Sequence record: LC597490.1
Direction: 5' to 3' (one strand)
DNA length: 64,000 nt
The notes below the pieces were generated by a model. That model had not been told where the DNA came from and searched no databases. It saw nothing but the letters and a program-made list of their open reading frames with translations. Shown here piece after piece: positions 1 through 64,000 of the stretch; within the stretch, counting starts at the first letter, position 1; every line of letters starts with the position of its first letter. The translations under genes were made by a program, and so were the position numbers.

Positions 1-877
1 ATGCATCTAAAGCATTACCTTGTGAACCTAGTACACTAATGTTGTGTCTCTCTGGTACTACGATACCGCCGTCCATCGGCATGGAATTAATTTCCTCACG
101 GATGTTTTCAATCTCTGTATCATCAGCTTCCCAACCTGGTTTATCTAAACCTACTTGATAGATATATAGAGGGAATAAGTTACGGTGAACTAAACGAGCT
201 ACGTTCTCTTCAATTTGACGAAGCATCTTAACATCGTCTAATACGTTGAAGATAAGAGGAACACCATATGCACGTCCTGTTGGTTTATTATATGCAAAGT
301 GAATCACATCTTCTGGCTTGAATGTAATACCGTCTCCACCAGTAGTAGATTGTTCATAACCTACAATCTTACCTTGCTCATCACGAGATACTTTAATTGT
401 TGTTGGAGGTAAAATGAAATAACCAGCTACAGGTTGTTTAGCCGTATAACCTACAGCCTTCACACCAGTTGCTCCGCCCATTGAACCTTTTTGTCTTGCC
501 TTAACTACGTAAGCATTACCAAATAAAATTAAGTCGTAACCGATTTGATTGAATAAACGCTCTAACGGTTGTTGTGTTGCTTCTTCCATTAGCTTTAAAC
601 GAGTCCATACATATTCACTAGCTGCTTCATTCTTACCAGAGATATCCCATCCTTGTTTAAACATTAAACTATTATATTTGTTTATAGCACGTTTAATATA
701 AGAATCGGTTTGGTAAGCACGAAAGATTTCTTCTAAATCGACTGGGTTATCTTCAAAGTCAGAACCACCAGCACCTTTAATAGCTTGACCTACTTTTTTT
801 ACTGCGACCTTTTTGGGGTCACGAGGAGTCGCCTCCTTTGTTTTAAAGAAACGACTCATTGTTGACCACAACTTCAT
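1..877 (-). CDS. Phage portal protein (partial, runs off the left edge)
   Basis: Not in the ORF track; hand-translated from ATG 877 (GGAGG upstream), open to position 1: MKLWSTMSRFF...LILFGNAYVVK...FKPEDVIHFAYNKPTGRAYGVPLIFNVLDDVK. Portal-like GNAY and DVIHF..YGVP motifs, downstream of terminase. Confidence 0.85.
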   Translation of the reverse strand, partial: MKLWSTMSRFFKTKEATPRDPKKVAVKKVGQAIKGAGGSDFEDNPVDLEEIFRAYQTDSYIKRAINKYNSLMFKQGWDISGKNEAASEYVWTRLKLMEEATQQPLERLFNQIGYDLILFGNAYVVKARQKGSMGGATGVKAVGYTAKQPVAGYFILPPTTIKVSRDEQGKIVGYEQSTTGGDGITFKPEDVIHFAYNKPTGRAYGVPLIFNVLDDVKMLRQIEENVARLVHRNLFPLYIYQVGLDKPGWEADDTEIENIREEINSMPMDGGIVVPERHNISVLGSQGNALDA

Positions 878-895
878 AGATGTTTACCTCCCTTC

Positions 896-1771
896 TTAGA
901 TAATTACACGGATTTCTTTTTCTTGAGATGATAGTTGTACATATACTGCACCTGTTGAACTTGGAGGTAATACCTTTTCTTCTGAGTATCCACCGAAGTA
1001 AGATAAGAAGCTACCGCCTACTACATACGTACGTTGATGACGGACTAACTTATCTTCATCATCTTCGATTAACCATACTTCATCACGATGCCATTGCTTA
1101 CCATGTGTATGACCTCTTACGTACAAGTCTGCTAATGGTACAACCTTGTTTAGTTTTTCTGCACTATTTGCTTTAGCACCAGTTGTAGAACCACCGCCTA
1201 CACCATGATGGAAAGCTACTTTGTAAATGATCTCTCCTACTTTTAATCGGAAGTATCCTTGATATCCGAAATACGGAACTCCTAAACGGTCCGCTAAAAT
1301 CTGCATAGGATTCATACCAATCATGTGAGCTACACGTTGCTCATGATTACCTGGCCCCATTCCCAGGATTTTACCTGCTTCAGCAAGTGGACTTAACATT
1401 TCATATAGTGTTTCTAATTGCTCAGGAATGTTTTTATCTTCTTCGAACATTGCCATACCAACTGATGTTTTGGTAGCAATCTCTGCTAAGTCACCGTTAA
1501 GGATTGTTACACAGTTAGGAATCTCCATAATTAAATCTAAGAACTCCTGGAAGTGTACGATGTTTGCTTGTCGGTTTCCTAGATGCACATCTGTAATAGG
1601 AATAATCACCAATCCATCTTTTTCAAATAATTCCCCCACGAACTCATAAGATAAAATACGTTTTCCATCTTCTCGCTTATTACGTTGGATGCGATAGAAT
1701 TTTTCGATTGGAGATTCTTCTCCTAATTGACTTCGTAATGCTTCTGCTCTACTTTTGTAGTCCTCCATCAT
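896..1771 (-). CDS. Calcineurin-like metallophosphoesterase
   Basis: All five motifs in order: DVHLG, NGDLAE, GNHE, FHHG, GHTH. Confidence 0.92.
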   Translation of the reverse strand: MMEDYKSRAEALRSQLGEESPIEKFYRIQRNKREDGKRILSYEFVGELFEKDGLVIIPITDVHLGNRQANIVHFQEFLDLIMEIPNCVTILNGDLAEIATKTSVGMAMFEEDKNIPEQLETLYEMLSPLAEAGKILGMGPGNHEQRVAHMIGMNPMQILADRLGVPYFGYQGYFRLKVGEIIYKVAFHHGVGGGSTTGAKANSAEKLNKVVPLADLYVRGHTHGKQWHRDEVWLIEDDEDKLVRHQRTYVVGGSFLSYFGGYSEEKVLPPSSTGAVYVQLSSQEKEIRVII

Positions 1772-3159
1772 TATTCCCCTCTCTTCTCAGTAGCTGATGC
1801 AACCGCATCAATCCATTCATCTCTATGGTCTTCTTTTACAGGATTCTGTTCCAATGCTCCTGACATGTTCTCAACGATAGTATATAGGCGACGCACACTT
1901 TCTTTATCCGTCACAGCTCGCATATGTCTATGTCGATAATTAGCTTCATAATCCGTCATCTTAAAATAATCCATGGACTGTTGTTGATAAGCTTCCTCCA
2001 TTGCATACACACCTTCAGTAAGGTAGTTAAACATCCACTCCTCTGTACTTCCTTGTTCCGTAGGAGCAGCTTCATTCATTTGCTCATGGAGAGAACGAAA
2101 TACTTCATTGCGTAAGTAGATATCATCAAGCAATCCATCTTGCACTTTCAAACGATTATCACGATTACTAATTGTCCGAAGATTACTCGTGAACATTTCA
2201 ACTTCTTCTTTGCGCTTGTCATATCCAAGTCTTAGTCCCATCAGGACATGTTCGGGCTTTAGAGTTTTACTCTTCTCGAACATAGAAAGTAAGTTGCGAA
2301 TAACTTTGCTGTCTTCTCCCTCTTTTGGTACGAATCCTACGCATTCTTCTAAGTAGTCAATATGATAGGACAAGTTACCAAGCTTACGTTTGCATAGCGC
2401 ACCGATCTCTGTCTTAGTAACTAATCTTGTCTCTATCTCTTTCTTTTTCTTTTCTGCTTCTTTCGTTTCTTTTGCTTTCACCTGCTGTTCCAATGAACCA
2501 TAGTCCGTCATCACGAGCTTGTCATTTTCATACTGAACACTTTCAAATTCTTTTGCACGTAGTACGTATTCATCAGAAATCTTTTTCTCTAGTTCAGCAA
2601 GTGTTTCCACCACTTCATCCTGCTCTGATTTGTTTGGCGTCTTCCAATCCATCAGTGGACGAATTAACCCATCTTCGATAAACGACTTTGTATCTTTCAC
2701 ATCATCTTGAATAGCTAACACATCTCTGTAAAGTTCGCCCTCCATTAGACCATCTATCTCACCGAAATGTGATTCTACCTCTTTAATTATTAAGCTATTC
2801 TCATGTGTAGTCGGCTCCATCAGAGCGTTTTTATAATCATCAATTGTAAGGGTGTCTTTTCCTGTGAGGTCATGTAATGTTTGATTATCTACAGGAATGA
2901 TTGTGGGTTTTAGTTTTTCGTGGAATACATCTATTACTTTATCAACCTTGTCTTCTATCTTAATAATCTCTTCCCATATATCAGGGATGATGACCTCAGT
3001 AACTTCATCTATTACTGTTTCAGGTTGTAAATCTTCGATGATTGGAGATGTTACTTTTGATTCTCCGAATATTTCTTTTAACTCTGGACGGTATGTTAAT
3101 ACCCATCTTTCATATGGCGTATCAATACCAGGACCATTAACTCTATTTTCTTCCGTCAT
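1771..3159 (-). CDS. Hypothetical acidic, helical protein in the head module
   Basis: 462 aa from ATG 3159 (AAGGAGG 6 nt upstream); coupled to the phosphoesterase gene; no motif recognised. Confidence 0.8.
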   Translation of the reverse strand: MTEENRVNGPGIDTPYERWVLTYRPELKEIFGESKVTSPIIEDLQPETVIDEVTEVIIPDIWEEIIKIEDKVDKVIDVFHEKLKPTIIPVDNQTLHDLTGKDTLTIDDYKNALMEPTTHENSLIIKEVESHFGEIDGLMEGELYRDVLAIQDDVKDTKSFIEDGLIRPLMDWKTPNKSEQDEVVETLAELEKKISDEYVLRAKEFESVQYENDKLVMTDYGSLEQQVKAKETKEAEKKKKEIETRLVTKTEIGALCKRKLGNLSYHIDYLEECVGFVPKEGEDSKVIRNLLSMFEKSKTLKPEHVLMGLRLGYDKRKEEVEMFTSNLRTISNRDNRLKVQDGLLDDIYLRNEVFRSLHEQMNEAAPTEQGSTEEWMFNYLTEGVYAMEEAYQQQSMDYFKMTDYEANYRHRHMRAVTDKESVRRLYTIVENMSGALEQNPVKEDHRDEWIDAVASATEKRGE

Positions 3160-3180
3160 AAACATCCTCCTTTATTCATA

Positions 3181-3234
3181 AAAAGAGGCAAGACATATAA
3201 GCAATGGGGGAGGAGGGTGCCCATATGTCTTGCC
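3181..3234 (-). terminator. Candidate intrinsic terminator after the terminase gene
   Basis: 12-bp inverted repeat GGCAAGACATAT/ATATGTCTTGCC (3187-3198, 3223-3234) followed by a T-run on the minus strand; the 24-nt loop is unusually long. Confidence 0.5.
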
Positions 3235-3311
3235 CAAGAAGGGAGAGGGAGGAAAACAAGAGGTGCTAGGCAAGACCTAGCTATATAGTAAACAGGTTTC
3301 CCTGAATTACC

Positions 3312-6236
3312 CTAGAATTTTCGTCGAGTGAACTCACGAGTAGTCCCTCTACTTCCCCAAGAGAAGGAGCTTCCTCTTCGTCTCGAACCAGTGGGCACTT
3401 TTTTAAGTGGTGGTGAGCCAGGCTCATCCCATTCCACATCGTCAGTATTACGGAAAGATTTCAACTGAGCGAGTGGGTCAATGAACTTCATGTTAGCAGA
3501 ACCAAATGTAGTTGCTCCTTTTACAGAATCTACAGTCTGTGCAATGTTTGGCATCTCTATAATGAAAGCAAGTAGAGATAACATAAATGCATCCAGAGCA
3601 TGTTCATCTTTATTGGAGTAAGTTGGCTCCCCTGTTTTTGCTGATATGCTTACCACTTGATAGTTAACCATTTGACGATAAATTGTTTCGTCCATTTCCT
3701 GAGTTGGAATACGAAGCATACCACGCTCTAATAGCATAACAGTTTGGTTAACCATGAACGGTTTGATTGGCTTCTTATCGAACTCACGAGAATGTGGGTC
3801 ACGAACCATATGTGAACTTCCCAAGTGGACACCTTTAACTTTATCGCCTAGTGCTTTACGAAGCATCTCGATTTGGTATTCCCCTGCACCTCTATCTGGA
3901 TAGATAAATGCTGGATTGTAAATACGATCAAGCTCGATAATCTTCTGTACGGCGTTATCGTAAGTGAACTCACTCTTTGGAATTTCAATACGGTTAATAA
4001 CTTTAAATCGCCCTTCTCCAACTTGTCCATCCCGTCTGGATTCGAATGGGTCCCATTGCGTAACTACAATCTGAGTTGCAGCTCCGAACTTATCCCAGTC
4101 AATACCGATAGTAATTGGACTGTCGTAGATTGGACGGCTAAGGAGATGATAACCACTAGATGTGGCTTCGTCAACATAATCTTTGTTAAATACCCCAGCC
4201 ATTTCAGTACCGAACTCTGCAAGTACCTCATGCTCATATGCCATTTCAGAATATAGGGCTTTTAACTCTTGTTCCATACCTTCATCCCACTCTGGGTTGA
4301 CCATCGTTGGGAAGTGGAATTCTTGCCATCCTTTAACCGTTGTACGGTCATATGGTCTTGTATCGAAGATAGCTTTCTCCTTGTCTATCAAAGGCACATC
4401 CTGAGATATCTTCATGTTCGGGTTCTTACAGATGTTGTAGAATGTACCACGACGACCAGTAGGTGTAGATGCACACATAATACCGATACGTTGCGGAGCC
4501 TCTAATGTAATGGCGTAAATTGCCTCGAAGTCTTTATCACTGAGGTAATCCACCTCATCCATGTACAACCAAGATGCTTTCTGTCCACGCATACTACCAC
4601 CCTCAGAACCAGAGCGAGTACCAGCTGTGTATAATTTAATACGGGATTTGTTTTTTAATACAATCTCATATGGGGAACGACGAATGCTTTCCACACTGTC
4701 TTTTAATACGGGGTTACTATTGATGAAGTTGTTTAACTGGTCAAATATCTCACGAGCCTGTGTGTCATATGGCGTCGCAACTAGACATGTTGCACCTTTC
4801 TTCAGTTCTGTACCGCCATTACAAGTAAAGGCTACCCATAACATATGAGCTGTCATTGTCCATGTATTATGAACATATACATCTTCTACTACTAAGTTAT
4901 GAGTCTCTGGAACTGAGATATCGTAAGTTTGTTGCTCACCTTGCGATTCGATTGAGTCAACTTCTTCCCAGATAACATCACTGTGTGCTAAGTCCCATAA
5001 GTAGTGGTCTTGTAAATTGTTTGCATACAACTTCATTTTGTTACGGCTAGGTCCAATCTGTGTACGAACACGAGCACCTTGACCAACAACATCTTTTTTC
5101 TTCAGACCTTTTTCTTTACGAGTTTCTTCCATATAAGACCATACTTCTTTAGGAATTGTATGTTCCATTGTATCTAAGTCAGCTAAATGCTTCATCAGAT
5201 TCATTGCTTCTTCCTTGCGGTGATTCATACCAATCTCTTTCATGAACATTAACATGTCATCACGGCGAAGCATTAATAAGTGATATGAAACATATTCAAC
5301 GCCACTGATTGTTTGTTTCTTCTCAATGAATCGTGACCATACACCTAAACGTAATAGTAAGTGACCGATGTCTCTCATTAATTGTTTGCTTACGTTACTT
5401 ACACCGATTTCACATCTCTTACCTGCATGAATCCATCCACTTACACTGAAGAATGTTTTAAGGAATAAACGTAGTTGTTCTTTTTCTAATTGGAAAATGA
5501 TTTGAGGAAGACCTTCTTTTTCAAATACACCATATGATTCGAATAGGTCTAATAGAGGATTGCCTTCTGCATCTGCACCTTTTACAACATGAGTTGTTTC
5601 TTTAGAAAGGATACGAGCTGCTTTACAGCCGACTTTCGTCATTGTTTGTTGGAAGTCATAAGCAACATCAGCGAATTTACACGAGAATGTTACATAGTCT
5701 TCATTGATGTTACCGCCAGCATACATATAAGCTAATGCTTTGATATGTGATTCTGGAAGAACTTCATTTCCGAAGAATGGTAGACTCATAGGTGTTGCAA
5801 TACGCATACCTGGTCTAACTAAATCTACTTCTCTCCAGCCATCTACTGTTAAGACTGGATGATTACCTGTAAGTACTACTTCATGGCCTTGTTTTGTTTT
5901 TACCTTGAAGACTTCTTTTACGCCATTGTCTGACACATGAATACCAGTACCTTTAACTCCTTTGTACTTCTCATCTAGTGTAACTACCGAAAACGGTTGT
6001 TGTGATTCAAACAACTCTTGGACTGTTAAGTATGACCCAGTATCTGGATTTAAGACACGCTGATCGCCAGCTATACATTTTCCTACACGTCGTCCACAAC
6101 GCAATACTTTACGGTGATGTGGATGACGAAGGATTTGTGCCTGATACCAGCGAGGGGCTTCACCTAAATGGTGAGCCACCCACTTTACAGGGTCATGAAA
6201 GATTTCAAACATTTCTCTATCATGACGTGTAAACAT
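3312..6236 (-). CDS. terL: Terminase large subunit (intein-containing precursor)
   Basis: Walker A GRRVGK/T split by an intein; Walker B LYMDEVD; ASTP coupling motif; nuclease motifs IGIDW and DEHALDA. Confidence 0.95.
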   Translation of the reverse strand: MFTRHDREMFEIFHDPVKWVAHHLGEAPRWYQAQILRHPHHRKVLRCGRRVGKCIAGDQRVLNPDTGSYLTVQELFESQQPFSVVTLDEKYKGVKGTGIHVSDNGVKEVFKVKTKQGHEVVLTGNHPVLTVDGWREVDLVRPGMRIATPMSLPFFGNEVLPESHIKALAYMYAGGNINEDYVTFSCKFADVAYDFQQTMTKVGCKAARILSKETTHVVKGADAEGNPLLDLFESYGVFEKEGLPQIIFQLEKEQLRLFLKTFFSVSGWIHAGKRCEIGVSNVSKQLMRDIGHLLLRLGVWSRFIEKKQTISGVEYVSYHLLMLRRDDMLMFMKEIGMNHRKEEAMNLMKHLADLDTMEHTIPKEVWSYMEETRKEKGLKKKDVVGQGARVRTQIGPSRNKMKLYANNLQDHYLWDLAHSDVIWEEVDSIESQGEQQTYDISVPETHNLVVEDVYVHNTWTMTAHMLWVAFTCNGGTELKKGATCLVATPYDTQAREIFDQLNNFINSNPVLKDSVESIRRSPYEIVLKNKSRIKLYTAGTRSGSEGGSMRGQKASWLYMDEVDYLSDKDFEAIYAITLEAPQRIGIMCASTPTGRRGTFYNICKNPNMKISQDVPLIDKEKAIFDTRPYDRTTVKGWQEFHFPTMVNPEWDEGMEQELKALYSEMAYEHEVLAEFGTEMAGVFNKDYVDEATSSGYHLLSRPIYDSPITIGIDWDKFGAATQIVVTQWDPFESRRDGQVGEGRFKVINRIEIPKSEFTYDNAVQKIIELDRIYNPAFIYPDRGAGEYQIEMLRKALGDKVKGVHLGSSHMVRDPHSREFDKKPIKPFMVNQTVMLLERGMLRIPTQEMDETIYRQMVNYQVVSISAKTGEPTYSNKDEHALDAFMLSLLAFIIEMPNIAQTVDSVKGATTFGSANMKFIDPLAQLKSFRNTDDVEWDEPGSPPLKKVPTGSRRRGSSFSWGSRGTTREFTRRKF
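4866..6077 (-). mobile_element. 404-aa intein with a LAGLIDADG-type endonuclease domain
   Basis: Starts CIAGDQRV after GK and ends TYDISVPETHNLVVEDVYVHN with Thr as +1; block B TGNHPVLT; removal restores GRRVGKT. Confidence 0.95.
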
Positions 6237-6749
6237 TTAAAGCACTCCTTGTCCTCGATGTGAATTCTGATTAAGAAGCCTAGCTTCTCCGCCTAGAATA
6301 CTTCGAGCATTTATTTTACTTCCGTTAATTGCTTCCACAGATGCTTGTCTCATAGTAGCGGCACGTTGGGTATCCATGTAATCGCCACCGACAGTTCCTC
6401 TATAGAAGTTCTTCTTATACTCACCTTCACGTCTACGCTTCCATTCATGACCTGCAATAACCATATCAGGAATGGTTGTAGCCGCTAAATGAGCTGTCAT
6501 TATACCAGGTGCAAAGTTCCATAGTGCAGTTTCCGCACCAGCCTTTACTAGACCTGTACCTAAATCATCTCCACCAGATACGTTCATCGCTGTACTTACA
6601 CCCATCCAAGCTAATGAACCACCTAGTCGAGGAGTCATTTTGTTGTTTGCTGATGGGGCATTGCTTACAAGCTGTCGCTTTGTCATAGCTTCTAACCCCG
6701 TCATATTTCCACCGCTAAAACCTTTAGCAAGGAATTTACCTAAACTCAT
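6237..6749 (-). CDS. Gly/Ala-rich hypothetical protein, possibly virion-internal
   Basis: 170 aa in the operon upstream of terL; stop codon abuts the terL ATG. Confidence 0.75.
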   Translation of the reverse strand: MSLGKFLAKGFSGGNMTGLEAMTKRQLVSNAPSANNKMTPRLGGSLAWMGVSTAMNVSGGDDLGTGLVKAGAETALWNFAPGIMTAHLAATTIPDMVIAGHEWKRRREGEYKKNFYRGTVGGDYMDTQRAATMRQASVEAINGSKINARSILGGEARLLNQNSHRGQGVL

Positions 6750-6754
6750 TTACA

Positions 6755-7204
6755 TCACCCTCTTCTTTGTTTAGATAATGCAAGTGTTAAATCACCTGAA
6801 GCTCCGAGTGTTGGAGCCTTACTGTTTCCTACTTGGTCATAAGTTGTAGCAGGTGCTTGACCAACGTAAGTCATATCATTTTGAGACTTGTCTATCATGT
6901 TAGAACGAATACCATAGTCAGCAAAACCATATGCAGTTGCAATCCCAGCAGCCGTAGCTGTAGCCGCAGCACTAGGTTTGTATCCAGTATACAAGTTCGT
7001 CCAGTTCTCGTCTGTCTTTGTTAATGCATTACGAGCAACGAACTTACCAGATTTTTTTGCACCACTAATTGTGGAATCCAACATCACGTCTTCTGTTTTA
7101 TGAACAGCTTTACGCAAGCTTTCATTTCTAGCTGTCTTAACGAATTTGGATACATTAGAAGATGCTGTACTTGTTGCATTCTTTAAGAACTTCGCAACTC
7201 CCAT
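6755..7204 (-). CDS. Ala/Thr-rich hypothetical protein, possibly virion-internal
   Basis: 149 aa, hydrophobic stretch AAATATAAGIATAYGF; SD present. Confidence 0.75.
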   Translation of the reverse strand: MGVAKFLKNATSTASSNVSKFVKTARNESLRKAVHKTEDVMLDSTISGAKKSGKFVARNALTKTDENWTNLYTGYKPSAAATATAAGIATAYGFADYGIRSNMIDKSQNDMTYVGQAPATTYDQVGNSKAPTLGASGDLTLALSKQRRG

Positions 7205-7217
7205 TTAAAAGACCTCC

Positions 7218-7886
7218 TTATGATGTTGGAATTTTGTATCCACCTTGTAACATTGTTCGTGCAATACCAGCTTGCTGTTGGTTATTTAATAAGGAAAGAA
7301 CTTGTTTACTTACGGCTTTATCTCCGCTTAACGCTTGTTGCATCTTCTTAGCTTCTTTATAAATACCATTCTTACCTAGTGGGTTAATAGATGTTGCACC
7401 GACAGAACGCATACCCATACGGTAAGCTCCCCATCCAGCAGCACCATTAAATGCACCAGATTTCGCACCATCCCAGAAGTCTCCACCTTGAAGGGCACTT
7501 GATGTACCACCGACAACCCCACCAGTAGCAGCACCATGTAATGCATCTCTACCTAGTGCGCCCCAGAAAGTACGCCCTTCTTTCTCAAGCATCATGTCTC
7601 TAGTGTTACTAGCAGTTTGCCACAATGCATTAGGTGACTTATCAGAACGAACACTACCGCTTGGTAAGATAGCATCTTTAAATGCTTTGCTGTAGTGAGC
7701 ACCCTTCTTACCAGGATTCATATAATCAACTGGTCCTCGTCCACTTTGTTTAAGGCTTCCACTAATACCTTTAAACTGCTTAACGCTGTCGGCATTTACA
7801 CCAAGTTGTTCGAATGCACCCATTTGTTTTGGGTTGATTTTCTTAACGACATTCTCCATGCCTTGTACGATATTCTTTACAGCCAC
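7218..7886 (-). CDS. Glycine-zipper hypothetical protein, possibly virion-internal
   Basis: 222 aa with GAATGGVVGG and GAFNGAAGWG repeats. Confidence 0.75.
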   Translation of the reverse strand: MAVKNIVQGMENVVKKINPKQMGAFEQLGVNADSVKQFKGISGSLKQSGRGPVDYMNPGKKGAHYSKAFKDAILPSGSVRSDKSPNALWQTASNTRDMMLEKEGRTFWGALGRDALHGAATGGVVGGTSSALQGGDFWDGAKSGAFNGAAGWGAYRMGMRSVGATSINPLGKNGIYKEAKKMQQALSGDKAVSKQVLSLLNNQQQAGIARTMLQGGYKIPTS

Positions 7887-7898
7887 TTATACCACTCC

Positions 7899-8981
7899 TT
7901 ACTTAAATTTGGCGTTTCCAATCTTGGTATGTCCTAGTCTTTCATTAAACATATCAAGAGGTATCTGCCCCCAGTTGGTATATCCGTAAGCCATGGTACT
8001 TTGGAAGTCCCTCTCTTCCTTTTGCTTTCGCTTCTGGTTCTTTTCCTGCTGATTTTTCATCTTGGATACTTCAACATCTTGTTGCAAGCTCTTACTCATA
8101 TCCATGATTGCAGTTAAACCAATTAAACCAAAGCCAGCAATACCAGCTGCTTTTGTGTTACGGATTTGGCTCTTGAGTTTTCCCTCATTTTTAATTCTTG
8201 TTGGTTCTGTACGTGCATTCATTTTTGCTTCTTCTTTTACGACATCACCAACACTTACCCCCTTATTTTGCTTATCTCCTTTCGGAGAAGCTGTAGATTC
8301 TATATCTGCATTACTTTGTGTTCCGTGAGTTAAGTCTTTTGGATTTGTAGTATTGTCGCTAGAAGCATTCTGTACTTCTTTAGTAGTCGTACTGACTTTC
8401 TCATCAGTTTTTCCATCTAAAGCATTCAGCTTTTTTTCCTTCTCCCTATACTCATCGAAGGTAATATGTCTTTCATCATCAAACCAGAAAGCTCCATCTT
8501 TAAATTCGATCTTTTTGTTTTTATCAACAGAACGATTTCCTTGGTAGTCTGCATAAACATAATTACCATTCATATCTAGGTCTACTCTATACTTCGGTGA
8601 GTACTTCGACCCATGCCTATCTGCATTGTGGTCTTTAATATTATTTAGTTTCTTCTCATAATCCTGAAAGACATTATCTAGTTCGGATAAGTGCTCTTGA
8701 TTCAAGTAACCATTATCTGCGAGATTCTTAAACTCTTTCATGATAGAGTTTGTATCTGGGCCATTTGCATGTTTGAAATTAACATATCTTTCATATATCT
8801 TCCCAAACTCTTGTTTCTCCAAATCTGTACCCATGTAATGTCCAACTAAATACTTCACAATGTTAGGGTCTTTTGTATTCTGTATCCATTGCATATCATA
8901 CCCTCGGATATTAAAAGGAGAATTTCCTCTATTGGCTTTGTTTCGGGAGTTGTTTATTTTATCGAATAACTCCTCATCCAT
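7899..8981 (-). CDS. Hypothetical protein with a C-terminal hydrophobic segment
   Basis: 360 aa; AAGIAGFGLIGLTAIM near the C-terminus. Confidence 0.75.
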   Translation of the reverse strand: MDEELFDKINNSRNKANRGNSPFNIRGYDMQWIQNTKDPNIVKYLVGHYMGTDLEKQEFGKIYERYVNFKHANGPDTNSIMKEFKNLADNGYLNQEHLSELDNVFQDYEKKLNNIKDHNADRHGSKYSPKYRVDLDMNGNYVYADYQGNRSVDKNKKIEFKDGAFWFDDERHITFDEYREKEKKLNALDGKTDEKVSTTTKEVQNASSDNTTNPKDLTHGTQSNADIESTASPKGDKQNKGVSVGDVVKEEAKMNARTEPTRIKNEGKLKSQIRNTKAAGIAGFGLIGLTAIMDMSKSLQQDVEVSKMKNQQEKNQKRKQKEERDFQSTMAYGYTNWGQIPLDMFNERLGHTKIGNAKFK

Positions 8982-8984
8982 GGA

Positions 8985-9686
8985 TTAGTCCTCCTCTGAA
9001 TACGGAACATCAAGTACAGGTGAAGTCATCTTACCAGAAGCCATAGCCTCCATAAGTCGAGAAGCATACGTACTTGGGTCAAGCTGAACGCTAAGTTTGT
9101 CTCCTGCTTTATCTTTACGAGTTGAGTTCATAAGCTCAAGAATCTTATGTCGTTTCGTCATAACTTTCTCTTTATACTCAGAAGCTTTAGAGATTTGTGG
9201 ATTGGTAATCTCATCTCCACGTTCGTTAACGGCAACGACAACATCTTGAATGAAGTCACCTTCTATAGCTAGACGATTCTCTGCACGGAATTGTTGAATG
9301 TCTAAGTCGATTAAATCTTTTGTAAGACCCATATCAACTACATTTGTTTCATCTATACCAAACTCTTCAGAGTAATCTTCAAACTTTTTCAAGATAAGAG
9401 CAATCTCTAATGAACAGCGTTCTCCATCAGGAGCATCACCAGTTTCAATAAGCGGACAAACTTGTGCGTATGGACATGCTTCCCCACGACATAACATAGG
9501 AATAGATGAGTACATACCATGTTTCGCTTCATTAGAACTTACAGTTTGACGTAAAGCTTTCATTCCTTTTTCAGAAACCTTCCAAGCTTTTGGTAAGTTA
9601 ACAGCTATCATCTTTTCTGTTTTTGGTGATAATTGGACATCCGTACGTGACAGTTCCTTTAGTAGTTCTTGTCTACTTTCCTCCAT
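8985..9686 (-). CDS. Cys-cluster protein, candidate terminase small subunit
   Basis: First gene of the packaging operon; LCRGEACPYAQVCP...RCSLE then helical segments. The ORF is solid; the function is inferred from position only. Confidence 0.5.
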   Translation of the reverse strand: MEESRQELLKELSRTDVQLSPKTEKMIAVNLPKAWKVSEKGMKALRQTVSSNEAKHGMYSSIPMLCRGEACPYAQVCPLIETGDAPDGERCSLEIALILKKFEDYSEEFGIDETNVVDMGLTKDLIDLDIQQFRAENRLAIEGDFIQDVVVAVNERGDEITNPQISKASEYKEKVMTKRHKILELMNSTRKDKAGDKLSVQLDPSTYASRLMEAMASGKMTSPVLDVPYSEED

Positions 9687-9769
9687 TTTTTCTCCCCCTT
9701 TTTGTTTATTTATTGGTCAGGCTTATTTCGAACGTAACCTTTACTTTTAAAATTATCAATATTTTTTTA

Positions 9770-9799
9770 TTGACATTTGGAAATTATCTATCATATAAA
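9770..9799 (+). promoter_or_regulatory. Candidate sigma-A promoter pointing into the sRNA cluster
   Basis: TTGACA (9770)-N18-TATAAA (9794) with AT-rich upstream sequence. Confidence 0.45.
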
Positions 9800-9857
9800 A
9801 GGTACTTCACGGCGGGTGCCCCTACCATTGTTCCTACATCGTGTACCTTTTCTACAT

Positions 9858-9888
9858 GAAAAAGGAGACCTCCGTCATAGAAGTCTCC
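9858..9888. terminator. Hairpin GGAGAC/GTCTCC flanked by A-runs
   Basis: Stem 9864-9869/9883-9888; reads as a terminator on the minus strand. Confidence 0.6.
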
Positions 9889-9895
9889 AGATAAA

Positions 9896-10005
9896 AAGAA
9901 AAAGAACCTTGTTTGCCGTCAAGGTCCTTGTCCCTACAAAATTAGCGAATTAGTTTGTGAAATAAACCCCATTAATAAGAAAGAAGGTTATTGGTAGTAA
10001 CCTCA
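9896..10005 (-). ncRNA. Predicted ~110-nt small RNA (sRNA-B)
   Basis: Own promoter TTTACA (10039-10034)-N17-TATATT (10016-10011) with TG extension; terminator stem 9905-9928 plus U-tract; no ORF. Confidence 0.6.
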
Positions 10006-10010
10006 CCTAT

Positions 10011-10039
10011 AATATAGCATAGCCCTATATCTATGTAAA
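10011..10039 (-). promoter_or_regulatory. Sigma-A-type promoter of sRNA-B
   Basis: TTTACA-N17-TATATT with extended -10 TG. Confidence 0.65.
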
Positions 10040-10117
10040 TAAAAAAGAGTCCCTTTTCCATAAGGACTCCTCTTTATCCATAAACCAATATGAAAGGAAG
10101 TTAATCAACCAATGCAC
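10040..10117 (-). ncRNA. Predicted ~78-nt small RNA (sRNA-A), antisense to 18940-18965
   Basis: Promoter TTGACA (10150-10145)-N17-TACTCT (10127-10122); terminator stem 10047-10069 plus U6; the first 26 nt are complementary to an RBS/ATG at 18940-18965. Confidence 0.65.
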
Positions 10118-10121
10118 CTAT

Positions 10122-10150
10122 AGAGTATCCATTAGAAATGGAAATGTCAA
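10122..10150 (-). promoter_or_regulatory. Sigma-A-type promoter of sRNA-A
   Basis: TTGACA-N17-TACTCT directly after the stop codon of the NHL gene. Confidence 0.6.
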
Positions 10151-11263
10151 CTACTGTTTTAAAGGAGGGACATCAAGCCATAGCTTACGTATGGAGTGAT
10201 TCCCTGTATCAGCAAACAAGTATCCCGTACCATCCCAGATGAAGTCAATTGGATAATCCATCTTTGCACTACCCTCAATACCATCTTTATATCCACGTTC
10301 ACTACCTGCAACCAGGAATGCTTCATTCTTAGGTCCACCTTTAGGGTCTTTATATACCATAGACTTATACTGATTCTCCCATACTACATAATACAATGCA
10401 TTGTCTTGTCCTATCCATACATCACTCATAGCAGCAGTAGGGTCTTTCCATCTTACAATCTCTTTAGTCTCTCTTGGAGATAAGGTTATACGTATTATAT
10501 ATCCATTCTTAGTACTTACATATATCTCATTCTCTTTAACAAAGAAGTTATAAGGATCAGGATATGTTTCGGCGCCCGTCACTTGTTTCATTTCTCTTGT
10601 ATCCAAATCATACGTAAAGAATTGGAACTGATAGCTTTTACCCAGTGCAAGGATATAGAGTTTATTCCCTACACCTTTCATACGGTAGATAGCATCCATT
10701 TGATTACGTTTCAATGTTTCCATAATACGTCTATCTAACTGATACAACTCTTTATCTTTTACAGTATAGACTTCTTTTGTAGTAGCTAGATATACTTTAT
10801 CCGTTACATACAATCCAGAAGCTATATCTGAGGTTTCTTTCGTCCGAGGTGTTCCGCTTATATCTATAATAGTTTCTATGTTCTTACCATTATACATACG
10901 AAGCTTTGCCTCACCGTGATTACCATCTATAAACCAAATGTTTTTATTCTTATCAATCTGTAGTTTACGAGGGTTTGCCATAGAGTTACTATCTTGGTTA
11001 GGTGTGCCTGTCCCTAGTATAGTAGATACTTCTTGGTCTTTCCCTTTACTAACCTTCTTACCTTGAGGTTGTCCGCCCTGTACTGGCTTCCACCAGCTTT
11101 CCTCCTGAGAAGGGTACTCAAATGTACCATCACTAACTACCTCTTGTTTAGCGGGCTGCTGGGACTGTTTAATGAGTTGCTCTGCGGTTGCAGGACTTAC
11201 TGTACCACCTAGCGAAGGTACTAATAAAGTCAAAGCCATCCACGCTGAATTTACTATATTCAT
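10151..11263 (-). CDS. Secreted NHL-repeat beta-propeller protein
   Basis: Signal-peptide-like N-terminus (MNIVNSAWMALTLLVPSLGG..ATA); NHL-like MANPRKLQIDKNKNIWFIDGNH and GYKDG..AKMDYPIDFIWDGTGYLFADTGNHSIRKL. Confidence 0.8.
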   Translation of the reverse strand: MNIVNSAWMALTLLVPSLGGTVSPATAEQLIKQSQQPAKQEVVSDGTFEYPSQEESWWKPVQGGQPQGKKVSKGKDQEVSTILGTGTPNQDSNSMANPRKLQIDKNKNIWFIDGNHGEAKLRMYNGKNIETIIDISGTPRTKETSDIASGLYVTDKVYLATTKEVYTVKDKELYQLDRRIMETLKRNQMDAIYRMKGVGNKLYILALGKSYQFQFFTYDLDTREMKQVTGAETYPDPYNFFVKENEIYVSTKNGYIIRITLSPRETKEIVRWKDPTAAMSDVWIGQDNALYYVVWENQYKSMVYKDPKGGPKNEAFLVAGSERGYKDGIEGSAKMDYPIDFIWDGTGYLFADTGNHSIRKLWLDVPPLKQ

Positions 11264-11375
11264 CTATACACCACTCCTTATGATATATAGTATAGTCCAA
11301 ATTTATGTAATTTATGCAAATCCTTCTTGAAGTTTTCAGAAAAAATGGATACGATTTAAGAAAGGAGGGGTATAC

Positions 11376-11579
11376 ATGCAGAAGTTTAGTTTCGCTGGGC
11401 GTTATATTGTATTATTATCAGATGATAACGGCGTATTCAAAGTAGAATCTTTCTACCATGAGTTCTATCCGCCAGTTACTGTTTATGAGGGAAACAACAT
11501 TTATGAAGCATGGAAAGTAGTGATGGACCACACAGGTTATGAAACCATCTTACCCAAAGAACTGGAGCAATATCTATGA
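11376..11579 (+). CDS. Hypothetical protein
   Basis: 67 aa, AAAGGAGG SD; first gene divergent from the NHL gene. Confidence 0.8.
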   Translation: MQKFSFAGRYIVLLSDDNGVFKVESFYHEFYPPVTVYEGNNIYEAWKVVMDHTGYETILPKELEQYL

Positions 11580-11671
11580 GTAAGTTAATCCAACACTTCG
11601 AAGATTCTATGGACACTATTATTAGGGATTACCGTAGACGTTTCTTAAAGTCTTTGGGTAGCAAGAGGTAA
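11576..11671 (+). CDS. Small hypothetical protein (31 aa)
   Basis: Hand-read MSKLIQHFEDS...; ATGA overlap with the upstream gene. Confidence 0.55.
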   Translation: MSKLIQHFEDSMDTIIRDYRRRFLKSLGSKR

Positions 11672-11746
11672 GCCATGACAAAAGAGCAAATGATTCGCAT
11701 CATTGAAACAATGACAAGAGCAAACAAAGAGTTTGGAGGTATTTAA

Positions 11747-12115
11747 ATGTTAGAGGGCTTGGGCTATAGAGAGGCAGAGCTTCTTGATGTAGAAGAAGAG
11801 TTTGTTTTAAACAACAACGTTGAGTTCAAACCATTTGTTGCACAGGTTGTACCAATGGAACTGGAGAAGTATAAGGCTTGTACCTTTGATGAAGATGGAT
11901 TCTCTCCTATTACGTATGAGCGCCCACCAGTATATGCACCATACACAATGGGTGTGTCTTCAAATATAAAGACTCTTGTAGCGACGTGGTGGCATGGTGG
12001 TAAGCTCTGGTACATGTTGGAGTGGAGAGACATCTATATGTTTAACTTTACAGAGGAAGAGCGAGAGGAAGCTAATAGCATTATCTTGCGTCTTATTTCA
12101 GATGGGTGGGGTTGA
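11747..12115 (+). CDS. Hypothetical protein
   Basis: 122 aa, GGAGG SD. Confidence 0.8.
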   Translation: MLEGLGYREAELLDVEEEFVLNNNVEFKPFVAQVVPMELEKYKACTFDEDGFSPITYERPPVYAPYTMGVSSNIKTLVATWWHGGKLWYMLEWRDIYMFNFTEEEREEANSIILRLISDGWG

Positions 12116-12116
12116 T

Positions 12117-12434
12117 ATGTGTATTATGACGTATATGGAAATACAAAAGGTATTCTGGGATGGACAAAACAGATTCTGTCATCAACTTGGTATTCAACAA
12201 CCATATGGTATCTCTAGAAAAGAACTATGTGATGAATTAAAAGAACATGTAAAAGGTGAAGACATGATTAAAATCTGGGAGATGGTTATGGGTTGGTGGT
12301 TTCCATCTCGAATCAGAACGCAGTATATGAAGAACGCTTTTGTTACATCCTCAGAATCAGCACGTATACGAGCATATAATTTCAACATGTATCTATTAAA
12401 CAAATGGGAGGGACGTACAGATGAGCATCTTTAA
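12117..12434 (+). CDS. Hypothetical protein, paralog of 12421-12684
   Basis: Start moved to ATG 12117; shares F-C-x-x-LG and WWFPS with the next gene. Confidence 0.8.
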   Translation: MCIMTYMEIQKVFWDGQNRFCHQLGIQQPYGISRKELCDELKEHVKGEDMIKIWEMVMGWWFPSRIRTQYMKNAFVTSSESARIRAYNFNMYLLNKWEGRTDEHL

Positions 12435-12684
12435 TATGTTTTTCCGAGGACGTCATTTTATCTGTAATGAATTAGGAATGGAGCCACCTATCATTACAAA
12501 GGAGCAAGTAAAGGAAGAGATTAAATCGGAAAACAATCAAATCTGGACACTTGTATTTACTTGGTGGTTTCCTTCTATATTAACTACCGCAGAGAACAAG
12601 GCTAGAATGTTGCAGATTACTCCACGAGAAGACCTCATCAAAGCCTACAACATCAACATGAAAATCCTCCATAAATATTCATAA
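12421..12684 (+). CDS. Hypothetical protein, paralog of 12117-12434
   Basis: FICNELG...WWFPS...IKAYNINM. Confidence 0.8.
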   Translation: MSIFNMFFRGRHFICNELGMEPPIITKEQVKEEIKSENNQIWTLVFTWWFPSILTTAENKARMLQITPREDLIKAYNINMKILHKYS

Positions 12685-12728
12685 CACTTCTTATATAAAG
12701 AACGGGCGCATTAGGAAAGGAGAATACA

Positions 12729-12821
12729 ATGTTAATTACTCTTGGACAAGTATTCGGCGTTTGGTTTGGTATTTCGGCTTTACTTTGGACAGTACAACAT
12801 ATATGGGAACGAGCAAAGTGA
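12729..12821 (+). CDS. 30-aa single-TM peptide
   Basis: Hand-read MLITLGQVFGVWFGISALLWTVQHIWERAK; AAAGGAG SD. Confidence 0.6.
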   Translation: MLITLGQVFGVWFGISALLWTVQHIWERAK

Positions 12822-12916
12822 GTGTATTAGATTGTATTATGGTTTCCTTTTACGTTTTAATTTGCTTAGTTCCGATCTATTGGCTGCTCGAAGAATGGAG
12901 AGAGAATAATAAGTAG
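12818..12916 (+). CDS. 32-aa single-TM peptide
   Basis: GTGA overlap; MSVLDCIMVSFYVLICLVPIYWLLEEWRENNK. Confidence 0.5.
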   Translation: MSVLDCIMVSFYVLICLVPIYWLLEEWRENNK

Positions 12917-12973
12917 CTTTTATCTTGTATTAAGAACTGCCTTAGTACTACAAATTGAATATTATTATTTTTT

Positions 12974-13016
12974 GAGATTCGCCTTTTACTATAACGAAGG
13001 GGGGTCTCTTTTTTTT
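12974..13016 (+). terminator. Intrinsic terminator
   Basis: Imperfect stem GAGATTCGCCTT/AAGGGGGGTCTC followed by T8. Confidence 0.7.
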
Positions 13017-13215
13017 GCCCACCCGTACTACTGTGCTTGTCCTATATCATGTCCCACTATAGCAACGAAGGTTTAAAATTTTTCAGCGACAAGGTATATC
13101 CTTTAGTGAGGCTTTTGGAATCTTTCGGTGCCCACCCCTATTGATACAGAGGTCTCATATCATTGTCCAGCTCATGACAACGTAAACCGAGCGTCAACGA
13201 AAGGAAGGTAGGACT

Positions 13216-13404
13216 ATGAACATCTATTCGAACGAGGATATGAAGTCATTAATCCTTGATATGAAGAAGGCTTGTGACACATATCGAGAACTAGCACAGG
13301 AAGCAGAACAACGTAAGGACTATGACAAGGTATTGCACTGGAACACTAGATTATCAGAAGTAGAAGCAAGTGTATTGATGTTATTACCATGTATTGAAGA
13401 TTAA
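13216..13404 (+). CDS. Hypothetical protein
   Basis: 62 aa with SD. Confidence 0.75.
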   Translation: MNIYSNEDMKSLILDMKKACDTYRELAQEAEQRKDYDKVLHWNTRLSEVEASVLMLLPCIED

Positions 13405-13427
13405 TCACACAAGGGGAGGAAGTTATT

Positions 13428-13958
13428 ATGTTTAAAGTATTAAGTAATGAAGGTATTGATAAGTTAGCAATTAAGTTAGTGAACAAGCATATGCCACTCA
13501 TCTTGAAGGACTTAGGATTGGATACTCATGATGGTATTGATAAGCGCATCTTTGTGCATCGAGGTTATTATCATAAGCAAGGTGTTAATGGCTATTGCTA
13601 TACTGACCTTGGTGGTGTACTAGGTGCAGGTGGAGTTATCCTTAATCCTCACTATATACCAGGTAGTGCATACATCGTATTGTATCCACTTGAGATGCTA
13701 CACTACACTAGAGCTGATAGACAGCGTGTTGAGGATACTAGCCATGTACGTCGCTTTACAAGAGCATTCAAGAGAAAGCTTATCTTCACACTAGCACATG
13801 AGCTAGAGCATTATCGTCAGCATTATAGTGGTGACTATTATCAGTATGAAGTAATCTGGGACTTCGGGTTACTGTCACCATATAGAAATCGTCAGTGTGA
13901 GGACCTAGCTAATGAGTATGCAGAGAAGTATATCAAGTCACTGAAAGGGTGGTATTAA
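13428..13958 (+). CDS. HExxH zincin-like metalloprotein
   Basis: TLAHELEHYRQ followed by CEDLANEYA. Confidence 0.75.
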   Translation: MFKVLSNEGIDKLAIKLVNKHMPLILKDLGLDTHDGIDKRIFVHRGYYHKQGVNGYCYTDLGGVLGAGGVILNPHYIPGSAYIVLYPLEMLHYTRADRQRVEDTSHVRRFTRAFKRKLIFTLAHELEHYRQHYSGDYYQYEVIWDFGLLSPYRNRQCEDLANEYAEKYIKSLKGWY

Positions 13959-13959
13959 T

Positions 13960-14583
13960 ATGGGATTACGTACATTCATTCAAGATGTTAAAGAGGTTGT
14001 TATGGCTAACATAGAGGCACAGGGATTACGCCTAGTAAAGAACTATGTAGTAGAGGGTGTTACTATACACCATGATAATGTAGGCATGAAAGCATCAGGG
14101 TTATTGATAGCGGCTTGTACGAAAGGGGAGAATGGGCCAATGATTTATGTAGATGATTTATTCTTCCAACTATCTAAGAATGCACAGAAGTTTGTGGTAC
14201 AACATGAGCTAGGCCATGCACGACTACATCAGAATAAGCGCTTTTTAAAGTTACGCAATACTGTAGAGCTATCCACTCGTTGGATACGCTCTTCTTTTTA
14301 TTATGTCTCAAAAGCAGAACAAGAGGCAGATATGTATGCAATGGTAAAGGTAGGAGACCAGGAAGCTAAGGCTGCATTACGAGAAATCTTCTTTGTCTTA
14401 ACTACTATGAAAGGCATCTATAATCGTGAGGTACTGTTACGGTACTTCATGATTCCTTCTATAGATGAAGAGTTTAAAAACGGAAGAATATTAAGCACCA
14501 ATGAACGTTGGGCTTATGCGGTAGAACAAGTAAAAGATTTTGAAAAACAAGTAGATAAGGAACGAAAGAGTCTTCGTAAATAG
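13960..14583 (+). CDS. HExxH zincin-like metalloprotein
   Basis: VVQHELGHARL followed by EQEADMYA. Confidence 0.75.
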   Translation: MGLRTFIQDVKEVVMANIEAQGLRLVKNYVVEGVTIHHDNVGMKASGLLIAACTKGENGPMIYVDDLFFQLSKNAQKFVVQHELGHARLHQNKRFLKLRNTVELSTRWIRSSFYYVSKAEQEADMYAMVKVGDQEAKAALREIFFVLTTMKGIYNREVLLRYFMIPSIDEEFKNGRILSTNERWAYAVEQVKDFEKQVDKERKSLRK

Positions 14584-14654
14584 AAGGCTCTTTTTTTATA
14601 CAACAAATCTCAGCTTATACAAAGCACATTAAACAATAATTGGAGGAAATGAAA

Positions 14655-15434
14655 ATGAAATTAGCAGAATTAACGGTATTAAAGGAAATGAAAAAGAAAC
14701 GTAAAGGTTTAGTGCGTAGAGGGTTCTATGCATTCAACCACAATGGAAGAGTTCGTCATTTACCAGCTGTAGGCAACATGGATATTCGTGAATCATTAGA
14801 AGTTGAATTTAACCGTATTTGTGAATGGCAAGAACAACAAGATGCATTACAAGCTTTAACTGAGAAAGTAAATGATGATTATGATATCTCGTATGGTGAT
14901 TTAATCCTATCTATTACAGAAGAAATCCATAAGAAGTTGGATGTGGAGCTGGCGGACATCACTCGTGAGAACATCTTAGAAGAGCAACGTCTGCTCCATG
15001 AACCTTCTGGCATGAATATGCGTGAAGAATTAGAGCGTGTATTTAAAAAATTATTCTATAAAACAAAAAGCCTAGCAGATATGCCATTACACAAAGCAGC
15101 TTTAATGGATGAAGTATTTAGTGAGCATAGATTCCAATATGGATTGTATGCAATCAATGTATGCTTTGGACCACATATCGAAGCTCAATCATATAGAAGA
15201 GATGTTGATTTAGATGTAGTACACAAGATGGTAGAGGAAAGCATTGGTGAAATCTTAATGTATCCGTCTATGATTGTGCGTATTGCATCTCGTAAACGTA
15301 ATACGGTAGTAATCCTCCGTGCTTATTCAAAAGGATCAGGAAATATTGATGTTAACTATATAACGACTTACCAATATGATGTAGATGCTCAACCAGTAAA
15401 AGAATATGAATTATTAATCGAAATGGAGGACTAA
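14655..15434 (+). CDS. Hypothetical protein
   Basis: Start moved to ATG 14655 by SD spacing; no motif recognised. Confidence 0.8.
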   Translation: MKLAELTVLKEMKKKRKGLVRRGFYAFNHNGRVRHLPAVGNMDIRESLEVEFNRICEWQEQQDALQALTEKVNDDYDISYGDLILSITEEIHKKLDVELADITRENILEEQRLLHEPSGMNMREELERVFKKLFYKTKSLADMPLHKAALMDEVFSEHRFQYGLYAINVCFGPHIEAQSYRRDVDLDVVHKMVEESIGEILMYPSMIVRIASRKRNTVVILRAYSKGSGNIDVNYITTYQYDVDAQPVKEYELLIEMED

Positions 15435-15438
15435 GAAT

Positions 15439-15975
15439 ATGAATATCTTAGCAAAAACAAAGTTAAATATCCCAACGTATATGTTTCGCAATGAATTAAA
15501 GTTTGCAGGTGATTTCTCTACTGCTGATAAGAACTATGTATATGGTGTATATGATTTCTTAGGATTACAAGAGACATATCAAATCATTAAGTCTGATTGG
15601 TTAGATGATAACACTTCAGGTTTATTTGAGGCGGACAAAAACATTGTATATATCTCGAATAAGAATGAATCAATTGATACAGTAATAGCTCATGAGTTTC
15701 GTCATGCATATCAGAAAGAGAACAAGATGGTATCATGGTTGTCTTATGACATCTTTGGTGAAGAACAAGTACAGTCTTATTGGACTGATTATTTAGAAGT
15801 AGATGCATTCAACTTTGAGTTATGGTATTGCTTTGAGCAAGAGTATATGGAACTACCTATATTAATGACAGACTATGGCATTGAGAACATGGCTGACAAT
15901 AAAGAAGAAGTAGAAGAATTATTGTGGAAACGATATGATATTATCGGGCCACGTCTAAAGAAATATTATATGTAA
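15439..15975 (+). CDS. HExxH zincin-like metalloprotein
   Basis: VIAHEFRHAYQ followed by LEVDAFNF. Confidence 0.78.
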   Translation: MNILAKTKLNIPTYMFRNELKFAGDFSTADKNYVYGVYDFLGLQETYQIIKSDWLDDNTSGLFEADKNIVYISNKNESIDTVIAHEFRHAYQKENKMVSWLSYDIFGEEQVQSYWTDYLEVDAFNFELWYCFEQEYMELPILMTDYGIENMADNKEEVEELLWKRYDIIGPRLKKYYM

Positions 15976-16079
15976 CAACTAGGGGACTAACCATCCCCTC
16001 TAAGGCGTAAGGAGGTGAATCGTCTTAGTACTACTCTGTAAATCTATATGCAGAGAATCACACAAGAGGAGGAAGTTAA

Positions 16080-16376
16080 ATGAAAAAAGGTTTCGCAATC
16101 GGTAGAATGAGTAAAGGTGAAATGAAGATTGAAAGTTTGCAAGATGAAACGATTTTATTATTGAAGAAGAACAATCAAGATGAGCAGCCTGTAGTAGAAG
16201 AACAGTATGAAGAAGAAGTGGTAGAAAGATTATCAGATGTGGTTGAAGAAGAATGTACGGAGATACCTGAGTTCATTCGTAACCGTCGCAATCTATATCG
16301 TTCAGCACCAAGAAGAGAAGAACATAGTGAAAGCTTTATGAAGAAGTTATTAAATAGAATAGGCGGTAAGAGGTAA
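16080..16376 (+). CDS. Hypothetical protein
   Basis: 98 aa, GAGGAGG SD; acidic middle, amphipathic C-terminus. Confidence 0.8.
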   Translation: MKKGFAIGRMSKGEMKIESLQDETILLLKKNNQDEQPVVEEQYEEEVVERLSDVVEEECTEIPEFIRNRRNLYRSAPRREEHSESFMKKLLNRIGGKR

Positions 16377-16382
16377 GTCTTG

Positions 16383-16412
16383 GAGGTGGGGATTATTCCC
16401 TGCCTCTTTTTT
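16383..16412 (+). terminator. Intrinsic terminator
   Basis: Imperfect stem GAGGTGGG/CCCTGCCTC plus T6. Confidence 0.65.
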
Positions 16413-16511
16413 AATCCCAAGGAGGTGAATGGGAATCGCAGTACTCTTACAAATATGTCTGTAAGAAAGATATAGCACAACTAAAAACTTATAAGAACAA
16501 AGGAGAGATTT

Positions 16512-17423
16512 ATGATGATGAAAGAATTAGTAGGAATGATCGTATTGTTAGTAATGGCTGGTGGATTAGGGTATGCATGGTGTGCGTACTTAAACAGAAA
16601 AGAAAGAGAAGATGTAGAACGTGTCGCTGGTCAGTTACAAGGTTATCAAGCATTACTAGGTGGAGTGGAGTACGAAGATGGTTCATTCGAATCTAAAGTA
16701 GAGACAATGGATGGTCGTGTAACAAATGTATTAGTACGTAATATGCCTTTTGGTAGTTTAGAAGAAGCATTAGCAGGTGGATACATGGAGCCTAAAACTC
16801 GTAAGTTCTTAACTTCATTAATTGATGAATTAGATACTGTAGAAGCATTTAAAGAAGAAAAGGTGGAGCAAGTAGCAGCAACAGCAGAAGTACAAACAAG
16901 TGTAGAAAGACACCAAGAACGTAAGAACATTGAAGTTATTGATGGCGGCGTTACTCATGGAAAGATTACTGTATATCGTCCTTGCATGGTTCGTATCCCT
17001 GGAACAAAGAGCTTTGGTATTCGTATTCAGCAAGATGAGAAAACAAACTATCTATACATCTCTAATGTTTACTATCATGCAGAAGACATCGCAGACACAA
17101 GAAGATTAGAGTATGACATGACTAATGTGGAACACGGTAAATCATTCAATGAAACATTCATGCAAAAACATTACAAACGTTTTGAAAGAGAAATGCAGGA
17201 GATTATTTCTATTAGTAATGACATCGAGAGATTCAATCGCTTAATAGATGATGAGATGATTGATGCTAGTGATTTATATAACATTGTATTACTTCCACCT
17301 AAAGTATCTCTTATAGAAAAAGAAGAAGAGGTAGTAGAAGAAACAGTGGAGGATATCGAACTACCAGCAGAACCAGAAAAAGAAGTGTTGGTGTTTGAGG
17401 AAGCAGATACAATCAAGCATTAA
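16512..17423 (+). CDS. Membrane-anchored hypothetical protein
   Basis: N-terminal TM helix LVGMIVLLVMAGGLGYAW; acidic tail. Confidence 0.8.
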   Translation: MMMKELVGMIVLLVMAGGLGYAWCAYLNRKEREDVERVAGQLQGYQALLGGVEYEDGSFESKVETMDGRVTNVLVRNMPFGSLEEALAGGYMEPKTRKFLTSLIDELDTVEAFKEEKVEQVAATAEVQTSVERHQERKNIEVIDGGVTHGKITVYRPCMVRIPGTKSFGIRIQQDEKTNYLYISNVYYHAEDIADTRRLEYDMTNVEHGKSFNETFMQKHYKRFEREMQEIISISNDIERFNRLIDDEMIDASDLYNIVLLPPKVSLIEKEEEVVEETVEDIELPAEPEKEVLVFEEADTIKH

Positions 17424-17486
17424 TAATATCTCACTGAAAGGAGGTGATGAATAGCTTTACCATTATATGAAAGGGGGAAAACGGAT

Positions 17487-17918
17487 ATGAAAGAATTACT
17501 CTGGGTGCTACAAATTCTCTTCTTCTTCTCAAAGAAGCCCAGAGGAGAAAGTCGCACGAGTCGTATATCTAATAAAAAAGTAAACGATAGATTACGACAG
17601 GTCCTACTTACAAGTCGTTGTGCAGACGAGATAAAGTCCGTGGCAGTCTTACGGGGGTTCGACAATACCATGGACATAGATTCGTTGTCATTAATTGAGA
17701 AACGGGCAATTGAACGTGAGAAGTATGCAAGAAACTTAAACCAGCTTATGCATCTATTACATCAAGCGAAGCAACAGTGTCGTGATGATGTATCTAGTCT
17801 GGTAATAAAGATACAAGAGGTAGTAGTCGGGGGACTTACTGCCTTAACACAGAGGATGCAGTATATAAAAACTATTAGAAAAGGGGTAGTTGGAGATGAC
17901 GAAACAGCACACATTTGA
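17487..17918 (+). CDS. Hypothetical protein
   Basis: 143 aa, AAGGGGG SD. Confidence 0.7.
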   Translation: MKELLWVLQILFFFSKKPRGESRTSRISNKKVNDRLRQVLLTSRCADEIKSVAVLRGFDNTMDIDSLSLIEKRAIEREKYARNLNQLMHLLHQAKQQCRDDVSSLVIKIQEVVVGGLTALTQRMQYIKTIRKGVVGDDETAHI

Positions 17919-18381
17919 GTTTAAATTTAAAGATGGAGGAGCAGTCATCAAGACTTTCAGAACAACACATGAGATGGAAGTGTCAGTACCAACAATGACT
18001 CATGGTTATAAGGTGGAGTATGTATTAACAAAAGTAGAGATAGATGTTATTGGTTTATCTGTTCAATTCGAGAAGCAAGTAGGACAGATTGTTCAATCAT
18101 TTACGTTTGCTCCATTTGCTTGCCGTGATGGTTATGTTGGCCGTGCAATGCGTTTACTAGATAACGTTAACAGACAAAGAGAAGCGTTATTCCTATTGAA
18201 GCAAGTAACTGACGAGAATTACATCTCAATCCTGCAAGCCGCAGAGAAACTGGCACAGCGCCAAGTTGGAAAGAACAAATCTAAACCTCGTTCAGAACAA
18301 ATGCATAAAGCTGCGTACGAAAATAGACTGGCTAGAGCGAAACCACAGCCACAGATTAAACTGCCTTGGGACAACAACTAG
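17896..18381 (+). CDS. Hypothetical protein
   Basis: Start moved to ATG 17896. Confidence 0.75.
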   Translation: MTKQHTFEFKFKDGGAVIKTFRTTHEMEVSVPTMTHGYKVEYVLTKVEIDVIGLSVQFEKQVGQIVQSFTFAPFACRDGYVGRAMRLLDNVNRQREALFLLKQVTDENYISILQAAEKLAQRQVGKNKSKPRSEQMHKAAYENRLARAKPQPQIKLPWDNN

Positions 18382-18455
18382 TATAGGGCAAATATACAAA
18401 TAGGCTTCGAGCCTGGGTGGGTAGGCGGGAATAAAAACGGAAAGGATGTTGTTCC

Positions 18456-18719
18456 ATGTTTAAAAAGTTTTGGCAAAAGTTAAAGTCTATTTTCACACAA
18501 CAAGAACCAGTTGTAGAAGTTAAACCTGTTCAAGAAGTACCTGTACGTCACAGTAATCCTGATACTGAGCGTATGGTGAAGTGGGCAGTATTCTCTTATC
18601 ACCTTAGAGAGGAAGCTCTTGAGAGAAAGAAACAAGAAGATGAATTCCGTGACAGCGTAGAACAATGGAGAGAGAACATTCGCAACATAGACGCAATACG
18701 TAGAAGAATTGCACAATAA
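18456..18719 (+). CDS. Hypothetical protein
   Basis: 87 aa; amphipathic N-terminus MFKKFWQKLKSIF. Confidence 0.8.
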   Translation: MFKKFWQKLKSIFTQQEPVVEVKPVQEVPVRHSNPDTERMVKWAVFSYHLREEALERKKQEDEFRDSVEQWRENIRNIDAIRRRIAQ

Positions 18720-19185
18720 CTGGCAGTAGCATCCTATAGAACGAGTTAGGATGTGAGGGGTTATCCAAGGAGATAACTAGGTTGGGTGGGCCAGCGGAAA
18801 TTAGGAAAGGAAGTTTTGCTTTATCGTTTTATACCGTCCCTCTTGTAGAGAGACGGGGGACTCTGTTGTTGAAGTGAGAGACGGGGGTCTTGAAGCATCA
18901 ACGGGTCTAGAATTACGCCCTATCAACATAGTAGAAACAGAAAGGAAGTTTATTAACCAATGCACTCTATACACAGCACACTACTTACTCTTTTTATCTC
19001 AATTCCGAAAGGGGTTGAGAAATAACTCACCTAGAAAGGAGGTGATAACAAGCATTTGCACGAACACGATTGCATCAGCAGTCGGACTTTAATTAGGGGA
19101 CGGACTTGTTTCTGGAGTTGATTGACACGCCGATCTCCCAACGTATTGAAAAATTATAAAAAACTAAAATGAAAATCAAAGGAGA
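18720..19185 (+). promoter_or_regulatory. Long structured leader with a candidate uORF (18960-19025)
   Basis: Hairpins CATCCTA/TAGGATG, CCGTC/GACGG, TCTCAATTCC-GAAA-GGGGTTGAGA; GAAAGGAAG SD and a 21-codon ORF MHSIHSTLLTLFISIPKGVEK. Confidence 0.55.
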
Positions 19186-19893
19186 ATGTTTATTATGATG
19201 ACAATTAATGTATTGAAAGCACGTATGGAAGAAATGAAATTAGCGGAGAAAGCAAGCAAAGTTGTGGACGCTAGTGTGAAAGCAGTAAAAGGAAGTATGC
19301 CTGTAACAAATAGAAAGTTTGAAGAAACAAAAGAAGGTTTAATCATCAATGACCTTCATGCAGATTTACGTATCTCTCGTCTTGAGTCAGCTCTAGTTAA
19401 TGCAGGAATGATGTCTGAAGAAGAAGTAGATGCAGATGTAACACAAGAGCTTGTAGAAACTCGTAAGCACATGATTGAGTATGAAGCTCAAATGTTAGAA
19501 GAAAAGAAAGCGAAAGATTTAGAGGAGGCGAAAGCTAAGATGGCTCAACGTATTGAGAAAACAAAGACTCATGTTCGTAACATCACTGGATTCTTTATGC
19601 CAAACATCACTGTTGTAAAGGAAGAAAAGAAAGAAGAAGTTGTTATGACTGAAAGAGAAGAGGCATTGGCGGCAGAGTTAGAAGCAGCTAATCTTCGTGC
19701 TCAGGAAATGGAACAACAACTGATTGTTATGCAAGAACAAGTGAATAGCATTAGCAATCACTTCAAACCAGCACCACAGCAAGAAGTAGTACAACCAACT
19801 GGAGAGCAACCAGCAACAAGACGTTTAAGAGGTCAGTTTGCAGACCCAAGTGAGTCTCAGTTTGATTACAAAGCTGGTAGTGAAGAAGCATAA
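19186..19893 (+). CDS. Coiled-coil hypothetical protein
   Basis: 235 aa, E/K/A-rich heptads. Confidence 0.8.
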   Translation: MFIMMTINVLKARMEEMKLAEKASKVVDASVKAVKGSMPVTNRKFEETKEGLIINDLHADLRISRLESALVNAGMMSEEEVDADVTQELVETRKHMIEYEAQMLEEKKAKDLEEAKAKMAQRIEKTKTHVRNITGFFMPNITVVKEEKKEEVVMTEREEALAAELEAANLRAQEMEQQLIVMQEQVNSISNHFKPAPQQEVVQPTGEQPATRRLRGQFADPSESQFDYKAGSEEA

Positions 19894-20023
19894 GTTTTAG
19901 GTTACTAATTTAATTGATTAATTGTATTCAGCTTAACAGTGAGGAGAAGAAGGGTGAGACGCCTTCAACAATATAGGTCTAGCTCCTGACCAATTAAATG
20001 AGAGCATATGAAAGGATTTTATC

Positions 20024-22492
20024 ATGACTAACACTACAACTACTACTAACACAATCGCTGTAAACGAAGGTATGAAAATGAAAGATTTACGTGCTATTGG
20101 TAAAGGTTTCGGCGTTAAAGCTCCTGTAGGTACAACTAAGAAAGCATTAGTAGAAGCAATCGTTAAAGCTCAAAAACAATTAAATGAGGAGATGGTAGTA
20201 ATGAAAGAAGCTAAAACAATCGTAGAGGAAACTGTAGCAACAACTAATAATACTAAAAACGAAATGGAGATGGTTGAAATGACAAAAACTAATAACGAGG
20301 TTAAAGCAAACGAAGTAGTATTACCAGCAGAGGTTTTAGAAGCTAATCAACGTGCATTAGATAACAGCAAAGGTAATGCATTAGATGTAACTCAACGCAA
20401 CCCACACACATTCTTTACTGGTCACACTAATCATGTTCAAAGTGGTGTAATGCAATACATTAATGAAGGTGCTCGTCGTTTCATGGAACATCAAGAGAAA
20501 ATGAACTTAGAAGTAACTGATTTCATGTTTGTTAACAATGCAAAAGCAGATGCATTTGGTCGTAAAGTAATTGGTGTTCTTCAAGTACGTGTAGGCGCTG
20601 GTGTTATGGTTGTTAAGCAATGGGAACAAACTCCAGAAGCATTAGCAGCTGGTAAACGTGGTGAGTTCGTATGGAAAGCATTCGAGAACCATACTTACAC
20701 TAAAGCAGCTCCAACAGCTCAAGGTATCCGTGTTTACAAAACAGATGTATTCGCACCACTTATGGAAGGTGAAGGTATCTTAACTTTACCAATCTATGAA
20801 AACAAAGAAGGTTTAGCTCACGTTTCTCTACCAGTAACTCGTGCAGAAAAAGAAGGTAAAGTAACATTCTATGAAGTATTCCGTTCTCGTCGTGCTGGTG
20901 CAGAGTTCTTCTCAGCTCGTACAAATGAAGTAATCAATGCATTATTAACTGCATCTGCTCGTTTACTACGTGCTCAGTTCGTAAAAGCTAATCCATTAAA
21001 CCGTGGTGGAATTAAAGAGTCTTGCCTAAACTGCCGTTTCATCAAATACTTCCCAATCAAAGACGGCGTTACTGATGATTTAGAAACAGACAAAGGTTCT
21101 TTAGTTGACACTACAAAAGAAATTCAATCTGGTAAAGCTGGTATCGACTACAGCTCTGCTCGTTGGATGCAACAATTATCTACAGATGAGTTAACTGGTA
21201 ATGGTTCTAACTTACCACAACACTTCTGCCCAGTTGTAGGACAATATGTTGGTAAGAAAGCAGTTATGGACTTCAAGAAATTAAGTGAAGCAGAATCTAA
21301 TCAAGTTGAATTAGAAGAAGGCGTGTTCACTTATGTACCAGCAGGTAAAGTAGTAGTATCTGGTCGTGTAATGGATTACAACGAGTACTTAGAAAATGAA
21401 TTAGAAAACGTTGCTTCTGATTGCAACTACTACCACATGAACGAACCAAAAGGTGCTCATGTTGTGGCGGCTGAGAAAGTAGAAGCTCGTGAAGAACGTG
21501 GAACAGATGCAAACGGTAACTATGCTGAGAAAGTATATGTATCTCCAAACTATGTAACAAATGCAAAACCAGAACGTATGCCTGTTCAAATGCGTGTAAA
21601 TGGTGTGTGGGTAAATGCATTCCCAGGTCAAGTAGACAATGCTGATGCTGTTCGTATCTATGGTTTAGAAGGATACAAAATGATGTTCTCTGAGAAAGCA
21701 ATGGATCGTTTCGCTGCTTATGGTTTCAACTATGTTCCAACTAAAGAAGCTGTAGATGCTGAGAAGTTTAACTTCAACGTTGTATTACGTGGTAGCTACA
21801 ATACATTAATGAACAACAATGCTTCTGAAGAAGATGTTGCAGAAATCGAAAGCTATGTAAAAGAAACTCCAGCTCACATCGTTGAAATGTTCAAGAAACG
21901 TGCTGATGGTGCTCAATTACAAGAACGTTGGAACAAAATGGTTTCATTCTTCGAGCGTCAACAAGGATGGAAAACTGTAGAAACTCGTGCAGACTTCAAA
22001 GTTAAGTTCTTTACTGAGAATGCTGAAGGACGTAAAGTATTAGACTCTGAAGCAGGAGACTTCTCACCAGCAGCATTATTATATGATTTCAAATGGAACG
22101 AAGAAAACGAAAATGTTCTTCACACTCCAGGTGGAACTGTAATTGACTACAAAGGTGGTTCTGTAACAATCAATGAGAATGGTGAAGAGAAAGAAGTAGT
22201 ATACAGCGGTATCACTGGTAAAGAGTTTGTTCGTAACATTGACAGCGAGAAAGGTGACCGTTTAGTTGAGTATGTATTAACAACTGGTAATGATGTAGTA
22301 TTCGCAACTGACGAAACAGAAAACATCACAGAAGAAGATGTACGTCTATTAGCAGAAGCTATGCAAATTCTTGTTCAACGTGAAATGAACAAATATGTAT
22401 GGGCTGTTCGTAAAGAGGAAGAAGGAGAGCGTAAAGCTAAAATCAACTTCTTATCTGATGAAGCTAAATTATACATCATTGAAAATCTGTAA
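20024..22492 (+). CDS. 822-aa multidomain protein with Rho-N-like helices, SpoVG-like segment and Cys cluster
   Basis: MKDLRAIGKGFGV..TKKALVEAIVKAQ (Rho N-terminal-like); LEVTDFMFV..KVIGVLQV..LPIYENKEGLAHVSLPV (SpoVG-like); CLNC..CP..C. Domain calls by eye. Confidence 0.6.
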   Translation: MTNTTTTTNTIAVNEGMKMKDLRAIGKGFGVKAPVGTTKKALVEAIVKAQKQLNEEMVVMKEAKTIVEETVATTNNTKNEMEMVEMTKTNNEVKANEVVLPAEVLEANQRALDNSKGNALDVTQRNPHTFFTGHTNHVQSGVMQYINEGARRFMEHQEKMNLEVTDFMFVNNAKADAFGRKVIGVLQVRVGAGVMVVKQWEQTPEALAAGKRGEFVWKAFENHTYTKAAPTAQGIRVYKTDVFAPLMEGEGILTLPIYENKEGLAHVSLPVTRAEKEGKVTFYEVFRSRRAGAEFFSARTNEVINALLTASARLLRAQFVKANPLNRGGIKESCLNCRFIKYFPIKDGVTDDLETDKGSLVDTTKEIQSGKAGIDYSSARWMQQLSTDELTGNGSNLPQHFCPVVGQYVGKKAVMDFKKLSEAESNQVELEEGVFTYVPAGKVVVSGRVMDYNEYLENELENVASDCNYYHMNEPKGAHVVAAEKVEAREERGTDANGNYAEKVYVSPNYVTNAKPERMPVQMRVNGVWVNAFPGQVDNADAVRIYGLEGYKMMFSEKAMDRFAAYGFNYVPTKEAVDAEKFNFNVVLRGSYNTLMNNNASEEDVAEIESYVKETPAHIVEMFKKRADGAQLQERWNKMVSFFERQQGWKTVETRADFKVKFFTENAEGRKVLDSEAGDFSPAALLYDFKWNEENENVLHTPGGTVIDYKGGSVTINENGEEKEVVYSGITGKEFVRNIDSEKGDRLVEYVLTTGNDVVFATDETENITEEDVRLLAEAMQILVQREMNKYVWAVRKEEEGERKAKINFLSDEAKLYIIENL

Positions 22493-22526
22493 GAGGTAAG
22501 TAGTAATCGCATAACAGTGAAGACTC

Positions 22527-22565
22527 GGAGGGAGTGAGAAGCCCCTCCTTTTTATTTTGCCGCTA
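22527..22565 (+). terminator. Intrinsic terminator followed by CCGCTA
   Basis: GGAGGG/CCCTCC stem, T-run, CCGCTA at 22560. Confidence 0.7.
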
Positions 22566-22579
22566 AAGGAGAGAGTTAA

Positions 22580-24361
22580 ATGTTAACTAAATTCGTACAA
22601 ACAAATGAAACAGGTGTAAGTATTCTACAGGTAATCAACAAAGGATTGGTAACAGTAACAGAGAAGTCTGCATATCAGGATGATGTAGCAGGTGGATATG
22701 ACCACATTGGTTCTGAATCAAGTAATGATGTATTTGTAACTATCACAGCAGAGGAAGCAAATCAATTAGATGATGCAGATATTGTGACAGCAGCTTTTGA
22801 GATTAATGGTCCAATTGGTGTAGTCAATGGTAGACAACATGCAGCACGTTTACAGCATCTATTTGAGGAAGAGATGGAATGGGTTATTGCTCACTTCGAA
22901 GTTATTCTTGAGAAAGAAGGAACACGAGTATATCAATCCAAGTTAGAAGACCAAGGGTATGCAGAAGATGTAGAAGCTTGGCTTCAAGTTAACGTAAGCA
23001 AAGAACCAGGTTTATCGGTGAAAGAAGAGACAACTAAGATTACGTATAAGGAAACTGATACATTGAACAAGATTGGGTTACCAGTCGGTACAATGATTAA
23101 AGCAGGAGAAGAGTCCTTACGTATTATTGGTGAAGATACAGAGAACAAAGAGTTAGATACGTATGTTGTATTGCAAAAGCCAGATGGTGAGTTGGTATCT
23201 ATTCCAGCGCCAATCATCTTGGATTTGCAACAACCAAAGAAAGAGGAAGTCAAGAAGGCATTATCTCTAGAAGAAGAGATGGAGATGATGCGTGAACAGA
23301 ATGCGAAGAAGTCTATGGGTGAGCTACATAAGGCAGCCCCACAACAAGAACCTGTAAAAGAAGAAAAGAAAGAAACTGCATTAGAAGCATTTACAAAGAA
23401 AGCTAATCAAACTAAAACAAACAATTCTAAGGAGGAAACAAAAATGACAGCAGCTACAGTACGTTTCGGAGGACAAGCAACACAAGGAGCAACAGAAGGT
23501 AAAGCAACAGTACGTTTAGGTGGAGCAAAAACTAATAACACAAATAACATGGAAACTAAAGGAGAGAAAACAATGACAACTACTACTAACACAACTAAAG
23601 GAAACCAACCAACTGTACGATTCGGAAAAGGAACTGCTACACAAACAACTGCACCAGCAATGGAAGGTTTCGGAGTAGAAGGCGTTCAATTACCAGTATC
23701 AACACCAGCAGTAGCACCAAAAGGCAAGTTCGATGATTCTCAATCTTACCGTGGTGGTAATGTTCCAAATGCAACTCGTAAAGCTTGGTACTTAGAAAAG
23801 TTAGCTGAAGACAATCGTATCGTTACAAACATCTTAGAGTTAAAACGCAATATGAACTTAGGTATCGAGTCTATTAAAATCTACGATCCAGTTGCAATGT
23901 TCCAATCTGGTGAACTTAAATTCGCTAAGAACGAGAAGTGTGTGGCAATCGTAGAAGTAGTATTAGCTGGTGGAGAAATGGTTATGCCTTTCGATATCTT
24001 TGTGAGCGATGACGGTGAAAGCTTATTCTCTCCAAACATCAAACGTATGAAAACTTTCAAAGGTTGGGTGTCTAAATATCAAATGAGCGTATCTAACTTA
24101 ACTGAAAGCACTGTAACATGCTGCGGTAAACGTATCGAAGTAAAAGATGGTAAAGAGTTTGCTTGCCCAGTATGTAAGAAAGAAATGGTAATGGCAGTTA
24201 ATCGTGTAGTATTCAACCGTACAACTGGTGAAGAAGAGAAAGTACAAGTACAAACTTACAACAACCGTAAGCAACTACTTCCATTCAACTTCCAAATTGG
24301 TGAGAGCTTACTGGCTCAAGTAATGGTATTTGCTCACGACTTCTTTGGATACGAAATGTAA
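22580..24361 (+). CDS. 593-aa multidomain protein with a C-terminal SpoVG-like domain and Zn-ribbon
   Basis: Low-complexity linker with three TVR[FL]G repeats; GIESIKIYD..AIVEVVL..; TCCGK..CPVC. Confidence 0.6.
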   Translation: MLTKFVQTNETGVSILQVINKGLVTVTEKSAYQDDVAGGYDHIGSESSNDVFVTITAEEANQLDDADIVTAAFEINGPIGVVNGRQHAARLQHLFEEEMEWVIAHFEVILEKEGTRVYQSKLEDQGYAEDVEAWLQVNVSKEPGLSVKEETTKITYKETDTLNKIGLPVGTMIKAGEESLRIIGEDTENKELDTYVVLQKPDGELVSIPAPIILDLQQPKKEEVKKALSLEEEMEMMREQNAKKSMGELHKAAPQQEPVKEEKKETALEAFTKKANQTKTNNSKEETKMTAATVRFGGQATQGATEGKATVRLGGAKTNNTNNMETKGEKTMTTTTNTTKGNQPTVRFGKGTATQTTAPAMEGFGVEGVQLPVSTPAVAPKGKFDDSQSYRGGNVPNATRKAWYLEKLAEDNRIVTNILELKRNMNLGIESIKIYDPVAMFQSGELKFAKNEKCVAIVEVVLAGGEMVMPFDIFVSDDGESLFSPNIKRMKTFKGWVSKYQMSVSNLTESTVTCCGKRIEVKDGKEFACPVCKKEMVMAVNRVVFNRTTGEEEKVQVQTYNNRKQLLPFNFQIGESLLAQVMVFAHDFFGYEM

Positions 24362-24363
24362 TT

Positions 24364-24392
24364 GAGGGGGCTAGTCCCTCTCTTTCTTTTTT
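24364..24392 (+). terminator. Intrinsic terminator
   Basis: GAGGGG(GCTA)GTCCCTC plus T-rich tail. Confidence 0.7.
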
Positions 24393-24443
24393 ATTGTTGA
24401 TTAATACAAAAACTTATAACATATACCCAGGAGGAATTTAACC

Positions 24444-26522
24444 ATGACTAAATTTGCGAAAAGCTTTTACATTGTAGGAAACCACGATACGGATACATTA
24501 CCAGTAAGAAAGTATGTTATTGACAACATCAGAAGAGACTTTGATTTAGAAGAAGTACCACATGAAGCAGTTGGAAGTTTAGCAGTATTATTATCAGAAA
24601 GAGATGCAAGATTCCGTGTAAACAACGGGCAAGGTAAGTTGTTCTGTTCTTGTGGATATCAAGGTGATGCAGTAACAGTATTTGAAAAGGTAGTTGCGGA
24701 TGATGCCATCTTCCATGTAGGAATGCTTGATGAGGAGAGAGAGGCAGAAGAAAAGAAAACATTTGAACATAACTTCTATGATTTAAAGAGAATCGTGACA
24801 TGCCCAGAGTGTGGTAGCACAGAGCATGAGATTGTAAATGTGTCTGGTGTGGACGCTGTAAAAAATCCTATGTATCTGAAAATCTATCATAATGAGAATG
24901 GTATTTCATTGTCTTATGGTATCCAGAGTTATTACTTCAATCCGAATGTAGAGAAGCTTGGTACGAAGCTGGGCCGAGCACGCATTACATTCTCATATAA
25001 AACAAACATGTTCTACTTTGTACGTGGTGGTAAAGTCCGTAATATCTCTTACGGTACATTCCCAAGTAATACAGCATCAGGAGAGTTCTATGATGTATTC
25101 CAACATGCAAACTACAATGAGGAGTGGAAAGCAATTGTTAAAGAATTCAAGGAGACGATTATTAAGCATATGGGGGCTTTTATTCCAGAAGAGTTGGTTA
25201 ATCTAACAAATGGACACAACCTGATTTTATTCATGGCTAGTATTGTTTGTCCGCACTTAACGATTCTTCCATTCAAGCCAGATACACATGGTTTACGAGA
25301 TGGAGCAAAAGTATTAAGAAAGCTACCACTGAAGAAGAAAGCTGTTACACAGTTCTTAAATGGACCAGTGACAAAAGCGATGACTCCATATGTGAACAAC
25401 CAAGGAGATATTCGTTTCTTTGCAATGGTTACTTCTTTAGTAGAAGACCCGAACTATCGTTTAACATTGTTAAAAACATATAAAGAGTATTGCGACAAGC
25501 ATATCAGAAACAATTGGGGCACAGATAGAATTTCCTCAGTGAAGTCATTTGATATGGTAGTAAATGAAATGAAAAACTATGATTTCCCGCAGGAAGCTAT
25601 TGATTGGTTAAAGTCTCTACATCCAACAGATGCAAGTATGTATCATGCAATGGTTCGTATGAGTACAGAACCAGTTAAGGAGTGGAATCATGAGAAGAGA
25701 GAAATGATTGATACAGGGGAGAAGAAAGTGAATCTTAGTAGTGTAACTTGGTTGACTCGTGACTCACACCGTATGTATCAGGATATCATTCAGGCTCTAC
25801 CAGGTTATGACCTACGTTATAGTGGGAACATGAGAGAGACGCATGACAGACTGACTAGAGACTATGGTCGTGTGAAACAAGCACCACGTACAATCCCTTA
25901 CTCTGAAGATGAAAGAACATATCTAACTGCTTCTTATGGTGGATATGACTTCGTATTACCAGAGTTAACAACAGAGTTAGTAGAATGTGGTCAGGCATTA
26001 GATATCTGCGTAGGTGGATATGGTAATGAGGTAGCTGAGAAACGTACACTGATTATCTTTGTGAAGAAAGAAGATAAGTATGTGGCGTGTATTGAAGTAA
26101 CTCCTGATGGAAACATGTCTCAAGCAAAAGGATATGGCAACAATAGATTCCGTCCACTAGCAGATGATGTGATTGATGCAATTGCACATTGGGCTAATAA
26201 TGGTGGCGTGAGTCTAAGCACGTATGACATGAACTCACACAAACGTAGACTAGAAGAAAAGTACGCACACTTATTCGAACGTCCTGAGTTCTTAGTAAAA
26301 GAATTAGGTAATCCAGAAGAGTCTGTACGTCTAGAGATTACACAAGAGATGCTTGAGCAAGAACCAGTAAGAGCAGAAGCATATCAACCAGAGCCTAATC
26401 CATTTGATGCACTTGCTTTAGAACCTGCACCTGTATATGGAAGAGCACCAGTAGCAGCTAATGTGGGACAACCAATTATGGCAGAATTGATTGGAGACCT
26501 TAACGATGACCTTCCATTCTAA
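24444..26522 (+). CDS. PcfJ-like domain protein with N-terminal Zn-ribbon
   Basis: CSC..CPEC; C-terminal LPELTTELVECGQALDICVGGY..ACIEV..SQAKGYGN fits the PcfJ pattern. Confidence 0.8.
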   Translation: MTKFAKSFYIVGNHDTDTLPVRKYVIDNIRRDFDLEEVPHEAVGSLAVLLSERDARFRVNNGQGKLFCSCGYQGDAVTVFEKVVADDAIFHVGMLDEEREAEEKKTFEHNFYDLKRIVTCPECGSTEHEIVNVSGVDAVKNPMYLKIYHNENGISLSYGIQSYYFNPNVEKLGTKLGRARITFSYKTNMFYFVRGGKVRNISYGTFPSNTASGEFYDVFQHANYNEEWKAIVKEFKETIIKHMGAFIPEELVNLTNGHNLILFMASIVCPHLTILPFKPDTHGLRDGAKVLRKLPLKKKAVTQFLNGPVTKAMTPYVNNQGDIRFFAMVTSLVEDPNYRLTLLKTYKEYCDKHIRNNWGTDRISSVKSFDMVVNEMKNYDFPQEAIDWLKSLHPTDASMYHAMVRMSTEPVKEWNHEKREMIDTGEKKVNLSSVTWLTRDSHRMYQDIIQALPGYDLRYSGNMRETHDRLTRDYGRVKQAPRTIPYSEDERTYLTASYGGYDFVLPELTTELVECGQALDICVGGYGNEVAEKRTLIIFVKKEDKYVACIEVTPDGNMSQAKGYGNNRFRPLADDVIDAIAHWANNGGVSLSTYDMNSHKRRLEEKYAHLFERPEFLVKELGNPEESVRLEITQEMLEQEPVRAEAYQPEPNPFDALALEPAPVYGRAPVAANVGQPIMAELIGDLNDDLPF

Positions 26523-26835
26523 TATATATGGCGCCCCACGAGCGAAGCGAGTAATATTCTTCTTTTTGTGCCAATGGCTGATAAGCCACATATATGCAAA
26601 AAGAATTAAAGTTATCGTACAGAATGTGTACCCTGCGAGGCAACGAGCAGGTAGTACATACTCTGTACACCCTTTGAACAGTCCTGAGCTACGTAGTAGC
26701 GAGTATAAACGAGGAAGGACTGTTCTATGTAAGGGGATGGTTCTTAATCGGCTGGTGACACGCCGATCCATTTTATTTGGCCTTCGGCTGCCAGTGTTCC
26801 GCCTTCGGCTATACAGGGCAGTGGGTATCCATTCG
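26523..26835. other. GC-rich, highly palindromic non-coding region
   Basis: Nested stems GTACAGA/TCTGTAC, GAACAGTCCT/AGGACTGTTC, ATCGGC/GCCGAT, two GCCTTCGGC units, GGTATCC/GGATACC. Confidence 0.6.
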
Positions 26836-26918
26836 GATACCAGTCGGTGGGAGGGTTAGGTTGGAAGGGTATGGTTGTTATGGTATATCACTTCGTGTAA
26901 GGGAAAGGTGGGAATGGT

Positions 26919-27230
26919 ATGGTAAGGAAAGTGTTTCAGGTACAGGTAATCAAGTGTAATAGTGGTTGGGACGCCCATAGGGGCAAGGTCTATGATGTGA
27001 GGGATATTCGGAATCGGAATATGGATGATTTGTATCAGCTATTGGTAACGGAACGGAATACGACTAATATGGATGAGGTGTGTAGGAAAGCTCCGCATCA
27101 GGTAGAGTATCGGGACAATATTTATAAGTCGGGGCGGGCGTGCATTCCAAAGGAGATGGCAGTCCGTGTCGTTATGAATAATGAGGGTAGTTTATGTAAT
27201 CTAAAGGAGGATGAGTATGCAGGTAACTGA
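26919..27230 (+). CDS. Hypothetical protein with the C-terminal N-x6-LK-x-D motif
   Basis: Ends NNEGSLCNLKEDEYAGN. Confidence 0.75.
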   Translation: MVRKVFQVQVIKCNSGWDAHRGKVYDVRDIRNRNMDDLYQLLVTERNTTNMDEVCRKAPHQVEYRDNIYKSGRACIPKEMAVRVVMNNEGSLCNLKEDEYAGN

Positions 27231-27402
27231 CGTGACGTATGTGGCGTATATAGGTGGGTATATAAAGGACAAGGAAGTAGGTAGGTTTACGATTGAGTCG
27301 GCGGTGGAAGATGACCCTGACTTTGAGCAGATGGTTGAGGATAGACAGGTTGAAATGGAAGAAGCAAATGGTTGGGAGAATGTGTACTGGGATAGGGAGT
27401 AA
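27217..27402 (+). CDS. Acidic hypothetical protein
   Basis: Start moved to ATG 27217 (AAGGAGG 6 nt upstream). Confidence 0.75.
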   Translation: MQVTDVTYVAYIGGYIKDKEVGRFTIESAVEDDPDFEQMVEDRQVEMEEANGWENVYWDRE

Positions 27403-27428
27403 TCTCTGTCCCTTTTTTTGTACCGCTA
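27389..27428 (+). terminator. Intrinsic terminator followed by CCGCTA
   Basis: GGGATAGGGA/TCTCTGTCCC stem, T7, CCGCTA at 27423. Confidence 0.7.
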
Positions 27429-27465
27429 TGGTATCATATTTTTATTATGAGCAAGGGGGATTTTT

Positions 27466-27663
27466 ATGGAGCAGTTAGTAACTGGTTTATATACGAGTCA
27501 TGAGGAGTTAGTGGAGGCGGGCTTCGCCTTTATGGAAACTCAATTACATGATGAGGTAAAACCCATTCATACATATAGTAAGGGTAATAAGGTATATTAC
27601 TTCGTGGAGAATAGTCCAGGGGAGTATATGTTTATGTATGGATTGAAAGGGGCAGTTGCATGA
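27466..27663 (+). CDS. Hypothetical protein
   Basis: 65 aa with SD. Confidence 0.75.
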   Translation: MEQLVTGLYTSHEELVEAGFAFMETQLHDEVKPIHTYSKGNKVYYFVENSPGEYMFMYGLKGAVA

Positions 27664-27908
27664 ACTCGCATTGTCTGGGTAACGTCGAAGAGATATATCA
27701 GCAAACGATGGTGGGGCTTGTTGAGCAACTTAAAAAACGCCGTCAAGAGAAAGGGTTAACTCAGAAACAGTTGAGTAAGTTAGCGACCATTGATACGAAA
27801 ACTATCCAGAAGATAGAAACAGGGAAGTGGTTGCCATCCATGCGGAGTTTGATGTTAATGTCCGAGGCATTGGATATGACACTGTTCTTTGATTTACGTA
27901 TTAAGTGA
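27660..27908 (+). CDS. XRE-family helix-turn-helix regulator
   Basis: LKKRRQEKGLTQKQLSKLATIDTKTIQKIETGKWLPSMRSL. Confidence 0.92.
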   Translation: MNSHCLGNVEEIYQQTMVGLVEQLKKRRQEKGLTQKQLSKLATIDTKTIQKIETGKWLPSMRSLMLMSEALDMTLFFDLRIK

Positions 27909-28058
27909 TTTTTGTATATTTATAAGGATATGTTTTATTTACACCGAGGAATCTTGCACAGTCTATACATATTCTTGTATAAATATAGTTTTGTAGAATA
28001 TGAGAAGCGTGGGGACGTTATCTCAAAAAAAATTGAAAATGAAAAGGAGAGATTTACA

Positions 28059-28583
28059 ATGGCAGCATTCGGCGCTAAAGCAACACAAACAGAAGAAACA
28101 AAAGTTCAACAGGAGGGTACTACTGCAACAATGGAGGCACCAAAACCAGAGGCTCCTAAACCGCAAGCACCAACTATGGATGTGAAAGCACCTAGAGAGG
28201 CTCGTGCCGCTACTCTACGTTTTAACAGAGGAGCAAATGACCCAACATGGTTTTTAAATCGTGAGGGAGAGCTTGAAATGGTAACTGATGAAGATGAGAA
28301 CAAGGCGATTGGTATTACAAAGATTTATGCTCGTGCGGCAACAGAAGCACAATTTAACAATGGTATTATTGCGAACGTGTCTATTGATACAATCATTGGA
28401 CGTATTGAGGGACTACAGATTCGTGAAACAAAAGAGCGTGATGGTAACATTCAATTAAGTGAGCCATCTAGTTCTTATATGTCTGGAGACCAAAGAAAGT
28501 ACAATAACTATACGAAACTAACGGCTCCAGTACGTGCTCAGATTTTGAGTCATGTATGGTCACAGTTAAGCCCTGCGGAGTAA
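28059..28583 (+). CDS. SpoVG-like (PC4-fold) nucleic-acid-binding protein
   Basis: Start moved to ATG 28059; ITKIYAR..IIANVSI..RIEGLQIRE..GNIQLSEPS..VRAQILSHV follows the SpoVG element order. Confidence 0.6.
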   Translation: MAAFGAKATQTEETKVQQEGTTATMEAPKPEAPKPQAPTMDVKAPREARAATLRFNRGANDPTWFLNREGELEMVTDEDENKAIGITKIYARAATEAQFNNGIIANVSIDTIIGRIEGLQIRETKERDGNIQLSEPSSSYMSGDQRKYNNYTKLTAPVRAQILSHVWSQLSPAE

Positions 28584-28608
28584 TCCCAGGGTTTTCTTTT
28601 TTCCGCCA
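28571..28608 (+). terminator. Intrinsic terminator followed by CCGCCA
   Basis: CCCTG..GGA-GTAA-TCC..CAGGG plus T-rich tail. Confidence 0.7.
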
Positions 28609-28833
28609 TGCCCAGTAGTTGGGTAGTGGTGTGCCGCTAACAGAGGTTGTCCATTTTAAGGCACCTAGCGGGCTTGTAACGAGGGCGTAGTCTTTTCTGG
28701 TACAAATAGTCTTTGTAGCTGATTGACCCGCCGAGAGGAGGACGAGAATGCGACCAGCACATTGGTTATCACTTATCTTTGCATTCATACTACTATTATG
28801 TATGATACTGATTCGTATACTAGGAGGGATAGT

Positions 28834-29082
28834 ATGAGAGTTATATATGGGGGCTTACAGTTTGATGCTTCGGATATGCATACACCAGAGGGAGTTATTA
28901 ATATATTGGCGGAGTCTTTTCCTGAGTTAGGTAATGGCAATGCTATATATAAGAGGAATGGTAACATACTCCGTATATATATGAAGCCAGCTCAAACGCT
29001 GAAGTCATTCCGCCAACAAGTAGTCTACGAGAACAATAGGACTACTGTCACAACTCTAAAGCAGGAGGTGCGGTATGCGTGA
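28834..29082 (+). CDS. Orphan ubiquitin-like domain with the C-terminal motif
   Basis: Start moved to ATG 28834; MRVIYGG..ILAESFPELGN aligns with the repeat at 54788; ends NNRTTVTTLKQEVRYA. Confidence 0.75.
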   Translation: MRVIYGGLQFDASDMHTPEGVINILAESFPELGNGNAIYKRNGNILRIYMKPAQTLKSFRQQVVYENNRTTVTTLKQEVRYA

Positions 29083-29392
29083 GGAGTATAGAGCTGTACA
29101 GGAAGAGGATTTAATAGGCGAGCCTATATATGTATATATACCCAAACACAGTAACGAACTACTTGATGGTCAGTATATATATGTACGGGAGTATAGTCTA
29201 ACAGGAGACTTCGCCAACCTCCAACATGGCTCTTATCAGATACACAACTGTCCACACAATGATAAACTCCTATCTAGCGAACGCAACTATAGGGAGTACA
29301 ACATGTGCATAGATAAGAGTAGTTGTATAGAGTCCGCAGAGAGCAATACAGCGACAACAAAGTATCTCAAGGTAGAAATACCCTTGGACTAG
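29075..29392 (+). CDS. CxHND-family protein with the C-terminal motif
   Basis: GEPIYV..NCPHND; ends SNTATTKYLKVEIPLD. Confidence 0.8.
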   Translation: MREEYRAVQEEDLIGEPIYVYIPKHSNELLDGQYIYVREYSLTGDFANLQHGSYQIHNCPHNDKLLSSERNYREYNMCIDKSSCIESAESNTATTKYLKVEIPLD

Positions 29393-29565
29393 CTAACGGA
29401 CGAACCAGTGGATATAGGACACGCTAAAAGGGGGTCTGGCACCTTCGGATAGGCGTTCTGGATTCATGACTCACTCAAAGTGTTGTTATATCAACGTTTA
29501 TCCCCTATGTGCTTATATATAGTGTATAGGGGTGTTTTTATGTAAAAGGGGGTATATTTCTCTGT

Positions 29566-29760
29566 ATGGTTAATGAACTATTATCTAATATAAGTGTAAT
29601 ATCTTATGTAGTTATTATATTAGGGGTATTAGTATTTATCTCTTATATAGTTAGTTTCTATAGTAAGGTTATGTTATATGTGTATTATGTACTATCTATT
29701 ATCTTTTATATATATGTAGGAGTAATAGTTATAAAAGTATGGTTAGGGGGCGCCGAGTAG
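29566..29760 (+). CDS. Two-TM membrane protein
   Basis: 64 aa, almost entirely hydrophobic. Confidence 0.65.
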   Translation: MVNELLSNISVISYVVIILGVLVFISYIVSFYSKVMLYVYYVLSIIFYIYVGVIVIKVWLGGAE

Positions 29761-29975
29761 TGGTAGTTGTGAAAGATGATATTCTGGATCACTTTAGGCA
29801 AGCGTTATTAAATGAACGTGAGTATGGTATGTTAATATGTCGTCGGGGTCGTATAGTTACTCTTTACTATATAGATGGTGCTTTTTATATAAGAGGTAAG
29901 AGTACTGTTAAATATGGTATAGCTGATGATTTATTAAGAGAAGAGATATTAACTGGTTATATAACATGGATATAG
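29739..29975 (+). CDS. Hypothetical protein
   Basis: ORF present; true start probably a downstream GTG. Confidence 0.65.
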   Translation: MVRGRRVVVVVKDDILDHFRQALLNEREYGMLICRRGRIVTLYYIDGAFYIRGKSTVKYGIADDLLREEILTGYITWI

Positions 29976-29985
29976 GAGGCGGCCT

Positions 29986-30216
29986 ATGATTAGTTTAGCT
30001 GAAATAGCTTTTGTTACGTACTTGAAAAAGGTATTAAATCATGACAAGGATATTATTCATGTTACAGGTCAAGGTTTATGGGCGACATTAGAATATGATT
30101 CATTTAAGCATTCACTTGTATTATCAGGTGGAAGTGGTAAACATCCTATTAGTGATGAGGAATTTATTAATGCATTGAATAAAGGTAAAGTAGAGATTGT
30201 AGGTGGGCGACTATGA
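29986..30216 (+). CDS. Hypothetical protein, weakly similar to 31424-31633
   Basis: 76 aa, GGAGG SD. Confidence 0.75.
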   Translation: MISLAEIAFVTYLKKVLNHDKDIIHVTGQGLWATLEYDSFKHSLVLSGGSGKHPISDEEFINALNKGKVEIVGGRL

Positions 30217-30470
30217 TGGTGCAATATGGAGAGCATTCATTTGAAATAGCTGGTTTACCTAATCCTGATGATATCATGGAGTTACTACATGAGGTATTCC
30301 CTGAGTTAATCTATAGTGGATACTATCATATAGAAGGTGAGACTATGATTGTTCAATGTAAGTTGGTTACTAAGCTGGCGAACATGCAACGTGCTTTTAA
30401 AGAAAATGTAGCTATTCGTATTACAAATGAAAACCGTGTTGTTTTCTTTAAGAAGGAGATGACTATATGA
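30213..30470 (+). CDS. Orphan ubiquitin-like domain with the C-terminal motif
   Basis: VQYGEHSFEI..DDIMELLHEVFPEL; ends TNENRVVFFKKEMTI. Confidence 0.72.
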   Translation: MMVQYGEHSFEIAGLPNPDDIMELLHEVFPELIYSGYYHIEGETMIVQCKLVTKLANMQRAFKENVAIRITNENRVVFFKKEMTI

Positions 30471-30805
30471 CAAGGTATCAGTTCTTTGTAAAGGTAAAGG
30501 ATGAGGATGAATTACCACGGGATTATTTTATGTGGCGACCTTATGTTGGTAAGGTGTTATTGGTAGAAGGGACTTCTAAATGTTTTCGTGATAATGTTGT
30601 GTTACATATAGTGAAGTGTGAACACAATGATGAGCATTATGGTGAAGACCACAAGCAATATCAGAAAGGCTGGGCAAGTATCTTAGATAAAGCTGTTACT
30701 TTAGTTAATGTAGTAGAGGAAACTAAGGATGCAGTGGAAATAGATATGAGCAATGTCATTGTTATGAAGGATTGGAGTGGTAGGCGTGGCAGTCCAGTTA
30801 AGTGA
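30467..30805 (+). CDS. CxHND-family protein without the C-terminal motif
   Basis: VGKVLLV..VKCEHND. Confidence 0.8.
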   Translation: MTRYQFFVKVKDEDELPRDYFMWRPYVGKVLLVEGTSKCFRDNVVLHIVKCEHNDEHYGEDHKQYQKGWASILDKAVTLVNVVEETKDAVEIDMSNVIVMKDWSGRRGSPVK

Positions 30806-30874
30806 TATAGGTATTATTGTATTCCTGATTGTTATGATTGCAGGGGATATTTATTTACGAGGAGATGATGATTA

Positions 30875-31309
30875 ATGCCGAACGTAGTTACAGTTAAATT
30901 ACCTGATGGTAGAACAAATGCTTATGAGCCGACATCTAGTGAAGCAACTCGTCTTGATATTATGCTTTCACTTATGAGCATCTATGGTGCAGAAGTTAGA
31001 TTTGATGGTATTCATCATCGTTATATTGTAAGTCCACCTGTTGAACAAGATGAAATAGATGCACGTATTCGAGTTGCATTAGAAACTTGTGTATTAACAC
31101 ACGGTGAATTAACAGACAAGGATAGGTTTTTACTCAAGCTATTAATGGAACGCAAAGAAATACCTATTGAATATCGTAATGAAGAATGCATTTTAAAAGT
31201 AAGCGCTGATTACGACCACTTTACTTCTGTTATTAATGCTGTTGAGTATGTCTTTGGCTTAATGGATGTTGTTCATCATATTAGTGTAGGTAGGTTAACT
31301 TTAAGATAG
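30875..31309 (+). CDS. Hypothetical protein
   Basis: 144 aa with SD. Confidence 0.75.
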   Translation: MPNVVTVKLPDGRTNAYEPTSSEATRLDIMLSLMSIYGAEVRFDGIHHRYIVSPPVEQDEIDARIRVALETCVLTHGELTDKDRFLLKLLMERKEIPIEYRNEECILKVSADYDHFTSVINAVEYVFGLMDVVHHISVGRLTLR

Positions 31310-31319
31310 GAGGGTTCTT

Positions 31320-31424
31320 ATGAATAAGTGGGGTTGGCTAGGCGTGACTCTTGTTGGTGCAGTTATTAGTTTTTATGGTAATAAGAAAGTACAAGAGGAA
31401 GTAAGAAAGGAGCTGGGTATTTAA
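31320..31424 (+). CDS. 34-aa single-TM peptide
   Basis: Hand-read MNKWGWLGVTLVGAVISFYGNKK...; GGAGG SD. Confidence 0.6.
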   Translation: MNKWGWLGVTLVGAVISFYGNKKVQEEVRKELGI

Positions 31425-31633
31425 TGTCTATAGCTGAAAAGTTATTATTAAATATGATTCGTAAAGAGGTTACTTATAAGCCTGTTGATGTTGTGTATTG
31501 TACGAATGTTGTTCAATTAAATTATAGCTCTCCTAAAGGAATGTTTTATGTAAGTGTAAATGGTAAAAGTGAAGAATTAAGTGGTGAAAGATTAATTCAG
31601 TTAATCAATATTAATGAATTACGTCCATTATAA
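31424..31633 (+). CDS. Hypothetical protein
   Basis: 69 aa with SD. Confidence 0.75.
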   Translation: MSIAEKLLLNMIRKEVTYKPVDVVYCTNVVQLNYSSPKGMFYVSVNGKSEELSGERLIQLININELRPL

Positions 31634-31646
31634 GGAGGAATTGTTT

Positions 31647-31763
31647 ATGTGGTATTCAACTAAAGATACTCGTTGGAAAAAAGAATCATTGATTGTGGGG
31701 ATTATTGGTTCTACTTTATTATCAGCAGTTATTACAGCAGGTTATACATTAACAGTGTTTTAG
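31647..31763 (+). CDS. 38-aa single-TM peptide
   Basis: Hand-read MWYSTKD..LIVGIIGSTLLSAVITAG; AAGGAGG SD. Confidence 0.6.
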   Translation: MWYSTKDTRWKKESLIVGIIGSTLLSAVITAGYTLTVF

Positions 31764-31772
31764 GAGGAAGTT

Positions 31773-31973
31773 TTGTTGGATTTTTTACGTATGATCTTTG
31801 TGGATAATGAATTTATTATGCGGGCAGCGTTTTTACTAACGACTTGGATTATTGTGGGATACTCCATCAGCCGTGTAATAAGAGCAAGAAAACTATGTGA
31901 TATTATGACTTGGTTAACTATTGTTACCGTAAGCTATTTGTTTACGACTCTAGTTATTCAAGTCATGATATAG
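31773..31973 (+). CDS. Two-TM membrane protein
   Basis: Hydrophobic 66 aa with SD. Confidence 0.7.
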   Translation: MLDFLRMIFVDNEFIMRAAFLLTTWIIVGYSISRVIRARKLCDIMTWLTIVTVSYLFTTLVIQVMI

Positions 31974-31985
31974 GGGGAAGTTGTT

Positions 31986-32237
31986 ATGAATTTAACTCCA
32001 GTACTTGTAATTGGATTAACAATATTGCTATTAATGATTGGTTCGGCAGCCATATTTATTTTGAGTTTATTGTTTTTAGAGGTATCTAAAATTAGCAAGA
32101 ATATACTAGCGAAAGATTACAACCAAGGTGTTAAGTATTTCTTTATTGTTATTTTATTATCTGTAAGTGAATTTATCATGGTATTAGCTGTTATTGCTCT
32201 TTATACTATGATTGCATCTTATGTAGGAGGTATGTAA
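31986..32237 (+). CDS. Two-TM membrane protein (hairpin family)
   Basis: TM-short polar loop-TM. Confidence 0.75.
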   Translation: MNLTPVLVIGLTILLLMIGSAAIFILSLLFLEVSKISKNILAKDYNQGVKYFFIVILLSVSEFIMVLAVIALYTMIASYVGGM

Positions 32238-32480
32238 ATGAGTGGTTCATTTGTTGTGATTGTCTCAAGTATTATGTTATTCATTACCTTCGTTATTATG
32301 ATGGTATTACTTGCTTTATTTGTTACTGCTGTTATTAAAACTGTTAGTAGTGTACGTGATGATATGTATAAAGTAGCTGGGGCTTATATGGGCGTCGGCT
32401 TTGCTATTCTATTCTGCATGTTTATTATGTCGTTACCTGTTTATTTTCTATACGACTTAATTGTTTCTAAATTAGCATAG
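32238..32480 (+). CDS. Two-TM membrane protein (hairpin family)
   Basis: Same architecture as neighbours. Confidence 0.75.
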   Translation: MSGSFVVIVSSIMLFITFVIMMVLLALFVTAVIKTVSSVRDDMYKVAGAYMGVGFAILFCMFIMSLPVYFLYDLIVSKLA

Positions 32481-32489
32481 GAGGTAGCT

Positions 32490-32732
32490 ATGATTCCGTT
32501 TATTGATATGATAGTTACTGGTTTTATGATTTTTCTTTTATTTAATATGTTTGCTATCGGCATCTGGTTTGCAATTATGCTTATGAGTTATGTAGGTGAC
32601 TTAATCAACAATGTAAGAACAAAGGATTGGTATAATTCAGCAAAAGCTTATGGTGGTTTTGTAGCATTTGCGACACTTTTATGTTTTGATATCATAGGCA
32701 TGTTAGCGATACTTGATACAATTATTAAATAA
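32490..32732 (+). CDS. Two-TM membrane protein (hairpin family)
   Basis: Same architecture as neighbours. Confidence 0.75.
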   Translation: MIPFIDMIVTGFMIFLLFNMFAIGIWFAIMLMSYVGDLINNVRTKDWYNSAKAYGGFVAFATLLCFDIIGMLAILDTIIK

Positions 32733-32746
32733 GAGGAGAGATAGTT

Positions 32747-33031
32747 ATGGTAGATAAAATATATGATTGGATTAAACAAGGTAAGCATGTCTTAATTAAA
32801 GACAAGTCTAAAATTGTATATCATTTTTATCCAGCTTTAAAGAAAGACCATTTTGCTGCAAATGTATTTGGTATTGAGTATGGAACATTTGGTTCTCCAA
32901 TACCTTTTAATGATGAAAGTATGCAAAAATCCATCAGAAATCAAGCTACTGAAGACAATGTAGAATTTTATGAAGATGGTGACAGCGCCAAAGCTGAATT
33001 ACTGAAATTTGGTTATAAGTATGCTTCTTAA
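32747..33031 (+). CDS. Hypothetical protein
   Basis: 94 aa with SD. Confidence 0.75.
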   Translation: MVDKIYDWIKQGKHVLIKDKSKIVYHFYPALKKDHFAANVFGIEYGTFGSPIPFNDESMQKSIRNQATEDNVEFYEDGDSAKAELLKFGYKYAS

Positions 33032-33266
33032 TATCTTGTTGTACTTATTCTTCGGTGTTCTTCTTATTAATGTAGTGATTTTATTCTTTGTTATTCTCAT
33101 GGAGTTTTATAAAAATGTAGTGCAGTTTTTTAAAAGTATACGTAGAAAAAACAAAGATGATATCATTAAATACTATGGTATATCTACTGGTTTCTTTTTA
33201 GGTATGATTTTAATGTCATTTGTTATCTATGCAATTGCTACTCCATTGCTAAATGCCTTTCAATAG
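33021..33266 (+). CDS. Two-TM membrane protein (hairpin family)
   Basis: Start moved to ATG 33021. Confidence 0.72.
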   Translation: MLLNILLYLFFGVLLINVVILFFVILMEFYKNVVQFFKSIRRKNKDDIIKYYGISTGFFLGMILMSFVIYAIATPLLNAFQ

Positions 33267-33275
33267 GAGGTTGTT

Positions 33276-33632
33276 ATGAACAAGTTTTACGATCAAATCA
33301 GATGGGGACGTGAAAAGCCTGAGAACTATGGCAAACCTTTCTTTGTTAAAGTAGATAAGTATAAAGATGACAAGGACCTCAGTGTTTGGGAACAACTAAA
33401 AGATAAAGTTATTTTAGTTGTAGAGTATGCTGAAGGTGGTAAGTACGAGCATTTATCTAGGTCCGACTATCAAATCATGCCACATCCGTTTAATGATGCG
33501 ATTAGAGATGATTGGCCTCCTCATTACTTTGAAAATGCACATTGTATTGTAAAAAGATTATGTACGGTATATGTCGAAAACAATGAGCAAGCAACAATTG
33601 GTATGAAGGAGGAGTTTGATTGGACTTCTTAA
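33276..33632 (+). CDS. CxHND-like family protein with the C-terminal motif
   Basis: GKPFFVKV..PHPFND; ends NNEQATIGMKEEFDWTS. Confidence 0.8.
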   Translation: MNKFYDQIRWGREKPENYGKPFFVKVDKYKDDKDLSVWEQLKDKVILVVEYAEGGKYEHLSRSDYQIMPHPFNDAIRDDWPPHYFENAHCIVKRLCTVYVENNEQATIGMKEEFDWTS

Positions 33633-33951
33633 TTAAAGCATTTACAAGTATAAGGACATTTATCTTATTGATAGTGTCCTTTCTTTTGTTGAAATTGATT
33701 GATTGGTTTTTCGGATTTGGATTTGGAGAAATCATCATGAATAGTATGTACATTTATTTATTCTTATTTGCGTTCCTGTATATGACTAGGGACTAAGGAG
33801 GTTATAGCATGGCACGTTTATTAATTATGATTTTACTCGGTATGTTATTATTACTTGAGTTTAATGGTTTAATGAAGGAAAGGTATTATATTATTTTTAT
33901 CTGCTATTTTACATTCTTTATTGCGTTTGGTGTGAACAAGGAGGTTAAGAA

Positions 33952-34176
33952 GTGATTGTACACAATTTCTTTTTTAATCCTAAATTTATATTTAGTTTGA
34001 TGACGGTATTATTTATTCTTATGATTGTATGTTTTGCTTTAGAAAAACTGGTTGCTTATCGTAATGAAAAGTATCCACGTATTTGTGGTTTTATCTTTGC
34101 AGGAATTCTGATTAATTATATGATTATCTATGCATTCATTGCATCATGTACAAATATGATTCGATCTTGGGAATAG
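33952..34176 (+). CDS. Two-TM membrane protein, paralog of 34686-34916
   Basis: Both start [IV][IV]HN[FL]F.N. Confidence 0.72.
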   Translation: MIVHNFFFNPKFIFSLMTVLFILMIVCFALEKLVAYRNEKYPRICGFIFAGILINYMIIYAFIASCTNMIRSWE

Positions 34177-34187
34177 GAGGACTTTAC

Positions 34188-34454
34188 ATGGAAAGAGAAG
34201 TACAAGTACAAGTAAACCATAATCCATTAATCGAAGTTGGAGATGTAGTTGTTGTAGCAGGATGGGGGCAACACGGGAAAACTCATCATTCTATTATTCG
34301 ATATGCTGACCACTTATTAGCCGTTGAATTACACTCATCAAGAGTAAGACATGAATTTTCTTCTATGAAAGAATTACGTACATATTATGATGGTCAAACG
34401 GTAATAGAAATATTAAGACACAAGGATTATCAAGTGTCTATTCAAAAGTTGTAG
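34188..34454 (+). CDS. Hypothetical small beta-barrel-like protein
   Basis: Start moved to ATG 34188; IEVGDVVVV. Confidence 0.72.
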   Translation: MEREVQVQVNHNPLIEVGDVVVVAGWGQHGKTHHSIIRYADHLLAVELHSSRVRHEFSSMKELRTYYDGQTVIEILRHKDYQVSIQKL

Positions 34455-34521
34455 GATTTTTTATGATCCTACTCTTTATTTTTGCCGCTATTATAATCTG
34501 GGATATAGGGAGGCAACGTAA

Positions 34522-34689
34522 ATGATTAAAAAACAATATTTATGGCAGATAAAACTAAGTACAGGAGATGTTGTTCATTTTTATTCTACCTCTACAAGTT
34601 TTAGTTCTGTTTATCATGCCACATCTCATATTCATGAGTATCATCTACTTATAGGACTAGAAATGTTAGGAGAGATAAATCCAATATGA
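34522..34689 (+). CDS. 55-aa hypothetical protein
   Basis: Hand-read, GGGAGG SD; preceded by CCGCTA-TTATAAT. Confidence 0.55.
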   Translation: MIKKQYLWQIKLSTGDVVHFYSTSTSFSSVYHATSHIHEYHLLIGLEMLGEINPI

Positions 34690-34916
34690 ATATTATACAT
34701 AATTTATTTTTAAACGTACCCGTTATATTAGGCATCGCAGGTCTGATGTTTATCTTATCTATTGGTATTGGTGTAACAACTGATAAAGCAAAGAAACGTT
34801 TTATTCATTACTATGGAACTAAAATATCCGATTTCTTATTTGTAGGTAGCTTCGTTTATATTGCAGCATGTGCATTTGCTGGTTCTATTTATTTCATCGT
34901 AAACAATTGGGTATGA
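34686..34916 (+). CDS. Two-TM membrane protein
   Basis: 76 aa, hydrophobic. Confidence 0.72.
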   Translation: MNIIHNLFLNVPVILGIAGLMFILSIGIGVTTDKAKKRFIHYYGTKISDFLFVGSFVYIAACAFAGSIYFIVNNWV

Positions 34917-35025
34917 TATCTCCTAGATAGGAGGTGCTCATATGCACTATACAGATTATTTTTTCCTTTTACCTTTTGTTGTTTTTATAATATATTGGGT
35001 AGTAAGATTAATAAGGAGGGATTAG

Positions 35026-35343
35026 ATGTTTGTTAGAATTGATTGTGAACATAATCATAACTCATGGTATCGAGCAAAAGACTTTGTTATTGAAGTAAAG
35101 AAGCCTACATCAATAGATATTGAAAAGATGATAAGCGACCAAATAGAACAACCACATCGACATATGATGGTTCCTATTACTGATTACAATAATCAAGTTA
35201 TGTCACACATATTCGAAGCAACAAATGATACCTATTTTAGCTTTGTATATAAAAAAGGTGGCATGTGCATTGACAGTCATTTTTGTAAGCCAGTATCAAA
35301 TGAAGATTCATCATCTAAATTAAAAGTAGAAGAAATCGTATAG
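35026..35343 (+). CDS. Hypothetical protein with the C-terminal motif
   Basis: Ends GMCIDSHFCKPVSNEDSSSKLKVEEIV, resembling the end of 29075. Confidence 0.8.
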   Translation: MFVRIDCEHNHNSWYRAKDFVIEVKKPTSIDIEKMISDQIEQPHRHMMVPITDYNNQVMSHIFEATNDTYFSFVYKKGGMCIDSHFCKPVSNEDSSSKLKVEEIV

Positions 35344-35375
35344 GGCGCATTTGTCGCCCTTTTTTTATTCCGCTA
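35342..35375 (+). terminator. Intrinsic terminator followed by CCGCTA
   Basis: AGGGCG/CGCCCT stem, T-run, CCGCTA at 35370. Confidence 0.75.
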
Positions 35376-35388
35376 AGGAGGGATTTTA

Positions 35389-35688
35389 ATGAAGAAGTTA
35401 ATTATTGTTGCAATGTCTACCTTATTATTAGTAGCGTGTGCCGCTAACACAAAGGAAATAGAATCTAGTGAACCTGCTCATGAAAATGTAGTTGCAGGAG
35501 CCATTGTGAAAGATAAGGAAACACTAGGTATAAAAAGCCATTGGTATACGATTACTTTTACTAAGAATGGTAGTGACTTTACATTAGATGCAACTGAGAA
35601 GCAACATGATTTTGTTTCAAAAGGTGCAAAAGTAAAAGTAACATATGGTGATGATTATAAAATTAAAAGGTTATTTATTGAACCATAA
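35389..35688 (+). CDS. Lipoprotein
   Basis: MKKLIIVAMSTLLLVAC lipobox. Confidence 0.85.
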   Translation: MKKLIIVAMSTLLLVACAANTKEIESSEPAHENVVAGAIVKDKETLGIKSHWYTITFTKNGSDFTLDATEKQHDFVSKGAKVKVTYGDDYKIKRLFIEP

Positions 35689-35699
35689 GGAGGTAGACT

Positions 35700-36053
35700 A
35701 TGAATCCTGAATATATGCCAAATAAAGACCCTGGTAAAGTAAAACGTAAGACAATAGGTGAACCATTCCTAGTAGAAATATTAGGTCCTACTCCAAAAGG
35801 TTATGCATTTAAAGCTGGAGATAAGATTGTTGTTATGGAATACAACAGAACTTATAACATGGATGATGGTGATTTATTTGTTGTGCCTTGTGACCATAAT
35901 GATGCAGCAATTAGAAAGCATGGTGGTCAACCGAATAGACACTATGCATATGATATAGCTGGTATGTATGTTCATAAAAGAAGGTATAAAAAATATGTAC
36001 CTATAAACATAGCAACTATTTCTGGGTTTAAGGAGGATAAGTTTTATGAATGA
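35700..36053 (+). CDS. CxHND-family protein with the C-terminal motif
   Basis: GEPFLVE..VPCDHND; ends INIATISGFKEDKFYE. Confidence 0.8.
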   Translation: MNPEYMPNKDPGKVKRKTIGEPFLVEILGPTPKGYAFKAGDKIVVMEYNRTYNMDDGDLFVVPCDHNDAAIRKHGGQPNRHYAYDIAGMYVHKRRYKKYVPINIATISGFKEDKFYE

Positions 36054-36381
36054 AAAAGATATGATGCTTAATAGACCTGAAATAAAAAGACGTGGTGCAT
36101 ATGAACTATATGGAAAGCCATATCTTGTTCAGGTAAATGAAGAATTTCCTTCTATCATGTTGAGAACACTAGTTGGCAAGGTTGTTGTCGTAGGTGAGAT
36201 TTTCGGTTACGTAGATCACTATGGCGGTGGTATTACTGCTCCAGATGTTGTATTAGTACCTTGTGACCATAACGATAAGATATTTGGTTTAGAAAACTTA
36301 CCTGAAGATTATTGTAAAGGGATTTGTCACATTAATCGAAAGTGGTTAACAAAAATTGAAGAAGAAATTAATTATGATTAA
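36046..36381 (+). CDS. CxHND-family protein without the C-terminal motif
   Basis: KDMMLNRPE..GKPYLVQ..VPCDHND; close paralog of the next gene. Confidence 0.8.
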   Translation: MNEKDMMLNRPEIKRRGAYELYGKPYLVQVNEEFPSIMLRTLVGKVVVVGEIFGYVDHYGGGITAPDVVLVPCDHNDKIFGLENLPEDYCKGICHINRKWLTKIEEEINYD

Positions 36382-36739
36382 AAAAGATATGTTATTAAAT
36401 CGACCTGAAGTAAATACTAGTATGTTTACATCACCAATAGGTCAGCCTTTTTTAGTAAAAGTAAGCAAGGAGTTTCCTACTAAGAAGTTTAGAAAATTAG
36501 TAGGAAAAGTAATTGTTGTTAGCTGTTATGGTAGATGGTCTAATGGAAATAAAATAAAAACTGAAGGTAATGAATTACTTGTTTTACCTTGTGAGCATAA
36601 TGATAGATTATTAGGTAGTAATGCACCAAGGCTTTATAAGGAAGGTTATTATACCATTAAGAATATGTGGTTGGAGAAGCTTCCAGATACAAACAATCAA
36701 TCAGCTACTAAGCTGAAAGAAGAAAACCCATTTGAGTAG
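36374..36739 (+). CDS. CxHND-family protein with the C-terminal motif
   Basis: Start moved to ATG 36374; GQPFLVK..LPCEHND; ends TNNQSATKLKEENPFE. Confidence 0.8.
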   Translation: MIKKDMLLNRPEVNTSMFTSPIGQPFLVKVSKEFPTKKFRKLVGKVIVVSCYGRWSNGNKIKTEGNELLVLPCEHNDRLLGSNAPRLYKEGYYTIKNMWLEKLPDTNNQSATKLKEENPFE

Positions 36740-36887
36740 GTGATAGTATGTATGGTTTCCGTATTTTACATTGGAATGGTGTGCCAGAAGTATTCTGGAG
36801 TCACTCTCCATACGAATGTGATTTACCATCTAGATTTGATAATGCAATTGATATACAATTTCTAGATGTTGTATAAGGAGGAGTCCT

Positions 36888-37235
36888 ATGATTGTTATTG
36901 TTGATGTTAAAACAACTAATATTTGGACTGCTATGAATGGAAGTCAACTTGAAGTTGTTCCAATAACAGATGGAATAGCCGAAAGATTAGGCTCTGTACT
37001 AGTAGATAAAGAACCAGATAGTTATTATTCAGTCATTGATTCTAAGTTTAATCGTAAACAATTAGATGACATAAGAAGATATAAGCTTATAGGTCAGCAT
37101 TCTTTATTTTTAAGCTGGGCTGAAGATTATATCTTTAAAAAGAAAACAGCTTTAATAGATAAGAGTTATACAAAATCAATCACAAATGCATTAAGCATTC
37201 CTAGATTCAGAATTGAAGAAAGGAGATATGATTAA
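36888..37235 (+). CDS. Hypothetical protein with the C-terminal motif
   Basis: Ends TNALSIPRFRIEERRYD. Confidence 0.78.
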   Translation: MIVIVDVKTTNIWTAMNGSQLEVVPITDGIAERLGSVLVDKEPDSYYSVIDSKFNRKQLDDIRRYKLIGQHSLFLSWAEDYIFKKKTALIDKSYTKSITNALSIPRFRIEERRYD

Positions 37236-37379
37236 TGTCTGTTCATGATTGTTGGTGTGACTTATGTGATGATAAAATCAAAGCTGTAAAAGTTATGCTT
37301 CATGGTAAGATACTACATATATGCAATCATTGTCATAGTTTATGTGTAGGTTGCGAAGAAGTGAAAGGGGAGTAAAGAA

Positions 37380-37625
37380 GTGAGAAAGCAATATAAAATT
37401 AAAGAGGTACCGAACCTTATCTGTATTGAAGAAAGTGGTCATGTTCGTGACTTTTCACAATTAGTATCAGGTAATGTTCGTATCTATACTGTTGAGAATT
37501 GGGCACCAATTCTAATTGCTGAAGGTGAAGTATTTGATAGCTATAAAGATGAGGAATCAGGTCAATGGGAAATCATCTTGAAGTCATTAGAAACTGCAAA
37601 GGAAGCAATAGTGGAGGAGATGTAG
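37380..37625 (+). CDS. Hypothetical protein
   Basis: GTG start with AAGGGGAG SD. Confidence 0.75.
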   Translation: MRKQYKIKEVPNLICIEESGHVRDFSQLVSGNVRIYTVENWAPILIAEGEVFDSYKDEESGQWEIILKSLETAKEAIVEEM

Positions 37626-37626
37626 C

Positions 37627-37812
37627 GTGTTTACATTCTTTCAAATCTATCCATTCTTATTAGTGTGTGGTATCATCATTGCATTTACGATGTGTGCATT
37701 GTGTATTACACCAGAGAATGCTAGTTTCGAAGATAAAGTTTGGGGTTCATTTTATCTTATTATTGGCATTGTATTAATAGTATTATTAAGTGAGTTCCAA
37801 TATTTTATATAA
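37627..37812 (+). CDS. Two-TM membrane protein
   Basis: 61 aa, hydrophobic. Confidence 0.7.
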   Translation: MFTFFQIYPFLLVCGIIIAFTMCALCITPENASFEDKVWGSFYLIIGIVLIVLLSEFQYFI

Positions 37813-37958
37813 GTGGAATGTTTTTCGCCTTGATTACCTGGGAAATAACGTGCTATCCTTAGAGAGGTATCACATCGAACATGTCACAAGAAAAACCCGA
37901 TATCTGCTAAATTGCACGAAAGAAGGCTCCGTTACTGCATATACGGGGTCTTTTTTCG

Positions 37959-38204
37959 TTGCATTGTAATATGTGTAATTTTCAAGGATTCTGTATGGGG
38001 GAGGAAAAAAGTTTGATTATTTTTTATGGAGCGATTGGATTCGCTTTACTATTTGCTTTTTTATCATTGATGTTCCTATTACACTATGGATTATCTCGTA
38101 GTGAAACATCTTATTATCGAGCAATTTGGTTTGCTGTATTTTCTTTTGCAAACATATTGTTTTTGATTTTTAAAGTAGATGGTTTTATGAATCGAATCTT
38201 CTAG
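37959..38204 (+). CDS. Two-TM membrane protein
   Basis: True start probably ~38024 after GGGGGAGG. Confidence 0.65.
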   Translation: MHCNMCNFQGFCMGEEKSLIIFYGAIGFALLFAFLSLMFLLHYGLSRSETSYYRAIWFAVFSFANILFLIFKVDGFMNRIF

Positions 38205-38214
38205 GAGGAATAAC

Positions 38215-38442
38215 ATGGAACATGCTACTAGTGCATTCTTTATTATCATGATGACTGTTGCAAGTGCTTTTAGTTTATGGAAAACTATTATCAATTTGCA
38301 GTACATTAAGTTTTATATTCATACAGGGCAAGAAGATAATTCTCGTTTTCAAATGAAGAAAAAAATGTTGTTTCTTAACATTGTTTTTGCTATTTTCTTC
38401 CTTGCAAGTTTATTAGCGGAATTGTTAACTCGCTATGCATAA
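38215..38442 (+). CDS. Two-TM membrane protein, paralog of 39025 and 42555
   Basis: TM-[FY]Y[IT]..G..(K)KK-TM pattern. Confidence 0.75.
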   Translation: MEHATSAFFIIMMTVASAFSLWKTIINLQYIKFYIHTGQEDNSRFQMKKKMLFLNIVFAIFFLASLLAELLTRYA

Positions 38443-38453
38443 GGAGTGAGGTT

Positions 38454-38738
38454 ATGGAAGTTTTTCCAATTGGCACACATGTACAAATAAAAGAAACGAG
38501 TGAGTATCACCACCAACAGTTTATGACTTGGAATAGTGGTGAACAACTTCGTGGTGTGGTAGTTGAAAATGAATTTAATGGCGAAGGTCAACCTGATTAC
38601 ATATACAAAGTTTCATGGCTATATGGAGAAGGTTATCATCATAGTTCTAATTTTTATCGTCAAGAAGATTTAGAACTGGGTAAAAACATATCACAAGTTG
38701 ATAAGTTTAAAAAAGATGCTGATTTATTAATTGATTAA
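38454..38738 (+). CDS. SH3/KOW-like family protein with the C-terminal motif
   Basis: MEVFPIGTHVQI..Y.V.W..Y...DL; ends KNISQVDKFKKDADLLID. Confidence 0.8.
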   Translation: MEVFPIGTHVQIKETSEYHHQQFMTWNSGEQLRGVVVENEFNGEGQPDYIYKVSWLYGEGYHHSSNFYRQEDLELGKNISQVDKFKKDADLLID

Positions 38739-38749
38739 GGAGGATTGAG

Positions 38750-39028
38750 ATGGAAGTTTTTCCAGTCGGTACAATTGTACGTGTATCTAGGGAATCACCT
38801 TATTATTATCAAAACTTTATGGAAGGTAATATCTTTAAAGGCGTTATGACTGGTAAAATTACGAAAAATGATTATAGGGCAGCAGGTGATCCAAATTATA
38901 TTTACGAAGTCCATTGGCTTGTTGACGGTGAGTATTATGACCAGAACTGTTATCGTCAAAGTGACTTAGAATTGGTTCAAAATAGTTCAATGGTCAGTAA
39001 GATGCGTCAGGAGGTTGATTTAAGTTGA
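38750..39028 (+). CDS. SH3/KOW-like family protein with the C-terminal motif
   Basis: MEVFPVGTIVRV; ends QNSSMVSKMRQEVDLS. Confidence 0.8.
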   Translation: MEVFPVGTIVRVSRESPYYYQNFMEGNIFKGVMTGKITKNDYRAAGDPNYIYEVHWLVDGEYYDQNCYRQSDLELVQNSSMVSKMRQEVDLS

Positions 39029-39249
39029 GTAATTACCAGCAATTAATTGGTATTGTTTATGTTGCTTTATTTGCTTTATTCTTTATGAATGCATTTGTTT
39101 CATTAAGTAAATGTCATTATTACATTCAAAAAGGTGATGATAAGAGTAAGACTTTTCGAAAATGCTTTGCCAGCGCTGGAGGTTGGATTACATTATCACT
39201 ACTCAACTTGATTATTGCTTTTTATCAGTTTTCGCATTACATAAATTAA
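39025..39249 (+). CDS. Two-TM membrane protein
   Basis: TTG start; paralog of 38215. Confidence 0.72.
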   Translation: MSNYQQLIGIVYVALFALFFMNAFVSLSKCHYYIQKGDDKSKTFRKCFASAGGWITLSLLNLIIAFYQFSHYIN

Positions 39250-39268
39250 ATTAAAGGGAGAGATACAA

Positions 39269-41341
39269 ATGTCATATGAATTAACAAGTGCTGAATATAA
39301 TAATAACGATAGCGAAAGAGATGGATATCCACAGTTTGAAGCAAGCTTGCAACAACATTTCAACAAAGCAATTGCTGATGGTAAAAAGTTATTCGTTACA
39401 AATGTAGAAAATTTGTATGAGTTATATTTAGAAAACTTACCAGAAGTTAAACCTGGTACTCGTCAACATTTTACTTGTCATGGTTGCCGTCATTTCTTCG
39501 AGCGTTATGGTCGTTTAGTAACAATTGATGAGCAAGGTATTAAACGTTCTGCTATCTTTGATGAAGGTATCGTTCCTGATTTCTTTGTTGATGCAGTTAT
39601 TGCTATGCGTCATGCAGTTTTAACTGCTGAAGTATCTGGCGTGTTTGTTCCAGATGCACGAGTTCTTGGTATACCAAAGACTGGTGAGTGGACACACGTT
39701 CATGTTCGTTTACCACAAGAGATGGTAAATCGTAATGTATTACGTACTGCTGGTCAGGTAATGGCTGAGAAACGTGAAGACTTCCATGTTTTACGTCGTG
39801 TTGCTTCTCAACATACAATTGAGACAGTTGACCAAGCTATTGCATTATTAAAATCGGAAACTGTTAATCGTGGTGACCGTTATATTCCTCATGCTGAATG
39901 GTTTAAAGAAGTATTGGTGAAACTTGAGAGAGCTGGTAGCGCAGAATCTAAACGCAATGTATTATGGCTTGCGGTATCAGAAGCTCCAACTGGATTTATT
40001 CCATCTAATAGTAGTAACGTAGGTCAGTTATTAACTGATATTGCTGAACTATCATTAGCGGAAGCAGGAGAGAAACTTGCTGACCGTTTAAAACCATCAA
40101 CATTTATGCGTGCTCAAGCGGCTCCATCTGCTAATGCATTACGTGAAGCAGAAAGAACATGGCAAAAGCTTGAAGAAGCTGGGATGGTAAGTAAGGATTC
40201 ATTAAAACGTAAGTATGCTAAGATTGAACAAGTTCCTGAAATGACATGGGAACCAAAGCTTAAAGTTGCTCCAAAACCAGTTGAAACTGGAAGTGTATTT
40301 GGTCATATTACACCAAGAGAAAAGAAAGTAACAGCTGTTAAAGATAATACATTAGCTTCTAAAATAATGACGTGGGATAAGTTCCAACGTACAATCTTGC
40401 CTACAGCTGATAAGATTGAGGCATTAATTGATAATCCAGATCGTTTCATGGCTTTAATCACATCTGCTGTTGAAGGTGCTCCTAATATGCTTCAGTGGGA
40501 TAATGAGTTCTCATGGTATTATCATGCTGGTGTTGATGCTGAAATCAAGAAACGTGTTGAAGGTGCTGGTGGTCGTTATGAGAACAACGCACTACGTGTT
40601 TCTCTATCATGGGAAAATTACACTGACCTTGATATTCATGGTACAACGCCAGGTAAAGAACATATCTGCTATTCTAACAAGCGTAGTAATTGTGGTGGTC
40701 AATTGGATGTTGATGCGAATGGTGGTCGTCCAACAACACGTACACCAGTTGAAAACATTCGTTGGGCAAGAGACCCTAAAAATGGTCGTTATCGTTTCTT
40801 TGTTCATAATTATTGTGAACGTGATAACGGTAAAACACCATTCAAGGTTGAGTTAGAAGTAAAAGGTAAAACATGGACATACCATGGCGTATCTGGTTCA
40901 ACTGGATGGCAAGTGGATGTATTTGAGTTCGATTACCTTGATGGTGAAGTTACTCATATCCGTCATGCTGCTATTACTTCTGATGAGTCTTGGACAGCTG
41001 ATATCAATAGCTTCGTTGAAGTTAAAGGTATTACTTCTTCTCCAAACTTATGGGGTAAAAATCCTGTTCCTCATGCTGGTAATCATACATTCTTCTTATT
41101 AGAAGGTGTAACCGATGAATCTGAAGGACGTGGGCGTGGATTCTTCAACGAACACTTAAAATCAGAATTCCGTGAGATTCGTAAGGTACTAGAAGCTTAT
41201 GCAAATAGTGCTGCAATTGAAGGAGCGAAAGAAGCTACTGCATGTGGCTTAGGATTTAGTAAGGATACTGAGTGGAATGTTACACTCAAAGTTACAACAG
41301 GTAATACAACTCAACTTGTTAAGATTGACCGTTGGGATTAA
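39269..41341 (+). CDS. 690-aa protein with a YfaP/DUF2135-like domain
   Basis: LRVSLSWENYTDLDIH..GGQLDVDANGG..VENIRW..GRYRFFVHNY. Confidence 0.7.
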   Translation: MSYELTSAEYNNNDSERDGYPQFEASLQQHFNKAIADGKKLFVTNVENLYELYLENLPEVKPGTRQHFTCHGCRHFFERYGRLVTIDEQGIKRSAIFDEGIVPDFFVDAVIAMRHAVLTAEVSGVFVPDARVLGIPKTGEWTHVHVRLPQEMVNRNVLRTAGQVMAEKREDFHVLRRVASQHTIETVDQAIALLKSETVNRGDRYIPHAEWFKEVLVKLERAGSAESKRNVLWLAVSEAPTGFIPSNSSNVGQLLTDIAELSLAEAGEKLADRLKPSTFMRAQAAPSANALREAERTWQKLEEAGMVSKDSLKRKYAKIEQVPEMTWEPKLKVAPKPVETGSVFGHITPREKKVTAVKDNTLASKIMTWDKFQRTILPTADKIEALIDNPDRFMALITSAVEGAPNMLQWDNEFSWYYHAGVDAEIKKRVEGAGGRYENNALRVSLSWENYTDLDIHGTTPGKEHICYSNKRSNCGGQLDVDANGGRPTTRTPVENIRWARDPKNGRYRFFVHNYCERDNGKTPFKVELEVKGKTWTYHGVSGSTGWQVDVFEFDYLDGEVTHIRHAAITSDESWTADINSFVEVKGITSSPNLWGKNPVPHAGNHTFFLLEGVTDESEGRGRGFFNEHLKSEFREIRKVLEAYANSAAIEGAKEATACGLGFSKDTEWNVTLKVTTGNTTQLVKIDRWD

Positions 41342-41415
41342 TTATTGGAGGGCTTCGGCTCTCCTTTTATTACAATTGAAATACCAAAAATATAACCATA
41401 AAGGGGAAATACAAA

Positions 41416-42495
41416 ATGAAAATTATTAACTACGGAAACACTTATGAAATCTACTCTGATGACTTACGTACATACGATTTATTACCAGCTGGTACTTATA
41501 AAGTTGCTTTTGATCCAATGTCAGGTTTTTCTTTAGTAAAAGTTGATAACTTCGTAACATTAGAAGAAAAGATTTATGGTAATCACTTAGAAAAGATTGA
41601 TAAAGTGTTAGATTCTTATGATCGTTTTAACCGTAGTTTAGGTGTCATTTTAAGCGGTGACAAAGGTATGGGTAAATCATTATTCACTCAGTTACTATCT
41701 CAAAAGGCTGTTGAAAAAGAATTGCCAGTTATCATGGTTACAAAAGCTTATCCTGGTGTAGCTGATTTCATCGACAAAATTAAGCAAGATGCATTGATTA
41801 TGTTTGATGAATTTGAAAAAGTATTTAGTATTTCTGGTGGTCAAGGTGAATCACAAAACAACCTTTTAGGTCTATTTGATGGTACTTCACAGGTGAAACG
41901 CTTATATGCAATTACAGTTAACAACTTACGTCATGTTAGTGAGTTTATGGTAAGTCGTACAGGTCGTTTCCATTATCATATTCGTTTTGATTATCCAACT
42001 GCTTCTGAAATCGAAATCTATTTAAAAGATAAGATTGAAGAACAGTATTATGGTGAAATCAAGCATGTAGTTGCATTTGCTAATAAAGTGAAACTGAATT
42101 ACGATTCTCTTCGTGCAATCGCATTTGAATTAAATGGCGGTATTAGCTTCCGTGCTGCTATTAGTGACTTAAATATCTTAGCTACTGATACACAACGTTA
42201 TGATATTAAAGTTCTATTTAGTGATGGAAAAACAGCAACAATGACTGGTCAGCATATGAATCTGTTCCAAGAGAAGATTCGTATTGATGGTTATAAAGAT
42301 GGCGGAGATTACTTCTCTATCACATTTGAAGGAAACAAAATTAAATCTGAAATGAACCGCATGTTTGTTGTTGGTGATGACATCTCTTCAGAATGTATGG
42401 ATGAAGATGGTGACAAAGTTACACAGTATGAAGTTCAAGGTGTTGAAATTACTCGTCAACAAGAAAGAGCTGTTAACTATCGTTTAGATTATTAA
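41416..42495 (+). CDS. AAA+ ATPase
   Basis: Walker A GDKGMGKS, Walker B IMFDEFEK, sensor ITVN, Arg finger SRTGRF. Confidence 0.9.
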   Translation: MKIINYGNTYEIYSDDLRTYDLLPAGTYKVAFDPMSGFSLVKVDNFVTLEEKIYGNHLEKIDKVLDSYDRFNRSLGVILSGDKGMGKSLFTQLLSQKAVEKELPVIMVTKAYPGVADFIDKIKQDALIMFDEFEKVFSISGGQGESQNNLLGLFDGTSQVKRLYAITVNNLRHVSEFMVSRTGRFHYHIRFDYPTASEIEIYLKDKIEEQYYGEIKHVVAFANKVKLNYDSLRAIAFELNGGISFRAAISDLNILATDTQRYDIKVLFSDGKTATMTGQHMNLFQEKIRIDGYKDGGDYFSITFEGNKIKSEMNRMFVVGDDISSECMDEDGDKVTQYEVQGVEITRQQERAVNYRLDY

Positions 42496-42554
42496 TATGT
42501 AAAATTGGGAGTAGTCATTGTGGCTATTCCCTTTTTTGGTGTAAAGAAGAAAGG

Positions 42555-42791
42555 ATGATTAAAATGATTGATTGGCCAAGAGTTCTTTTTTATATTGCAG
42601 CAACTACTATCATTAGTGTTTCTGTAACAAAAATAATTGTTACTTCTCGTTTTATTCAGTACTACATAACAACTGGTCAGTGGAACACCCCTGATTATAA
42701 TAAGAAAAAAGTAGTGTTATTCCGTCATGTTATGATAGCAGTATTCTTTATTGCTTGGTTTTTAGGTAATATCATTATGAATTATGCTTAG
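42555..42791 (+). CDS. Two-TM membrane protein
   Basis: Paralog of 38215. Confidence 0.72.
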   Translation: MIKMIDWPRVLFYIAATTIISVSVTKIIVTSRFIQYYITTGQWNTPDYNKKKVVLFRHVMIAVFFIAWFLGNIIMNYA

Positions 42792-42806
42792 AAAGGGGAG
42801 AGACAT

Positions 42807-43421
42807 ATGATTGATAAAATTAAATCTTTACTAGGTTTAGACAAACCAAAGGGAAGAGTTGTGACTGCAAGCAGTAGGGCTTTTACAGCTGAAGAAGAAG
42901 CAAAGTACGCAGAAATGGAAAGAGTACGTGTTCAAGTTGCTGAGAAAGAAGCAGCTAAGTTGCTTGATGTATTAAAAAGAGATTTGGTTTCAGGTGAAAC
43001 TTGTTATATATATGGAATGAATAAAGTTGTTCATTGGGGACAAAGAAGACAAACTCTTGCGAAAGCATGGTTAGAAGATGATGGCATTAAATTTGGTAGG
43101 TTTGTACCCAAATTATACACATCTGAAGAAGAAGATGTTTTATTAAAGAATCTGTATGATATGTTTTATGGTCACTTCATAGAATACCATTTTCAATTTC
43201 CAAATGAAGTTGAAGATTCATTAGCTGCATTAGAAGCTCCTCGTAATTTACAACTTTCACTAGGTTCTACTTCTTTATGGGTAGAGAATGGTAGGTATTA
43301 TAATCAGTTAAGTGATGCAGAGCCAGTAGAAATTCATTTGAAGGATTTCTTAGAGCATTTAAAATTACTTGAGTTAGCTAATCCTAAATGGAGTATAAGA
43401 GGTGAAAAACATGACAGCTGA
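42807..43421 (+). CDS. Hypothetical protein
   Basis: 204 aa with SD. Confidence 0.8.
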   Translation: MIDKIKSLLGLDKPKGRVVTASSRAFTAEEEAKYAEMERVRVQVAEKEAAKLLDVLKRDLVSGETCYIYGMNKVVHWGQRRQTLAKAWLEDDGIKFGRFVPKLYTSEEEDVLLKNLYDMFYGHFIEYHFQFPNEVEDSLAALEAPRNLQLSLGSTSLWVENGRYYNQLSDAEPVEIHLKDFLEHLKLLELANPKWSIRGEKHDS

Positions 43422-43596
43422 AGAAAGAGCTAACCTTAAAGAAGGTGATGTGCTTATTCACAATAAAACAAAAGAAGAATTTACAGTTGTTGATTGGCCT
43501 ACTGGTCAGTTAATATTTGTTGATGATGATGCACATGGCATTTATACTAAAGACTTAAAGTTAGAAAATTATACTGTTAAAAGAAAAGAGGGCTAA
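43411..43596 (+). CDS. Small SH3/KOW-like protein
   Basis: Start moved to ATG 43411; LKEGDVL. Confidence 0.7.
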   Translation: MTAEERANLKEGDVLIHNKTKEEFTVVDWPTGQLIFVDDDAHGIYTKDLKLENYTVKRKEG

Positions 43597-43619
43597 TTGG
43601 CTCTCTTTTTTTGCCGCTA
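43586..43619 (+). terminator. Intrinsic terminator followed by CCGCTA
   Basis: AAGAGGGC/GCTCTCTT stem, T-run, CCGCTA at 43614. Confidence 0.7.
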
Positions 43620-43632
43620 GGGAGGGTGTTCC

Positions 43633-43767
43633 ATGAAAAAGAAGAAGAAAAAGAAACCAGCTATTAAGTTGGGCCGAGCGACTTGGCATATACGTCCTAC
43701 TACAAAAGTGAAAGAAAGTGGTAAGGTGTATAAACGTAAGTCTCAAAACTGGCAAAATGAAGAATAA
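43633..43767 (+). CDS. 44-aa very basic protein
   Basis: Hand-read MKKKKKKKPAIKLGRATWHIRPTTKVKESGKVYKRKSQNWQNEE; GGGAGGG SD. Confidence 0.7.
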   Translation: MKKKKKKKPAIKLGRATWHIRPTTKVKESGKVYKRKSQNWQNEE

Positions 43768-43780
43768 GGGAGGAAATGTT

Positions 43781-44179
43781 ATGACAGTAGAAACTACAGA
43801 TTACACGTATCAGATTCCAGTAACAACAAAAATTAATGTATTTAGGGATTATCGTAACAGCCCAGCTATCAGCGTTATCTTTGAATGGATTTCACCGATC
43901 TCAGGTAAATCAAATAAAGGTAGTGTATATTTAGCTACTGGTGTTAGTTATCAAGATTTAATGGAAAAATCCATTGAATTATTTAAGGACCCCGTTAAGG
44001 TTCACGAAACAATTAACACACAGATACAAAAAGAAATTGCAAGTGCTCTTCGCTGGGAAGTGCCAGTTGATATTTATGAGCAAGCAACTGAAGATGAATT
44101 TAAAGCTGCACTTTCAACTTTTGATTTTAACTTCACAGCTCCAATTGATTTAAAACAAAGTATTCAACCACAAGCATAA
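43781..44179 (+). CDS. Hypothetical protein
   Basis: Start moved to ATG 43781. Confidence 0.78.
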   Translation: MTVETTDYTYQIPVTTKINVFRDYRNSPAISVIFEWISPISGKSNKGSVYLATGVSYQDLMEKSIELFKDPVKVHETINTQIQKEIASALRWEVPVDIYEQATEDEFKAALSTFDFNFTAPIDLKQSIQPQA

Positions 44180-44183
44180 GTAA

Positions 44184-44218
44184 AAGGCGGGCTTCGGTCC
44201 GCTTTTTTTATTCCGCTA
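44184..44218 (+). terminator. Intrinsic terminator followed by CCGCTA
   Basis: AGGCGGGC-TTCG-GTCCGCTT, T-run, CCGCTA at 44213. Confidence 0.8.
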
Positions 44219-44231
44219 TTGAGGTGATAAT

Positions 44232-44534
44232 ATGAGTAAAAGAACAACAGATATTAAATTTCCTATTACTCATAAAGAGATAGGAAATGGCACAGTTGTA
44301 TTTTATGCTTCTACTTATAGGAAAGATTGGGCAGGAAGCAATGAGCATCATCCAATTCCTAAATATCCAGAAAATGACCACTTATTAGAAGAAGGTATTA
44401 TGGGCGCAAATAGGCAAAACAATTATCGAACAGATAGTTGGAGGTTGAAAAAAATACAATGTAAATTAGTTGATTTAAACAATGAAATGAGTATTATGAA
44501 GTTTAAACAAGAAGGTGTTATCTATGAGGTTTAA
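44232..44534 (+). CDS. Hypothetical protein with the C-terminal motif
   Basis: Ends NNEMSIMKFKQEGVIYEV. Confidence 0.78.
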   Translation: MSKRTTDIKFPITHKEIGNGTVVFYASTYRKDWAGSNEHHPIPKYPENDHLLEEGIMGANRQNNYRTDSWRLKKIQCKLVDLNNEMSIMKFKQEGVIYEV

Positions 44535-44802
44535 AGTAGGTGATGTCGTTGAAATTGTTGAAGGTAGTTTCTTTTACCAACAACAATTTTCATCTGGCGG
44601 TAAAAAGTTGAAAGGTATCATCGTAGATGTAAGCGGTCAAGGTGATTGGTACAATTCACATTATGATTATAGAGTACAATGGTGGATGGGGAATAGAAAT
44701 CAAGGTAAATTCTTCTATAATGATATTCATCTACAATTGGTTAATCAACATAATGAAAGTACACTTCTTTCTATGAAGAAGGAGGAAACATATGAGTTTT
44801 AA
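44524..44802 (+). CDS. SH3/KOW-like family protein with the C-terminal motif
   Basis: MRFKVGDVVEI; ends HNESTLLSMKKEETYEF. Confidence 0.8.
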   Translation: MRFKVGDVVEIVEGSFFYQQQFSSGGKKLKGIIVDVSGQGDWYNSHYDYRVQWWMGNRNQGKFFYNDIHLQLVNQHNESTLLSMKKEETYEF

Positions 44803-45076
44803 TATAGGTGACAAAGTAGAAATTCGTAAAGGTAGTCAATATTTTGGTCAACAAATGCGTGGTATGAAGAAAATGGAAGGCATTGTTACAGATGTTTCAG
44901 GCCTAAATGAATGGGTAAGTACTAGCTTTAAATATAAAGTAAGTTGGATGTTAAACAATAAAGAAATGACTGCATATCTTTATAATGATAAAGATTTAAA
45001 ACCACTCATTATTAGCAATCAAAAAGTATTATCTAGTTTAAAACGAGACAATACCGATGATTGGAGTGTTATATGA
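44792..45076 (+). CDS. SH3/KOW-like family protein with the C-terminal motif
   Basis: FNIGDKVEI; ends SNQKVLSSLKRDNTDDWSVI. Confidence 0.8.
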   Translation: MSFNIGDKVEIRKGSQYFGQQMRGMKKMEGIVTDVSGLNEWVSTSFKYKVSWMLNNKEMTAYLYNDKDLKPLIISNQKVLSSLKRDNTDDWSVI

Positions 45077-45360
45077 TGTTGCTTCCACTTGGTACAAAAG
45101 TAATTATCCGAGAAGGAACTCAGTTTAAAGGTCAAGATTCTTACTTTAAACATGGTTATAATGGCTCTAAAGAACAAGGTTATGGCATCATAAATCACTA
45201 TATTAACATTGAAGATTTTTGTTATAGTGTTCTTTGGTATAAACAAAATGGTGAGAGATATGGCTCCAATAATTATCGTAGAAGAGATTTACAAGCTATC
45301 ATTGGAAACAATGAAGAAGCGAAACTTCAACTTAAAGTAGATGATGATATTCTAATTTAA
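45073..45360 (+). CDS. SH3/KOW-like family protein with the C-terminal motif
   Basis: LPLGTKVII; ends NNEEAKLQLKVDDDILI. Confidence 0.8.
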   Translation: MMLLPLGTKVIIREGTQFKGQDSYFKHGYNGSKEQGYGIINHYINIEDFCYSVLWYKQNGERYGSNNYRRRDLQAIIGNNEEAKLQLKVDDDILI

Positions 45361-45377
45361 GTGTAGGAGGAATTGAA

Positions 45378-45665
45378 ATGAGTAATGAATTGCTCCCAGT
45401 AGGTGCGAAAGTAACCTTATTACCTACATCTGATTTTGCAGGTCAAGATTATTACAGAGAACATGGTGAAAGGGTTAAGGCACCATTCGGTATTATTGTT
45501 CAACAAGTTGGTCGTCGTAATGGCTTTGCTTACCACATTGATTGGTATACAAAAGATGGTAGGAAGTTTTATTCTGATGCTTATACTAGGCATTGTGTAA
45601 AAGCAGTTGTTGTTAACAATGATGATACACTCTTATTATTTAAAAGTGATGAAATTAATATATAG
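45378..45665 (+). CDS. SH3/KOW-like family protein with the C-terminal motif
   Basis: LPVGAKVTL; ends NNDDTLLLFKSDEINI. Confidence 0.8.
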   Translation: MSNELLPVGAKVTLLPTSDFAGQDYYREHGERVKAPFGIIVQQVGRRNGFAYHIDWYTKDGRKFYSDAYTRHCVKAVVVNNDDTLLLFKSDEINI

Positions 45666-45811
45666 AAAGGGGAGAAAAGAAGATGTGTCAAAAACATAAA
45701 TGGATTAAAACGTTTGAAGACAAGGTACGTGGTATCGTTGTTAAGAAATGTGCTTTCTGTTGTAATACGAGAAAGAAACGAACAAAAGCAAGTTAAAGGA
45801 GGTTGTCCCTC

Positions 45812-46243
45812 ATGTTGCCAGGATTTACTGGTGTATTGCATTATGAACAACAAGAAATTCCTTTTTATTTAAATCCGACCTTCAATGAAGATGCTGACGC
45901 TATTGAAGCATTAGAGCCAGGTGAATCACTACTTCTTTTTTATGATAGTCATGAACAAAAAGACAAGGATTACCTAATTAGAACCATATTGGAGGAATTC
46001 AGTTATTCATTAGAAGATAAACTTTGTAACTCTGAAATAAAGGAATTGATTGATAGGTTGAAAATAGATGATATAGGACCTACTCAACATTTCATAGATA
46101 AAGACTTAGTAGAGGTTCAAGTTCATGAAGAAGAAATAAAAATGCAAGATTGGGCTACTGGTGGATTCTTTAAAATAACAAATCCTGAGTATAACAATGA
46201 AAGTTATATGTACAAAATGAAATCGGAATTAGAAACTAGGTGA
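45812..46243 (+). CDS. Acidic hypothetical protein with the C-terminal motif
   Basis: Start moved to ATG 45812; ends NNESYMYKMKSELETR. Confidence 0.78.
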   Translation: MLPGFTGVLHYEQQEIPFYLNPTFNEDADAIEALEPGESLLLFYDSHEQKDKDYLIRTILEEFSYSLEDKLCNSEIKELIDRLKIDDIGPTQHFIDKDLVEVQVHEEEIKMQDWATGGFFKITNPEYNNESYMYKMKSELETR

Positions 46244-46294
46244 TAGTACGAATGAAGATACTTTATTCAAAATGTCACATGAGGAGGATGTATT

Positions 46295-46687
46295 ATGACA
46301 TGGCAAGATTTAGCTGATAAATATCTTGATAAAGCTGGCAAGTACATTGACCAGTTTGCAGCAAAATTAGGTACAACATCTGAATATATTTTTGAGATAT
46401 TAGTTAAGCAACAAATAGCCGCTGGTATCAGTGGTATTATCTTTTTTGCTGTATTGTTAATCATATCTCTTGTTTCTATTAAATTAGGTGTGAAATGGTT
46501 CAAGATGGATTCCCGACGTGGTGACTGGGACTATCAGTATATGGCTATGTGGGCTTCCATCATTGGTTTAGTAGTTCTATTACTCTCTCTAGCAGGGATA
46601 GGGTACAATATCAGATTGATTATTAATCCTGAGTATTATGCAATTCAGGATATCGTTAATTTCATCAAGGAGAAAGTAGGTAACTAA
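46295..46687 (+). CDS. Two-TM membrane protein
   Basis: 130 aa; ends LIINPEYYAIQDI. Confidence 0.8.
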   Translation: MTWQDLADKYLDKAGKYIDQFAAKLGTTSEYIFEILVKQQIAAGISGIIFFAVLLIISLVSIKLGVKWFKMDSRRGDWDYQYMAMWASIIGLVVLLLSLAGIGYNIRLIINPEYYAIQDIVNFIKEKVGN

Positions 46688-46988
46688 AGTGAAGTTCCTA
46701 ATGTATTTGATTGTAGGAATTATATTCTTTATTTTTGTAGCTCCTGTAATCGTAGCGGCAGCGGCTCCAGTACTATGTTTTGTGCTGGCTGCTGCTTTTA
46801 TTGTCTTTATTGCTAAGATGACGAAAGGATGAGGCTTATGCTTAAAGGTATCATCGGCATAATCGTTGGTTTGATATTCTTCTTATTTATCTTACCAGTG
46901 ATTATGTCCTTTGCCTTTCCTATTATTATCATGGCAATCGTTGTTGGTTTTGTGTTATGGGTAGTAGGAATGTCAAAGGAGTGATATT

Positions 46989-47444
46989 ATGTCAATGTTA
47001 AGACATATAACAACTAGAGTTTGTCCTGATTGTAAATGCACAATTATTAATAAAGAAGAGGTTAATGTTAGAAGGTTGGAAGATGGAGTTACTATTCCAA
47101 CTCATAAGGTTTCTGGCAAAAGAATTGAACGTAGATTCTTTGCTTGTGGATATACAGTTGAATTTCATCCTCTTGATGACAAAGAAAAAGTAATTGATAT
47201 TTGCTTATATCATCCTAGAATTAAAAAGATCAATGATGCACGTCAACAAGCTATTACTGATGTCTTTTGGTTTATTCGAAAATTAAAAGTTGATGGCATA
47301 TTTAAGAAACATCTTGGTAATTGTATTGAGGGTCAAGATAGGATAGCAAAGTTTCCTAAAGAAGCTATTATTGAAGGTTACTTAGAAAGTTATTTGGAAG
47401 GAGATGAGCCAGATGTCGATGTTGAAACACGTTCAAACAAATAG
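46989..47444 (+). CDS. Zn-finger protein, paralog of the next gene
   Basis: MSMLRHITTRVCPDC..H..RRFFACG..C. Confidence 0.78.
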   Translation: MSMLRHITTRVCPDCKCTIINKEEVNVRRLEDGVTIPTHKVSGKRIERRFFACGYTVEFHPLDDKEKVIDICLYHPRIKKINDARQQAITDVFWFIRKLKVDGIFKKHLGNCIEGQDRIAKFPKEAIIEGYLESYLEGDEPDVDVETRSNK

Positions 47445-47778
47445 ATGTCCAAAATGTGGTGAATCAACAGTAATTGAAGAGAAAGTCGGTTATAGTTATT
47501 TCAATGGTCAGATTCATATTCACGAACATGTTAATGGTCATCGTGATGAAACAAGAAGATTTGCTTGTGGGCAAGCAGTAAGTTATAGTAAAAACTTCCG
47601 TGAAGAAAAACTAGAAACTGCTGGTTATACTTGTTTACGAGACCCTGAGCGTATTGAAAGGGAAAAACAAAAGGTTCAACTCGAAGAAGATGTTCGAGAA
47701 TTTATTAAAGGCTCTGAGCTTCCTGATGATGTAAAACGTTCAGTTGCTGAAAAACTTTATATCAGATTGGAGGATTGA
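47413..47778 (+). CDS. Zn-finger protein
   Basis: MSMLKHVQTNRCPKC..H..RRFACG..C. Confidence 0.78.
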   Translation: MSMLKHVQTNRCPKCGESTVIEEKVGYSYFNGQIHIHEHVNGHRDETRRFACGQAVSYSKNFREEKLETAGYTCLRDPERIEREKQKVQLEEDVREFIKGSELPDDVKRSVAEKLYIRLED

Positions 47779-47780
47779 TT

Positions 47781-48050
47781 ATGCTACAAGTTAAAGACAA
47801 TGTTTGTGTTCTTTCTACTTTAGATGATAGTAATAATGATGCCTGGTTTGTTGCTCCTCGTGGTATCACTGATAGGAATGTTCCTTCTGGGTATAAAGCA
47901 TGGGGCTGGGGAACAATTACTGCTTTTAAAAAGCCTGTTATGATGGATAGCCCAGTAACAAATATTAAATGTATTGAAGTTCAACATTGTTTAGAAGTTG
48001 GTTATGATAAGGAATTATGGGATGAATGTTTGTCTATCCTAAACAAATAA
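47781..48050 (+). CDS. Hypothetical protein
   Basis: Start moved to ATG 47781. Confidence 0.7.
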   Translation: MLQVKDNVCVLSTLDDSNNDAWFVAPRGITDRNVPSGYKAWGWGTITAFKKPVMMDSPVTNIKCIEVQHCLEVGYDKELWDECLSILNK

Positions 48051-48075
48051 AGAATGATAGAATAGGAGGTGCTTT

Positions 48076-48723
48076 ATGTACATACATGTTTACAAGGAAG
48101 ATACATCATCGTTTAATCCTTTTCGAAAAAAGTTTACAAATTCATTGTTGAATATACCTATCGTATTTAAAGAACCTTCTCGTAATCAAAAAATTATTTA
48201 TCCTAATCATAAAGACTTTGAAGATTGTGTTCATAACAATGTCATGCTTGATGCGTTAGGATTTACTGATGATGATTATTATGCGTCAAAAAGTTGGGGT
48301 AAGGAAATTAATCATATCCATGAAGATTGTTTTAGAATCGTTCAGAAGATGGAAATGGTTAAACCTATAATACTCGTTCGAGTGAAACCAAACCGTCATA
48401 AGATTTGGCGTAATTTCATTGGTTTTACTTTACAAGTATTAGTTCCAAGACATGAAATACATTTTGAAAATAATTATGAATTGAATCATTCTTTATTCTT
48501 TAGTGAGTTTGTTGAAAATCAATGTCCACGTAGGGTAGTTGATACTGGTTTTGGTAGCACTCGTACTTTTATAGACCATGAACCATATAAGAGATTAAGA
48601 GCACTTCATAATTACACTGATTATTTGTATTATGTTCCAAAGAAAATTGTTGATATCGTCTCACCAGCTGAGATGTTTCAAAATAAATTAATCGAACAAG
48701 GAAAAGGAGAGGTTTTAATATGA
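48076..48723 (+). CDS. Hypothetical protein
   Basis: 215 aa, AGGAGGT SD. Confidence 0.8.
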   Translation: MYIHVYKEDTSSFNPFRKKFTNSLLNIPIVFKEPSRNQKIIYPNHKDFEDCVHNNVMLDALGFTDDDYYASKSWGKEINHIHEDCFRIVQKMEMVKPIILVRVKPNRHKIWRNFIGFTLQVLVPRHEIHFENNYELNHSLFFSEFVENQCPRRVVDTGFGSTRTFIDHEPYKRLRALHNYTDYLYYVPKKIVDIVSPAEMFQNKLIEQGKGEVLI

Positions 48724-49418
48724 CAATCACAATCAAAATTCAAAAGGTAACAGTTCCAGCTTTAGAAAACTTAACACTTGAGGGCGTTGAGTTACAAATT
48801 GAAAATCCATTAGCTGCTTTAACTGATGGAGGTATTTTCGGCAACATCGAATCTTTAGTGGAAGCAATCATTGAAGATGCAGAAAAAGAAGAGAAAGCTC
48901 CTGGTTTTGCAAATGAGCCTGAAATTGATGTTGATTTCCCTCATGATATTCCAGAAGGATTTCGTAAGTTTCTTGAATCACAAAAAGCTGCTCAAGAATC
49001 AGTAAAGAAAGAATCATCAAAAGCTACAATTCCTTTCCCGTTCGCAGGTAATATTCAACATGGTTTTAATGCATTAGATGGTTTAAATGTTCCTACTCCA
49101 GAGCAAGTACAAAAAGCTCTAGAAGGAATTGGCGGTCTTCCAATTGGCAAGTTAGCATCATTTGGCAATATTGGTAAGCCTGGTAATAAATCATTTGGTG
49201 AAATGTTAGCAGAAGCAGTTGAACAATCTACAAAAGCAAGTAATGAAGGTGGGGGTATTGGTATCCCAGGTCTTGAAGGACTTCAACGATGTGTTATGGT
49301 TGGTCCTAATGGGAAACCTCAAGAAATTAAGCCTGAAGATGCATTCAAAATGATTTCAGAATTGAAAGCATTGGGTGCAGTTCCTCATATCACAGCTATT
49401 AAGAAAGGGAATAAGTAA
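48720..49418 (+). CDS. Gly/Pro-rich hypothetical protein
   Basis: 232 aa; ATGA overlap. Confidence 0.8.
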   Translation: MTITIKIQKVTVPALENLTLEGVELQIENPLAALTDGGIFGNIESLVEAIIEDAEKEEKAPGFANEPEIDVDFPHDIPEGFRKFLESQKAAQESVKKESSKATIPFPFAGNIQHGFNALDGLNVPTPEQVQKALEGIGGLPIGKLASFGNIGKPGNKSFGEMLAEAVEQSTKASNEGGGIGIPGLEGLQRCVMVGPNGKPQEIKPEDAFKMISELKALGAVPHITAIKKGNK

Positions 49419-49463
49419 GCGGCTCTTATGAGCTGCTTTTTTCTTATCTAGGGGGATATAACA

Positions 49464-49952
49464 ATGATTAGATTTTATATTTTCAACCATACAACTGTTA
49501 GAAGGAAGACAGAAGCGTTCTTTCAGGAACATGGATTAAAATATGAGGTAAAATCGACAAGGGAAATATCATTCAACTTGTTTTGTGATATGTTAAGTAA
49601 AGCTGTTGATGGAGTAGGAGATATTATTAATCTTAAATCTCCAATTTTTCAAAAGCACAATGTTAACCCAGAAGAACTAACGTTAAGTCAGTTATATGCT
49701 TTTGGAATGCAACACATTGATATCTTTAAGAAGCCAATCATCTTTAATGGTGAATTAACTTATGGTGGTATCACTGAGAATTCATTAAACAGTTTTTTAC
49801 CAAGCAAATCACGTAGACAAACACTCAATCGAATCCTGACTCACATTCGCAAGATTGAAGACAAGAGAGAGGAGGAGAGAATAAGAGAAGAGCTGAAACA
49901 ACTAGAATTGAAACGACAACGAAGAAAGAAAGCGAGTGTGTCTGCAAAATGA
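49464..49952 (+). CDS. Spx/ArsC-family regulator homolog lacking CXXC
   Basis: Colinear with B. subtilis Spx: DGVGDII.LKSPIFQKHNVN.EEL.L.QLY..KKPII..FLP.K.R; CTSC replaced by TTVR. Confidence 0.8.
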   Translation: MIRFYIFNHTTVRRKTEAFFQEHGLKYEVKSTREISFNLFCDMLSKAVDGVGDIINLKSPIFQKHNVNPEELTLSQLYAFGMQHIDIFKKPIIFNGELTYGGITENSLNSFLPSKSRRQTLNRILTHIRKIEDKREEERIREELKQLELKRQRRKKASVSAK

Positions 49953-50051
49953 TGTATTATGGTGTTGTATTATGTTTTACTGGGGCATTTGTTTCCTCAA
50001 CGATCTTTGGTCTTATCGCAAGTCTATTCTCAATTTAAAGGAGAGATTTAA

Positions 50052-50324
50052 ATGTTAACAAAAGTAGAAGCTCCAACTCACAAGCTTGAATTAGATTTAC
50101 CGTTAATTGACAGAACTGTTCAATTAGCGAAACAAACTTGTCCTCATTGTGACAACGTTATCGGTGAAGGAATCTTCATTGATACAATTGATGAAAAAGA
50201 TATGGTGGCAAAAGGTGATATTCATCAATGTCCAAATTGCATTGAGTTTTATGCAGTCATTGATAAGCCAGTATTCCCACAAGGGATTGATACAGTCTGG
50301 ACGAAGGTTAAAGTTAAAAAATAA
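50052..50324 (+). CDS. Zn-ribbon protein
   Basis: CPHC and CPNC. Confidence 0.78.
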   Translation: MLTKVEAPTHKLELDLPLIDRTVQLAKQTCPHCDNVIGEGIFIDTIDEKDMVAKGDIHQCPNCIEFYAVIDKPVFPQGIDTVWTKVKVKK

Positions 50325-50361
50325 AGGGAGTTAAAGGCTCCCTAAGGAAGGAGGGAGCAGG

Positions 50362-50541
50362 ATGAACTTGTTCGCATATCATTTAGTAGAACAGCTAATA
50401 TCAGATTATACAGAACAGAACCCAACGGCATCATTTGATGATGTAAAAGGGCGAGTTCATCAGCATTTTAATATTCATACGTCTCAAGCAGATGATATGA
50501 TTAATGTACTGATTCGTCGAGGGATGAAAAGGGCAGGATAG
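50362..50541 (+). CDS. 59-aa hypothetical protein
   Basis: Hand-read MNLFAYHLVEQL...; AAGGAGG SD. Confidence 0.65.
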   Translation: MNLFAYHLVEQLISDYTEQNPTASFDDVKGRVHQHFNIHTSQADDMINVLIRRGMKRAG

Positions 50542-50636
50542 TTTCCTGTCTAAAGTAGGAAAGAGGGTTGCTTCCCCCGCACCCACACTCCCTTTTTCCT
50601 GCTTTAGAGAAGGAATTATTCTTCTAGGAGGTAATT

Positions 50637-50966
50637 ATGGATACATTATCAGCTAAAAATATTCGTCGTAAGTATTACTTCAAAGGTTTTTGTAGTTATT
50701 ATAAGTCGTTATTATTACCATTATCTTTATTTTGTGTTTTTATTGCTGGTGCTTGTTTTTCATCAGATACAAGTAATTTAGCATTCTATTTTATTGTAAC
50801 TGGTGTTTTATTACTTGTTGGTAGTATCTTTGTTGGATTTCATTTTCATATGGAAGTGAAACCGATGATAGAATTCATCTTTCAGGAAGCAATTGAAGAA
50901 TGGCATCAAGATAATATCAATATGGAATATTCATCGTTACAAAGTAAGTTCAATCGTACATTTTAA
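50637..50966 (+). CDS. Two-TM membrane protein
   Basis: 109 aa, two hydrophobic helices. Confidence 0.78.
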   Translation: MDTLSAKNIRRKYYFKGFCSYYKSLLLPLSLFCVFIAGACFSSDTSNLAFYFIVTGVLLLVGSIFVGFHFHMEVKPMIEFIFQEAIEEWHQDNINMEYSSLQSKFNRTF

Positions 50967-51067
50967 GGAGGTGATAAGCATGACTCGTGAAGAATGGAAT
51001 GAATTCGCAGAACATCTTGCTCACAGCTCTATTCATGAAATTACGGAATTGAAAGGAGATAATTAAT

Positions 51068-51907
51068 ATGTTTACAAAAGGTGCTCAGGTTTATTTCTTA
51101 GAACTTGCGGAAGGTGCGAGTTCTTTTAATTTTATGATGCCTTATGAAGATGCTCAGGATGTTGTTAACTTTATTCAAGCAACTCCACGTATTTCAATCA
51201 AGAATCATGGTGAAGGTATTGCTCAAGAAAAATTAGAATTACAAAATGTTTCTTTACGTGATATGGAAAATCTTGATTTACCTACAGATGAAGCATGGAA
51301 GGTTAATTTCCAAGGTGCTCATCCAATCATGGTTGATGGTACTTGTCGTTATTCTTCTAAACTTATTCAATTAGCGAAAGGAGAGATAGAAGAAGAAGTG
51401 GTAGTCGCACAATCAGAAGCAATTGTTGAACAAGTTGTACAAGCAGACCCGAAACAATCTGCTAAAGATGCATTTAAAGCAAAACTTGCTCAAACGCAAG
51501 AAAAACCAATTGTTACACAATCAGTGGTTCAAGTAGGACCAGGACCAGGACCAGTCGTTGGTCAAGCGCCAATGGTTACAGCAGGGCCAGCTCCTGATCG
51601 TGGTAAAAATCCTGGATTAGAATCTATTCGTCAACAAACGTTACAACAAGCTTCGACTCATGTATCACCACCAGTTGTTGGTAATCCAGTAACAGTTGGT
51701 TCAGCTGTTCAAGTTCCAATGACTAGACAGGTTTCTAGTCAAATTAAGAAAGATGTTTTTAATCCAGTTCCTACTCAACAAAAGAGTAAGATGGAAAGAA
51801 TTTATGATTTATTATTATCTCAACAACAAGACAATCAAGAATTGTTAGCTGAAGTTAAGCAATTACGAGCTGAAGTTCAACAATTAACACAAGCTTTATA
51901 TCAATAG
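51068..51907 (+). CDS. Hypothetical protein with a Pro/Gln/Val-rich linker and C-terminal coiled coil
   Basis: 279 aa. Confidence 0.8.
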   Translation: MFTKGAQVYFLELAEGASSFNFMMPYEDAQDVVNFIQATPRISIKNHGEGIAQEKLELQNVSLRDMENLDLPTDEAWKVNFQGAHPIMVDGTCRYSSKLIQLAKGEIEEEVVVAQSEAIVEQVVQADPKQSAKDAFKAKLAQTQEKPIVTQSVVQVGPGPGPVVGQAPMVTAGPAPDRGKNPGLESIRQQTLQQASTHVSPPVVGNPVTVGSAVQVPMTRQVSSQIKKDVFNPVPTQQKSKMERIYDLLLSQQQDNQELLAEVKQLRAEVQQLTQALYQ

Positions 51908-51933
51908 GCGGGAGCAATCCCGTCTTCTTTTTA
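51906..51933 (+). terminator. Intrinsic terminator
   Basis: AGGCGGGA-GCAA-TCCCGTCT plus T-rich tail. Confidence 0.8.
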
Positions 51934-51961
51934 AATTTTAGTAAATTTTTCTAAATATTTT

Positions 51962-51990
51962 TTTACTTTCTACAGCTTTTTTCTTATAAT
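51962..51990 (+). promoter_or_regulatory. Sigma-A-type promoter with AT-rich UP element
   Basis: TTTACT-N17-TATAAT, upstream of the gene run leading to the Ub-like operon. Confidence 0.75.
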
Positions 51991-52050
51991 AGTAATGGGA
52001 TATAGGAAAAAGGTTGTTAGAGTAAAAAAAATTAAACAAACGAAGGAGAG

Positions 52051-53526
52051 ATGGAAGTGGCAAAATTAGTAGGTATCGCTCGTGTTTTAAAAGGTGCTCG
52101 TTTTAAATGGTCTGGGGAGGATTTTGAAGTAGTAGTAGCAGGTTCAAACCCAGTCGTTAAAACAAATCTTCATGGTGAGGATGTAGAAGTTGGCAATCTT
52201 TCTACTTTTATTACAGAAGATGTTGCTGATGTAAAAGTAATTGTTGGTGACGCATTCGTTAAGCCTGAAGCACCTTCACACGAATCAACTATCAAGGAAA
52301 AATTAAAAGCTAAAGCTCGTTCGAAGCAATCATCAGTTTCAATTGATGCATCTGGTATTCATATCAATGCTAGTGCAATCTCAACGCCTGTTACTGCTAA
52401 ACAGCAATTACGTACTGACACCAAAGTAGGTAAGCTTGCATCAGAAGTTGGCAAGATTAAATTAGGTTCTGGTTTAGTAAAAGGTCGCTTAGATTCAATT
52501 GAAAATGCAGCTTATGATGCAAAATCAATTGCTGAAGAGTCTCAACGTACAGCTGGCTTCTCAGCTAAAGTATCTAAGGAAGCATCTCGCATCCAAGATG
52601 AAAAACTAGCTGAAGTATCTCGTCGTGTTGGAAAATTAGAAGTTAAAAATGAACTTACAAAAACTAAGGAGGAAAATTCAATGAACTTACAACAAAAATT
52701 CGCTCAAAAATCTCAAGAGGTAGCTAACCGTAATAACTTACAGGAGAAATTCGCTGCAAAATCGGCTTCAAAACAAAAAGGTTTCGGTTCAATCGTTAAC
52801 AACTTCAAAGGTTTATTCGGTAAAGTGGAAGGTTTATTTGCATTCTCACCACTTACAGGTGGTTTAGCTGTTAAGAAGAAAGATGGCGGTTTAGTAGCTT
52901 ATAAAGATGGTGGTTTAACTGATGTTTCTGGTTTATCTTTAGACTTCAATGTACCAGCATTCAAGTTACCAGTAGCAGCAAAAGATGTAAAAGCTGGAGA
53001 CGTTGTTCTTCATAACGGTGAAGCAGCTTACGTTATCGGAGTTAACGATGACTACTTAGAAACTATCGTACCAGAGAAAGCTTCTAAAGGTTCTGTATTA
53101 CCTGTTAAGAATATCTTATTCGGTCAATCATTCTATGTTGTTGTTAAAACATTAGATTCAGCTGGTAACGGTGGTTTCGACCCAATGTTACTTCTTGCAT
53201 TAGGTGATGGTAACAAAGACGACTTACTTCCACTTCTTTTAATGGGTGGAGGTTTAGGCGGTAACGGTCAAGCAGGTGCAATCGACCCAATGACTTTAAT
53301 GTTACTTCAAGATAAAACTGATGACTTATTACCACTTATCTTAATGCAACAAGGTGGTTTAGCAGGTCAAGGTTTTAATCCATTATTCTTCTTACTAGGA
53401 GAAGATAAAGGTTCAAAATCTGATTTACTTCCATTACTTCTTATGCAACAAGGTGGCGGTCTTTTCGGACAAGCAGCACCAGCTCCAGCTGCACCAGCAG
53501 TAGAAGTTAAAAAAGATCAAAAGTAA
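52051..53526 (+). CDS. 491-aa protein with C-terminal DLLPLLLM/GG repeats
   Basis: C-terminal half paralogous to 53665-54477; in-frame internal AAGGAGG + ATG at 52681. Confidence 0.82.
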   Translation: MEVAKLVGIARVLKGARFKWSGEDFEVVVAGSNPVVKTNLHGEDVEVGNLSTFITEDVADVKVIVGDAFVKPEAPSHESTIKEKLKAKARSKQSSVSIDASGIHINASAISTPVTAKQQLRTDTKVGKLASEVGKIKLGSGLVKGRLDSIENAAYDAKSIAEESQRTAGFSAKVSKEASRIQDEKLAEVSRRVGKLEVKNELTKTKEENSMNLQQKFAQKSQEVANRNNLQEKFAAKSASKQKGFGSIVNNFKGLFGKVEGLFAFSPLTGGLAVKKKDGGLVAYKDGGLTDVSGLSLDFNVPAFKLPVAAKDVKAGDVVLHNGEAAYVIGVNDDYLETIVPEKASKGSVLPVKNILFGQSFYVVVKTLDSAGNGGFDPMLLLALGDGNKDDLLPLLLMGGGLGGNGQAGAIDPMTLMLLQDKTDDLLPLILMQQGGLAGQGFNPLFFLLGEDKGSKSDLLPLLLMQQGGGLFGQAAPAPAAPAVEVKKDQK

Positions 53527-53552
53527 TTAACAATAAAAAAATGATGAGATGT

Positions 53553-53584
53553 AAAAGAGGGGTGTAACCCATCCCTCTTTTTTA
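53553..53584 (+). terminator. Intrinsic terminator
   Basis: AAAAGAGGG/CCCTCTTTT stem plus T-run. Confidence 0.75.
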
Positions 53585-53664
53585 TAATTTGTTTCATAAG
53601 TTCTTTTATAAAATATAGAAGGACTTACAAACAAATTATAGGAAAATAGAGGAGGAAGTTTATT

Positions 53665-54477
53665 ATGAAAAACTTATTCGCAGGTGTTAAAGGTCAATTT
53701 GGAAAGGTAGAGAACGTATTTGCATTTTCACCAGTAACAGGTGGTCTAGCAGTTAAAGTAGGTAACGGTCAGTTTGTTGCATTCCAAGATGGTCAATTAG
53801 TAGATGTACAAGGCTTAACTCTTGATTTTAAAGTTCCAGCGTTCAAATTACCAGTTGTTGCTTCTGAAGTTCAAGCAGGTGATATCGTATTAAATGGCGC
53901 TGAATATTTATATGTAACAGGTGTTTCTGATAACTACGTAGAAGCTGTATCTCCAGCTCGTCGTGAAAAAGTAAATGTGTTACCAACTACAAATCTATTC
54001 TTTGGTAAACCATTCTTCACTGTTGTTCGTACTATGGACGGAGCAGGTGCTGGTTTTGACCCAACAATGCTTTTATTAATGTCTGATGGTGGAAACAAAG
54101 AAGATTTACTTCCATTCTTACTTATGTCAGGTGGTTTAGGTGGCGCTCAAGCTGCTGGTCAAATCAATCCAATGATGCTTATGGCACTTCAGGATTCAAC
54201 TGACGACTTATTACCTCTTCTACTTATGCAACAAGGTGGCGCAATGGGTGAAGGTTTCAATCCATTAATGTTACTTGCAATGGGTGAAGGTAAAGGCGGT
54301 AAGTTAAATGATTTACTTCCACTTATGATGATGCAAGGTGGAGGCGCTGCTGGTGCAATGAACCCAATGATGATGATGATGCTTATGGGCGACGGTAAAG
54401 GTGGCGACATGAAAGACATCATGATGATGCAAGCATTATCTGGTGGCAATGGCTTCAACTTATTCGGAGCTAAGTAA
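53665..54477 (+). CDS. 270-aa protein with DLLPLLLM and NPMMMM repeats
   Basis: Paralog of the C-terminal half of 52051. Confidence 0.82.
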   Translation: MKNLFAGVKGQFGKVENVFAFSPVTGGLAVKVGNGQFVAFQDGQLVDVQGLTLDFKVPAFKLPVVASEVQAGDIVLNGAEYLYVTGVSDNYVEAVSPARREKVNVLPTTNLFFGKPFFTVVRTMDGAGAGFDPTMLLLMSDGGNKEDLLPFLLMSGGLGGAQAAGQINPMMLMALQDSTDDLLPLLLMQQGGAMGEGFNPLMLLAMGEGKGGKLNDLLPLMMMQGGGAAGAMNPMMMMMLMGDGKGGDMKDIMMMQALSGGNGFNLFGAK

Positions 54478-54683
54478 TGAATTTCGGTAATATGAGTCCT
54501 AAAGAGTTACGAGCTATGGCGAGACAGTTGAATGCCATGGCTCAAGCTCTTGAGTTGGCTCAGGACCCAGCGAAGTTCATGCAAAAGAAAGTTCGTTCAA
54601 AAGTAAATGGTACAAAGCGTAAAATGAAAAACCAAGTTATCAACAGTGTTTTGGGTAGTGCTCTTTCCAAGAAGTCTAAGTAG
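54477..54683 (+). CDS. Basic hypothetical protein
   Basis: 68 aa; TAATG coupling. Confidence 0.72.
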   Translation: MNFGNMSPKELRAMARQLNAMAQALELAQDPAKFMQKKVRSKVNGTKRKMKNQVINSVLGSALSKKSK

Positions 54684-54787
54684 TATTATCATAGATTTTA
54701 AGGAAAGCCATGTAATGGATGTAAGTTCATAGGAACTTTATCATATAAAAAATAAAAAAATTGACAATTGAAAGGGAGTTATTAATT

Positions 54788-55639
54788 ATGCGTAAAGTAG
54801 TATATGGTTCAACAACAGTAGACATCGAGGACAACAACTTAACAGTGGAGGACATTCGTGAAGTAATGTCTGAAACATACCCTGAGTTAGCAAATGCAAC
54901 ACACACTGAGCGTGATGGTGTTATTGAGTTTAAGGTACAGGCGGGCACGAAAGGTGCTCTTCGTGTTGTTAAGTATGGTTCAACTACAATCGACATCGAA
55001 GATGATGCGTTAACTGTTAATGATATCCGTGAAGTTATGTCGGAAACTTACCCTGAATTGGCGAATGCATCTCATACACAAGAGGGTAACGTTATCGAGT
55101 TCAAGGTGCAAGCTGGTACAAAAGGAGCGCTCCGTATTGTAAAATACGGTTCGACTTCTATTGATATCGAGGACGATGCTTTAACAGTCAACGATATCCG
55201 TGAGGTAATGTCTGAGACTTACCCAGAGCTTGCTAACGCTTCTCATACGCAAGAAGGGAACGTTATTGAGTTTAAAGTCCAAGCAGGTACGAAAGGTGCT
55301 CTCCGTGTTGTAAAATACGGAAGCACTTCTATCGACATTGAGGATGATGCATTGACTGTAAATGACATCAGAGAGGTTATGTCAGAAACATATCCTGAGT
55401 TAGCAAACGCTTCTCATACTCAGGAAGGAAATGTCATCGAATTTAAAGTACAAGCTGGTACAAAGGGTGCTTTACGAGTAGTAAAATATGGTTCTACTAC
55501 AATTGATATCGAAGACGACGCACTAACTGTTAACGATATTCGTGAAGTAATGTCAGAAACGTATCCAGAACTAGCAAATGCATCTCATACTCAAGAGGGC
55601 AATGTGATCGAATTTAAAGTGCAAGCAGGAACTAAAGGT
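54788..55639 (+). repeat. Five tandem 171-bp coding repeats
   Basis: Units begin at 54788 (168 bp), 54956, 55127, 55298, 55469; proteins nearly identical, many third positions differ. Confidence 0.95.
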
Positions 55640-55687
55640 GGTCTTGAGTTCTTCAAAGCTATTGCACCAAAATTAAGAAAGAAGTAA
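54788..55687 (+). CDS. Penta-ubiquitin-like precursor (PRTRC protein C-like units ending AGTKG)
   Basis: ATG 54788 after AAAGGGAG; 56 + 4x57 aa repeats with YPEL and AGTKG, plus a 15-aa tail. Confidence 0.88.
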   Translation: MRKVVYGSTTVDIEDNNLTVEDIREVMSETYPELANATHTERDGVIEFKVQAGTKGALRVVKYGSTTIDIEDDALTVNDIREVMSETYPELANASHTQEGNVIEFKVQAGTKGALRIVKYGSTSIDIEDDALTVNDIREVMSETYPELANASHTQEGNVIEFKVQAGTKGALRVVKYGSTSIDIEDDALTVNDIREVMSETYPELANASHTQEGNVIEFKVQAGTKGALRVVKYGSTTIDIEDDALTVNDIREVMSETYPELANASHTQEGNVIEFKVQAGTKGGLEFFKAIAPKLRKK

Positions 55688-55693
55688 TATGAT

Positions 55694-55727
55694 GGGATGG
55701 AGGCCTTGGGCTTTCATCCCTTTTTTT
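55694..55727 (+). terminator. Intrinsic terminator after the poly-Ubl gene
   Basis: GGGATGGAGGC/GCTTTCATCCC plus T7. Confidence 0.8.
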
Positions 55728-55764
55728 GGTGTAATTAAGTTGTATTTTTAAAGGAGGAATAGAT

Positions 55765-56148
55765 ATGGCTGAAGACAGAAGTATGCAAGAAGTATTAGAT
55801 GACATCCTTAGTGTTGCAGAAGGTGAAGAAACTCCAGTACCAGCTGAAGCAGCTATTGAGCAAAATTCATGGGAAAGAGAAGGTTTTGGTGCATTAGAGG
55901 CATTTGTTTGTGAGAGATTAGAAGATTTACCTCACCAACCGATTCTTAGTGCAGATATCAAAACAAAGGTTAATAGAATCATGTCTGCTGAAAAGGTATC
56001 TGATTTAGATGATTTATCGGTGTCTGCATTAGAAGCAACTGTTGAGGAAATGAGACGTCCATTAAACGGTCATTTGAATCGTTTGGATGATTTTGCGCCT
56101 CGTGTAGCTCGTGCAATGCCAATTGAAAGAGAAAGTGACTTTATCTAA
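55765..56148 (+). CDS. Acidic hypothetical protein in the Ub-like cluster
   Basis: 127 aa, AAAGGAGG SD. Confidence 0.8.
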   Translation: MAEDRSMQEVLDDILSVAEGEETPVPAEAAIEQNSWEREGFGALEAFVCERLEDLPHQPILSADIKTKVNRIMSAEKVSDLDDLSVSALEATVEEMRRPLNGHLNRLDDFAPRVARAMPIERESDFI

Positions 56149-56162
56149 AGGAGGGAATTAAT

Positions 56163-57692
56163 TTGACTAATCTAACAGAATTAAGAAGTCGTGTATCACA
56201 TGTAGTATCATCTAGAAGATTATTGTCTGATGGTTTAATTAAGGACCATATGGCGATTCCAACAAACGTAGCTGAAGAAAAGAAAATTGTTCAAGACACA
56301 GTTTTTGAAGCAATTAAAAATACATTTATTGGGTGCCGTATTAATCCCAATAAAAATGCATTCTCTGTTAAACTTGATGGTGCGATTAACGTTAAAGCAC
56401 AAGAGTTATATGATTATATCCAAGAGCATCCACATTGGAAATCATTTTTAGAATCTCAACATTCTAGTAAGTTACGTACAATATTAAACTTACAAAATGT
56501 GTATCAAGAAAGGAGAGAATTAAAATTTAAAAGAGAAGATGATGGACGTCGCTTTATTTATGTCCCGTTTGAACCACATGATATTCCGAGTTATCATGAC
56601 CAAGGTTTATATCATATGCTTCAGTATTTGAAACAAAGTTTCGACAGAGAGAAAGCAGCATCTGTTATCTTTGATGAAGTAATGCAATTGATTGAAACTG
56701 AACGTCAACGTCGTATCGAAGAACGTAATCGTTTAATGCAACGTATCGAAGCGAAGTACAAGGAAGATATCAAAGCAAGCTTGTTGAAACCAATTGGTAC
56801 GATTCGAGGAGATGTTCGTGAGAAACTTATCCAAGAACGTATGGTTAAATGGTGTAATGAGCAAGGTTTAGCGCCAGCGATTCCTCAAGAGCTTACATAC
56901 CAGAACATTATTCCAGTTGGTACGGAAGTATCAGTTGTTGTTAAGTCAGGTTCTCAAGAAGAAGGATGGTTTGCAGTTCCACGTTCTGGAGGATTTGAGA
57001 TTCCTGAAGGCTTTGAACGTTTAATGGTTTATGATAATGTAACTCGTCACGATGCATTACATCAACGTTCACGTAGTGGTTCAGCTCCAATCGTAATCAA
57101 TGAAGATACATTCACTGAGTTCGATATCAATTACTGGAAGCACTTACTACCTGAAGAACATGCTCAGTATAAAGCAGGTTATGAGGCTGTAGTGGCTTCT
57201 GTAACAGCTGCTGAAGTTAAGATAGTACAAGACTTACTTGATGAGCAAAAACGTGAGGAAGAGGCACGTATTGAGCGTCAAAAGCAAGAGCTTGAACAGA
57301 AACGTGAAGAGTTAAGACGTCAACGTGAGCGTGAAGATGAAGAGTTGCGTCGTCTTGAAGCAACGTATGAAAGAGAAAATGAGCAGAAACGTCAAGAAAG
57401 AAAGCGTAGAAGCTTAGACGGTATTACTCGTCAATTACAAGAACAAGCTGAAACTCATACGGTAGAAGATGATGTATTAGATATCGTTGAATCTGATTAC
57501 ACAATCTTATACAATCCGTTTGGTGTAGAAAGTAAGTTCACGTTAGTACATGCAAGTGGTGAAGAAGAAAACTTTGCAAGTGAAGATGATTTAAAAGTAC
57601 GTATCTTTGATGAATTAGATTTAGATGAGCACGAAGCTGTTGTGTATCATAAAATCAATCAAAGCCGTATCTACAAACAATTAACAAAATAA
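56163..57692 (+). CDS. 509-aa protein with a long charged coiled coil, in the Ub-like cluster
   Basis: TTG start after AAGGAGGG; E/R/Q-rich helix in the C-terminal half. Confidence 0.8.
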   Translation: MTNLTELRSRVSHVVSSRRLLSDGLIKDHMAIPTNVAEEKKIVQDTVFEAIKNTFIGCRINPNKNAFSVKLDGAINVKAQELYDYIQEHPHWKSFLESQHSSKLRTILNLQNVYQERRELKFKREDDGRRFIYVPFEPHDIPSYHDQGLYHMLQYLKQSFDREKAASVIFDEVMQLIETERQRRIEERNRLMQRIEAKYKEDIKASLLKPIGTIRGDVREKLIQERMVKWCNEQGLAPAIPQELTYQNIIPVGTEVSVVVKSGSQEEGWFAVPRSGGFEIPEGFERLMVYDNVTRHDALHQRSRSGSAPIVINEDTFTEFDINYWKHLLPEEHAQYKAGYEAVVASVTAAEVKIVQDLLDEQKREEEARIERQKQELEQKREELRRQREREDEELRRLEATYERENEQKRQERKRRSLDGITRQLQEQAETHTVEDDVLDIVESDYTILYNPFGVESKFTLVHASGEEENFASEDDLKVRIFDELDLDEHEAVVYHKINQSRIYKQLTK

Positions 57693-57722
57693 ATTGTAAT
57701 ATAACTAAGGAGGAAATTTATT

Positions 57723-58448
57723 ATGGCAAACCGTCCAGATTCTATTAACATTGAGATTTTACAAGAGGGAGTTACAATCAAGACAACGAAAAATGGTGTA
57801 ACAACTTTAAAGGAAACAAATCTTGAGCAGGTTCAACGTCAATTAACAAGCAATGAGCGTATTGAGACGCCGTTGCTTCCAAGTATTTGGGGTGTACAAA
57901 AGTTTGTTAAACGTGGTAATAAAGAGTTATACGTTATTACGACTCCTCCAGGAATTCGTAAAGTACAGTACACTGGTGATGACCGTGGTGAGTATGAGAT
58001 TCCTGTACCAGCTGCGATTTGGTTTGTAACAGCACAAGAACGTTCTGGTGGCGGACGTCAATTGATTCATACAACAGTTTATGCAATTAAAAATCCTATT
58101 TTAACAGGTATTGAACAATTGTATCGTATGCCATTTAGTAACTGTGATAACTCGTACATTTGCTGGGGAGATGAGAGTCCACAAATTTCATCACCAAAAA
58201 GTGTTCAATCTATCCCAGACCGTTTCTTCTCTATGCCATTTAACAGTGACTTAGGAAGCAATGCGTATCAACCAATTAAAGAAGTAGTGGATGGAAGAGA
58301 AATTAGTCACTTCCGTATCAATCACTTATTCCGTTACTTAGATCGTAAATTGAAAGAGGATAAAGATTTCCGTTTCCCGAACAATCATTTAAATAGTTAC
58401 GAGTCATTTAAGCGTGTACTTGACCACGAACTTCGTCGTTTATCTTAA
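57723..58448 (+). CDS. Prokaryotic E2-like protein (PRTRC protein B / Prok-E2_D-like)
   Basis: LYRMPFSNCDNSYICWG and FFSMPFNSDL match the LY.aPF.Nv....ICwG and FF.s.Fn..l pattern; sits between Ubl and JAB. Confidence 0.78.
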   Translation: MANRPDSINIEILQEGVTIKTTKNGVTTLKETNLEQVQRQLTSNERIETPLLPSIWGVQKFVKRGNKELYVITTPPGIRKVQYTGDDRGEYEIPVPAAIWFVTAQERSGGGRQLIHTTVYAIKNPILTGIEQLYRMPFSNCDNSYICWGDESPQISSPKSVQSIPDRFFSMPFNSDLGSNAYQPIKEVVDGREISHFRINHLFRYLDRKLKEDKDFRFPNNHLNSYESFKRVLDHELRRLS

Positions 58449-58507
58449 TCTGTATTTTGGTAGTTTTAAAATTAAAAAAAACAAACAATTAAAAGGAGAG
58501 ATTTATT

Positions 58508-59890
58508 ATGACAAAGGCAGCAGCAAAAGCAAACGGAATGGCAGCGCTAAGAGCGAAAATGGCAGGACAAACTATGGGATTCCACACTGGTCCTCAAACA
58601 GCTGAGGTTTATGCACAAAAACCAACAAACATCGTTACAGCAGGTAATGGTGTTTTCCGTGTAATCCAAAAGGATATCGGTGCTTTCATTACGAAACTAG
58701 CTGATGGTAAGATTCCAGGTTTACCTGAAATGCAAGAAGGAGTGGAATTAGCGATTCCAAAGATTCCTTACAAGTATTGGTTACAAGTATTATCATTCTA
58801 TAAAGATGTAAATGCAAAAGATGGTACAGAAGCATCTGTTATCTTCTTCTGGAATACGAATAATGTTCAGATTCCAACTCATTATGACCCAACTCCTGCA
58901 CAAGCAGCGAAGGGTGAGTTAGGGCCAGAAGTAAAAGGTTTAACGCAAGATGGTCAATTAATCATTTATTGTCCAGTACAAAAGAACTCTGGTAGTTTAT
59001 CAGACTTTACGAAAGATTCATTTGTAGATTGGTTACGTCTTAATACAGCTCAGTTATTAGAAACACATTCTCATAATACAATGGGTGCGTTCTGGTCAGG
59101 AACAGATGACAGCAATGAGAACTATCCACAGTTCTACGGTGTTATGGGTAAAGTTTCAAGCCCACAACCTGAGTATCGTTTCCGTTATGCTTTAGGTAAA
59201 GAAAAGTTCGATTGTGAGTTATGGGAACTATTCGAAAAACCTCAAGTAAAAATGACTGAAACAGTTATTGTTAACATCCCAGGTGTAGGTGAGTACAAAG
59301 ATGAGCAAGAAGTGAAGAACTTAGACTTCAATGGTCCATGGCCGATGGTTGAATATCCAGATGATTGGATGGGTCAACATAGTAAGAGTGTATACACACC
59401 AACTTACACAACTCCGTACCAACGTAAAACATATGGTGCAGCAGGAACTCAAGTTCACGGAGGAGCAGGTGGTGGTAACTTTCCCAGTCTCCACGGTTCA
59501 GAAGCCTGGGGAGACGGCTGGGGGGATTCAGGCTACTGGCCTGGCGTTTCTGGTCAATCTGGCCTTGGCATGGGTGCGGAAGTAATCGAAGGTGACTTCG
59601 GATACGGAGAAGGTACCAGGCAAGGGCAAGAATCGTTCGAAGAATCGTACAAAAAACTCTTACAAGAACCAGTCGCAGGGCAGGGGACGTGGACGTTCGC
59701 AAAAGCATGGGAAAAGAAAGTAAGTGAAGGTCAGCTTGAAACAGATGGAACAACTGTTGATTATGTAATCATGGAACCAACTGAAGCTGAAGAACGTGAT
59801 GAAATTCATGCATTAATTGGTGAATTAATTAACTTTGGTACGTATGCGACCATCGTTGATATTGCAAGAGATGAACACCTCGTAGAGTAG
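58508..59890 (+). CDS. JAB/MPN+ metallo-isopeptidase (PRTRC protein A-like)
   Basis: ETHSHNTMGAFWSGTDD motif; upstream catalytic Glu in GTEAS; Gly-rich C-terminal extension. Confidence 0.9.
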   Translation: MTKAAAKANGMAALRAKMAGQTMGFHTGPQTAEVYAQKPTNIVTAGNGVFRVIQKDIGAFITKLADGKIPGLPEMQEGVELAIPKIPYKYWLQVLSFYKDVNAKDGTEASVIFFWNTNNVQIPTHYDPTPAQAAKGELGPEVKGLTQDGQLIIYCPVQKNSGSLSDFTKDSFVDWLRLNTAQLLETHSHNTMGAFWSGTDDSNENYPQFYGVMGKVSSPQPEYRFRYALGKEKFDCELWELFEKPQVKMTETVIVNIPGVGEYKDEQEVKNLDFNGPWPMVEYPDDWMGQHSKSVYTPTYTTPYQRKTYGAAGTQVHGGAGGGNFPSLHGSEAWGDGWGDSGYWPGVSGQSGLGMGAEVIEGDFGYGEGTRQGQESFEESYKKLLQEPVAGQGTWTFAKAWEKKVSEGQLETDGTTVDYVIMEPTEAEERDEIHALIGELINFGTYATIVDIARDEHLVE

Positions 59891-59959
59891 GCATTAGCCT
59901 ACTTTACATTTTTTTTATTGCACTACATATCTTATTTATATTAAAAGGAGAGATTTATT

Positions 59960-60817
59960 ATGAAACTTGAAAAAACTTATTCTTTAGATACTATGTACAA
60001 AATTGCTAAACACTTTATCGTAATTGGTGCTGGTGGTAATGGTGGTTACTTTATTCCACAATTAGCTCGTATGGTTTCTGTTCAAAACAAAATTCGTGAA
60101 GTACAACGTTTACCGTTACATCGTATTACAATCATTGAAGCTGATGGCGTAGAAGCAAAGAACTTAACTCGTCAAAACTTTATCTCATCTGATATTGATA
60201 AGAATAAAGGTGAAGTAATGGCAGCTCGTTATGCTCGTGCATTTGGTCTTGAAATTGGATTAGTAGCTCAGTATCTTGATAGTCCAGATATGTTAGCTAA
60301 GATTATGCGTGAAAGCAAATCAAAAGAAACACCAGTTATTTGCGGAATGGTAGATAACAATAAAACTCGTAAGTTAATGCATGATGCATTTAAATCATAT
60401 GATGGTGCATTTTATCTTGATGCAGGTAATGAAGAGTTTGCAGGACAATGTGTTCTAGGTTATAACCATCGTAAAGATCGTTTTGTTTTACCAAGAGAAG
60501 GTGGAGATTCGATTCAAAGCTTTAGCTTACCAAGTGTTTGTGAGATGTTCCCAGAGGTAATGGAAGCGAAAGATAAGTTGCCAACTGAAATGTCTTGTGC
60601 GGAACGTTCTGAATCAGCTCCTCAGAATATTTATACAAACATGACAGCAGCAAATGAAGCATTAGGATTTATTAATCATTTATTAACTAGTAATGCAACT
60701 GGTACAACACCAACTGGATTACGTGTTCATGCAACAATCTTTGATTCTCGTACAATGAATAAAACAACTCGTTTTAATCGTACAAGTGAACTTGAAAAAT
60801 ATGCAGCGGGGAAATAA
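59960..60817 (+). CDS. ThiF/E1-like adenylating enzyme (PRTRC ThiF-like)
   Basis: VIGAGGNGG, EADGVEAKNLTRQNF, VDNNKTR, YLDAGN; candidate catalytic Cys in EMSCAER; no CxxC Zn pairs. Confidence 0.92.
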   Translation: MKLEKTYSLDTMYKIAKHFIVIGAGGNGGYFIPQLARMVSVQNKIREVQRLPLHRITIIEADGVEAKNLTRQNFISSDIDKNKGEVMAARYARAFGLEIGLVAQYLDSPDMLAKIMRESKSKETPVICGMVDNNKTRKLMHDAFKSYDGAFYLDAGNEEFAGQCVLGYNHRKDRFVLPREGGDSIQSFSLPSVCEMFPEVMEAKDKLPTEMSCAERSESAPQNIYTNMTAANEALGFINHLLTSNATGTTPTGLRVHATIFDSRTMNKTTRFNRTSELEKYAAGK

Positions 60818-60845
60818 TCCCTGCTGTTTTTAGGAGGAAATTATT

Positions 60846-61319
60846 ATGAATTATACATTCTTCTGGGGTGGTATATTCTCTCAATGGCATAAATCTAAAT
60901 TTGAAGTTGATGGTATTACATTTAATTGTGCTGAACAATACATGATGTACCAAAAAGCATTATTATTTGGAGATGAAGAAGTTGCTAAGAAAATATTAAC
61001 GAAGTCTAATCCAAGAGATCAAAAGGATTTAGGTAGAAAAGTAAAAGGATTTGTAGAAGAAACCTGGAATAAACATGCGAAAGAAATTGTTTATAAAGGT
61101 AACTATGCAAAGTTCACTCAAAATCCTGAACTATTAAAAGGATTAAAGGCTACAGGTCAAACATTATTAGTAGAAGCAAGTCCTCATGATGACATCTGGG
61201 GTATTGGGTTAGATGAAAAAACAGCTCGTAAAACACCAGAAAAAGATTGGAAAGGAACAAATTGGTTAGGCGAAGTACTAACTAATTTACGATTTAATTT
61301 AATCGAGGAAGGCAAATAG
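60846..61319 (+). CDS. NADAR (YbiA-like) family protein
   Basis: FSQW, FNCAEQYMMYQKA, KFTQNPEL, LVEASPHDDIWGIG, GTNWLG. Confidence 0.92.
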   Translation: MNYTFFWGGIFSQWHKSKFEVDGITFNCAEQYMMYQKALLFGDEEVAKKILTKSNPRDQKDLGRKVKGFVEETWNKHAKEIVYKGNYAKFTQNPELLKGLKATGQTLLVEASPHDDIWGIGLDEKTARKTPEKDWKGTNWLGEVLTNLRFNLIEEGK

Positions 61320-61345
61320 TCTTCCTCTCCTTTTTGGAGGTAGTT

Positions 61346-61780
61346 ATGTATACAACTTTTAGGCAATTAATTAAAGATATGGGTTTTGATAAGACAGCTT
61401 CCGAATTTACCATGATTCTAAGGGATATCGAAAAACTGTTGGATTTTAAGATACCTATCTATATATTAGGTGAAAATCACAATAAACATTGGTATTATTT
61501 AATAGAGCATCCTGATGGATATGAAGGTGCTAATCATGTTGTTATATGTGCTTTAAGAAACATAAAGGTTTATAGAGAAAAAGAAAAAAGCCCGTATTCA
61601 GATTGGGAAGATTTTAAACTTCTCATTGATGAAGATGGTGACTTTACTGGTGATTATACTGATTTTGAATTAATGTTTAAAAATTATTGGTGGATTTCAT
61701 CAGATAAACCATTAACTTTGTTTCATTATGAAAATGAAGCACATGTGAAAAAGTTAAATAAAGAAACCCCATTTGATTGA
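61346..61780 (+). CDS. Hypothetical protein with a variant C-terminal motif
   Basis: Start moved to ATG 61346; ends ENEAHVKKLNKETPFD. Confidence 0.78.
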   Translation: MYTTFRQLIKDMGFDKTASEFTMILRDIEKLLDFKIPIYILGENHNKHWYYLIEHPDGYEGANHVVICALRNIKVYREKEKSPYSDWEDFKLLIDEDGDFTGDYTDFELMFKNYWWISSDKPLTLFHYENEAHVKKLNKETPFD

Positions 61781-61866
61781 GCAATTTGTAATGGAATGTT
61801 GTATTCTAATAATTGGGATACAACCTGCCATTATAAATGGCACTAAAATTGGGGAGGGAATTATAA

Positions 61867-62940
61867 ATGCTAGACTTTTTATTAGGTGCGATATCATTAA
61901 TAGGATTTATCGCATTAGGCGCATTTGCGTATTCAATTTGGAAAGCTGCTCGAAATCATGAAACAACGGTGTACGACACGAAGGACGAACAATCTTATGG
62001 AACCTTTGCGTTCGATAATAAGTTTTGGGTGTTGCCTGTAGTATTTGTTTTAATGGCAACGATCTTCTTCTTTAACTTATGTACGACTCGTGTTCAACCA
62101 GGTTATAACGGTATTACATATTCATTAGTATCAGGTTTAAAGAATGACGTTAAAACTCCAGGTTTAAAAGTACACTATCCATGGGAAACAATTTATGATT
62201 ATCCAACATCAACAGAAACGGTTTACTTAAAGAAACCAAAGAAAGATGATGAAGAGGATGACAAGAGCTTTTCAGTTAATACAAACGATGGTAAAAGCGT
62301 AGACGTAGATGCGGTTTATTCGTATCATATGGAATCTGAAAAACTTCCACATATCTTTGCACGTTTCCGTCGCCAGCCTTCTAATAAAATTGAGGAATCT
62401 TATATCAAACAAGAGATTTCTAACCATGTACAAGCTGCAACAACAAAGTACTCTGTACTAGAAGTTTATTCACACAAACGTTCTGAAATCACAAAAGAGA
62501 TTAAAGACAATCTATCAAAATCACTTGCAAAAGATGGTATTGTATTAGAGAAGTTTACAATCGCAGATGTTCGTCCTGATAAAGATACTAGAGGGAAGCT
62601 ACAGGCTATTGCCGACATGCAAAACGAACAAGAACGTTTAGCTCGTGAAGAACAAGTTAAGCGTCAACAAGCAGCAAATGCTAAGATCGAAGCTGAAGGT
62701 AAGAAGGTAACAGAACTTATCAATGCTGACCGTGATGCAGAAAAGATTCGTATCAACGCTGATGCACAATCAGCAGCCAACGATAAGTTAAAAGCTTCAT
62801 TAAGTCCAGAAGTTATTCAATCAGAATGGATTAAGAAATGGAATGGACAAAAATCTGTTGTTGAGGGTGGCTCTGGTTCTATTATTAATATGCCAGCTGA
62901 CATCATCAAGCAACAATTGGAACAAGGGGCTAAGAAGTAA
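61867..62940 (+). CDS. SPFH/Band-7 (prohibitin-like) membrane protein
   Basis: Two N-terminal TM helices; TRVQPGYNGI..PGLKVHYPW..YP..; TNDGKSVDVD; AE.E-rich coiled coil; WIKKWNG. Confidence 0.9.
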   Translation: MLDFLLGAISLIGFIALGAFAYSIWKAARNHETTVYDTKDEQSYGTFAFDNKFWVLPVVFVLMATIFFFNLCTTRVQPGYNGITYSLVSGLKNDVKTPGLKVHYPWETIYDYPTSTETVYLKKPKKDDEEDDKSFSVNTNDGKSVDVDAVYSYHMESEKLPHIFARFRRQPSNKIEESYIKQEISNHVQAATTKYSVLEVYSHKRSEITKEIKDNLSKSLAKDGIVLEKFTIADVRPDKDTRGKLQAIADMQNEQERLAREEQVKRQQAANAKIEAEGKKVTELINADRDAEKIRINADAQSAANDKLKASLSPEVIQSEWIKKWNGQKSVVEGGSGSIINMPADIIKQQLEQGAKK

Positions 62941-63180
62941 TTATTAACACTGTCGGAGGTGTTAAATCCGCTTCTTAATAATTATCTGCATTTTTAGTAT
63001 TAATGGGGTAACACAGGGGTATTAAACATAAATCAGTGGGAGCTTAACGGCTCCCCTCTTTCAGGGAGGAGTAATCCTCCCCTTTCTGTTTTAGGTAATG
63101 ATTCTTGAATGAGTCCCAAGAGTCAATTAGGGTAAGGAAGAGAGTTCCCCTAGATTCTCTTCCCTGAAGGAGATGATAAT
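62941..63180. other. Non-coding array of hairpins
   Basis: GGGAGC/GCTCCC, GGGAGGA-GTAA-TCCTCCC, GATTCTTG/CAAGAGTC, GGAAGAGA/TCTCTTCC in tandem. Confidence 0.55.
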
Positions 63181-63522
63181 ATGGAAAGAATAGTAGTTTA
63201 TGAACCTTATGCTTGGGCAGGTGGATTAATTGCAATAGGATTAGTAGCAGGAGTGGGATTTATCGTATCGTATTATGCGACTGATAAGAAAAAACCATGG
63301 CTGTTGATACCTGGCTTTCTTGCAATTCCTGTATTTATATTTGGTATATTATCATGTAATTTAGAATCATTACAAAAACCAGTCAATCAATATCTGGTTG
63401 ATAAAAAAGTAATTCCACAAATTGATTTTGGAAGATATCAAGTTATTGGTCAACAAGGTGATACTTTCTTATTAGAAAGAATTGAACACACCCGAACATT
63501 TAGAGTAGACAATAGGAGGTAG
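63181..63522 (+). CDS. Two-TM membrane protein, paralog of the next gene
   Basis: Both end Y.[IV].K..IP.IDF..Y.[IV]..Q.G..F.[IL]E. Confidence 0.8.
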   Translation: MERIVVYEPYAWAGGLIAIGLVAGVGFIVSYYATDKKKPWLLIPGFLAIPVFIFGILSCNLESLQKPVNQYLVDKKVIPQIDFGRYQVIGQQGDTFLLERIEHTRTFRVDNRR

Positions 63523-63527
63523 ATACG

Positions 63528-63860
63528 ATGCAAGAATTAATTAGTTATAGTCCACCATGGTATAGCATATTCATGATTGCATTTGGTATTGGATATGGAG
63601 TTGTTTGTGCTTTTATTGCTATAATGCATCATAACAAAGGAAGAAGTAATCGCATATCTACCATATTAGCTTGCCTATGTGGAATTATGCTTTGTGCAGG
63701 GATAATTTTATTTAACATAACTGATCTTAAAACAAAGAATGTAAAGTATCAGATTCATAAAAATGACATTCCTTCTATTGATTTCGCTGACTATAAGATA
63801 GAAGAACAAACAGGTAATTACTTTATTATAGAAAAGCGTGAAAAAGAAATTTTATATTGA
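63528..63860 (+). CDS. Two-TM membrane protein, paralog of the previous gene
   Basis: Same C-terminal pattern as 63181-63522. Confidence 0.8.
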   Translation: MQELISYSPPWYSIFMIAFGIGYGVVCAFIAIMHHNKGRSNRISTILACLCGIMLCAGIILFNITDLKTKNVKYQIHKNDIPSIDFADYKIEEQTGNYFIIEKREKEILY

Positions 63861-64000
63861 TATTCATTTTGAACAAGGGAGATAATTCCTGTCTCTCTTT
63901 TTGAAAATGAATAAGCCAAACAGTACCCGTAGAGAAAGGAACCCAAAAGTGTAAGCGTCAGCTCTACATAAGGGGAATCGTGGACTTTTGTTTTCTACCC

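Follow-up and report, generated by a model that had tools for sequence, protein, structure and literature searches.

The spacer downstream of gp122 in a Bacillus jumbo phage raises the question of whether a short stretch within it encodes a small RNA that acts in trans on the leader of a gene block some 9 kb away. The window that we analysed is a stretch of 64,000 nt corresponding to bases 124001-188000 of Bacillus phage vB_BceM_WH1 (WH1; LC597490, 229,829 bp; host B. cereus), a jumbo myovirus of ~230 kb. The lysis, virion and packaging genes of this phage lie on the minus strand, from gp064 to gp122, and its replication, nucleotide-metabolism and many unknown genes occupy the plus strand from gp123 onward. 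Two sigma factors are encoded (gp018 and gp030), together with RecA and other recombination proteins. The spacer of interest (9687-10150, 464 nt) separates the late gene gp122 (10151..11263, minus strand, 370 aa) from gp121 (8985-9686, minus strand). The putative target falls within the 476 nt that separate gp136 from gp137, ahead of the plus-strand gp137-gp140 block (19195..26522), the products of which comprise 232, 822, 593 and 692 aa; the 822-aa product has a Rho_N-like N-terminus and the 692-aa product a PcfJ domain. Pfam and PHROG family searches gave no match for gp121, gp122, gp136 or gp137, and a tRNA search of the window found none.

For comparison we used two near relatives, phage Edson (~91% DNA identity) and the metagenome contig MTEW01004222 (MTEW), and a 229-kb Logan contig, ERR14864770, in which the gp122 homolog is 75% identical to that of WH1. 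More distant relatives were KLEB27-3, L046 and L044, with gp122 identities of ~40%. Whole-genome motif searches were run on the public phage records LC597490 and OM634661. A search of IMG/VR anchored on the gp130 protein gave no relatives, and no papers were found in the literature under the two phage names. In ERR14864770 a weak LAGLIDADG match indicative of a homing-endonuclease-like insertion lies near the gp122 homolog (L042 8073-8720), and in KLEB27-3 a small gene that appears endonuclease-like by eye is located between gp001 and the spacer (L004 1393-1803). Since relatives carry homing-endonuclease-like insertions there, the region around the gp122 homolog seems prone to DNA insertion or exchange.

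An earlier note on this DNA had pointed to a 24/26 match between positions 10092-10117 (copy 1) and 18940-18965 (copy 2), both read on the plus strand and in direct orientation. The coordinates and letters given there all proved accurate and the match was verified; in a duplex between a minus-strand RNA from copy 1 and the plus-strand leader, the two differences become one U-U mismatch and one G-U pair. No 26-mer match was obtained in 100 shuffles, and the whole WH1 genome holds exactly two copies, which counts for the antisense reading. When the 464-nt spacer was compared with the 229.8-kb genome, copy 2 was the sole significant match (E = 0.001). In self-comparison of the window the pair grows to 32 columns with one gap (10092-10122 versus 18940-18971), scoring 41.9 bits against top scores of 31.9-37.4 in 20 Markov shuffles. 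Further short direct repeats with comparable scores occur in the window as families of SD-plus-start regions, so that matches of this kind are inflated somewhat by SD-like sequence. Counting against the antisense reading, the similarity overruns the predicted RNA start by about 5 nt, into the −10 element, as expected of a copied piece of DNA. Beyond this genome, a 17-mer probe of IMG/VR gave 24 matches, all attributable to chance and with flanks lacking similarity, and an element probe of a genome collection gave two unrelated chance matches and no copy from a Bacillus host.

Two other readings of the repeat were discarded. The first, in which the copies flank a segment able to invert or to be excised, is at odds with the order of genes between the two sites, which is identical in WH1 and KLEB27-3, and with the weak internal symmetry of the 26-mer. 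A plus-strand promoter at both copies was rejected because neither has an SD-like word followed by TACTCT; that arrangement is present in two nearby spacers.

If copy 1 is transcribed from the minus strand, a promoter should lie directly upstream of it. A TTGACA-N17-TACTCT promoter had been proposed, and both hexamers are located as described, TTGACA at 10150-10145 and TACTCT at 10127-10122 on the minus strand, with a spacer of 17 nt. The promoter as a whole (10122..10150, minus strand) has its −35 element immediately 3′ of the gp122 stop codon, followed by a 13-nt spacer, a TGG triplet and an A-TAC-type −10. A generic sigma-70 scan did not call this promoter, whose −10 agrees with the sigma-70 consensus in 3/6 positions. 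It conforms to a recurrent phage pattern, namely a TTGAC-type −35, 13-14 nt, a (T/A)GG triplet and a (T/A)TAC-type −10, instances of which precede gp121, gp078, gp074, gp073, gp072 and gp032, as well as gp123 on the plus strand. Searching the WH1 genome for this pattern gave 11 sites, including the promoter of the unit, against 0.77 in shuffles (maximum 3), and 8/11 are intergenic. The pattern was drawn up after the candidate had been seen, so the agreement is a fit rather than a prediction made blind; independently, the same TGG-A-TAC form is present at the gp123 site. Counting against the antisense reading, the second-to-last base of the −10 is unique among the pattern instances. The promoter is kept in WH1, Edson, MTEW and ERR14864770, and the −10 of the last is nearer to the sigma-70 consensus than that of WH1. 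Judged by its fit to a recurrent pattern and its retention at 75% gp122 identity, the candidate promoter is better than the earlier note could have known.

Other sites of the pattern lie at record positions 135327-135355 (plus strand; window 11327-11355), at window 9731-9759 (minus strand), and, on the minus strand, at record positions 61377-61406, 52853-52881, 52545-52573, 45825-45853 and 17072-17100. At gp078, gp073 and gp072 the promoter is followed directly by a terminator-like hairpin and the ribosome-binding site comes only after it, an order that suggests a stop-and-restart or read-through design.

Downstream of the promoter, the earlier note had placed ~78 nt and then a terminator, and our analysis is in agreement: the predicted RNA would start near 10117 and end, after a hairpin and U-run, at about 10040 (10040..10117, minus strand). 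An open 5′ part would be followed by the intrinsic terminator (10040..10078, minus strand), a hairpin plus six U residues. The predicted fold has ~37 unstructured nt at the 5′ end and then a 19-bp hairpin (z = −2.9). The terminator hairpin is kept in the four genomes, with three pairs changed on both sides in a compensatory manner. Apart from the promoter and terminator, conservation of the RNA body across the four genomes is limited to a CU-rich motif complementary to an SD-like 11-mer, which forms the 3′ half of copy 1 (10092..10117, minus strand); the 5′ part of the RNA differs between the WH1 clade and ERR14864770. Because the promoter, the CU-rich motif and the terminator with its compensatory changes are kept in four genomes, a ~78-nt minus-strand RNA running from 10117 to 10040 is likely.

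A second source of the same sequence is also predicted. There is no terminator between the gp122 stop codon and copy 1, so the antisense sequence would be transcribed whenever gp122 is, as part of the predicted gp122 3′UTR, and this supply holds whatever the status of the internal promoter. A small unit directly 3′ of the gp122 homolog is absent in KLEB27-3, L046 and L044, whose spacers are not alignable with that of WH1. Rfam searches of the window at gathering thresholds gave no family, and searches with E up to 5 around both loci gave only chance-level matches.

The rest of the spacer, between 9687 and 10040, contains what looks like a second minus-strand small unit, with a promoter-like site bearing a TG motif at 10039-10011 and terminators at 9929-9902 and 9888-9864. 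WH1 and Edson have 100% identity over a block at ~9745-9895, from which MTEW departs by a single base. This block includes a long hairpin (9800-9853) with its U-run on the plus strand, preceded by TTGACA at 9770; the hairpin is partly kept in ERR14864770.

On the target side, copy 2 is located in a structured leader (18720..19194, plus strand), which is 93.3% (blastn) to 97% (mean column identity) identical to that of Edson; the values for the gp122-gp121 spacer are lower, at 81% to 89%. At the 5′ end of the leader we identified a three-way-junction RNA element (18720..18800, plus strand) with a 5-bp closing helix and two hairpins. Its G-rich junction strands are invariant down to phages with only ~40% gp122 identity, and the two hairpins vary in sequence and length with pairing kept, seven pairs being changed on both sides. 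In the alignment, which was trimmed since the ends of the untrimmed MAFFT/RNAalifold version misaligned KLEB27-3, 93.7% of cells are paired, compared with about 35% when partners are slid. A covariance model finds the element once per genome and retrieved a new instance in L044 in which both hairpins have been rewritten. The other instances are all on the minus strand, at L042 1441-1524, L041 10185-10252, L046 3508-3575 and L044 5454-5533. The element has no Rfam match. The leader motif was found neither in IMG/VR nor in the genome collection, and in metagenomes it gave one true relative, MTEW01004222, plus one chance match. By its covariation, the element is a new RNA motif without a known family, and it looks like a riboswitch-like or protein-binding site.

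Directly 3′ of the junction element lies site A (18805..18815, plus strand), a third copy of the 11-mer shared by copies 1 and 2. Copy 2 (18940..18965, plus strand), the predicted target, follows 124 nt downstream and comprises an SD-like stretch, an 11-nt spacer, an ATG and one more codon. The match was said to cover the SD and AUG of a 21-codon ORF in the leader of the gene block, and it does so; the ORF (18960..19025, plus strand) has 21 codons plus a stop. Its SD-to-AUG spacing of 11 nt is long, which counts against the antisense reading. Homologous small ORFs of 22-36 codons are present at the same leader position in Edson, ERR14864770, L044 and KLEB27-3, where the ORF is annotated as gp280, and the arrangement of an SD, 9-11 nt, an ATG and a small ORF is found at the same place in these four and in L046. 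The peptides have in common a start region of the form His/Lys-Ser/Thr-Ser/Thr, and those of WH1, L044 and KLEB27-3 end in Pro-Lys-Gly/Glu-Val. Its recurrence in distant relatives sets the small ORF apart from a uORF arising by chance; it looks like a real, fast-evolving small gene.

Short words elsewhere in and near the leader also recur. The word AGGAGGTGA occurs at 16010, 16420, 17439 and 19037 (plus strand), so that 4/6 of its genome copies lie in the gp132-gp137 spacers. None of these four has a properly spaced start codon, and two have TACTCT 16 nt further on; these words may represent ribosome-binding sites of the stabiliser type, mini-ORFs or promoters of another class. A 13-mer, TGACACGCCGATC, is common to 19123-19135, in the 3′ part of the gp137 leader, and 26756-26768 (plus strand), in the long spacer before gp141, where it is part of a terminator-like hairpin. 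A word resembling it is present in the leaders of L044 and ERR14864770.

To assess how well the predicted RNA and the leader could interact, we calculated the energetics of pairing. The net gain on cofolding the RNA and the leader segment is about −36 kcal/mol. When the whole genome was scanned in 130-nt tiles, the leader was the best non-self partner of the RNA, the next tiles being only ~7 kcal/mol weaker by this crude measure. Within the leader the best site is copy 2 in WH1 (−41.5 kcal/mol), Edson (−38.1 kcal/mol) and MTEW (−34.4 kcal/mol), and in ERR14864770 it is a different SD-like stretch.

The pairing was then compared across relatives. Copy 2 shows one pairing-neutral C/T difference among WH1, Edson and MTEW. 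Copy 1 of Edson and MTEW carries a 1-nt deletion and two substitutions that are unmirrored in copy 2, leaving 23 pairs plus a bulge without compensatory substitutions, so the pairing is kept but not demonstrably selected. The three genomes agree fully in a 16-nt core of copy 1 and in the promoter stretch next to it, in a spacer that is otherwise only ~81% identical. Confinement of the 26-nt pairing to this clade counts against the antisense reading. ERR14864770 has the flanks of copy 1 with an unrelated middle, and its leader retains copy-2-like sequence; its best spacer-to-leader match is a 10-nt SD-like word. The long match was either gained in the WH1 clade or lost from ERR14864770. No antisense match is present in L044. 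In KLEB27-3 and L046, the best genome-wide short match of the leader is a different 16-mer (E = 0.02), found in KLEB27-3 in the leader and in the spacer before the gp121 homolog (L004 2174-2189 and L003 3062-3077). Its orientation is opposite to that in WH1, so that an RNA in the late direction would be identical and not complementary to the leader, which likewise counts against the antisense reading.

Site A changes along with copy 1. In WH1 the two have an 11-mer in common, and in Edson and MTEW both are 1 nt shorter and have four more identical bases, giving 14/14. Several adjacent positions of site A in Edson and MTEW differ from the form found in WH1 and KLEB27-3. This co-variation fits selection for pairing and a short gene-conversion tract equally.

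Overall, the minus-strand unit is predicted to be a credible phage-encoded regulatory RNA of a known general kind. We propose, at a probability that falls a little short of even, that it is a trans-acting antisense RNA preventing translation of the small ORF and perhaps also affecting the gene block downstream. According to this model, the ~78-nt RNA would be made from the promoter directly after the gp122 stop codon, with the 3′UTR of the gp122 mRNA also carrying its sequence, and would end at the conserved intrinsic terminator. Its unstructured 5′ 26 nt would pair with the leader at 18940-18965 through 24 pairs, including one G-U, and one mismatch (the match itself being 24/26), covering the SD-like stretch and AUG of the small conserved ORF. 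Ribosomes may thus be kept off the start of the small ORF, or the duplex may be cut, or both, and expression of the small ORF would be lowered. The stability or read-through of the mRNA continuing into gp137-gp140 might be lowered too, and the CU-rich half of the RNA could also touch site A (18805-18815). Transcription of the unit, pairing in the cell and an effect on expression are what we infer beyond the observed match and its uniqueness, the fit to the promoter pattern, the terminator, and the conservation of the unit and of the small ORF. Of the trans-acting translational switch suggested in the earlier note, the discrete promoter-terminator unit, the open 5′ match and the SD/AUG target stand up in silico, whereas the pairing turned out to be clade-specific and uncompensated. 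The proposed timing of the block has fared less well: because gp123, the first gene of the plus-strand cluster leading into the leader, has the same promoter pattern, a late-versus-middle switch is not established. In a more elaborate and rather doubtful version of the model, the small RNA would form part of an internal RNA circuit, in which it is driven by the phage's own promoter pattern, carries a 26-nt match copied from its target leader, co-evolves with site A, placed directly 3′ of the three-way-junction RNA, and acts together with these elements to control the conserved micro-protein gene and the block.

The features that count against antisense action raise the possibility that the RNA exists and its match to the leader is an incidental result of DNA exchange, with copy 1, site A and copy 2 being a small family of SD-like repeats homogenised by short-patch gene conversion. 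A piece of the leader would have been copied into the spacer between pre-existing microhomologies and would have no selected regulatory role. We consider this a serious, if on balance unlikely, explanation. It would account for the clade specificity of the long match, with ERR14864770 keeping the copy 1 flanks around an unrelated middle alongside a copy-2-like leader, for similarity that continues beyond the predicted start site, and for the lack of compensatory substitutions between copies 1 and 2. The several adjacent changes that bring site A of Edson and MTEW to 14-nt identity with copy 1 resemble a conversion tract, and the RecA and other recombination proteins of WH1 are in keeping with such exchange. 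However, co-transcription of two RNAs able to form a 24/26 duplex would hardly remain without effect, the core of copy 1 and the promoter stretch have stayed constant in three genomes while the rest of the spacer diverged, and the repeat occurs in no other spacer of the genome.

Retention of the CU-rich motif in all four genomes, as the only such part of the RNA body besides promoter and terminator, could instead reflect a general SD-complementary RNA that acts on several SD-like sites, the additional 15 nt that pair in the WH1 clade being an add-on. Its targets would be site A, copy 2, the start of the ssb-like gp282 and the start of the first post-leader gene in ERR14864770. The 11-mer is indeed found at 18805 and 18940, a 13-mer containing it lies 18 nt before the gp282 start, and the best match in ERR14864770 is the SD of the gene after the leader. 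We regard this explanation as improbable, since 10-13 nt matches to SD-like words are at chance level (E 0.2-1.3) and complementarity to generic SDs would mean no specificity. It is also very improbable that the repeat acts as DNA, serving in spacer and leader for recombination or as the site at which a phage regulator binds. Both copies are non-coding and in the same orientation, and the 16-mer of KLEB27-3 and L046 links the same regions in the other orientation, to which a DNA site would be indifferent; nevertheless the 26-mer is only weakly symmetric, the sequences linked in one clade bear no relation to those in another, which would be unexpected for sites of a conserved protein, the genome has no further copies, and the equal gene order of WH1 and KLEB27-3 gives no sign of inversion or deletion. 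The remnant of a type I toxin-antitoxin pair, an idea raised in the earlier note, in which the small ORF is a former toxin and the RNA its antitoxin, is rejected as extremely improbable. The likeness extends to the general layout only, an antisense RNA over the start region of a small ORF. The 21-aa peptide has no hydrophobic stretch of membrane-spanning length and varies freely, its hydrophobic run being interrupted in Edson and absent in ERR14864770; the RNA gene lies 8.8 kb away, neither overlapping nor adjacent, and the ORF is within an operon leader conserved in relatives that lack the antisense partner.

Returning to the proposed antisense RNA, we compared it with known systems. To our knowledge, nearly all regulatory RNAs known in phages come from a small number that infect Gram-negative hosts. 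The OOP RNA of lambda and the sar RNA of P22, antisense RNAs lying over the start region or the end of a gene, are transcribed opposite their targets, and their pairing is perfect and local. Like the RNA predicted for WH1, these are phage RNAs of ~70-80 nt with their own promoter and terminator, and, as proposed for WH1, they pair with phage mRNA and reduce the expression of genes in regulatory regions (PMC12197685). They differ from the WH1 RNA, the gene of which is 8.8 kb from its target, with 24/26 pairing and in a 230-kb Bacillus myovirus. That 2025 review of phage regulatory RNAs enters sar as trans in its table and does not mention Bacillus at all (PMC12197685). The closest likeness to the proposed action of the WH1 unit, the masking of a small-ORF start, is provided by P1 c4 RNA. 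In P1 and P7, the antisense c4 RNA is encoded separately from the site that it targets in the icd-ant leader; by masking the ribosome-binding site of a small ORF upstream, it controls the gene that follows. The c4 RNA arises by processing of the operon transcript that also contains its targets, a short distance downstream, and is part of a temperate-phage immunity system. Published mention of c4 RNA is found in PMC8546580. Unlike OOP, sar and c4, the WH1 unit belongs to a Bacillus jumbo phage.

Resemblances are also found outside phages. Base-pairing sRNAs of Gram-positive bacteria use C/U-rich seeds that mask SD sequences, and sRNAs derived from 3′UTRs occur as well. The predicted WH1 RNA similarly has an open, pyrimidine-rich, SD-complementary stretch followed by a terminator hairpin, and, like the 3′UTR-derived sRNAs, it lies directly 3′ of a gene and could be supplied by an internal promoter or by the parent mRNA. 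It is unlike the Gram-positive sRNAs in being phage-encoded, in belonging to no Rfam family and in having a pairing region much longer than a typical seed. With type I toxin-antitoxin pairs it has in common the complementarity of a small RNA to the start of a small ORF; unlike such pairs, it has non-adjacent parts, a peptide lacking membrane-like character and an ORF that relatives keep without the RNA partner.

A conserved sRNA unit with a clear candidate target would open post-transcriptional control in a little-studied lineage to testing. Comparison of the clades, with a pre-existing small RNA unit and a new long match in one of them, may illustrate how pairing can arise. The covariation-supported motif in the leader, without a known family, may prove more original than the sRNA itself.

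Self-comparison of the window also revealed internal direct repeats of 66-78% identity at 52807-55645, for example 54803-55469 versus 54974-55640 and 52807-53459 versus 53689-54344. These are probably repeated protein domains or duplicated genes.

Follow-up and report, generated by a model that had tools for sequence, protein, structure and literature searches.

A lineage-specific C-terminal peptide on unrelated small proteins of Bacillus jumbo phages, a putative docking tag

Why would dozens of small, mostly dissimilar phage proteins end in the same short peptide? The question is raised by a window of 64,000 nucleotides that corresponds to positions 124001-188000 of Bacillus phage vB_BceM_WH1 (record LC597490.1), a Bacillus cereus jumbo phage. 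Here the pattern N-x6-[LMF]-[KR]-x-[DE] recurs near the C-termini of small proteins, and an earlier note on this DNA had proposed that it is a docking or address peptide for one common partner. We found no description of the motif in the literature. Below, we consider whether the tail is conserved as a peptide or as nucleic acid, whether its carriers descend from one ancestor and what might read it.

Results

The pattern, ending 2-9 residues before the C-terminus, is present in 17 proteins of the window and in 43 of the whole WH1 genome, or about one WH1 protein in seven (~14% of genes), and belongs to a tail of ~14 residues. By our own arithmetic from WH1 amino-acid frequencies, ~0.3 C-terminal matches would be expected by chance versus the 43 observed. 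Interior matches number only 2 per 73,012 residues of the whole WH1 proteome, a concentration at C-termini that bears out the earlier note. A six-frame search of the window added just 4 matches, every one in short spurious frames. Phage Edson has 43 further C-terminal tags, and a third WH1-like contig of 229 kb has 8 more within 20 kb. The 17 canonical tags and single variant first listed are all present in the genes named, the coordinates given at the time being those of the gene starts, and the spacing is invariant as claimed.

Counting the Asn as position 1, the fuller WH1 motif reads [NTS]-N-x2-[TSA]-[VLI]-x2-[MLF]-[KR]-x-[ED]-x2-hydrophobic and ends 0-5 residues before the C-terminus; beyond the first pattern, it includes preferences for N/T/S at position 0, T/A/S at position 4, V/L/I at position 5 and a hydrophobic residue at E+3. 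Position 8 is M (16), L (15) or F (12) in WH1, with I or V in 0 of 46 tags, and position 9 is K (37), R (6), N (3), L (2) or M (1), R and N together making up about 12-18%. Positions 6-7 are mainly S/T/K/N, Gly occurring at each in 4 of the 86 WH1 and Edson tags. After E11 there follow 3 residues in 32 tags, 4 in 26 and 5 in 18 (range 2-8), a stretch that is often acidic, and the last residue is often I, L, V or Y, with D, E and S also seen.

Tags in the window (all on the + strand, each running up to the stop codon) sit on several kinds of protein. CxHND family carriers are gp147 (29345-29392, NTATTKYLKVEIPLD; Edson, NTVATKSMKIEIPLD), gp162 (33582-33632, NEQATIGMKEEFDWTS), gp170 (36006-36053, NIATISGFKEDKFYE; tail pLDDT ~50 in AF2), gp172 (36692-36739, NNQSATKLKEENPFE) and the distant relative gp189 (44481-44534, NEMSIMKFKQEGVIYEV). 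SH3-like carriers are gp179 (38685-38738, NISQVDKFKKDADLLID), gp180 (38981-39028, NSSMVSKMRQEVDLS; Arg at position 9), gp190 (44752-44802, NESTLLSMKKEETYEF), gp191 (45017-45076, NQKVLSSLKRDNTDDWSVI; homologous carriers of a sister lineage end in LSKEW), gp192 (45310-45360, NEEAKLQLKVDDDILI) and gp193 (45618-45665, NDDTLLLFKSDEINI). Two proteins have a single Ubl-like domain: gp146 (29035-29082, NRTTVTTLKQEVRYA; Edson orthologue, NKTTITTMRQE), whose body is paralogous to the polyUbl repeat, and gp151 (30426-30470, NENRVVFFKKEMTI). The singletons gp173 (37185-37235, NALSIPRFRIEERRYD; Arg at position 9, Lys in the Edson orthologue, NDAHVLNFKGE) and gp194 (46196-46243, NESYMYKMKSELETR) are tagged as well, as are gp141 (27180-27230, NEGSLCNLKEDEYAGN) and gp168 (35299-35343, NEDSSSKLKVEEIV; Edson, NQEAASKMRKE). 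The variant, gp218 (61733-61780, NEAHVKKLNKETPFD), has Asn at position 9; Edson gene 2140, matched to it by synteny alone, bears a canonical tag (NTSSIVQLKSD, at 183057).

Genome-wide, the carriers form 23 BLAST clusters, reduced to about 12-14 groups by profile-profile merging (hhalign), so the earlier count of at least four families stands as to there being several but was an underestimate. Could these groups nonetheless be tandem paralogues of one superfamily that diverges fast, the tail being simply its best-conserved segment? The carriers are indeed small, arranged in tandem arrays and fast-evolving (29-88% WH1-Edson identity), and hhalign links some clusters. However, hhalign probability is <2% for most cluster pairs, and the SH3-like barrel, the CxHND alpha/beta model and the beta-grasp of the Ubl paralogues are different folds. 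Moreover, gp028, a conserved 210-residue P-loop ATPase, is tagged in the WH1 lineage, but its homologue in the relative KLEB27-3 is not. Common descent is accordingly a very improbable account.

Paralogues point the same way. The two CxHND proteins said to be untagged have lost the tail differently: gp171 (36046-36381, ending in WLTKIEEEINYD) by a clean deletion of 11 residues, and gp152 (gene 30467-30805) by decay followed by an extension (30707-30805, beginning NVVEETKDAVE). Together with the unrelated carriers, these cases confirm that the tail is a portable module, gained, lost and decayed independently of the carrier domain.

In AF2 models of two different folds, the tag is not packed on the carrier domain. 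In the gp190 model, residues 1-74 form a barrel and the tag is a helix (78-89) of low confidence, and the CxHND family yields an alpha/beta model with a low-confidence tail, mostly coil. The low confidence, the disagreement between the two families and the helical hydrophobic moment of the tags, which is no higher than that of shuffled sequences, are counted against a docking reading.

Is the tail conserved as a peptide or as nucleic acid? The next gene's Shine-Dalgarno sequence (SD) is overlapped by 9 of the 17 window tags and by 40 of the 86 in WH1 and Edson, close to the half originally estimated. In gp141, AAAGGAGG lies inside K-E-D, and AAGGAGG in the gp162 tag is the SD for an unannotated TTG-start ORF (33620-33796). 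The last residue and stop of tagged genes frequently form ATGA. In a sister lineage, the junction AAG GAG TGG TAA n ATG is strict and fixed at the DNA level, and KEW is missing from three array-terminal genes; since KEW is fixed there as an SD, part of the motif in that lineage is not protein-driven. On this evidence, the tag might only reflect in translation a ribosome-binding site for the following gene, an enhancer of translation or some other DNA/RNA junction signal.

Several patterns oppose such a nucleic-acid element. Information in WH1 tags resides at codon positions 1-2 and not 3, leaving third positions free. Near gene 3' ends, the DNA pattern is in frame 40 times versus once out of frame, and it occurs in only 1 of 73 intergenic leaders. 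Position 8 takes ATG, CTN/TTR and TTY, not ATH or GTN, and in the sister version all four Ala codons are in use. A used SD is not overlapped by 46 of the 86 tags, and 3 tags, at operon ends, have no downstream gene; these are still conserved between orthologues. Within the window, gp147 lacks the overlap because the next gene is 173 nt away, and a terminator-like hairpin (35342-35360) directly follows the gp168 tag, which therefore has no SD role. The gp179 and gp192 tags have separate SDs (3' of the stop and downstream, respectively), the gp193 tag overlaps none and the gene after gp194 is 51 nt away.

Orthologues agree with a protein-level reading. In 30 orthologue pairs of 58% median identity, every pair keeps the Asn (100%), 7 of them with a change between AAT and AAC, and identity at the x positions is ~40%. 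Orthologues interchange L/M/F, K/R and D/E, with 5 K/R swaps in the 30 pairs. The strict tag is kept by 38 of the 41 best Edson homologues, a count not biased by tag-based selection. Codon periodicity, frame bias and orthologue swaps all place conservation at the protein rather than the DNA level, in line with the initial view that the SD cannot account for the Asn or the hydrophobic residue of the tag. Judged by these patterns, the WH1 tag is evidently selected as protein, and a nucleic-acid origin is very improbable. Dual coding has helped to shape the basic-acidic half: in about half the tags, the purine-rich K-x-E codons double as the ribosome-binding site of the next gene, a dual use and not the cause of the motif.

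Metagenomic sister phage lineages carry their own versions of the tag at the C-terminus, namely N-[KR]-[ED]-A-x3-L-x-K-E-W, N-x2-A-L-x-L-L-N-x-E-E-A-W and N-x2-A-x3-L-P-S-x-E-D-x-Y. At least 13 families bear these versions, and two of the families are homologous to WH1 carriers. C-terminal enrichment of the core alone was found in every tag-bearing lineage and was absent in KLEB27-3 and unrelated phages. From the C-termini compared, the carriers of any one phage lineage evidently all use the version proper to that lineage. Such coordinated change across whole lineages, homologous carriers included, argues for a single co-evolving receptor.

Two readings dispense with such a receptor. One is a nascent peptide acting in cis, the last 12-16 residues modulating termination or re-initiation in coupled arrays from within the ribosomal exit tunnel. 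It would fit a motif that is always within ~20 residues of the stop, is present on unrelated proteins and is mostly found in arrays where stop and start codons overlap or adjoin. However, the distance from motif to stop (2-8 residues after E11) varies and differs between lineages, tags are kept where an operon ends or a gap of as much as ~200 nt follows, and lineage-specific versions would be unexpected if the reader were the conserved ribosome. We know of no similarity of the tag to arrest peptides, and consider this reading improbable. The other invokes no external partner, the tail being a structural element in its own right, for instance a helix for oligomerisation, or a cap that shields the C-terminus of small proteins from host exoproteolysis or tagging. 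The carriers are soluble rather than membrane proteins, and AF2 allows a helix with the Asn as N-cap. Yet the tail is unpacked on the domain in both models, and an invariant Asn and spacing across at least 12 folds, with concerted version switches, are hard to explain without a common reader; we regard this second reading as unlikely, though less so than the first.

A specific reader was suggested by the ubiquitin-like (Ubl) genes of WH1, which encode a polyUbl, a JAB peptidase and a ThiF-type E1. The SUMO consensus is psi-K-x-[DE], with I or V usual at the hydrophobic position. The tag core has this form, so a phage E2-like/E1 pair (PRTRC-like) might read it and conjugate the Lys to the phage Ubl. 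WH1, Edson, L021, L022 and L024 have both tag and Ubl machinery, the carriers gp146 and gp151 are Ubl-domain paralogues, and in two sister-lineage contigs tagged arrays lie just downstream of JAB-ThiF. The tag differs from the consensus, however, in that its Lys is variable, through R or N at position 9 and swaps between orthologues, I and V never occur at position 8, and an invariant Asn stands seven residues upstream, which, like positions 4 and 5, SUMO-type recognition leaves unexplained. It is also always C-terminal, and sister versions shift the K one residue later or lack it (L-P-S-x-E-D, L-N-x-E-E), losing the psi-K-x-[DE] form. KLEB27-3 keeps the whole set (E1, JAB, Ubl and E2-like genes) without tag enrichment. 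The lysine-acceptor reading, an option in the earlier note, is disfavoured because R or N can stand in place of K and because KLEB27-3 has the Ubl system without the enrichment; we now hold it improbable.

Discussion

We favour, with a probability of roughly 0.65, the reading of the tail as a clade-specific, portable short linear motif, a putative docking or address peptide for one co-evolving receptor. The original proposal of one common partner survives in this form, helped by the portability of a protein-level module, its unrelated carriers and the versions shared within lineages, and shorn of the Lys acceptor. The tag would be a flexible extension of accessory proteins that are small and soluble and have many unrelated folds, and would fold onto its receptor; a single shared receptor would therefore mean one shared fate for some 40-50 proteins.

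What the receptor might be is a matter for guesses. Our first, a tentative one, is a structure built by the phage (the inside of the procapsid or the scaffold being likeliest), into which fast-evolving accessory proteins would be loaded so as to travel with the DNA. Carrier genes lie among replication and nucleotide-metabolism genes, outside the structural module, and no annotation assigns a tagged protein to the virion; these facts are counted against capsid loading, and forty-odd cargo species would be many. The second guess, a little more doubtful, is a protease or unfoldase adaptor that times carrier turnover. WH1 encodes its own ClpP homologue; the variable distance from tag to C-terminus and the presence of ClpP without tags in KLEB27-3 are counted against an adaptor. 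Another host hub seems less probable again, and docking to the phage Ubl machinery, with the Lys not an acceptor, rather improbable.

Should the tail prove to be an address tag, it would unite 40-50 'hypothetical' proteins of each genome in one functional cohort, and a 14-residue peptide, fusable to any reporter, would provide a handle on their common receptor, with lineage-specific versions on homologous carriers as a natural specificity swap. The boldest form of the idea, which we offer as speculative, is a proteome-wide 'postcode' in this Bacillus jumbo phage clade. A lineage-specific peptide would route 40-50 fast-evolving accessory proteins (~14% of genes) to one destination, either the capsid, as an anti-host arsenal injected with the DNA, or the phage Ubl-like/proteolytic machinery, with the carriers as interchangeable substrate receptors. 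Routing to either at such a scale would be undescribed for any phage. The tag could then also serve for protein loading or control in Bacillus phage systems. The sharing of codons between tag and SD is itself a clear case of dual coding, of a protein motif and of the next gene's ribosome-binding site.

Known systems resemble the tag in different respects. Degrons of ssrA (with SspB), lambda CII and MuA are flexible, portable C-terminal peptides, as the WH1 tag appears to be, can be bipartite and are read by adaptor and unfoldase. They act at the extreme C-terminus through nonpolar last residues, whereas the WH1 motif is followed by 2-8 often acidic residues, and they are not known to be common to tens of phage proteins. 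The SSB C-terminus and the tails of T7 gp2.5 and gp4 are likewise short, acidic and terminally hydrophobic or aromatic, and different proteins dock on the same surface; in WH1 the direction would be reversed, a large set of tagged proteins sharing what is presumed to be a single receptor. The tag does not resemble the SSB tails found here, of phage and host type, which end in DDDLPF. The BC-box/SOCS-box, a short helical motif by which unrelated viral and cellular substrate receptors plug into one ligase scaffold, has no sequence similarity to the tag, but by analogy a 'variable warhead plus constant anchor' reading would fit the WH1 carriers.

The capsid targeting sequence of phage T4 lies at the N-terminus, has ~10 residues with a prohead-protease site at its end and is cleaved off; portable to foreign proteins, it leads to prohead entry and injection with the DNA. 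Reportedly described for T4 internal proteins by Mullaney and Black in 1996, it too is a short terminal peptide common to small phage proteins that are unrelated and highly polymorphic. In WH1 the tag is C-terminal, of other sequence and on far more genes (43); if the address reading is right, it would be a second, independent case of a terminal targeting peptide in tailed phages.

Encapsulin cargo targeting peptides are C-terminal, ~10-residue, flexible and portable, occur on unrelated cargo enzymes and bind the inner face of an HK97-fold shell through hydrophobic anchors and a basic residue near the C-terminus (PMC7925596). Their conserved G-S-L core, as in PLTVGSLRRGG (PMC7925596), is lacking in the WH1 tag, where Gly is rare at positions 6-7, and the tag's Asn and acidic residue have no counterpart in them. 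The WH1 tag shares their C-terminal place, apparent flexibility, portability and unrelated carriers, and, as far as a comparison of letters goes, their small-aliphatic-x-x-Leu-basic arrangement resembles its [TSA]-[VLI]-x-x-[MLF]-[KR].

Results

A C-terminal motif shared by small phage proteins

The window matches positions 124001–188000 of Bacillus phage vB_BceM_WH1 (LC597490.1) with 100% identity. WH1 is a 229,829-bp myovirus of Bacillus cereus, and in the phage collection only Bacillus phage Edson is closely related to it (85% nucleotide identity). For genome-wide counts we assembled the whole WH1 genome, in which the window is contained. The tag, N-x6-[LMF]-[KR]-x-[DE] (Asn as position 1, the hydrophobic residue as 8, K/R as 9 and E/D as 11), occurs 21 times in a six-frame translation of the window, 17 of them in real genes and all 17 ending 3–8 residues ahead of the stop. 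These canonical tags and the gp218 variant were all recovered in the genes named by the earlier note. Genome-wide, 43 WH1 proteins carry the pattern 2–9 residues from the C terminus, compared with 2 interior matches (73,012 residues) and about 0.3 C-terminal matches expected by chance, as calculated from residue frequencies. Edson has 43 further tags at 140–234 kb, and a third, WH1-like contig of 229 kb has 8 within 20 kb. The tag is a real and strong motif.

Relaxing single positions one after another refined the motif to N/T/S at position 0, N at 1, T/A/S at 4, V/L/I at 5, M/L/F at 8 (I or V in 0 of 46), mostly K with fewer R and occasional N at 9, mostly E with fewer D at 11 and a hydrophobic residue at 14. 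In most tags, 3, 4 or 5 residues follow E11. An amphipathic-helix test of the tag (hydrophobic moment, 100 degrees) was not significant.

The tag is carried by unrelated soluble proteins

With the tag trimmed, the 86 carriers (43 from each of WH1 and Edson) formed 23 BLASTP clusters, which profile–profile comparison reduced to ~12–14 groups, most pairs scoring below 2% probability; the proposal of a portable module on unrelated families was thus borne out. Carriers in the window include the SH3-like family (gp179, gp180 and gp190–193), the CxHND family (gp147, gp162, gp170, gp172 and, more distantly, gp189), gp146 and gp151, each of which is a single domain paralogous to the PRTRC_C-type Ubl repeat, and singletons. 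Beyond the window, the tag appears in several further arrays and on two larger proteins, one of them gp028, a P-loop ATPase 95% identical in Edson, whose homologue in the outgroup Bacillus phage KLEB27-3 lacks the tail. The two CxHND paralogues previously seen to be tag-less are gp171, with an 11-residue deletion of the tag, and gp152, with a decayed copy of it.

For gp190, AlphaFold2 predicted an SH3-like barrel with confidence and, after it, a helix of low confidence that corresponds to the tag. The gp170 model differed, being alpha/beta, and its tail was of low confidence and mostly coil. Foldseek with the SH3-like model returned only generic barrels (E > 0.01), a homologous-protein search with gp190 returned gp190 itself only, and searches of ten tagged proteins against Pfam and PHROGs yielded two unnamed PHROGs, which match the SH3-like body, and nothing else.

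Carriers evolve fast, with 29–88% identity between WH1 and Edson versus 80–97% for core proteins. The tag is present on 41 of ~131 small soluble plus-strand proteins versus 0 of 32 small membrane proteins. Many small predicted membrane proteins (40–85 residues, several in paralogous runs, all without the tag) are interspersed among the tagged soluble proteins at window positions 31641–34916, 37627–38442, 39025–39249 and 42564–42791.

Conservation acts on the protein

Over the 86 sites, nucleotide information was codon-periodic, high at codon positions 1–2 and low at position 3; for example, codon 4 is xCx, codon 5 is xTx, and codon 8 is any Leu codon, ATG or TTY. Near 3' ends, the tag-equivalent DNA pattern shared the reading frame of the upstream gene in 40 cases and departed from it in one; only 1 of 73 non-coding leaders contained it. 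Among 30 WH1–Edson reciprocal-best pairs (median 58% identity), the tag Asn was kept in 100%, with 7 AAT/AAC changes; position 8 stayed within L/M/F, K/R and D/E swapped, and the x positions were only ~40% identical. A definition based on the N-terminal half only, meant as an unbiased test of K-x-E, proved too noisy (spurious ORFs) and was replaced by a best-homologue test without selection on the Edson side, which found the strict tag in 38 of 41 best Edson homologues, the remaining three being two near-variants and one deletion.

In 40 of 86 tags, close to the half estimated earlier, K-x-E shares nucleotides with the Shine–Dalgarno sequence (SD) that the next gene uses. The other 46, which include tags before a terminator, before a gap of up to ~200 nt or before no gene, are conserved between WH1 and Edson. 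Taken together, the codon periodicity, frame bias, orthologue swaps, best-homologue retention and tags without SD overlap indicate selection on the tag as protein. Two concerns raised by the earlier note, that the enrichment might reflect SD overlap and that conservation might lie in the DNA, did not hold, as enrichment survived SD control and conservation was in the protein. The purine-rich K-x-E codons often double as the ribosome-binding site (RBS) of the next gene, a dual use. An unannotated 58-residue ORF with a TTG start (window 33620–33796, plus strand), hydrophobic and probably a membrane protein, has its SD, AAGGAGG, within the gp162 tag, an arrangement kept in Edson.

Lineages carry their own versions of the tag

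Bacillus phage vB_BauM_KLEB27-3, the closest outgroup as judged by the large terminase (58% identity), retains a ClpP homologue, Spx, NADAR, Sir2 and the E1, JAB, Ubl and E2-like genes. The carrier families are all missing from it, and neither the tag nor its core is enriched at its C termini. Searching 1.84 billion representatives with the SH3-like family profile gave 103 matches, and several distant small SH3-like homologues end in a tag-related tail. Among the contigs of these homologues are two further phage contigs with tandem arrays of 8–14 small genes. The arrays follow Prok-JAB and ThiF at a distance of a few genes and begin immediately past an NT5C gene and a ~0.6-kb gap. Almost every gene in them terminates in N-[KRQ]-[ED]-A-x3-L-x-[KR]-E-[WFY]. 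The 27 tails of this sister version are spread over at least 13 BLAST families, and two of these families are homologous to WH1 carriers (the SH3-like family and an 80-residue family of the WH1 201-kb array). Other contigs have more versions, N-x2-A-L-x-L-L-N-x-E-E-A-W and N-x2-A-x3-L-P-S-x-E-D-x-Y. The sister-lineage contigs include Logan SRR23411711_126765, JGI Ga0642623_16011 and Logan SRR19629883_493.

All versions share a core in which N is followed by a small residue at +3, by Leu/Met/Phe at +7, and then by an acidic residue and an end that is hydrophobic or aromatic. By itself, this core was enriched at C termini in every tag-bearing lineage (39 versus 7.5 expected in WH1, and 17 versus 0.5 and 8 versus 0.5 in the sister-lineage contigs L022 and L024), in contrast to KLEB27-3 (8 versus 5.6 expected, no enrichment) and unrelated phages (none). 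Within one lineage all tags share one version, and homologous domains carry different versions across lineages. Such concerted versions are as predicted by co-evolution with one common reader; since DNA identity among tags is low, they are not predicted by independent convergence or gene conversion.

In the sister lineage, genes meet at the junction AAG GAG TGG TAA n ATG, which forms a perfect SD, a 7-nt spacer and a start codon, with the K, E and W codons fixed in DNA. This fixed junction, AAGGAGTGGTAAnATG, links 80–100-residue genes in tandem arrays (L022 5094–8300 and L024 8629–10925), so that the K-E-W codons with which each gene ends form the RBS of the following gene. KEW is missing from 3 genes without a directly adjacent downstream gene, where N-K-E-A-x3-L is kept with synonymous codons free; one tail on another contig, L026, retains K-E-Y with no gene adjoining it. 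In the sister lineage, therefore, the RBS has partly shaped the C-terminal half of the tag; the N-terminal half acts in all lineages as a protein signal only.

Candidate partners and expression signals

The suggestion that the tag Lys is a SUMO-like Ubl acceptor is disfavoured: K is not invariant, I/V are excluded at position 8, and K is shifted or lost in sister versions. The presence of the Ubl system without tags in KLEB27-3 likewise speaks against an acceptor site. Neither ClpP nor the Ubl system is a phyletic correlate, as both occur in this tag-poor phage. The AAA ATPase gp183 was dropped as a partner given its homologues in seven IMG/VR phage loci without nearby WH1-form or core-only tags. 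Both gp182 and gp183 are members of widespread PHROGs; a PDB sequence search gave only a weak p97 AAA match, a related-locus search with gp182 found nothing, and the tag is not coupled to this pair. Mimicry of SSB tails was rejected, as these end in DDDLPF and differ from the tag.

In window 26400–46399, sigma-70-like promoter matches were fewer than in shuffled sequence (70 versus 91 ± 12), and terminator-like hairpins, for example after gp142, gp147, gp168, gp182 and gp183, were enriched (16 versus 6.7). k-mer enrichment in leaders yielded terminator T-tracts only. Because sigma-70-like sites are not enriched before the arrays and terminators are, there is a weak hint that the arrays are read by phage sigma factors and are not immediate-early.

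Other genes of WH1

The PRTRC-like ubiquitin-like system (window 54761–60817, plus strand, and 24444–26522) comprises a five-repeat polyUbl (PRTRC_C), a JAB/PRTRC_A protein, a ThiF E1 and a 241-residue candidate E2-like protein without a family match, and a PcfJ-domain protein is encoded upstream of it; KLEB27-3 and the sister-lineage contigs conserve this set. The large terminase (window 3312–6236, minus strand, 974 aa) apparently contains an intein: residues ~44–466 match helicases and RecA that carry inteins in Staphylococcus and Bacillus phages. The KLEB27-3 TerL aligns across its full length. The paralogues gp208 and gp209 (window 52051–53526 and 53665–54477, plus strand) share an N-terminal domain, after which an acidic-LLP-LLLM..GG motif is repeated 3–4 times. 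Neither has a match in Pfam or PHROGs, both are absent from KLEB27-3, and the annotation lists gp208 as a virion protein.

Outside the window, the gene labelled 'enterotoxin_gp300' at the WH1 genome end (L006 5026–5796) shares 36% identity with one that the KLEB27-3 annotation calls a lytic transglycosylase with a 3D domain; the enterotoxin name is probably an artefact of how a cell-wall hydrolase domain was named. DNA polymerase III alpha (WH1 194353–198551; L002 20353–24551) is annotated as three ORFs with gaps of ~0.4–0.7 kb; in KLEB27-3 it is in two pieces either side of an HNH endonuclease.

Discussion

We have shown that the tag is a protein-level, portable and flexible C-terminal motif with lineage-wide concerted versions. 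It would act as a docking peptide for a single receptor co-evolving with it, a reading to which we assign a probability of roughly 65%. Our first guess for the receptor's role, offered tentatively and by analogy, is procapsid loading. Precedents for terminal peptides are the capsid targeting sequence of T4, borne by polymorphic internal proteins, the coat-binding C termini of scaffolding proteins and the targeting peptides of encapsulins. Slightly less probable would be an adaptor for a protease or unfoldase that times turnover; a host hub seems unlikely, and docking on the Ubl machinery, with the Lys not an acceptor, more doubtful still.

Our literature search found the tag strings in no relevant context and no mention of WH1 or KLEB27-3, and PRTRC papers were silent on phage tags, in agreement with the earlier note, which did not recognise it as a described motif. 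Encapsulin targeting peptides have a G-S-L core (PMC7925596), which the WH1 tag, in contrast, does not match. No published description of the tag was found. It is best filed with portable terminal address or docking peptides, among which it is unusual in its scale (~14% of genes) and in its lineage-specific versions.

Follow-up and report, generated by a model that had tools for sequence, protein, structure and literature searches.

Recent work has shown that bacterial ubiquitin-like conjugation acts in anti-phage defence, and versions of such systems are also encoded by phages, for example in poly-ubiquitin-like (poly-Ubl) operons, which to our knowledge are uncharacterised. Eukaryotes commonly have Ubl-fold proteins that do not take part in conjugation and are used as interaction domains fixed within a protein; examples are the integral ubiquitin-like domain proteins Rad23, Dsk2 and parkin, and the engineered uncleavable Ub(G76V) fusions belong here as well. 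Searches of the literature returned no phage case of a Ubl-fold protein used in this way without conjugation, and no paper on PRTRC-type systems in phages. A related architecture has been described for the polyUbl operons by Iyer, Burroughs and Aravind in 2006 (PMC1779556). The Ubl of the tail assembly protein I (TAPI) of phages lambda and T1 keeps the conserved glycine, and cleavage of this protein by the JAB domain of TAPK has been predicted (PMC1779556).

The stretch of 64,000 nucleotides analysed here (the window) belongs to Bacillus phage vB_BceM_WH1, a giant phage with its own ubiquitin-like conjugation operon. The poly-Ubl protein of this operon, gp211, is the reference for all comparisons below; it scores 95 bits in five stretches against Pfam PF14454 and 73.6 bits against NCBIfam TIGR03738. 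Two further genes, gp146 and gp151, referred to as the orphans, lie about 26 kb from the operon, with the genes for E1 and JAB being 28–31 kb downstream (Table 1). The separation of 25 kb in the original prediction agrees with this distance, and the coordinates given there for both genes are right when checked against the ORFs and the annotation. The orphans are surrounded by small accessory genes in plus-strand arrays. A strong ribosome-binding site, AGGAGGG, precedes gp146, and gp150 and gp151 overlap in the sequence ATGA. The terminator-like hairpin after gp147 would set gp146 and gp147 apart as a two-gene unit. In the GC-rich spacers flanking these two genes, no structured RNA is found (folding z-score of -1.4, no Rfam match, no tRNA). 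In a search of sequencing runs, the locus was found in no RNA run, and DNA runs gave mosaic relatives only.

Table 1. Coordinates of the orphan genes, their parts and neighbours, and the reference genes of the conjugation operon (positions in the window)
Feature	Position	Strand	Basis
Candidate sigma-70-like promoter ahead of gp146	28778..28806	+	consensus scan only, 9/12 matches; weak
gp146, orphan Ubl 1, whole gene, 82 aa	28834..29082	+	ORF and annotation
gp146 residues 1–57, predicted Prok_Ub-type β-grasp head, ending at the Lys aligned with K of GTKG	28834..29004	+	hhalign, AF2
gp146 residues 63–82, VVYENNRTTVTTLKQEVRYA, shared C-terminal tag, predicted disordered	29020..29079	+	regex, leave-out HMM, pLDDT <50
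AAGCAGGAGG, K-Q-E codons of the gp146 tag, Shine-Dalgarno sequence of gp147 (start 29075)	29059..29068	+	
gp147, 105 aa, CxHND family, also tagged, probably co-transcribed with gp146	29075..29392	+	synteny in Edson, L010
Terminator-like hairpin after gp147, 12 pairs and T run	29502..29541	+	
gp151, orphan Ubl 2, whole gene, 85 aa	30213..30470	+	ORF and annotation
gp151 residues 1–54, predicted Prok_Ub-type β-grasp head, ending in TK, then Leu	30213..30374	+	AF2, alignment
gp151 residues 68–85, IRITNENRVVFFKKEMTI, shared C-terminal tag	30414..30467	+	regex, leave-out HMM
AAGAAGGAG, K-K-E codons of the gp151 tag, Shine-Dalgarno sequence of gp152 (start 30467)	30450..30458	+	
gp152, 112 aa, CxHND family, downstream of gp151	30467..30805	+	
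gp211, poly-Ubl: five 57-aa Prok_Ub units, each ending GTKG, and cap	54788..55687	+	
gp215, JAB / PRTRC_A-like	58508..59890	+	profile scores below curated cut-offs
gp216, ThiF-family E1 (PRTRC_ThiF-like)	59960..60817	+	

When compared with the known systems, the orphans are closest to Prok_Ub, the PRTRC system protein C (PF14454, TIGR03738), which is likewise a small ββαββ β-grasp protein with the Y-G, [FY]PEL and T-K motifs, and the homology is detected at the profile level with the units of gp211 and of many other phages. Unlike this family, the orphans lack the C-terminal glycine, are not located beside the E1 and JAB genes and carry an extension of 25–30 residues; they reach neither curated model, and gp146 evolves about 10-fold faster than the true unit at the protein level. 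Like TAPI, the orphans are predicted to consist of a phage β-grasp Ubl fused to a C-terminal extension, but they are without the glycine and far from the JAB gene.

The original prediction held that both ORFs align with the poly-Ubl unit, and this alignment is confirmed. The E-values are 7e-6 (gp146) and 8e-5 (gp151) in a BLASTP comparison with gp211, and 3e-19 and 1.2e-12, respectively, when the heads are compared by phmmer with all 1167 ORFs of the phage. From a set of 1.84 billion proteins, a profile of the orphan N-termini alone (residues 1–58) retrieves almost only multi-unit poly-Ubl proteins, with E-values from 2.6e-23 to 1e-3. The profile comparison proposed with the original prediction, done by hhalign with units from many phages, gives a probability of 97.5% and an E-value of 7.3e-12, and aligns residues 2–57 of the orphans with unit columns 4–56 (52 columns), up to the lysine of GTKG. 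The core pattern of the conjugated unit (Y-G ... [FY]PEL ... T-K) is retained in the heads. Against the curated models Pfam Prok_Ub and NCBIfam PRTRC_C, gp146 and gp151 are unmatched at E-values up to 1, and also at E-values up to 10 when the complete phage sequence is scanned in six frames; the curated cut-offs, being 25 bits for PF14454 and 45.95 bits for TIGR03738, are reached by neither orphan, and PHROGs has no match for them. Judged from these alignments, gp146 and gp151 are of the same family origin as the poly-Ubl unit. Another Ubl-like ORF, at 5632–5988 of contig L009, was dropped, its hhalign probability being below 3% and not significant.

The models calculated with AF2 are in agreement with the β-grasp fold that the original prediction requires. 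The head of gp146 is modelled with strands at residues 2–5 and 8–11, a helix at 18–28 and strands at 37–42 and 45–50 (pLDDT of about 84), and the same ββαββ order is seen in the head of gp151 (pLDDT of about 78), whereas both tails are predicted to be disordered (pLDDT <50). The alignments used by AF2 contained poly-Ubl units, such that these models are partly dependent on the homology described above; the ESM Atlas result, which is obtained from the single sequence and in which 64 of the 100 feature matches are Prok_Ub clusters, agrees with the AF2 fold. The best Foldseek matches are PRTRC system protein C, and in the PDB nothing significant is found by Foldseek, the scores being depressed by the disordered tail. 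VIA-align with trimming is more informative here than Foldseek against the PDB, and the neighbours that it finds for the heads are nearly all Ubl, SUMO, MoaD and Urm1 domains, with Z-scores of 3.7–5.2. Taken as absolute values, such Z-scores (at most 5.2) are low, which is normal for domains of 50 residues. Both heads are thus predicted to have the Ubl/β-grasp fold.

The absence of the glycine terminus, also part of the original prediction, is confirmed by the alignment, in which GTKG is replaced by QTLK-S in gp146 and by VTK-L in gp151, followed in both cases by 25–31 more residues. The gp151 relative at 95% identity reads GTK-L, and the relatives of gp151 keep GTK-L-A, with a leucine in place of the final glycine of the unit junction GTK-G-A. 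As read from these sequences, the glycine needed for adenylation and the GTKG/A junction are lost in both orphans, and gp146 and gp151 are predicted to be non-conjugatable. They would be neither adenylated by E1 nor released by JAB, and would therefore act non-covalently only. Precursors with C-terminal extensions give rise to poly-Ubl units as well as to many other Ubls, and the T-K of GTKG is retained in the orphans, as would be expected if they were precursors that a protease trims to a conjugatable Ubl. This is the least probable of the explanations considered, and hardly credible: around the position that corresponds to the cleavage point (K-S, K-L), glycine and other small residues are absent, purifying selection acts on the extension as well (ω of 0.12–0.29), and its motif is common to about 40 unrelated proteins.

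This motif is the C-terminal tag, with which both orphans end, as originally claimed. The motif in the form first proposed is found in 44 ORFs of the genome, compared with 1.4 ± 1.3 after shuffling. For the tag set, the definition N-x6-hydrophobic-[KR]-x-[ED] was used, located 2–8 residues before the stop codon. A leave-out HMM of the 39 other tags finds the tags of gp146 and gp151 with E-values of 0.047 and 0.081 against 1167 ORFs, ranking them second and fourth, respectively, among the more than 1100 non-training ORFs, and both matches end 3 residues from the C-terminus. P0014, a relative of gp151, ends NGATLRLLKQELII. From the sequences compared, the tag is specific to the clade, has the form NNx-x5-hydrophobic-K-x-E-x3-5 and recurs in about 40 further small accessory proteins encoded by WH1. 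The heads to which it is joined come from at least seven paralogue families. Like the orphans, the other tagged proteins, about 40, have the motif at an equal distance from the stop codon and are encoded in small plus-strand gene arrays. The head of the tagged protein gp278 matches the tail sheath (phmmer), and in this protein, as in the orphans, the head copies part of a larger phage protein; most other tagged heads, unlike those of the orphans, are in paralogue families without a detectable donor protein.

The sequence of the tag fits ψ-K-x-E/D in 37 of the 41 tags, and its predicted disorder would make it accessible. It is therefore conceivable that the hydrophobic-K-x-E element is a SUMO-type acceptor read by the E2 of the phage, with the orphans being Ubl-fold substrates, for example chain primers. 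Such a role seems improbable when considering that the lysine is not invariant, arginine being found in its place in four of the 41 tags and also in the Edson orthologue of gp146, and that in KLEB27-3, a distant phage which has the operon, the 150 kb examined contain no tag of the WH1 type. Moreover, the ribosome-binding site of the next gene overlaps the tag codons in 26 of the 41 tags, and this overlap by itself favours K-[QKE]-E.

The same overlap raises the question of whether the tag is a mere by-product of the Shine-Dalgarno sequence of the downstream gene, in which case the fusion would be meaningless at the protein level. The K-x-E codons are AAG CAG GAG in gp146 and AAG AAG GAG in gp151, being Shine-Dalgarno-like and located 16–17 nt ahead of the next start, such that these two genes alone do not separate a role in the protein from a role in ribosome binding. 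Where a start follows, GAG is enriched, being used in 16 of 26 tags compared with 29% genome-wide. In the remaining 15 of the 41 tags, no start follows at this distance, and 11 of these 15 use GAA, GAT or GAC rather than GAG at the E/D position; because tags without a following start use such non-Shine-Dalgarno codons, the motif is kept at the protein level. Neither the NNx part further upstream nor the constant spacing from the stop codon is accounted for by a ribosome-binding site, and neither is the finding of so many more matching ORFs than expected after shuffling. The codon and spacing analysis of the 41 tags thus largely refutes the by-product explanation, which is rejected as a whole explanation and is very improbable. 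In gp146 and gp151, the K-x-E codons do serve both purposes.

The orphans are confined to the WH1/Edson clade. Orthologues of gp146 are found at 96, 82 and 62% identity, and the relatives of gp151 are P0003 (95%), P0014 (47%), which is encoded on a phage contig of 229 kb, and a copy in L010 that is truncated. Only two close homologues are present in a set of 5.8 G proteins, and IMG/VR has no further relatives. In Edson, gp151 is missing, and in KLEB27-3 the operon is present and an orphan is absent from the examined 150 kb. When comparing WH1 with Edson, dN is 0.26 and ω is 0.25 for gp146, whereas the values for the true Ubl, gp211, are 0.025 and 0.045; the change of gp146 at the protein level is thus about 10 times, and its ω about 5 times, that of the true Ubl. 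For E1 and the E2 candidate, dN is 0.04–0.05, and these proteins are 91–93% conserved. The value of ω is about 0.25 in the head as well as in the tail, and both parts are under purifying selection. The faster rate of gp146 would still allow a single interface, such as that with E1 or JAB, to be kept. In one or both orphans, residues that are invariant in the units are gone, namely the N-A after PEL, the Phe of β4, G54 and G57. In the gene arrays, each orphan is followed by a gene of the CxHND family, and a functional couple of the two was considered and dropped: gp147 and gp152 are not significantly similar by BLASTP, the gene next to the gp151 relative in L009 encodes a membrane protein, and the Cys and His are not invariant. 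That this family is abundant in the array is the best explanation of the adjacency.

These data bear on the role that was originally proposed for the heads, namely that they bind the E1, E2 or JAB of the phage and are either decoys or inhibitors of these enzymes, or adaptors that bring them to the partner of the tag. Heads acting in this way would recall the UBL-UBA shuttle proteins of eukaryotes or the uncleavable Ub(G76V) fusions. The parts of this proposal that concern the proteins themselves hold, the orphans being tagged homologues with a predicted Ubl fold and no glycine terminus, whereas binding to E1, E2 or JAB is unsupported. The proposal agrees with the true homology of the heads to the conjugated unit and the conservation of its core pattern, and with the relatives of gp151, where only the leucine in place of the final glycine distinguishes GTK-L-A from the junction. 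Wherever an orphan was found, the operon is present too, namely in WH1, in Edson and on contig L009 with its E1 P0028, but these phages are close relatives, such that the co-occurrence is not independent evidence. Among the tagged heads, those of the orphans are the only ones that match a protein of the conjugation operon (phmmer); the notion that they are the only direct link between the two systems stands in this respect, and a functional link is unsupported. The rate of gp146, set against the conservation of E1 and the E2 candidate, the loss of the invariant residues, the operon-bearing KLEB27-3 without orphans in the examined 150 kb and the absence of gp151 from Edson all count against heads that serve as decoys or adaptors for Ubl-binding enzymes, and this role is rather unlikely.

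In the reading that we consider most likely, and hold with moderate confidence, gp146 and gp151 are Ubl-derived binding heads recruited into the set of tagged accessory proteins of the phage. They would be paralogues that have diverged from the Prok_Ub (PRTRC-C type) unit of this phage; in both of them the head of about 55 residues is kept and the GTKG end has become an uncleavable continuation without glycine, consisting of a linker of about 10–15 residues and then the tag. The tag may dock the orphans, like the other tagged proteins, onto one common partner, with the Ubl-derived head as the variable binding module. Since the evolution of the head resembles that of the accessory genes nearby and not that of the true Ubl, its target is probably no longer one of the enzymes of conjugation. 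The architecture of head and tag fits a Ubl fold without a conjugatable end plus a putative second interaction element. This resembles Rad23, Dsk2, parkin and the Ub(G76V) fusions, in which a ubiquitin fold without a free Gly-Gly is fixed in a protein with a second interaction element and works by non-covalent recognition, as may, by analogy, also be the case for the orphans. Unlike Rad23, Dsk2 and parkin, with which they share only the ancestry of the β-grasp fold, the orphans would have a short disordered peptide as the second element, not a UBA or enzyme domain.

If this reading is correct, the modifier of the phage was duplicated, and the copies lost their reactive end and were fused to a peptide label that is specific to the lineage. 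It is also possible, though unlikely, that these natural uncleavable Ubl–tag fusions couple the conjugation machinery to a hub that recognises the tag, as a viral counterpart of the UBL shuttles and adaptors; the phage would then steer or time conjugation on or near the approximately 40 tagged proteins. Both gp146 and gp151 may serve as baits for Ubl-fold recognisers in infected cells and for whatever binds the common tag. Should the heads have ceased to bind conjugation enzymes, they would be one more case of a β-grasp domain reused as a small binding scaffold, and the link between the two systems would be historical, not functional.

In Bacillus phage vB_BceM_WH1 (LC597490.1; 229,829 bp; host B. 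cereus), of which the window covers bases 124001-188000, the proteins gp146 and gp151 (the orphans) are shown to consist of a predicted beta-grasp head derived from the Prok_Ub family, without a reactive end, followed by a short linker and a shared C-terminal peptide (the tag). Pairwise BLASTP similarities are modest (E 7e-6 for gp146 and 8e-5 for gp151 against the poly-Ubl protein gp211, and 9e-7 between gp146 and gp151), and neither protein reaches the Pfam or NCBIfam models. The similarity to the poly-Ubl unit is nevertheless real, because it is stronger in an orphan-only profile search, in hhalign and in a within-phage phmmer search. The orphan-only profile, which contains residues 1-58 of gp146, gp151 and two close homologues but no poly-Ubl unit, was searched against 1.84 billion representative proteins and gives 24 hits at E ≤1e-3. 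Apart from the orphans' own clusters, these are nearly all poly-Ubl proteins with 2-8 matched stretches, the best including P0004 (2.6e-23), P0006 (3.5e-21) and P0007 (2.5e-20). Against an alignment of 17 units of different poly-Ubl proteins, hhalign gives a probability of 97.5% (E 7.3e-12) and pairs unit columns 4-56 with orphan residues 2-57, which is the entire unit through the Lys of GTKG. The heads alone, searched against the 1167 ORFs of the phage, find gp211 at 3e-19 (gp146) and 1.2e-12 (gp151). The alignment of both ORFs with the poly-Ubl unit, as proposed in the original prediction, is therefore significant. A profile of units and orphans together finds no additional copy in WH1 and only the gp146 orthologue in phage Edson, a relative at ~88% DNA identity.

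Coordinates of the orphans, the reference operon genes and other features (window positions unless an accession or contig is given)
Feature	Coordinates	Size or units	Remarks
gp146	28834-29082	82 aa	annotated "hypothetical protein"
gp151	30213-30470	85 aa	annotated "hypothetical protein"
gp211 (poly-Ubl)	54788-55687	five 57-residue units	Pfam Prok_Ub 95 bits in five stretches; NCBIfam PRTRC_C 73.6 bits
gp215	downstream of gp211		weak match to Prok-JAB and PRTRC_A
gp216	downstream of gp211		ThiF-family E1; closest to PRTRC_ThiF
CxHND family	29075-29392, 30467-30805, 35700-36053, 36046-36381, 36356-36739		five in window
CxHND family	L009 4048-5311		four in tandem
Promoter-like site	28778-28806		consensus scan only
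Hairpin and T run	29502-29541	12-bp hairpin	consensus scan only
GC-richer spacers	26523-26918, 28584-28833, 29393-29565		
gp202	49464-49952		Spx-like regulator
gp014	LC597490.1 5590-6165		outside window
gp028	LC597490.1 14353-14985, minus strand		outside window
gp034	LC597490.1 17770-18348		ClpP proteolytic subunit; outside window
gp278	LC597490.1 216277-216588	103 aa	outside window
KLEB27-3 operon	OM634661.1 167647-173637	four-unit poly-Ubl	

The predicted folds are also Ubl-like. In the AlphaFold2 models, whose input alignments included poly-Ubl units, the order of the secondary structure elements is identical: strands 2-5 and 8-11, helix 18-28 and strands 37-42 and 45-50 in gp146 (head pLDDT ~84, tail <50 from residue 56), and strands 2-5 and 8-11, helix 18-28 with a short helix 31-35, and strands 36-41 and 44-49 in gp151 (head pLDDT ~78, tail <50 from residue 53). 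When compared with 48,161 PDB chains by VIA-align, the neighbours are almost all ubiquitin-like (Ubl domains, Fubi, SUMO, ISG15, Urm1, MoaD and TtuB), with Z 3.7-5.2 over 45-59 aligned residues and an rmsd of mostly 2-3 Å; these absolute structural scores are low, in line with the 50-residue domain size. Foldseek against the PDB gives no significant match, and against the AlphaFold DB clusters the top match of both orphans is "PRTRC system protein C" (E 1e-2 and 3.5e-2; probability 0.93). In the ESM Atlas, with single-sequence input, Prok_Ub clusters account for 64 of 100 feature hits; structurally, a 57-aa viral cluster and PRTRC-C come closest (TM 0.57 by query; 0.77 and 0.63 by target). Many gp216 homologues carry the JGI name "PRTRC genetic system ThiF family protein".

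The C-terminal end of the head differs from that of the conjugatable unit. In the multiple alignment, A-G-T-K-G of the unit corresponds to A-Q-T-L-K-S in gp146, M-A-T-Q-K-Y in Edson and L-V-T-K-L-A in gp151. The close homologue P0003 (95% identical to gp151) has L-G-T-K-L-A-N and the inter-unit junction of gp211 has G-T-K-G-A-L, so gp151 resembles a unit plus junction with the final Gly replaced by Leu. Both orphans continue for 25-31 residues after the head, and neither has an adenylatable Gly or a cleavable GTKG/A junction, confirming the predicted absence of the Gly terminus. Of the residues that are invariant in units from 17 sources (Y7, P33, E34, N37, A38, F49, G54, K56 and G57), only the Y, P, E and K are retained throughout the orphans, and the Asn in gp146 alone. 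All conjugatable units (gp211; P0004-P0024) have an invariant N-A-[S/T/E/D]-type motif directly after [FY]PEL, plus F49 and G54-T-K-G57; gp151 has lost this set and gp146 part of it, and the set may define the surface recognised by E1, E2 or JAB. P0018, a stand-alone single Ubl of 56 aa on a 1.2-kb ENA contig, ends in SGSKA and is most similar to gp151 (36% identity); it could be a relative of the orphans that lacks the tag, or else a one-unit modifier capped by Ala.

The tag motif, searched 2-8 residues before the stop codon in the whole reassembled genome, occurs in 44 of 1167 ORFs, compared with 1.4 ± 1.3 when the last 40 residues are shuffled (maximum 6 in 200 rounds), and 41 of these lie within plus-strand small-gene arrays (genome 150.9-170.2, 190-193, 201.5-208.8 and 215-216.6 kb). 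With a leave-out HMM trained on the remaining 39 tags, gp146 takes rank 2 (E 0.047, proteome) and gp151 rank 4 (E 0.081) of >1100 ORFs not used in training, and both matches stop 3 residues short of the C-terminus; the orphans thus do carry the shared tag, as had been claimed. A 229-kb phage contig encodes a relative of gp151, P0014, whose C-terminal end, NGATLRLLKQELII, is a cleaner version of the tag. Tag-like ends are also seen in gp014 (…NNDDALTSMRHEESLS; E 0.1 with the same HMM) and gp028 (…NNIAALSFLRQEDKEWEKE; E 0.002), which are larger proteins not within the small-gene arrays.

It was considered whether [LF]K-x-E is no more than an in-frame reading of the next gene's Shine-Dalgarno sequence. 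The tag codons are AAG CAG GAG G in gp146 and AAG AAG GAG in gp151, with the starts of gp147 and gp152 16 and 17 nt further on, respectively, and in 26 of the 41 tags a start codon follows 10-22 nt past the Lys codon; these tags have Shine-Dalgarno-like codons, with GAG in 16 of 26 (29% genome-wide) and a mean AGGAGG match of 4.9/6. The other 15 tags persist without a following start, on which ground this was rejected as a full explanation; their codons are mostly AAA/GTA/GAA-like (mean match 3.7/6), and K-x-E/D and the upstream N are retained. This makes the tag a feature of the protein itself that in many cases, including both orphans, is dual-coded with a ribosome-binding site.

Another proposal is that the tag is the acceptor site of the phage E2. 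Apart from WH1 and its relatives, only phage KLEB27-3 in the collection combines a poly-Ubl protein (four units, 50% identity) with the operon; its gene order matches that of WH1 (unit gene, three unknown genes, PRTRC_A-like gene, ThiF), and it has no orphan Ubl. In the 150 kb examined (1-50 and 100-200 kb), the tag motif occurs in 2 of 1075 ORFs, about the chance level, and no small-gene C-terminus has a WH1-type ending, so at least there the operon occurs without the tag. This argues against an acceptor site, and so does the Arg that stands in place of the Lys in the gp146 orthologue of Edson and in 4 of the 41 WH1 tags. WH1 encodes a ClpP subunit and an Spx-like regulator, as does KLEB27-3, which raises the idea of the tag as a candidate degradation signal.

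Orthologues of gp146 are 96% (P0001), 82% (P0002, contig L010) and 62% (Edson) identical. By the Nei-Gojobori method its dN/dS is ~0.25 for the whole gene, and values of 0.22-0.35 (head) and 0.12-0.29 (tail) place both parts under purifying selection. Relatives of gp151 are 95% and 47% identical, and contig L010 has a further, truncated copy at its end; none was found in Edson, and IMG/VR has no relative. Conservation within the gp151 family is higher in the linker, KLANMQRA[FL]K, than in the head. The orphans occur only in the WH1/Edson clade.

Divergence between WH1 and Edson
Gene	Identity	dN	omega	dS
gp211 (true Ubl)	95.7%	0.025	0.045	0.57
gp216 (E1)	91%	0.052	0.15	0.34
gp214 (E2 candidate)	92.5%	0.042	0.14	0.32
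gp215 (JAB)	82%	0.12	0.21	0.58
gp146 (orphan)	62%	0.26	0.25	1.07
gp147 (neighbour)	61%	0.26	0.26	1.00

The gp146-gp147 cassette, an apparent two-gene unit with a promoter-like site and a terminal hairpin, has a dS of ~1.0 (window 28834-29392 versus L008 5001-5556), compared with 0.2-0.65 in the flanking genes, which suggests exchange among phages with a more distant relative, as in a mosaic accessory array. Mosaicism is also visible in metagenome-run contigs: in one relative (run X2; window 30223-30476), gp151 is missing and another gene, with the tag-like end ...FKQEVMF* and with AAGCAGGAGG serving as the ribosome-binding site, lies directly upstream of the gp152 homologue. Three spacers are GC-richer than the surrounding AT-rich gene array; Rfam gives nothing at E up to 0.1 over window 26000-32000, no tRNA is found in these spacers, and the folding z-score of the two that were folded (28584-28833 and 29393-29565) is about -1.4, which is not significant.

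The tagged heads form at least seven paralogue families without a Pfam domain. By phmmer within the phage, similarity to a larger phage protein is limited to three heads, those of the two orphans (to gp211) and that of gp278 (to the tail sheath gp102, E 1.3e-5); gp278 is a second example of a larger phage protein with a tagged partial copy. The neighbours gp147 and gp152 belong to a paralogue family of 105-127 residues, most of them tagged, in which a GKVxxV-type strand precedes a C-x-H-N-D motif; no member matches Pfam or PHROG, and gp147 and gp152 are not significantly similar by BLASTP. Because some relatives have other residues (G, T, A, E) in place of the Cys and His, the motif is probably structural and not a catalytic pair. 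The order of a Ubl gene followed by a CxHND gene is not read as a functional couple, because in contig L009 a membrane protein gene follows the gp151 relative.

Since the orphans could be neither activated nor released, they would act non-covalently, the tag bringing them to a common recogniser of all tagged proteins and the head giving the specific contact. The original prediction of non-conjugatable, tagged proteins holds, and its proposed decoy or adaptor role, in which the head is a faithful mimic still contacting E1, E2 or JAB, is somewhat disfavoured: the dN of gp146 is 0.26 versus 0.025 for gp211, unit-invariant residues are lost and the distribution is patchy. For these reasons a faithful mimic is considered unlikely, and we lean towards a repurposed binding head. 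At the profile level the orphan domain belongs with Prok_Ub/PRTRC-C, but the orphans fail on three defining traits of this family: they miss the curated model score and lack the terminal Gly and the E1 and JAB neighbourhood.

In working mode, the nearest analogues of the orphans are the eukaryotic integral UBL-domain proteins and the uncleavable Ub(G76V) fusions. Bacterial polyUbl operons and Ubl families without a terminal Gly have been described, as has the lambda TAPI Ubl, in which the Gly is retained and cleavage by a JAB is predicted (Iyer et al. 2006, PMC1779556). A literature search found no paper on vB_BceM_WH1 and none that deals with phage PRTRC-type systems or with non-conjugatable Ubl proteins of phages. 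By themselves, the orphans are no evidence for joint working of the conjugation and tag systems. They are UBL-domain proteins in a phage, derived from the phage's own modifier, and provide a useful experimental handle on these two larger unknowns of WH1.
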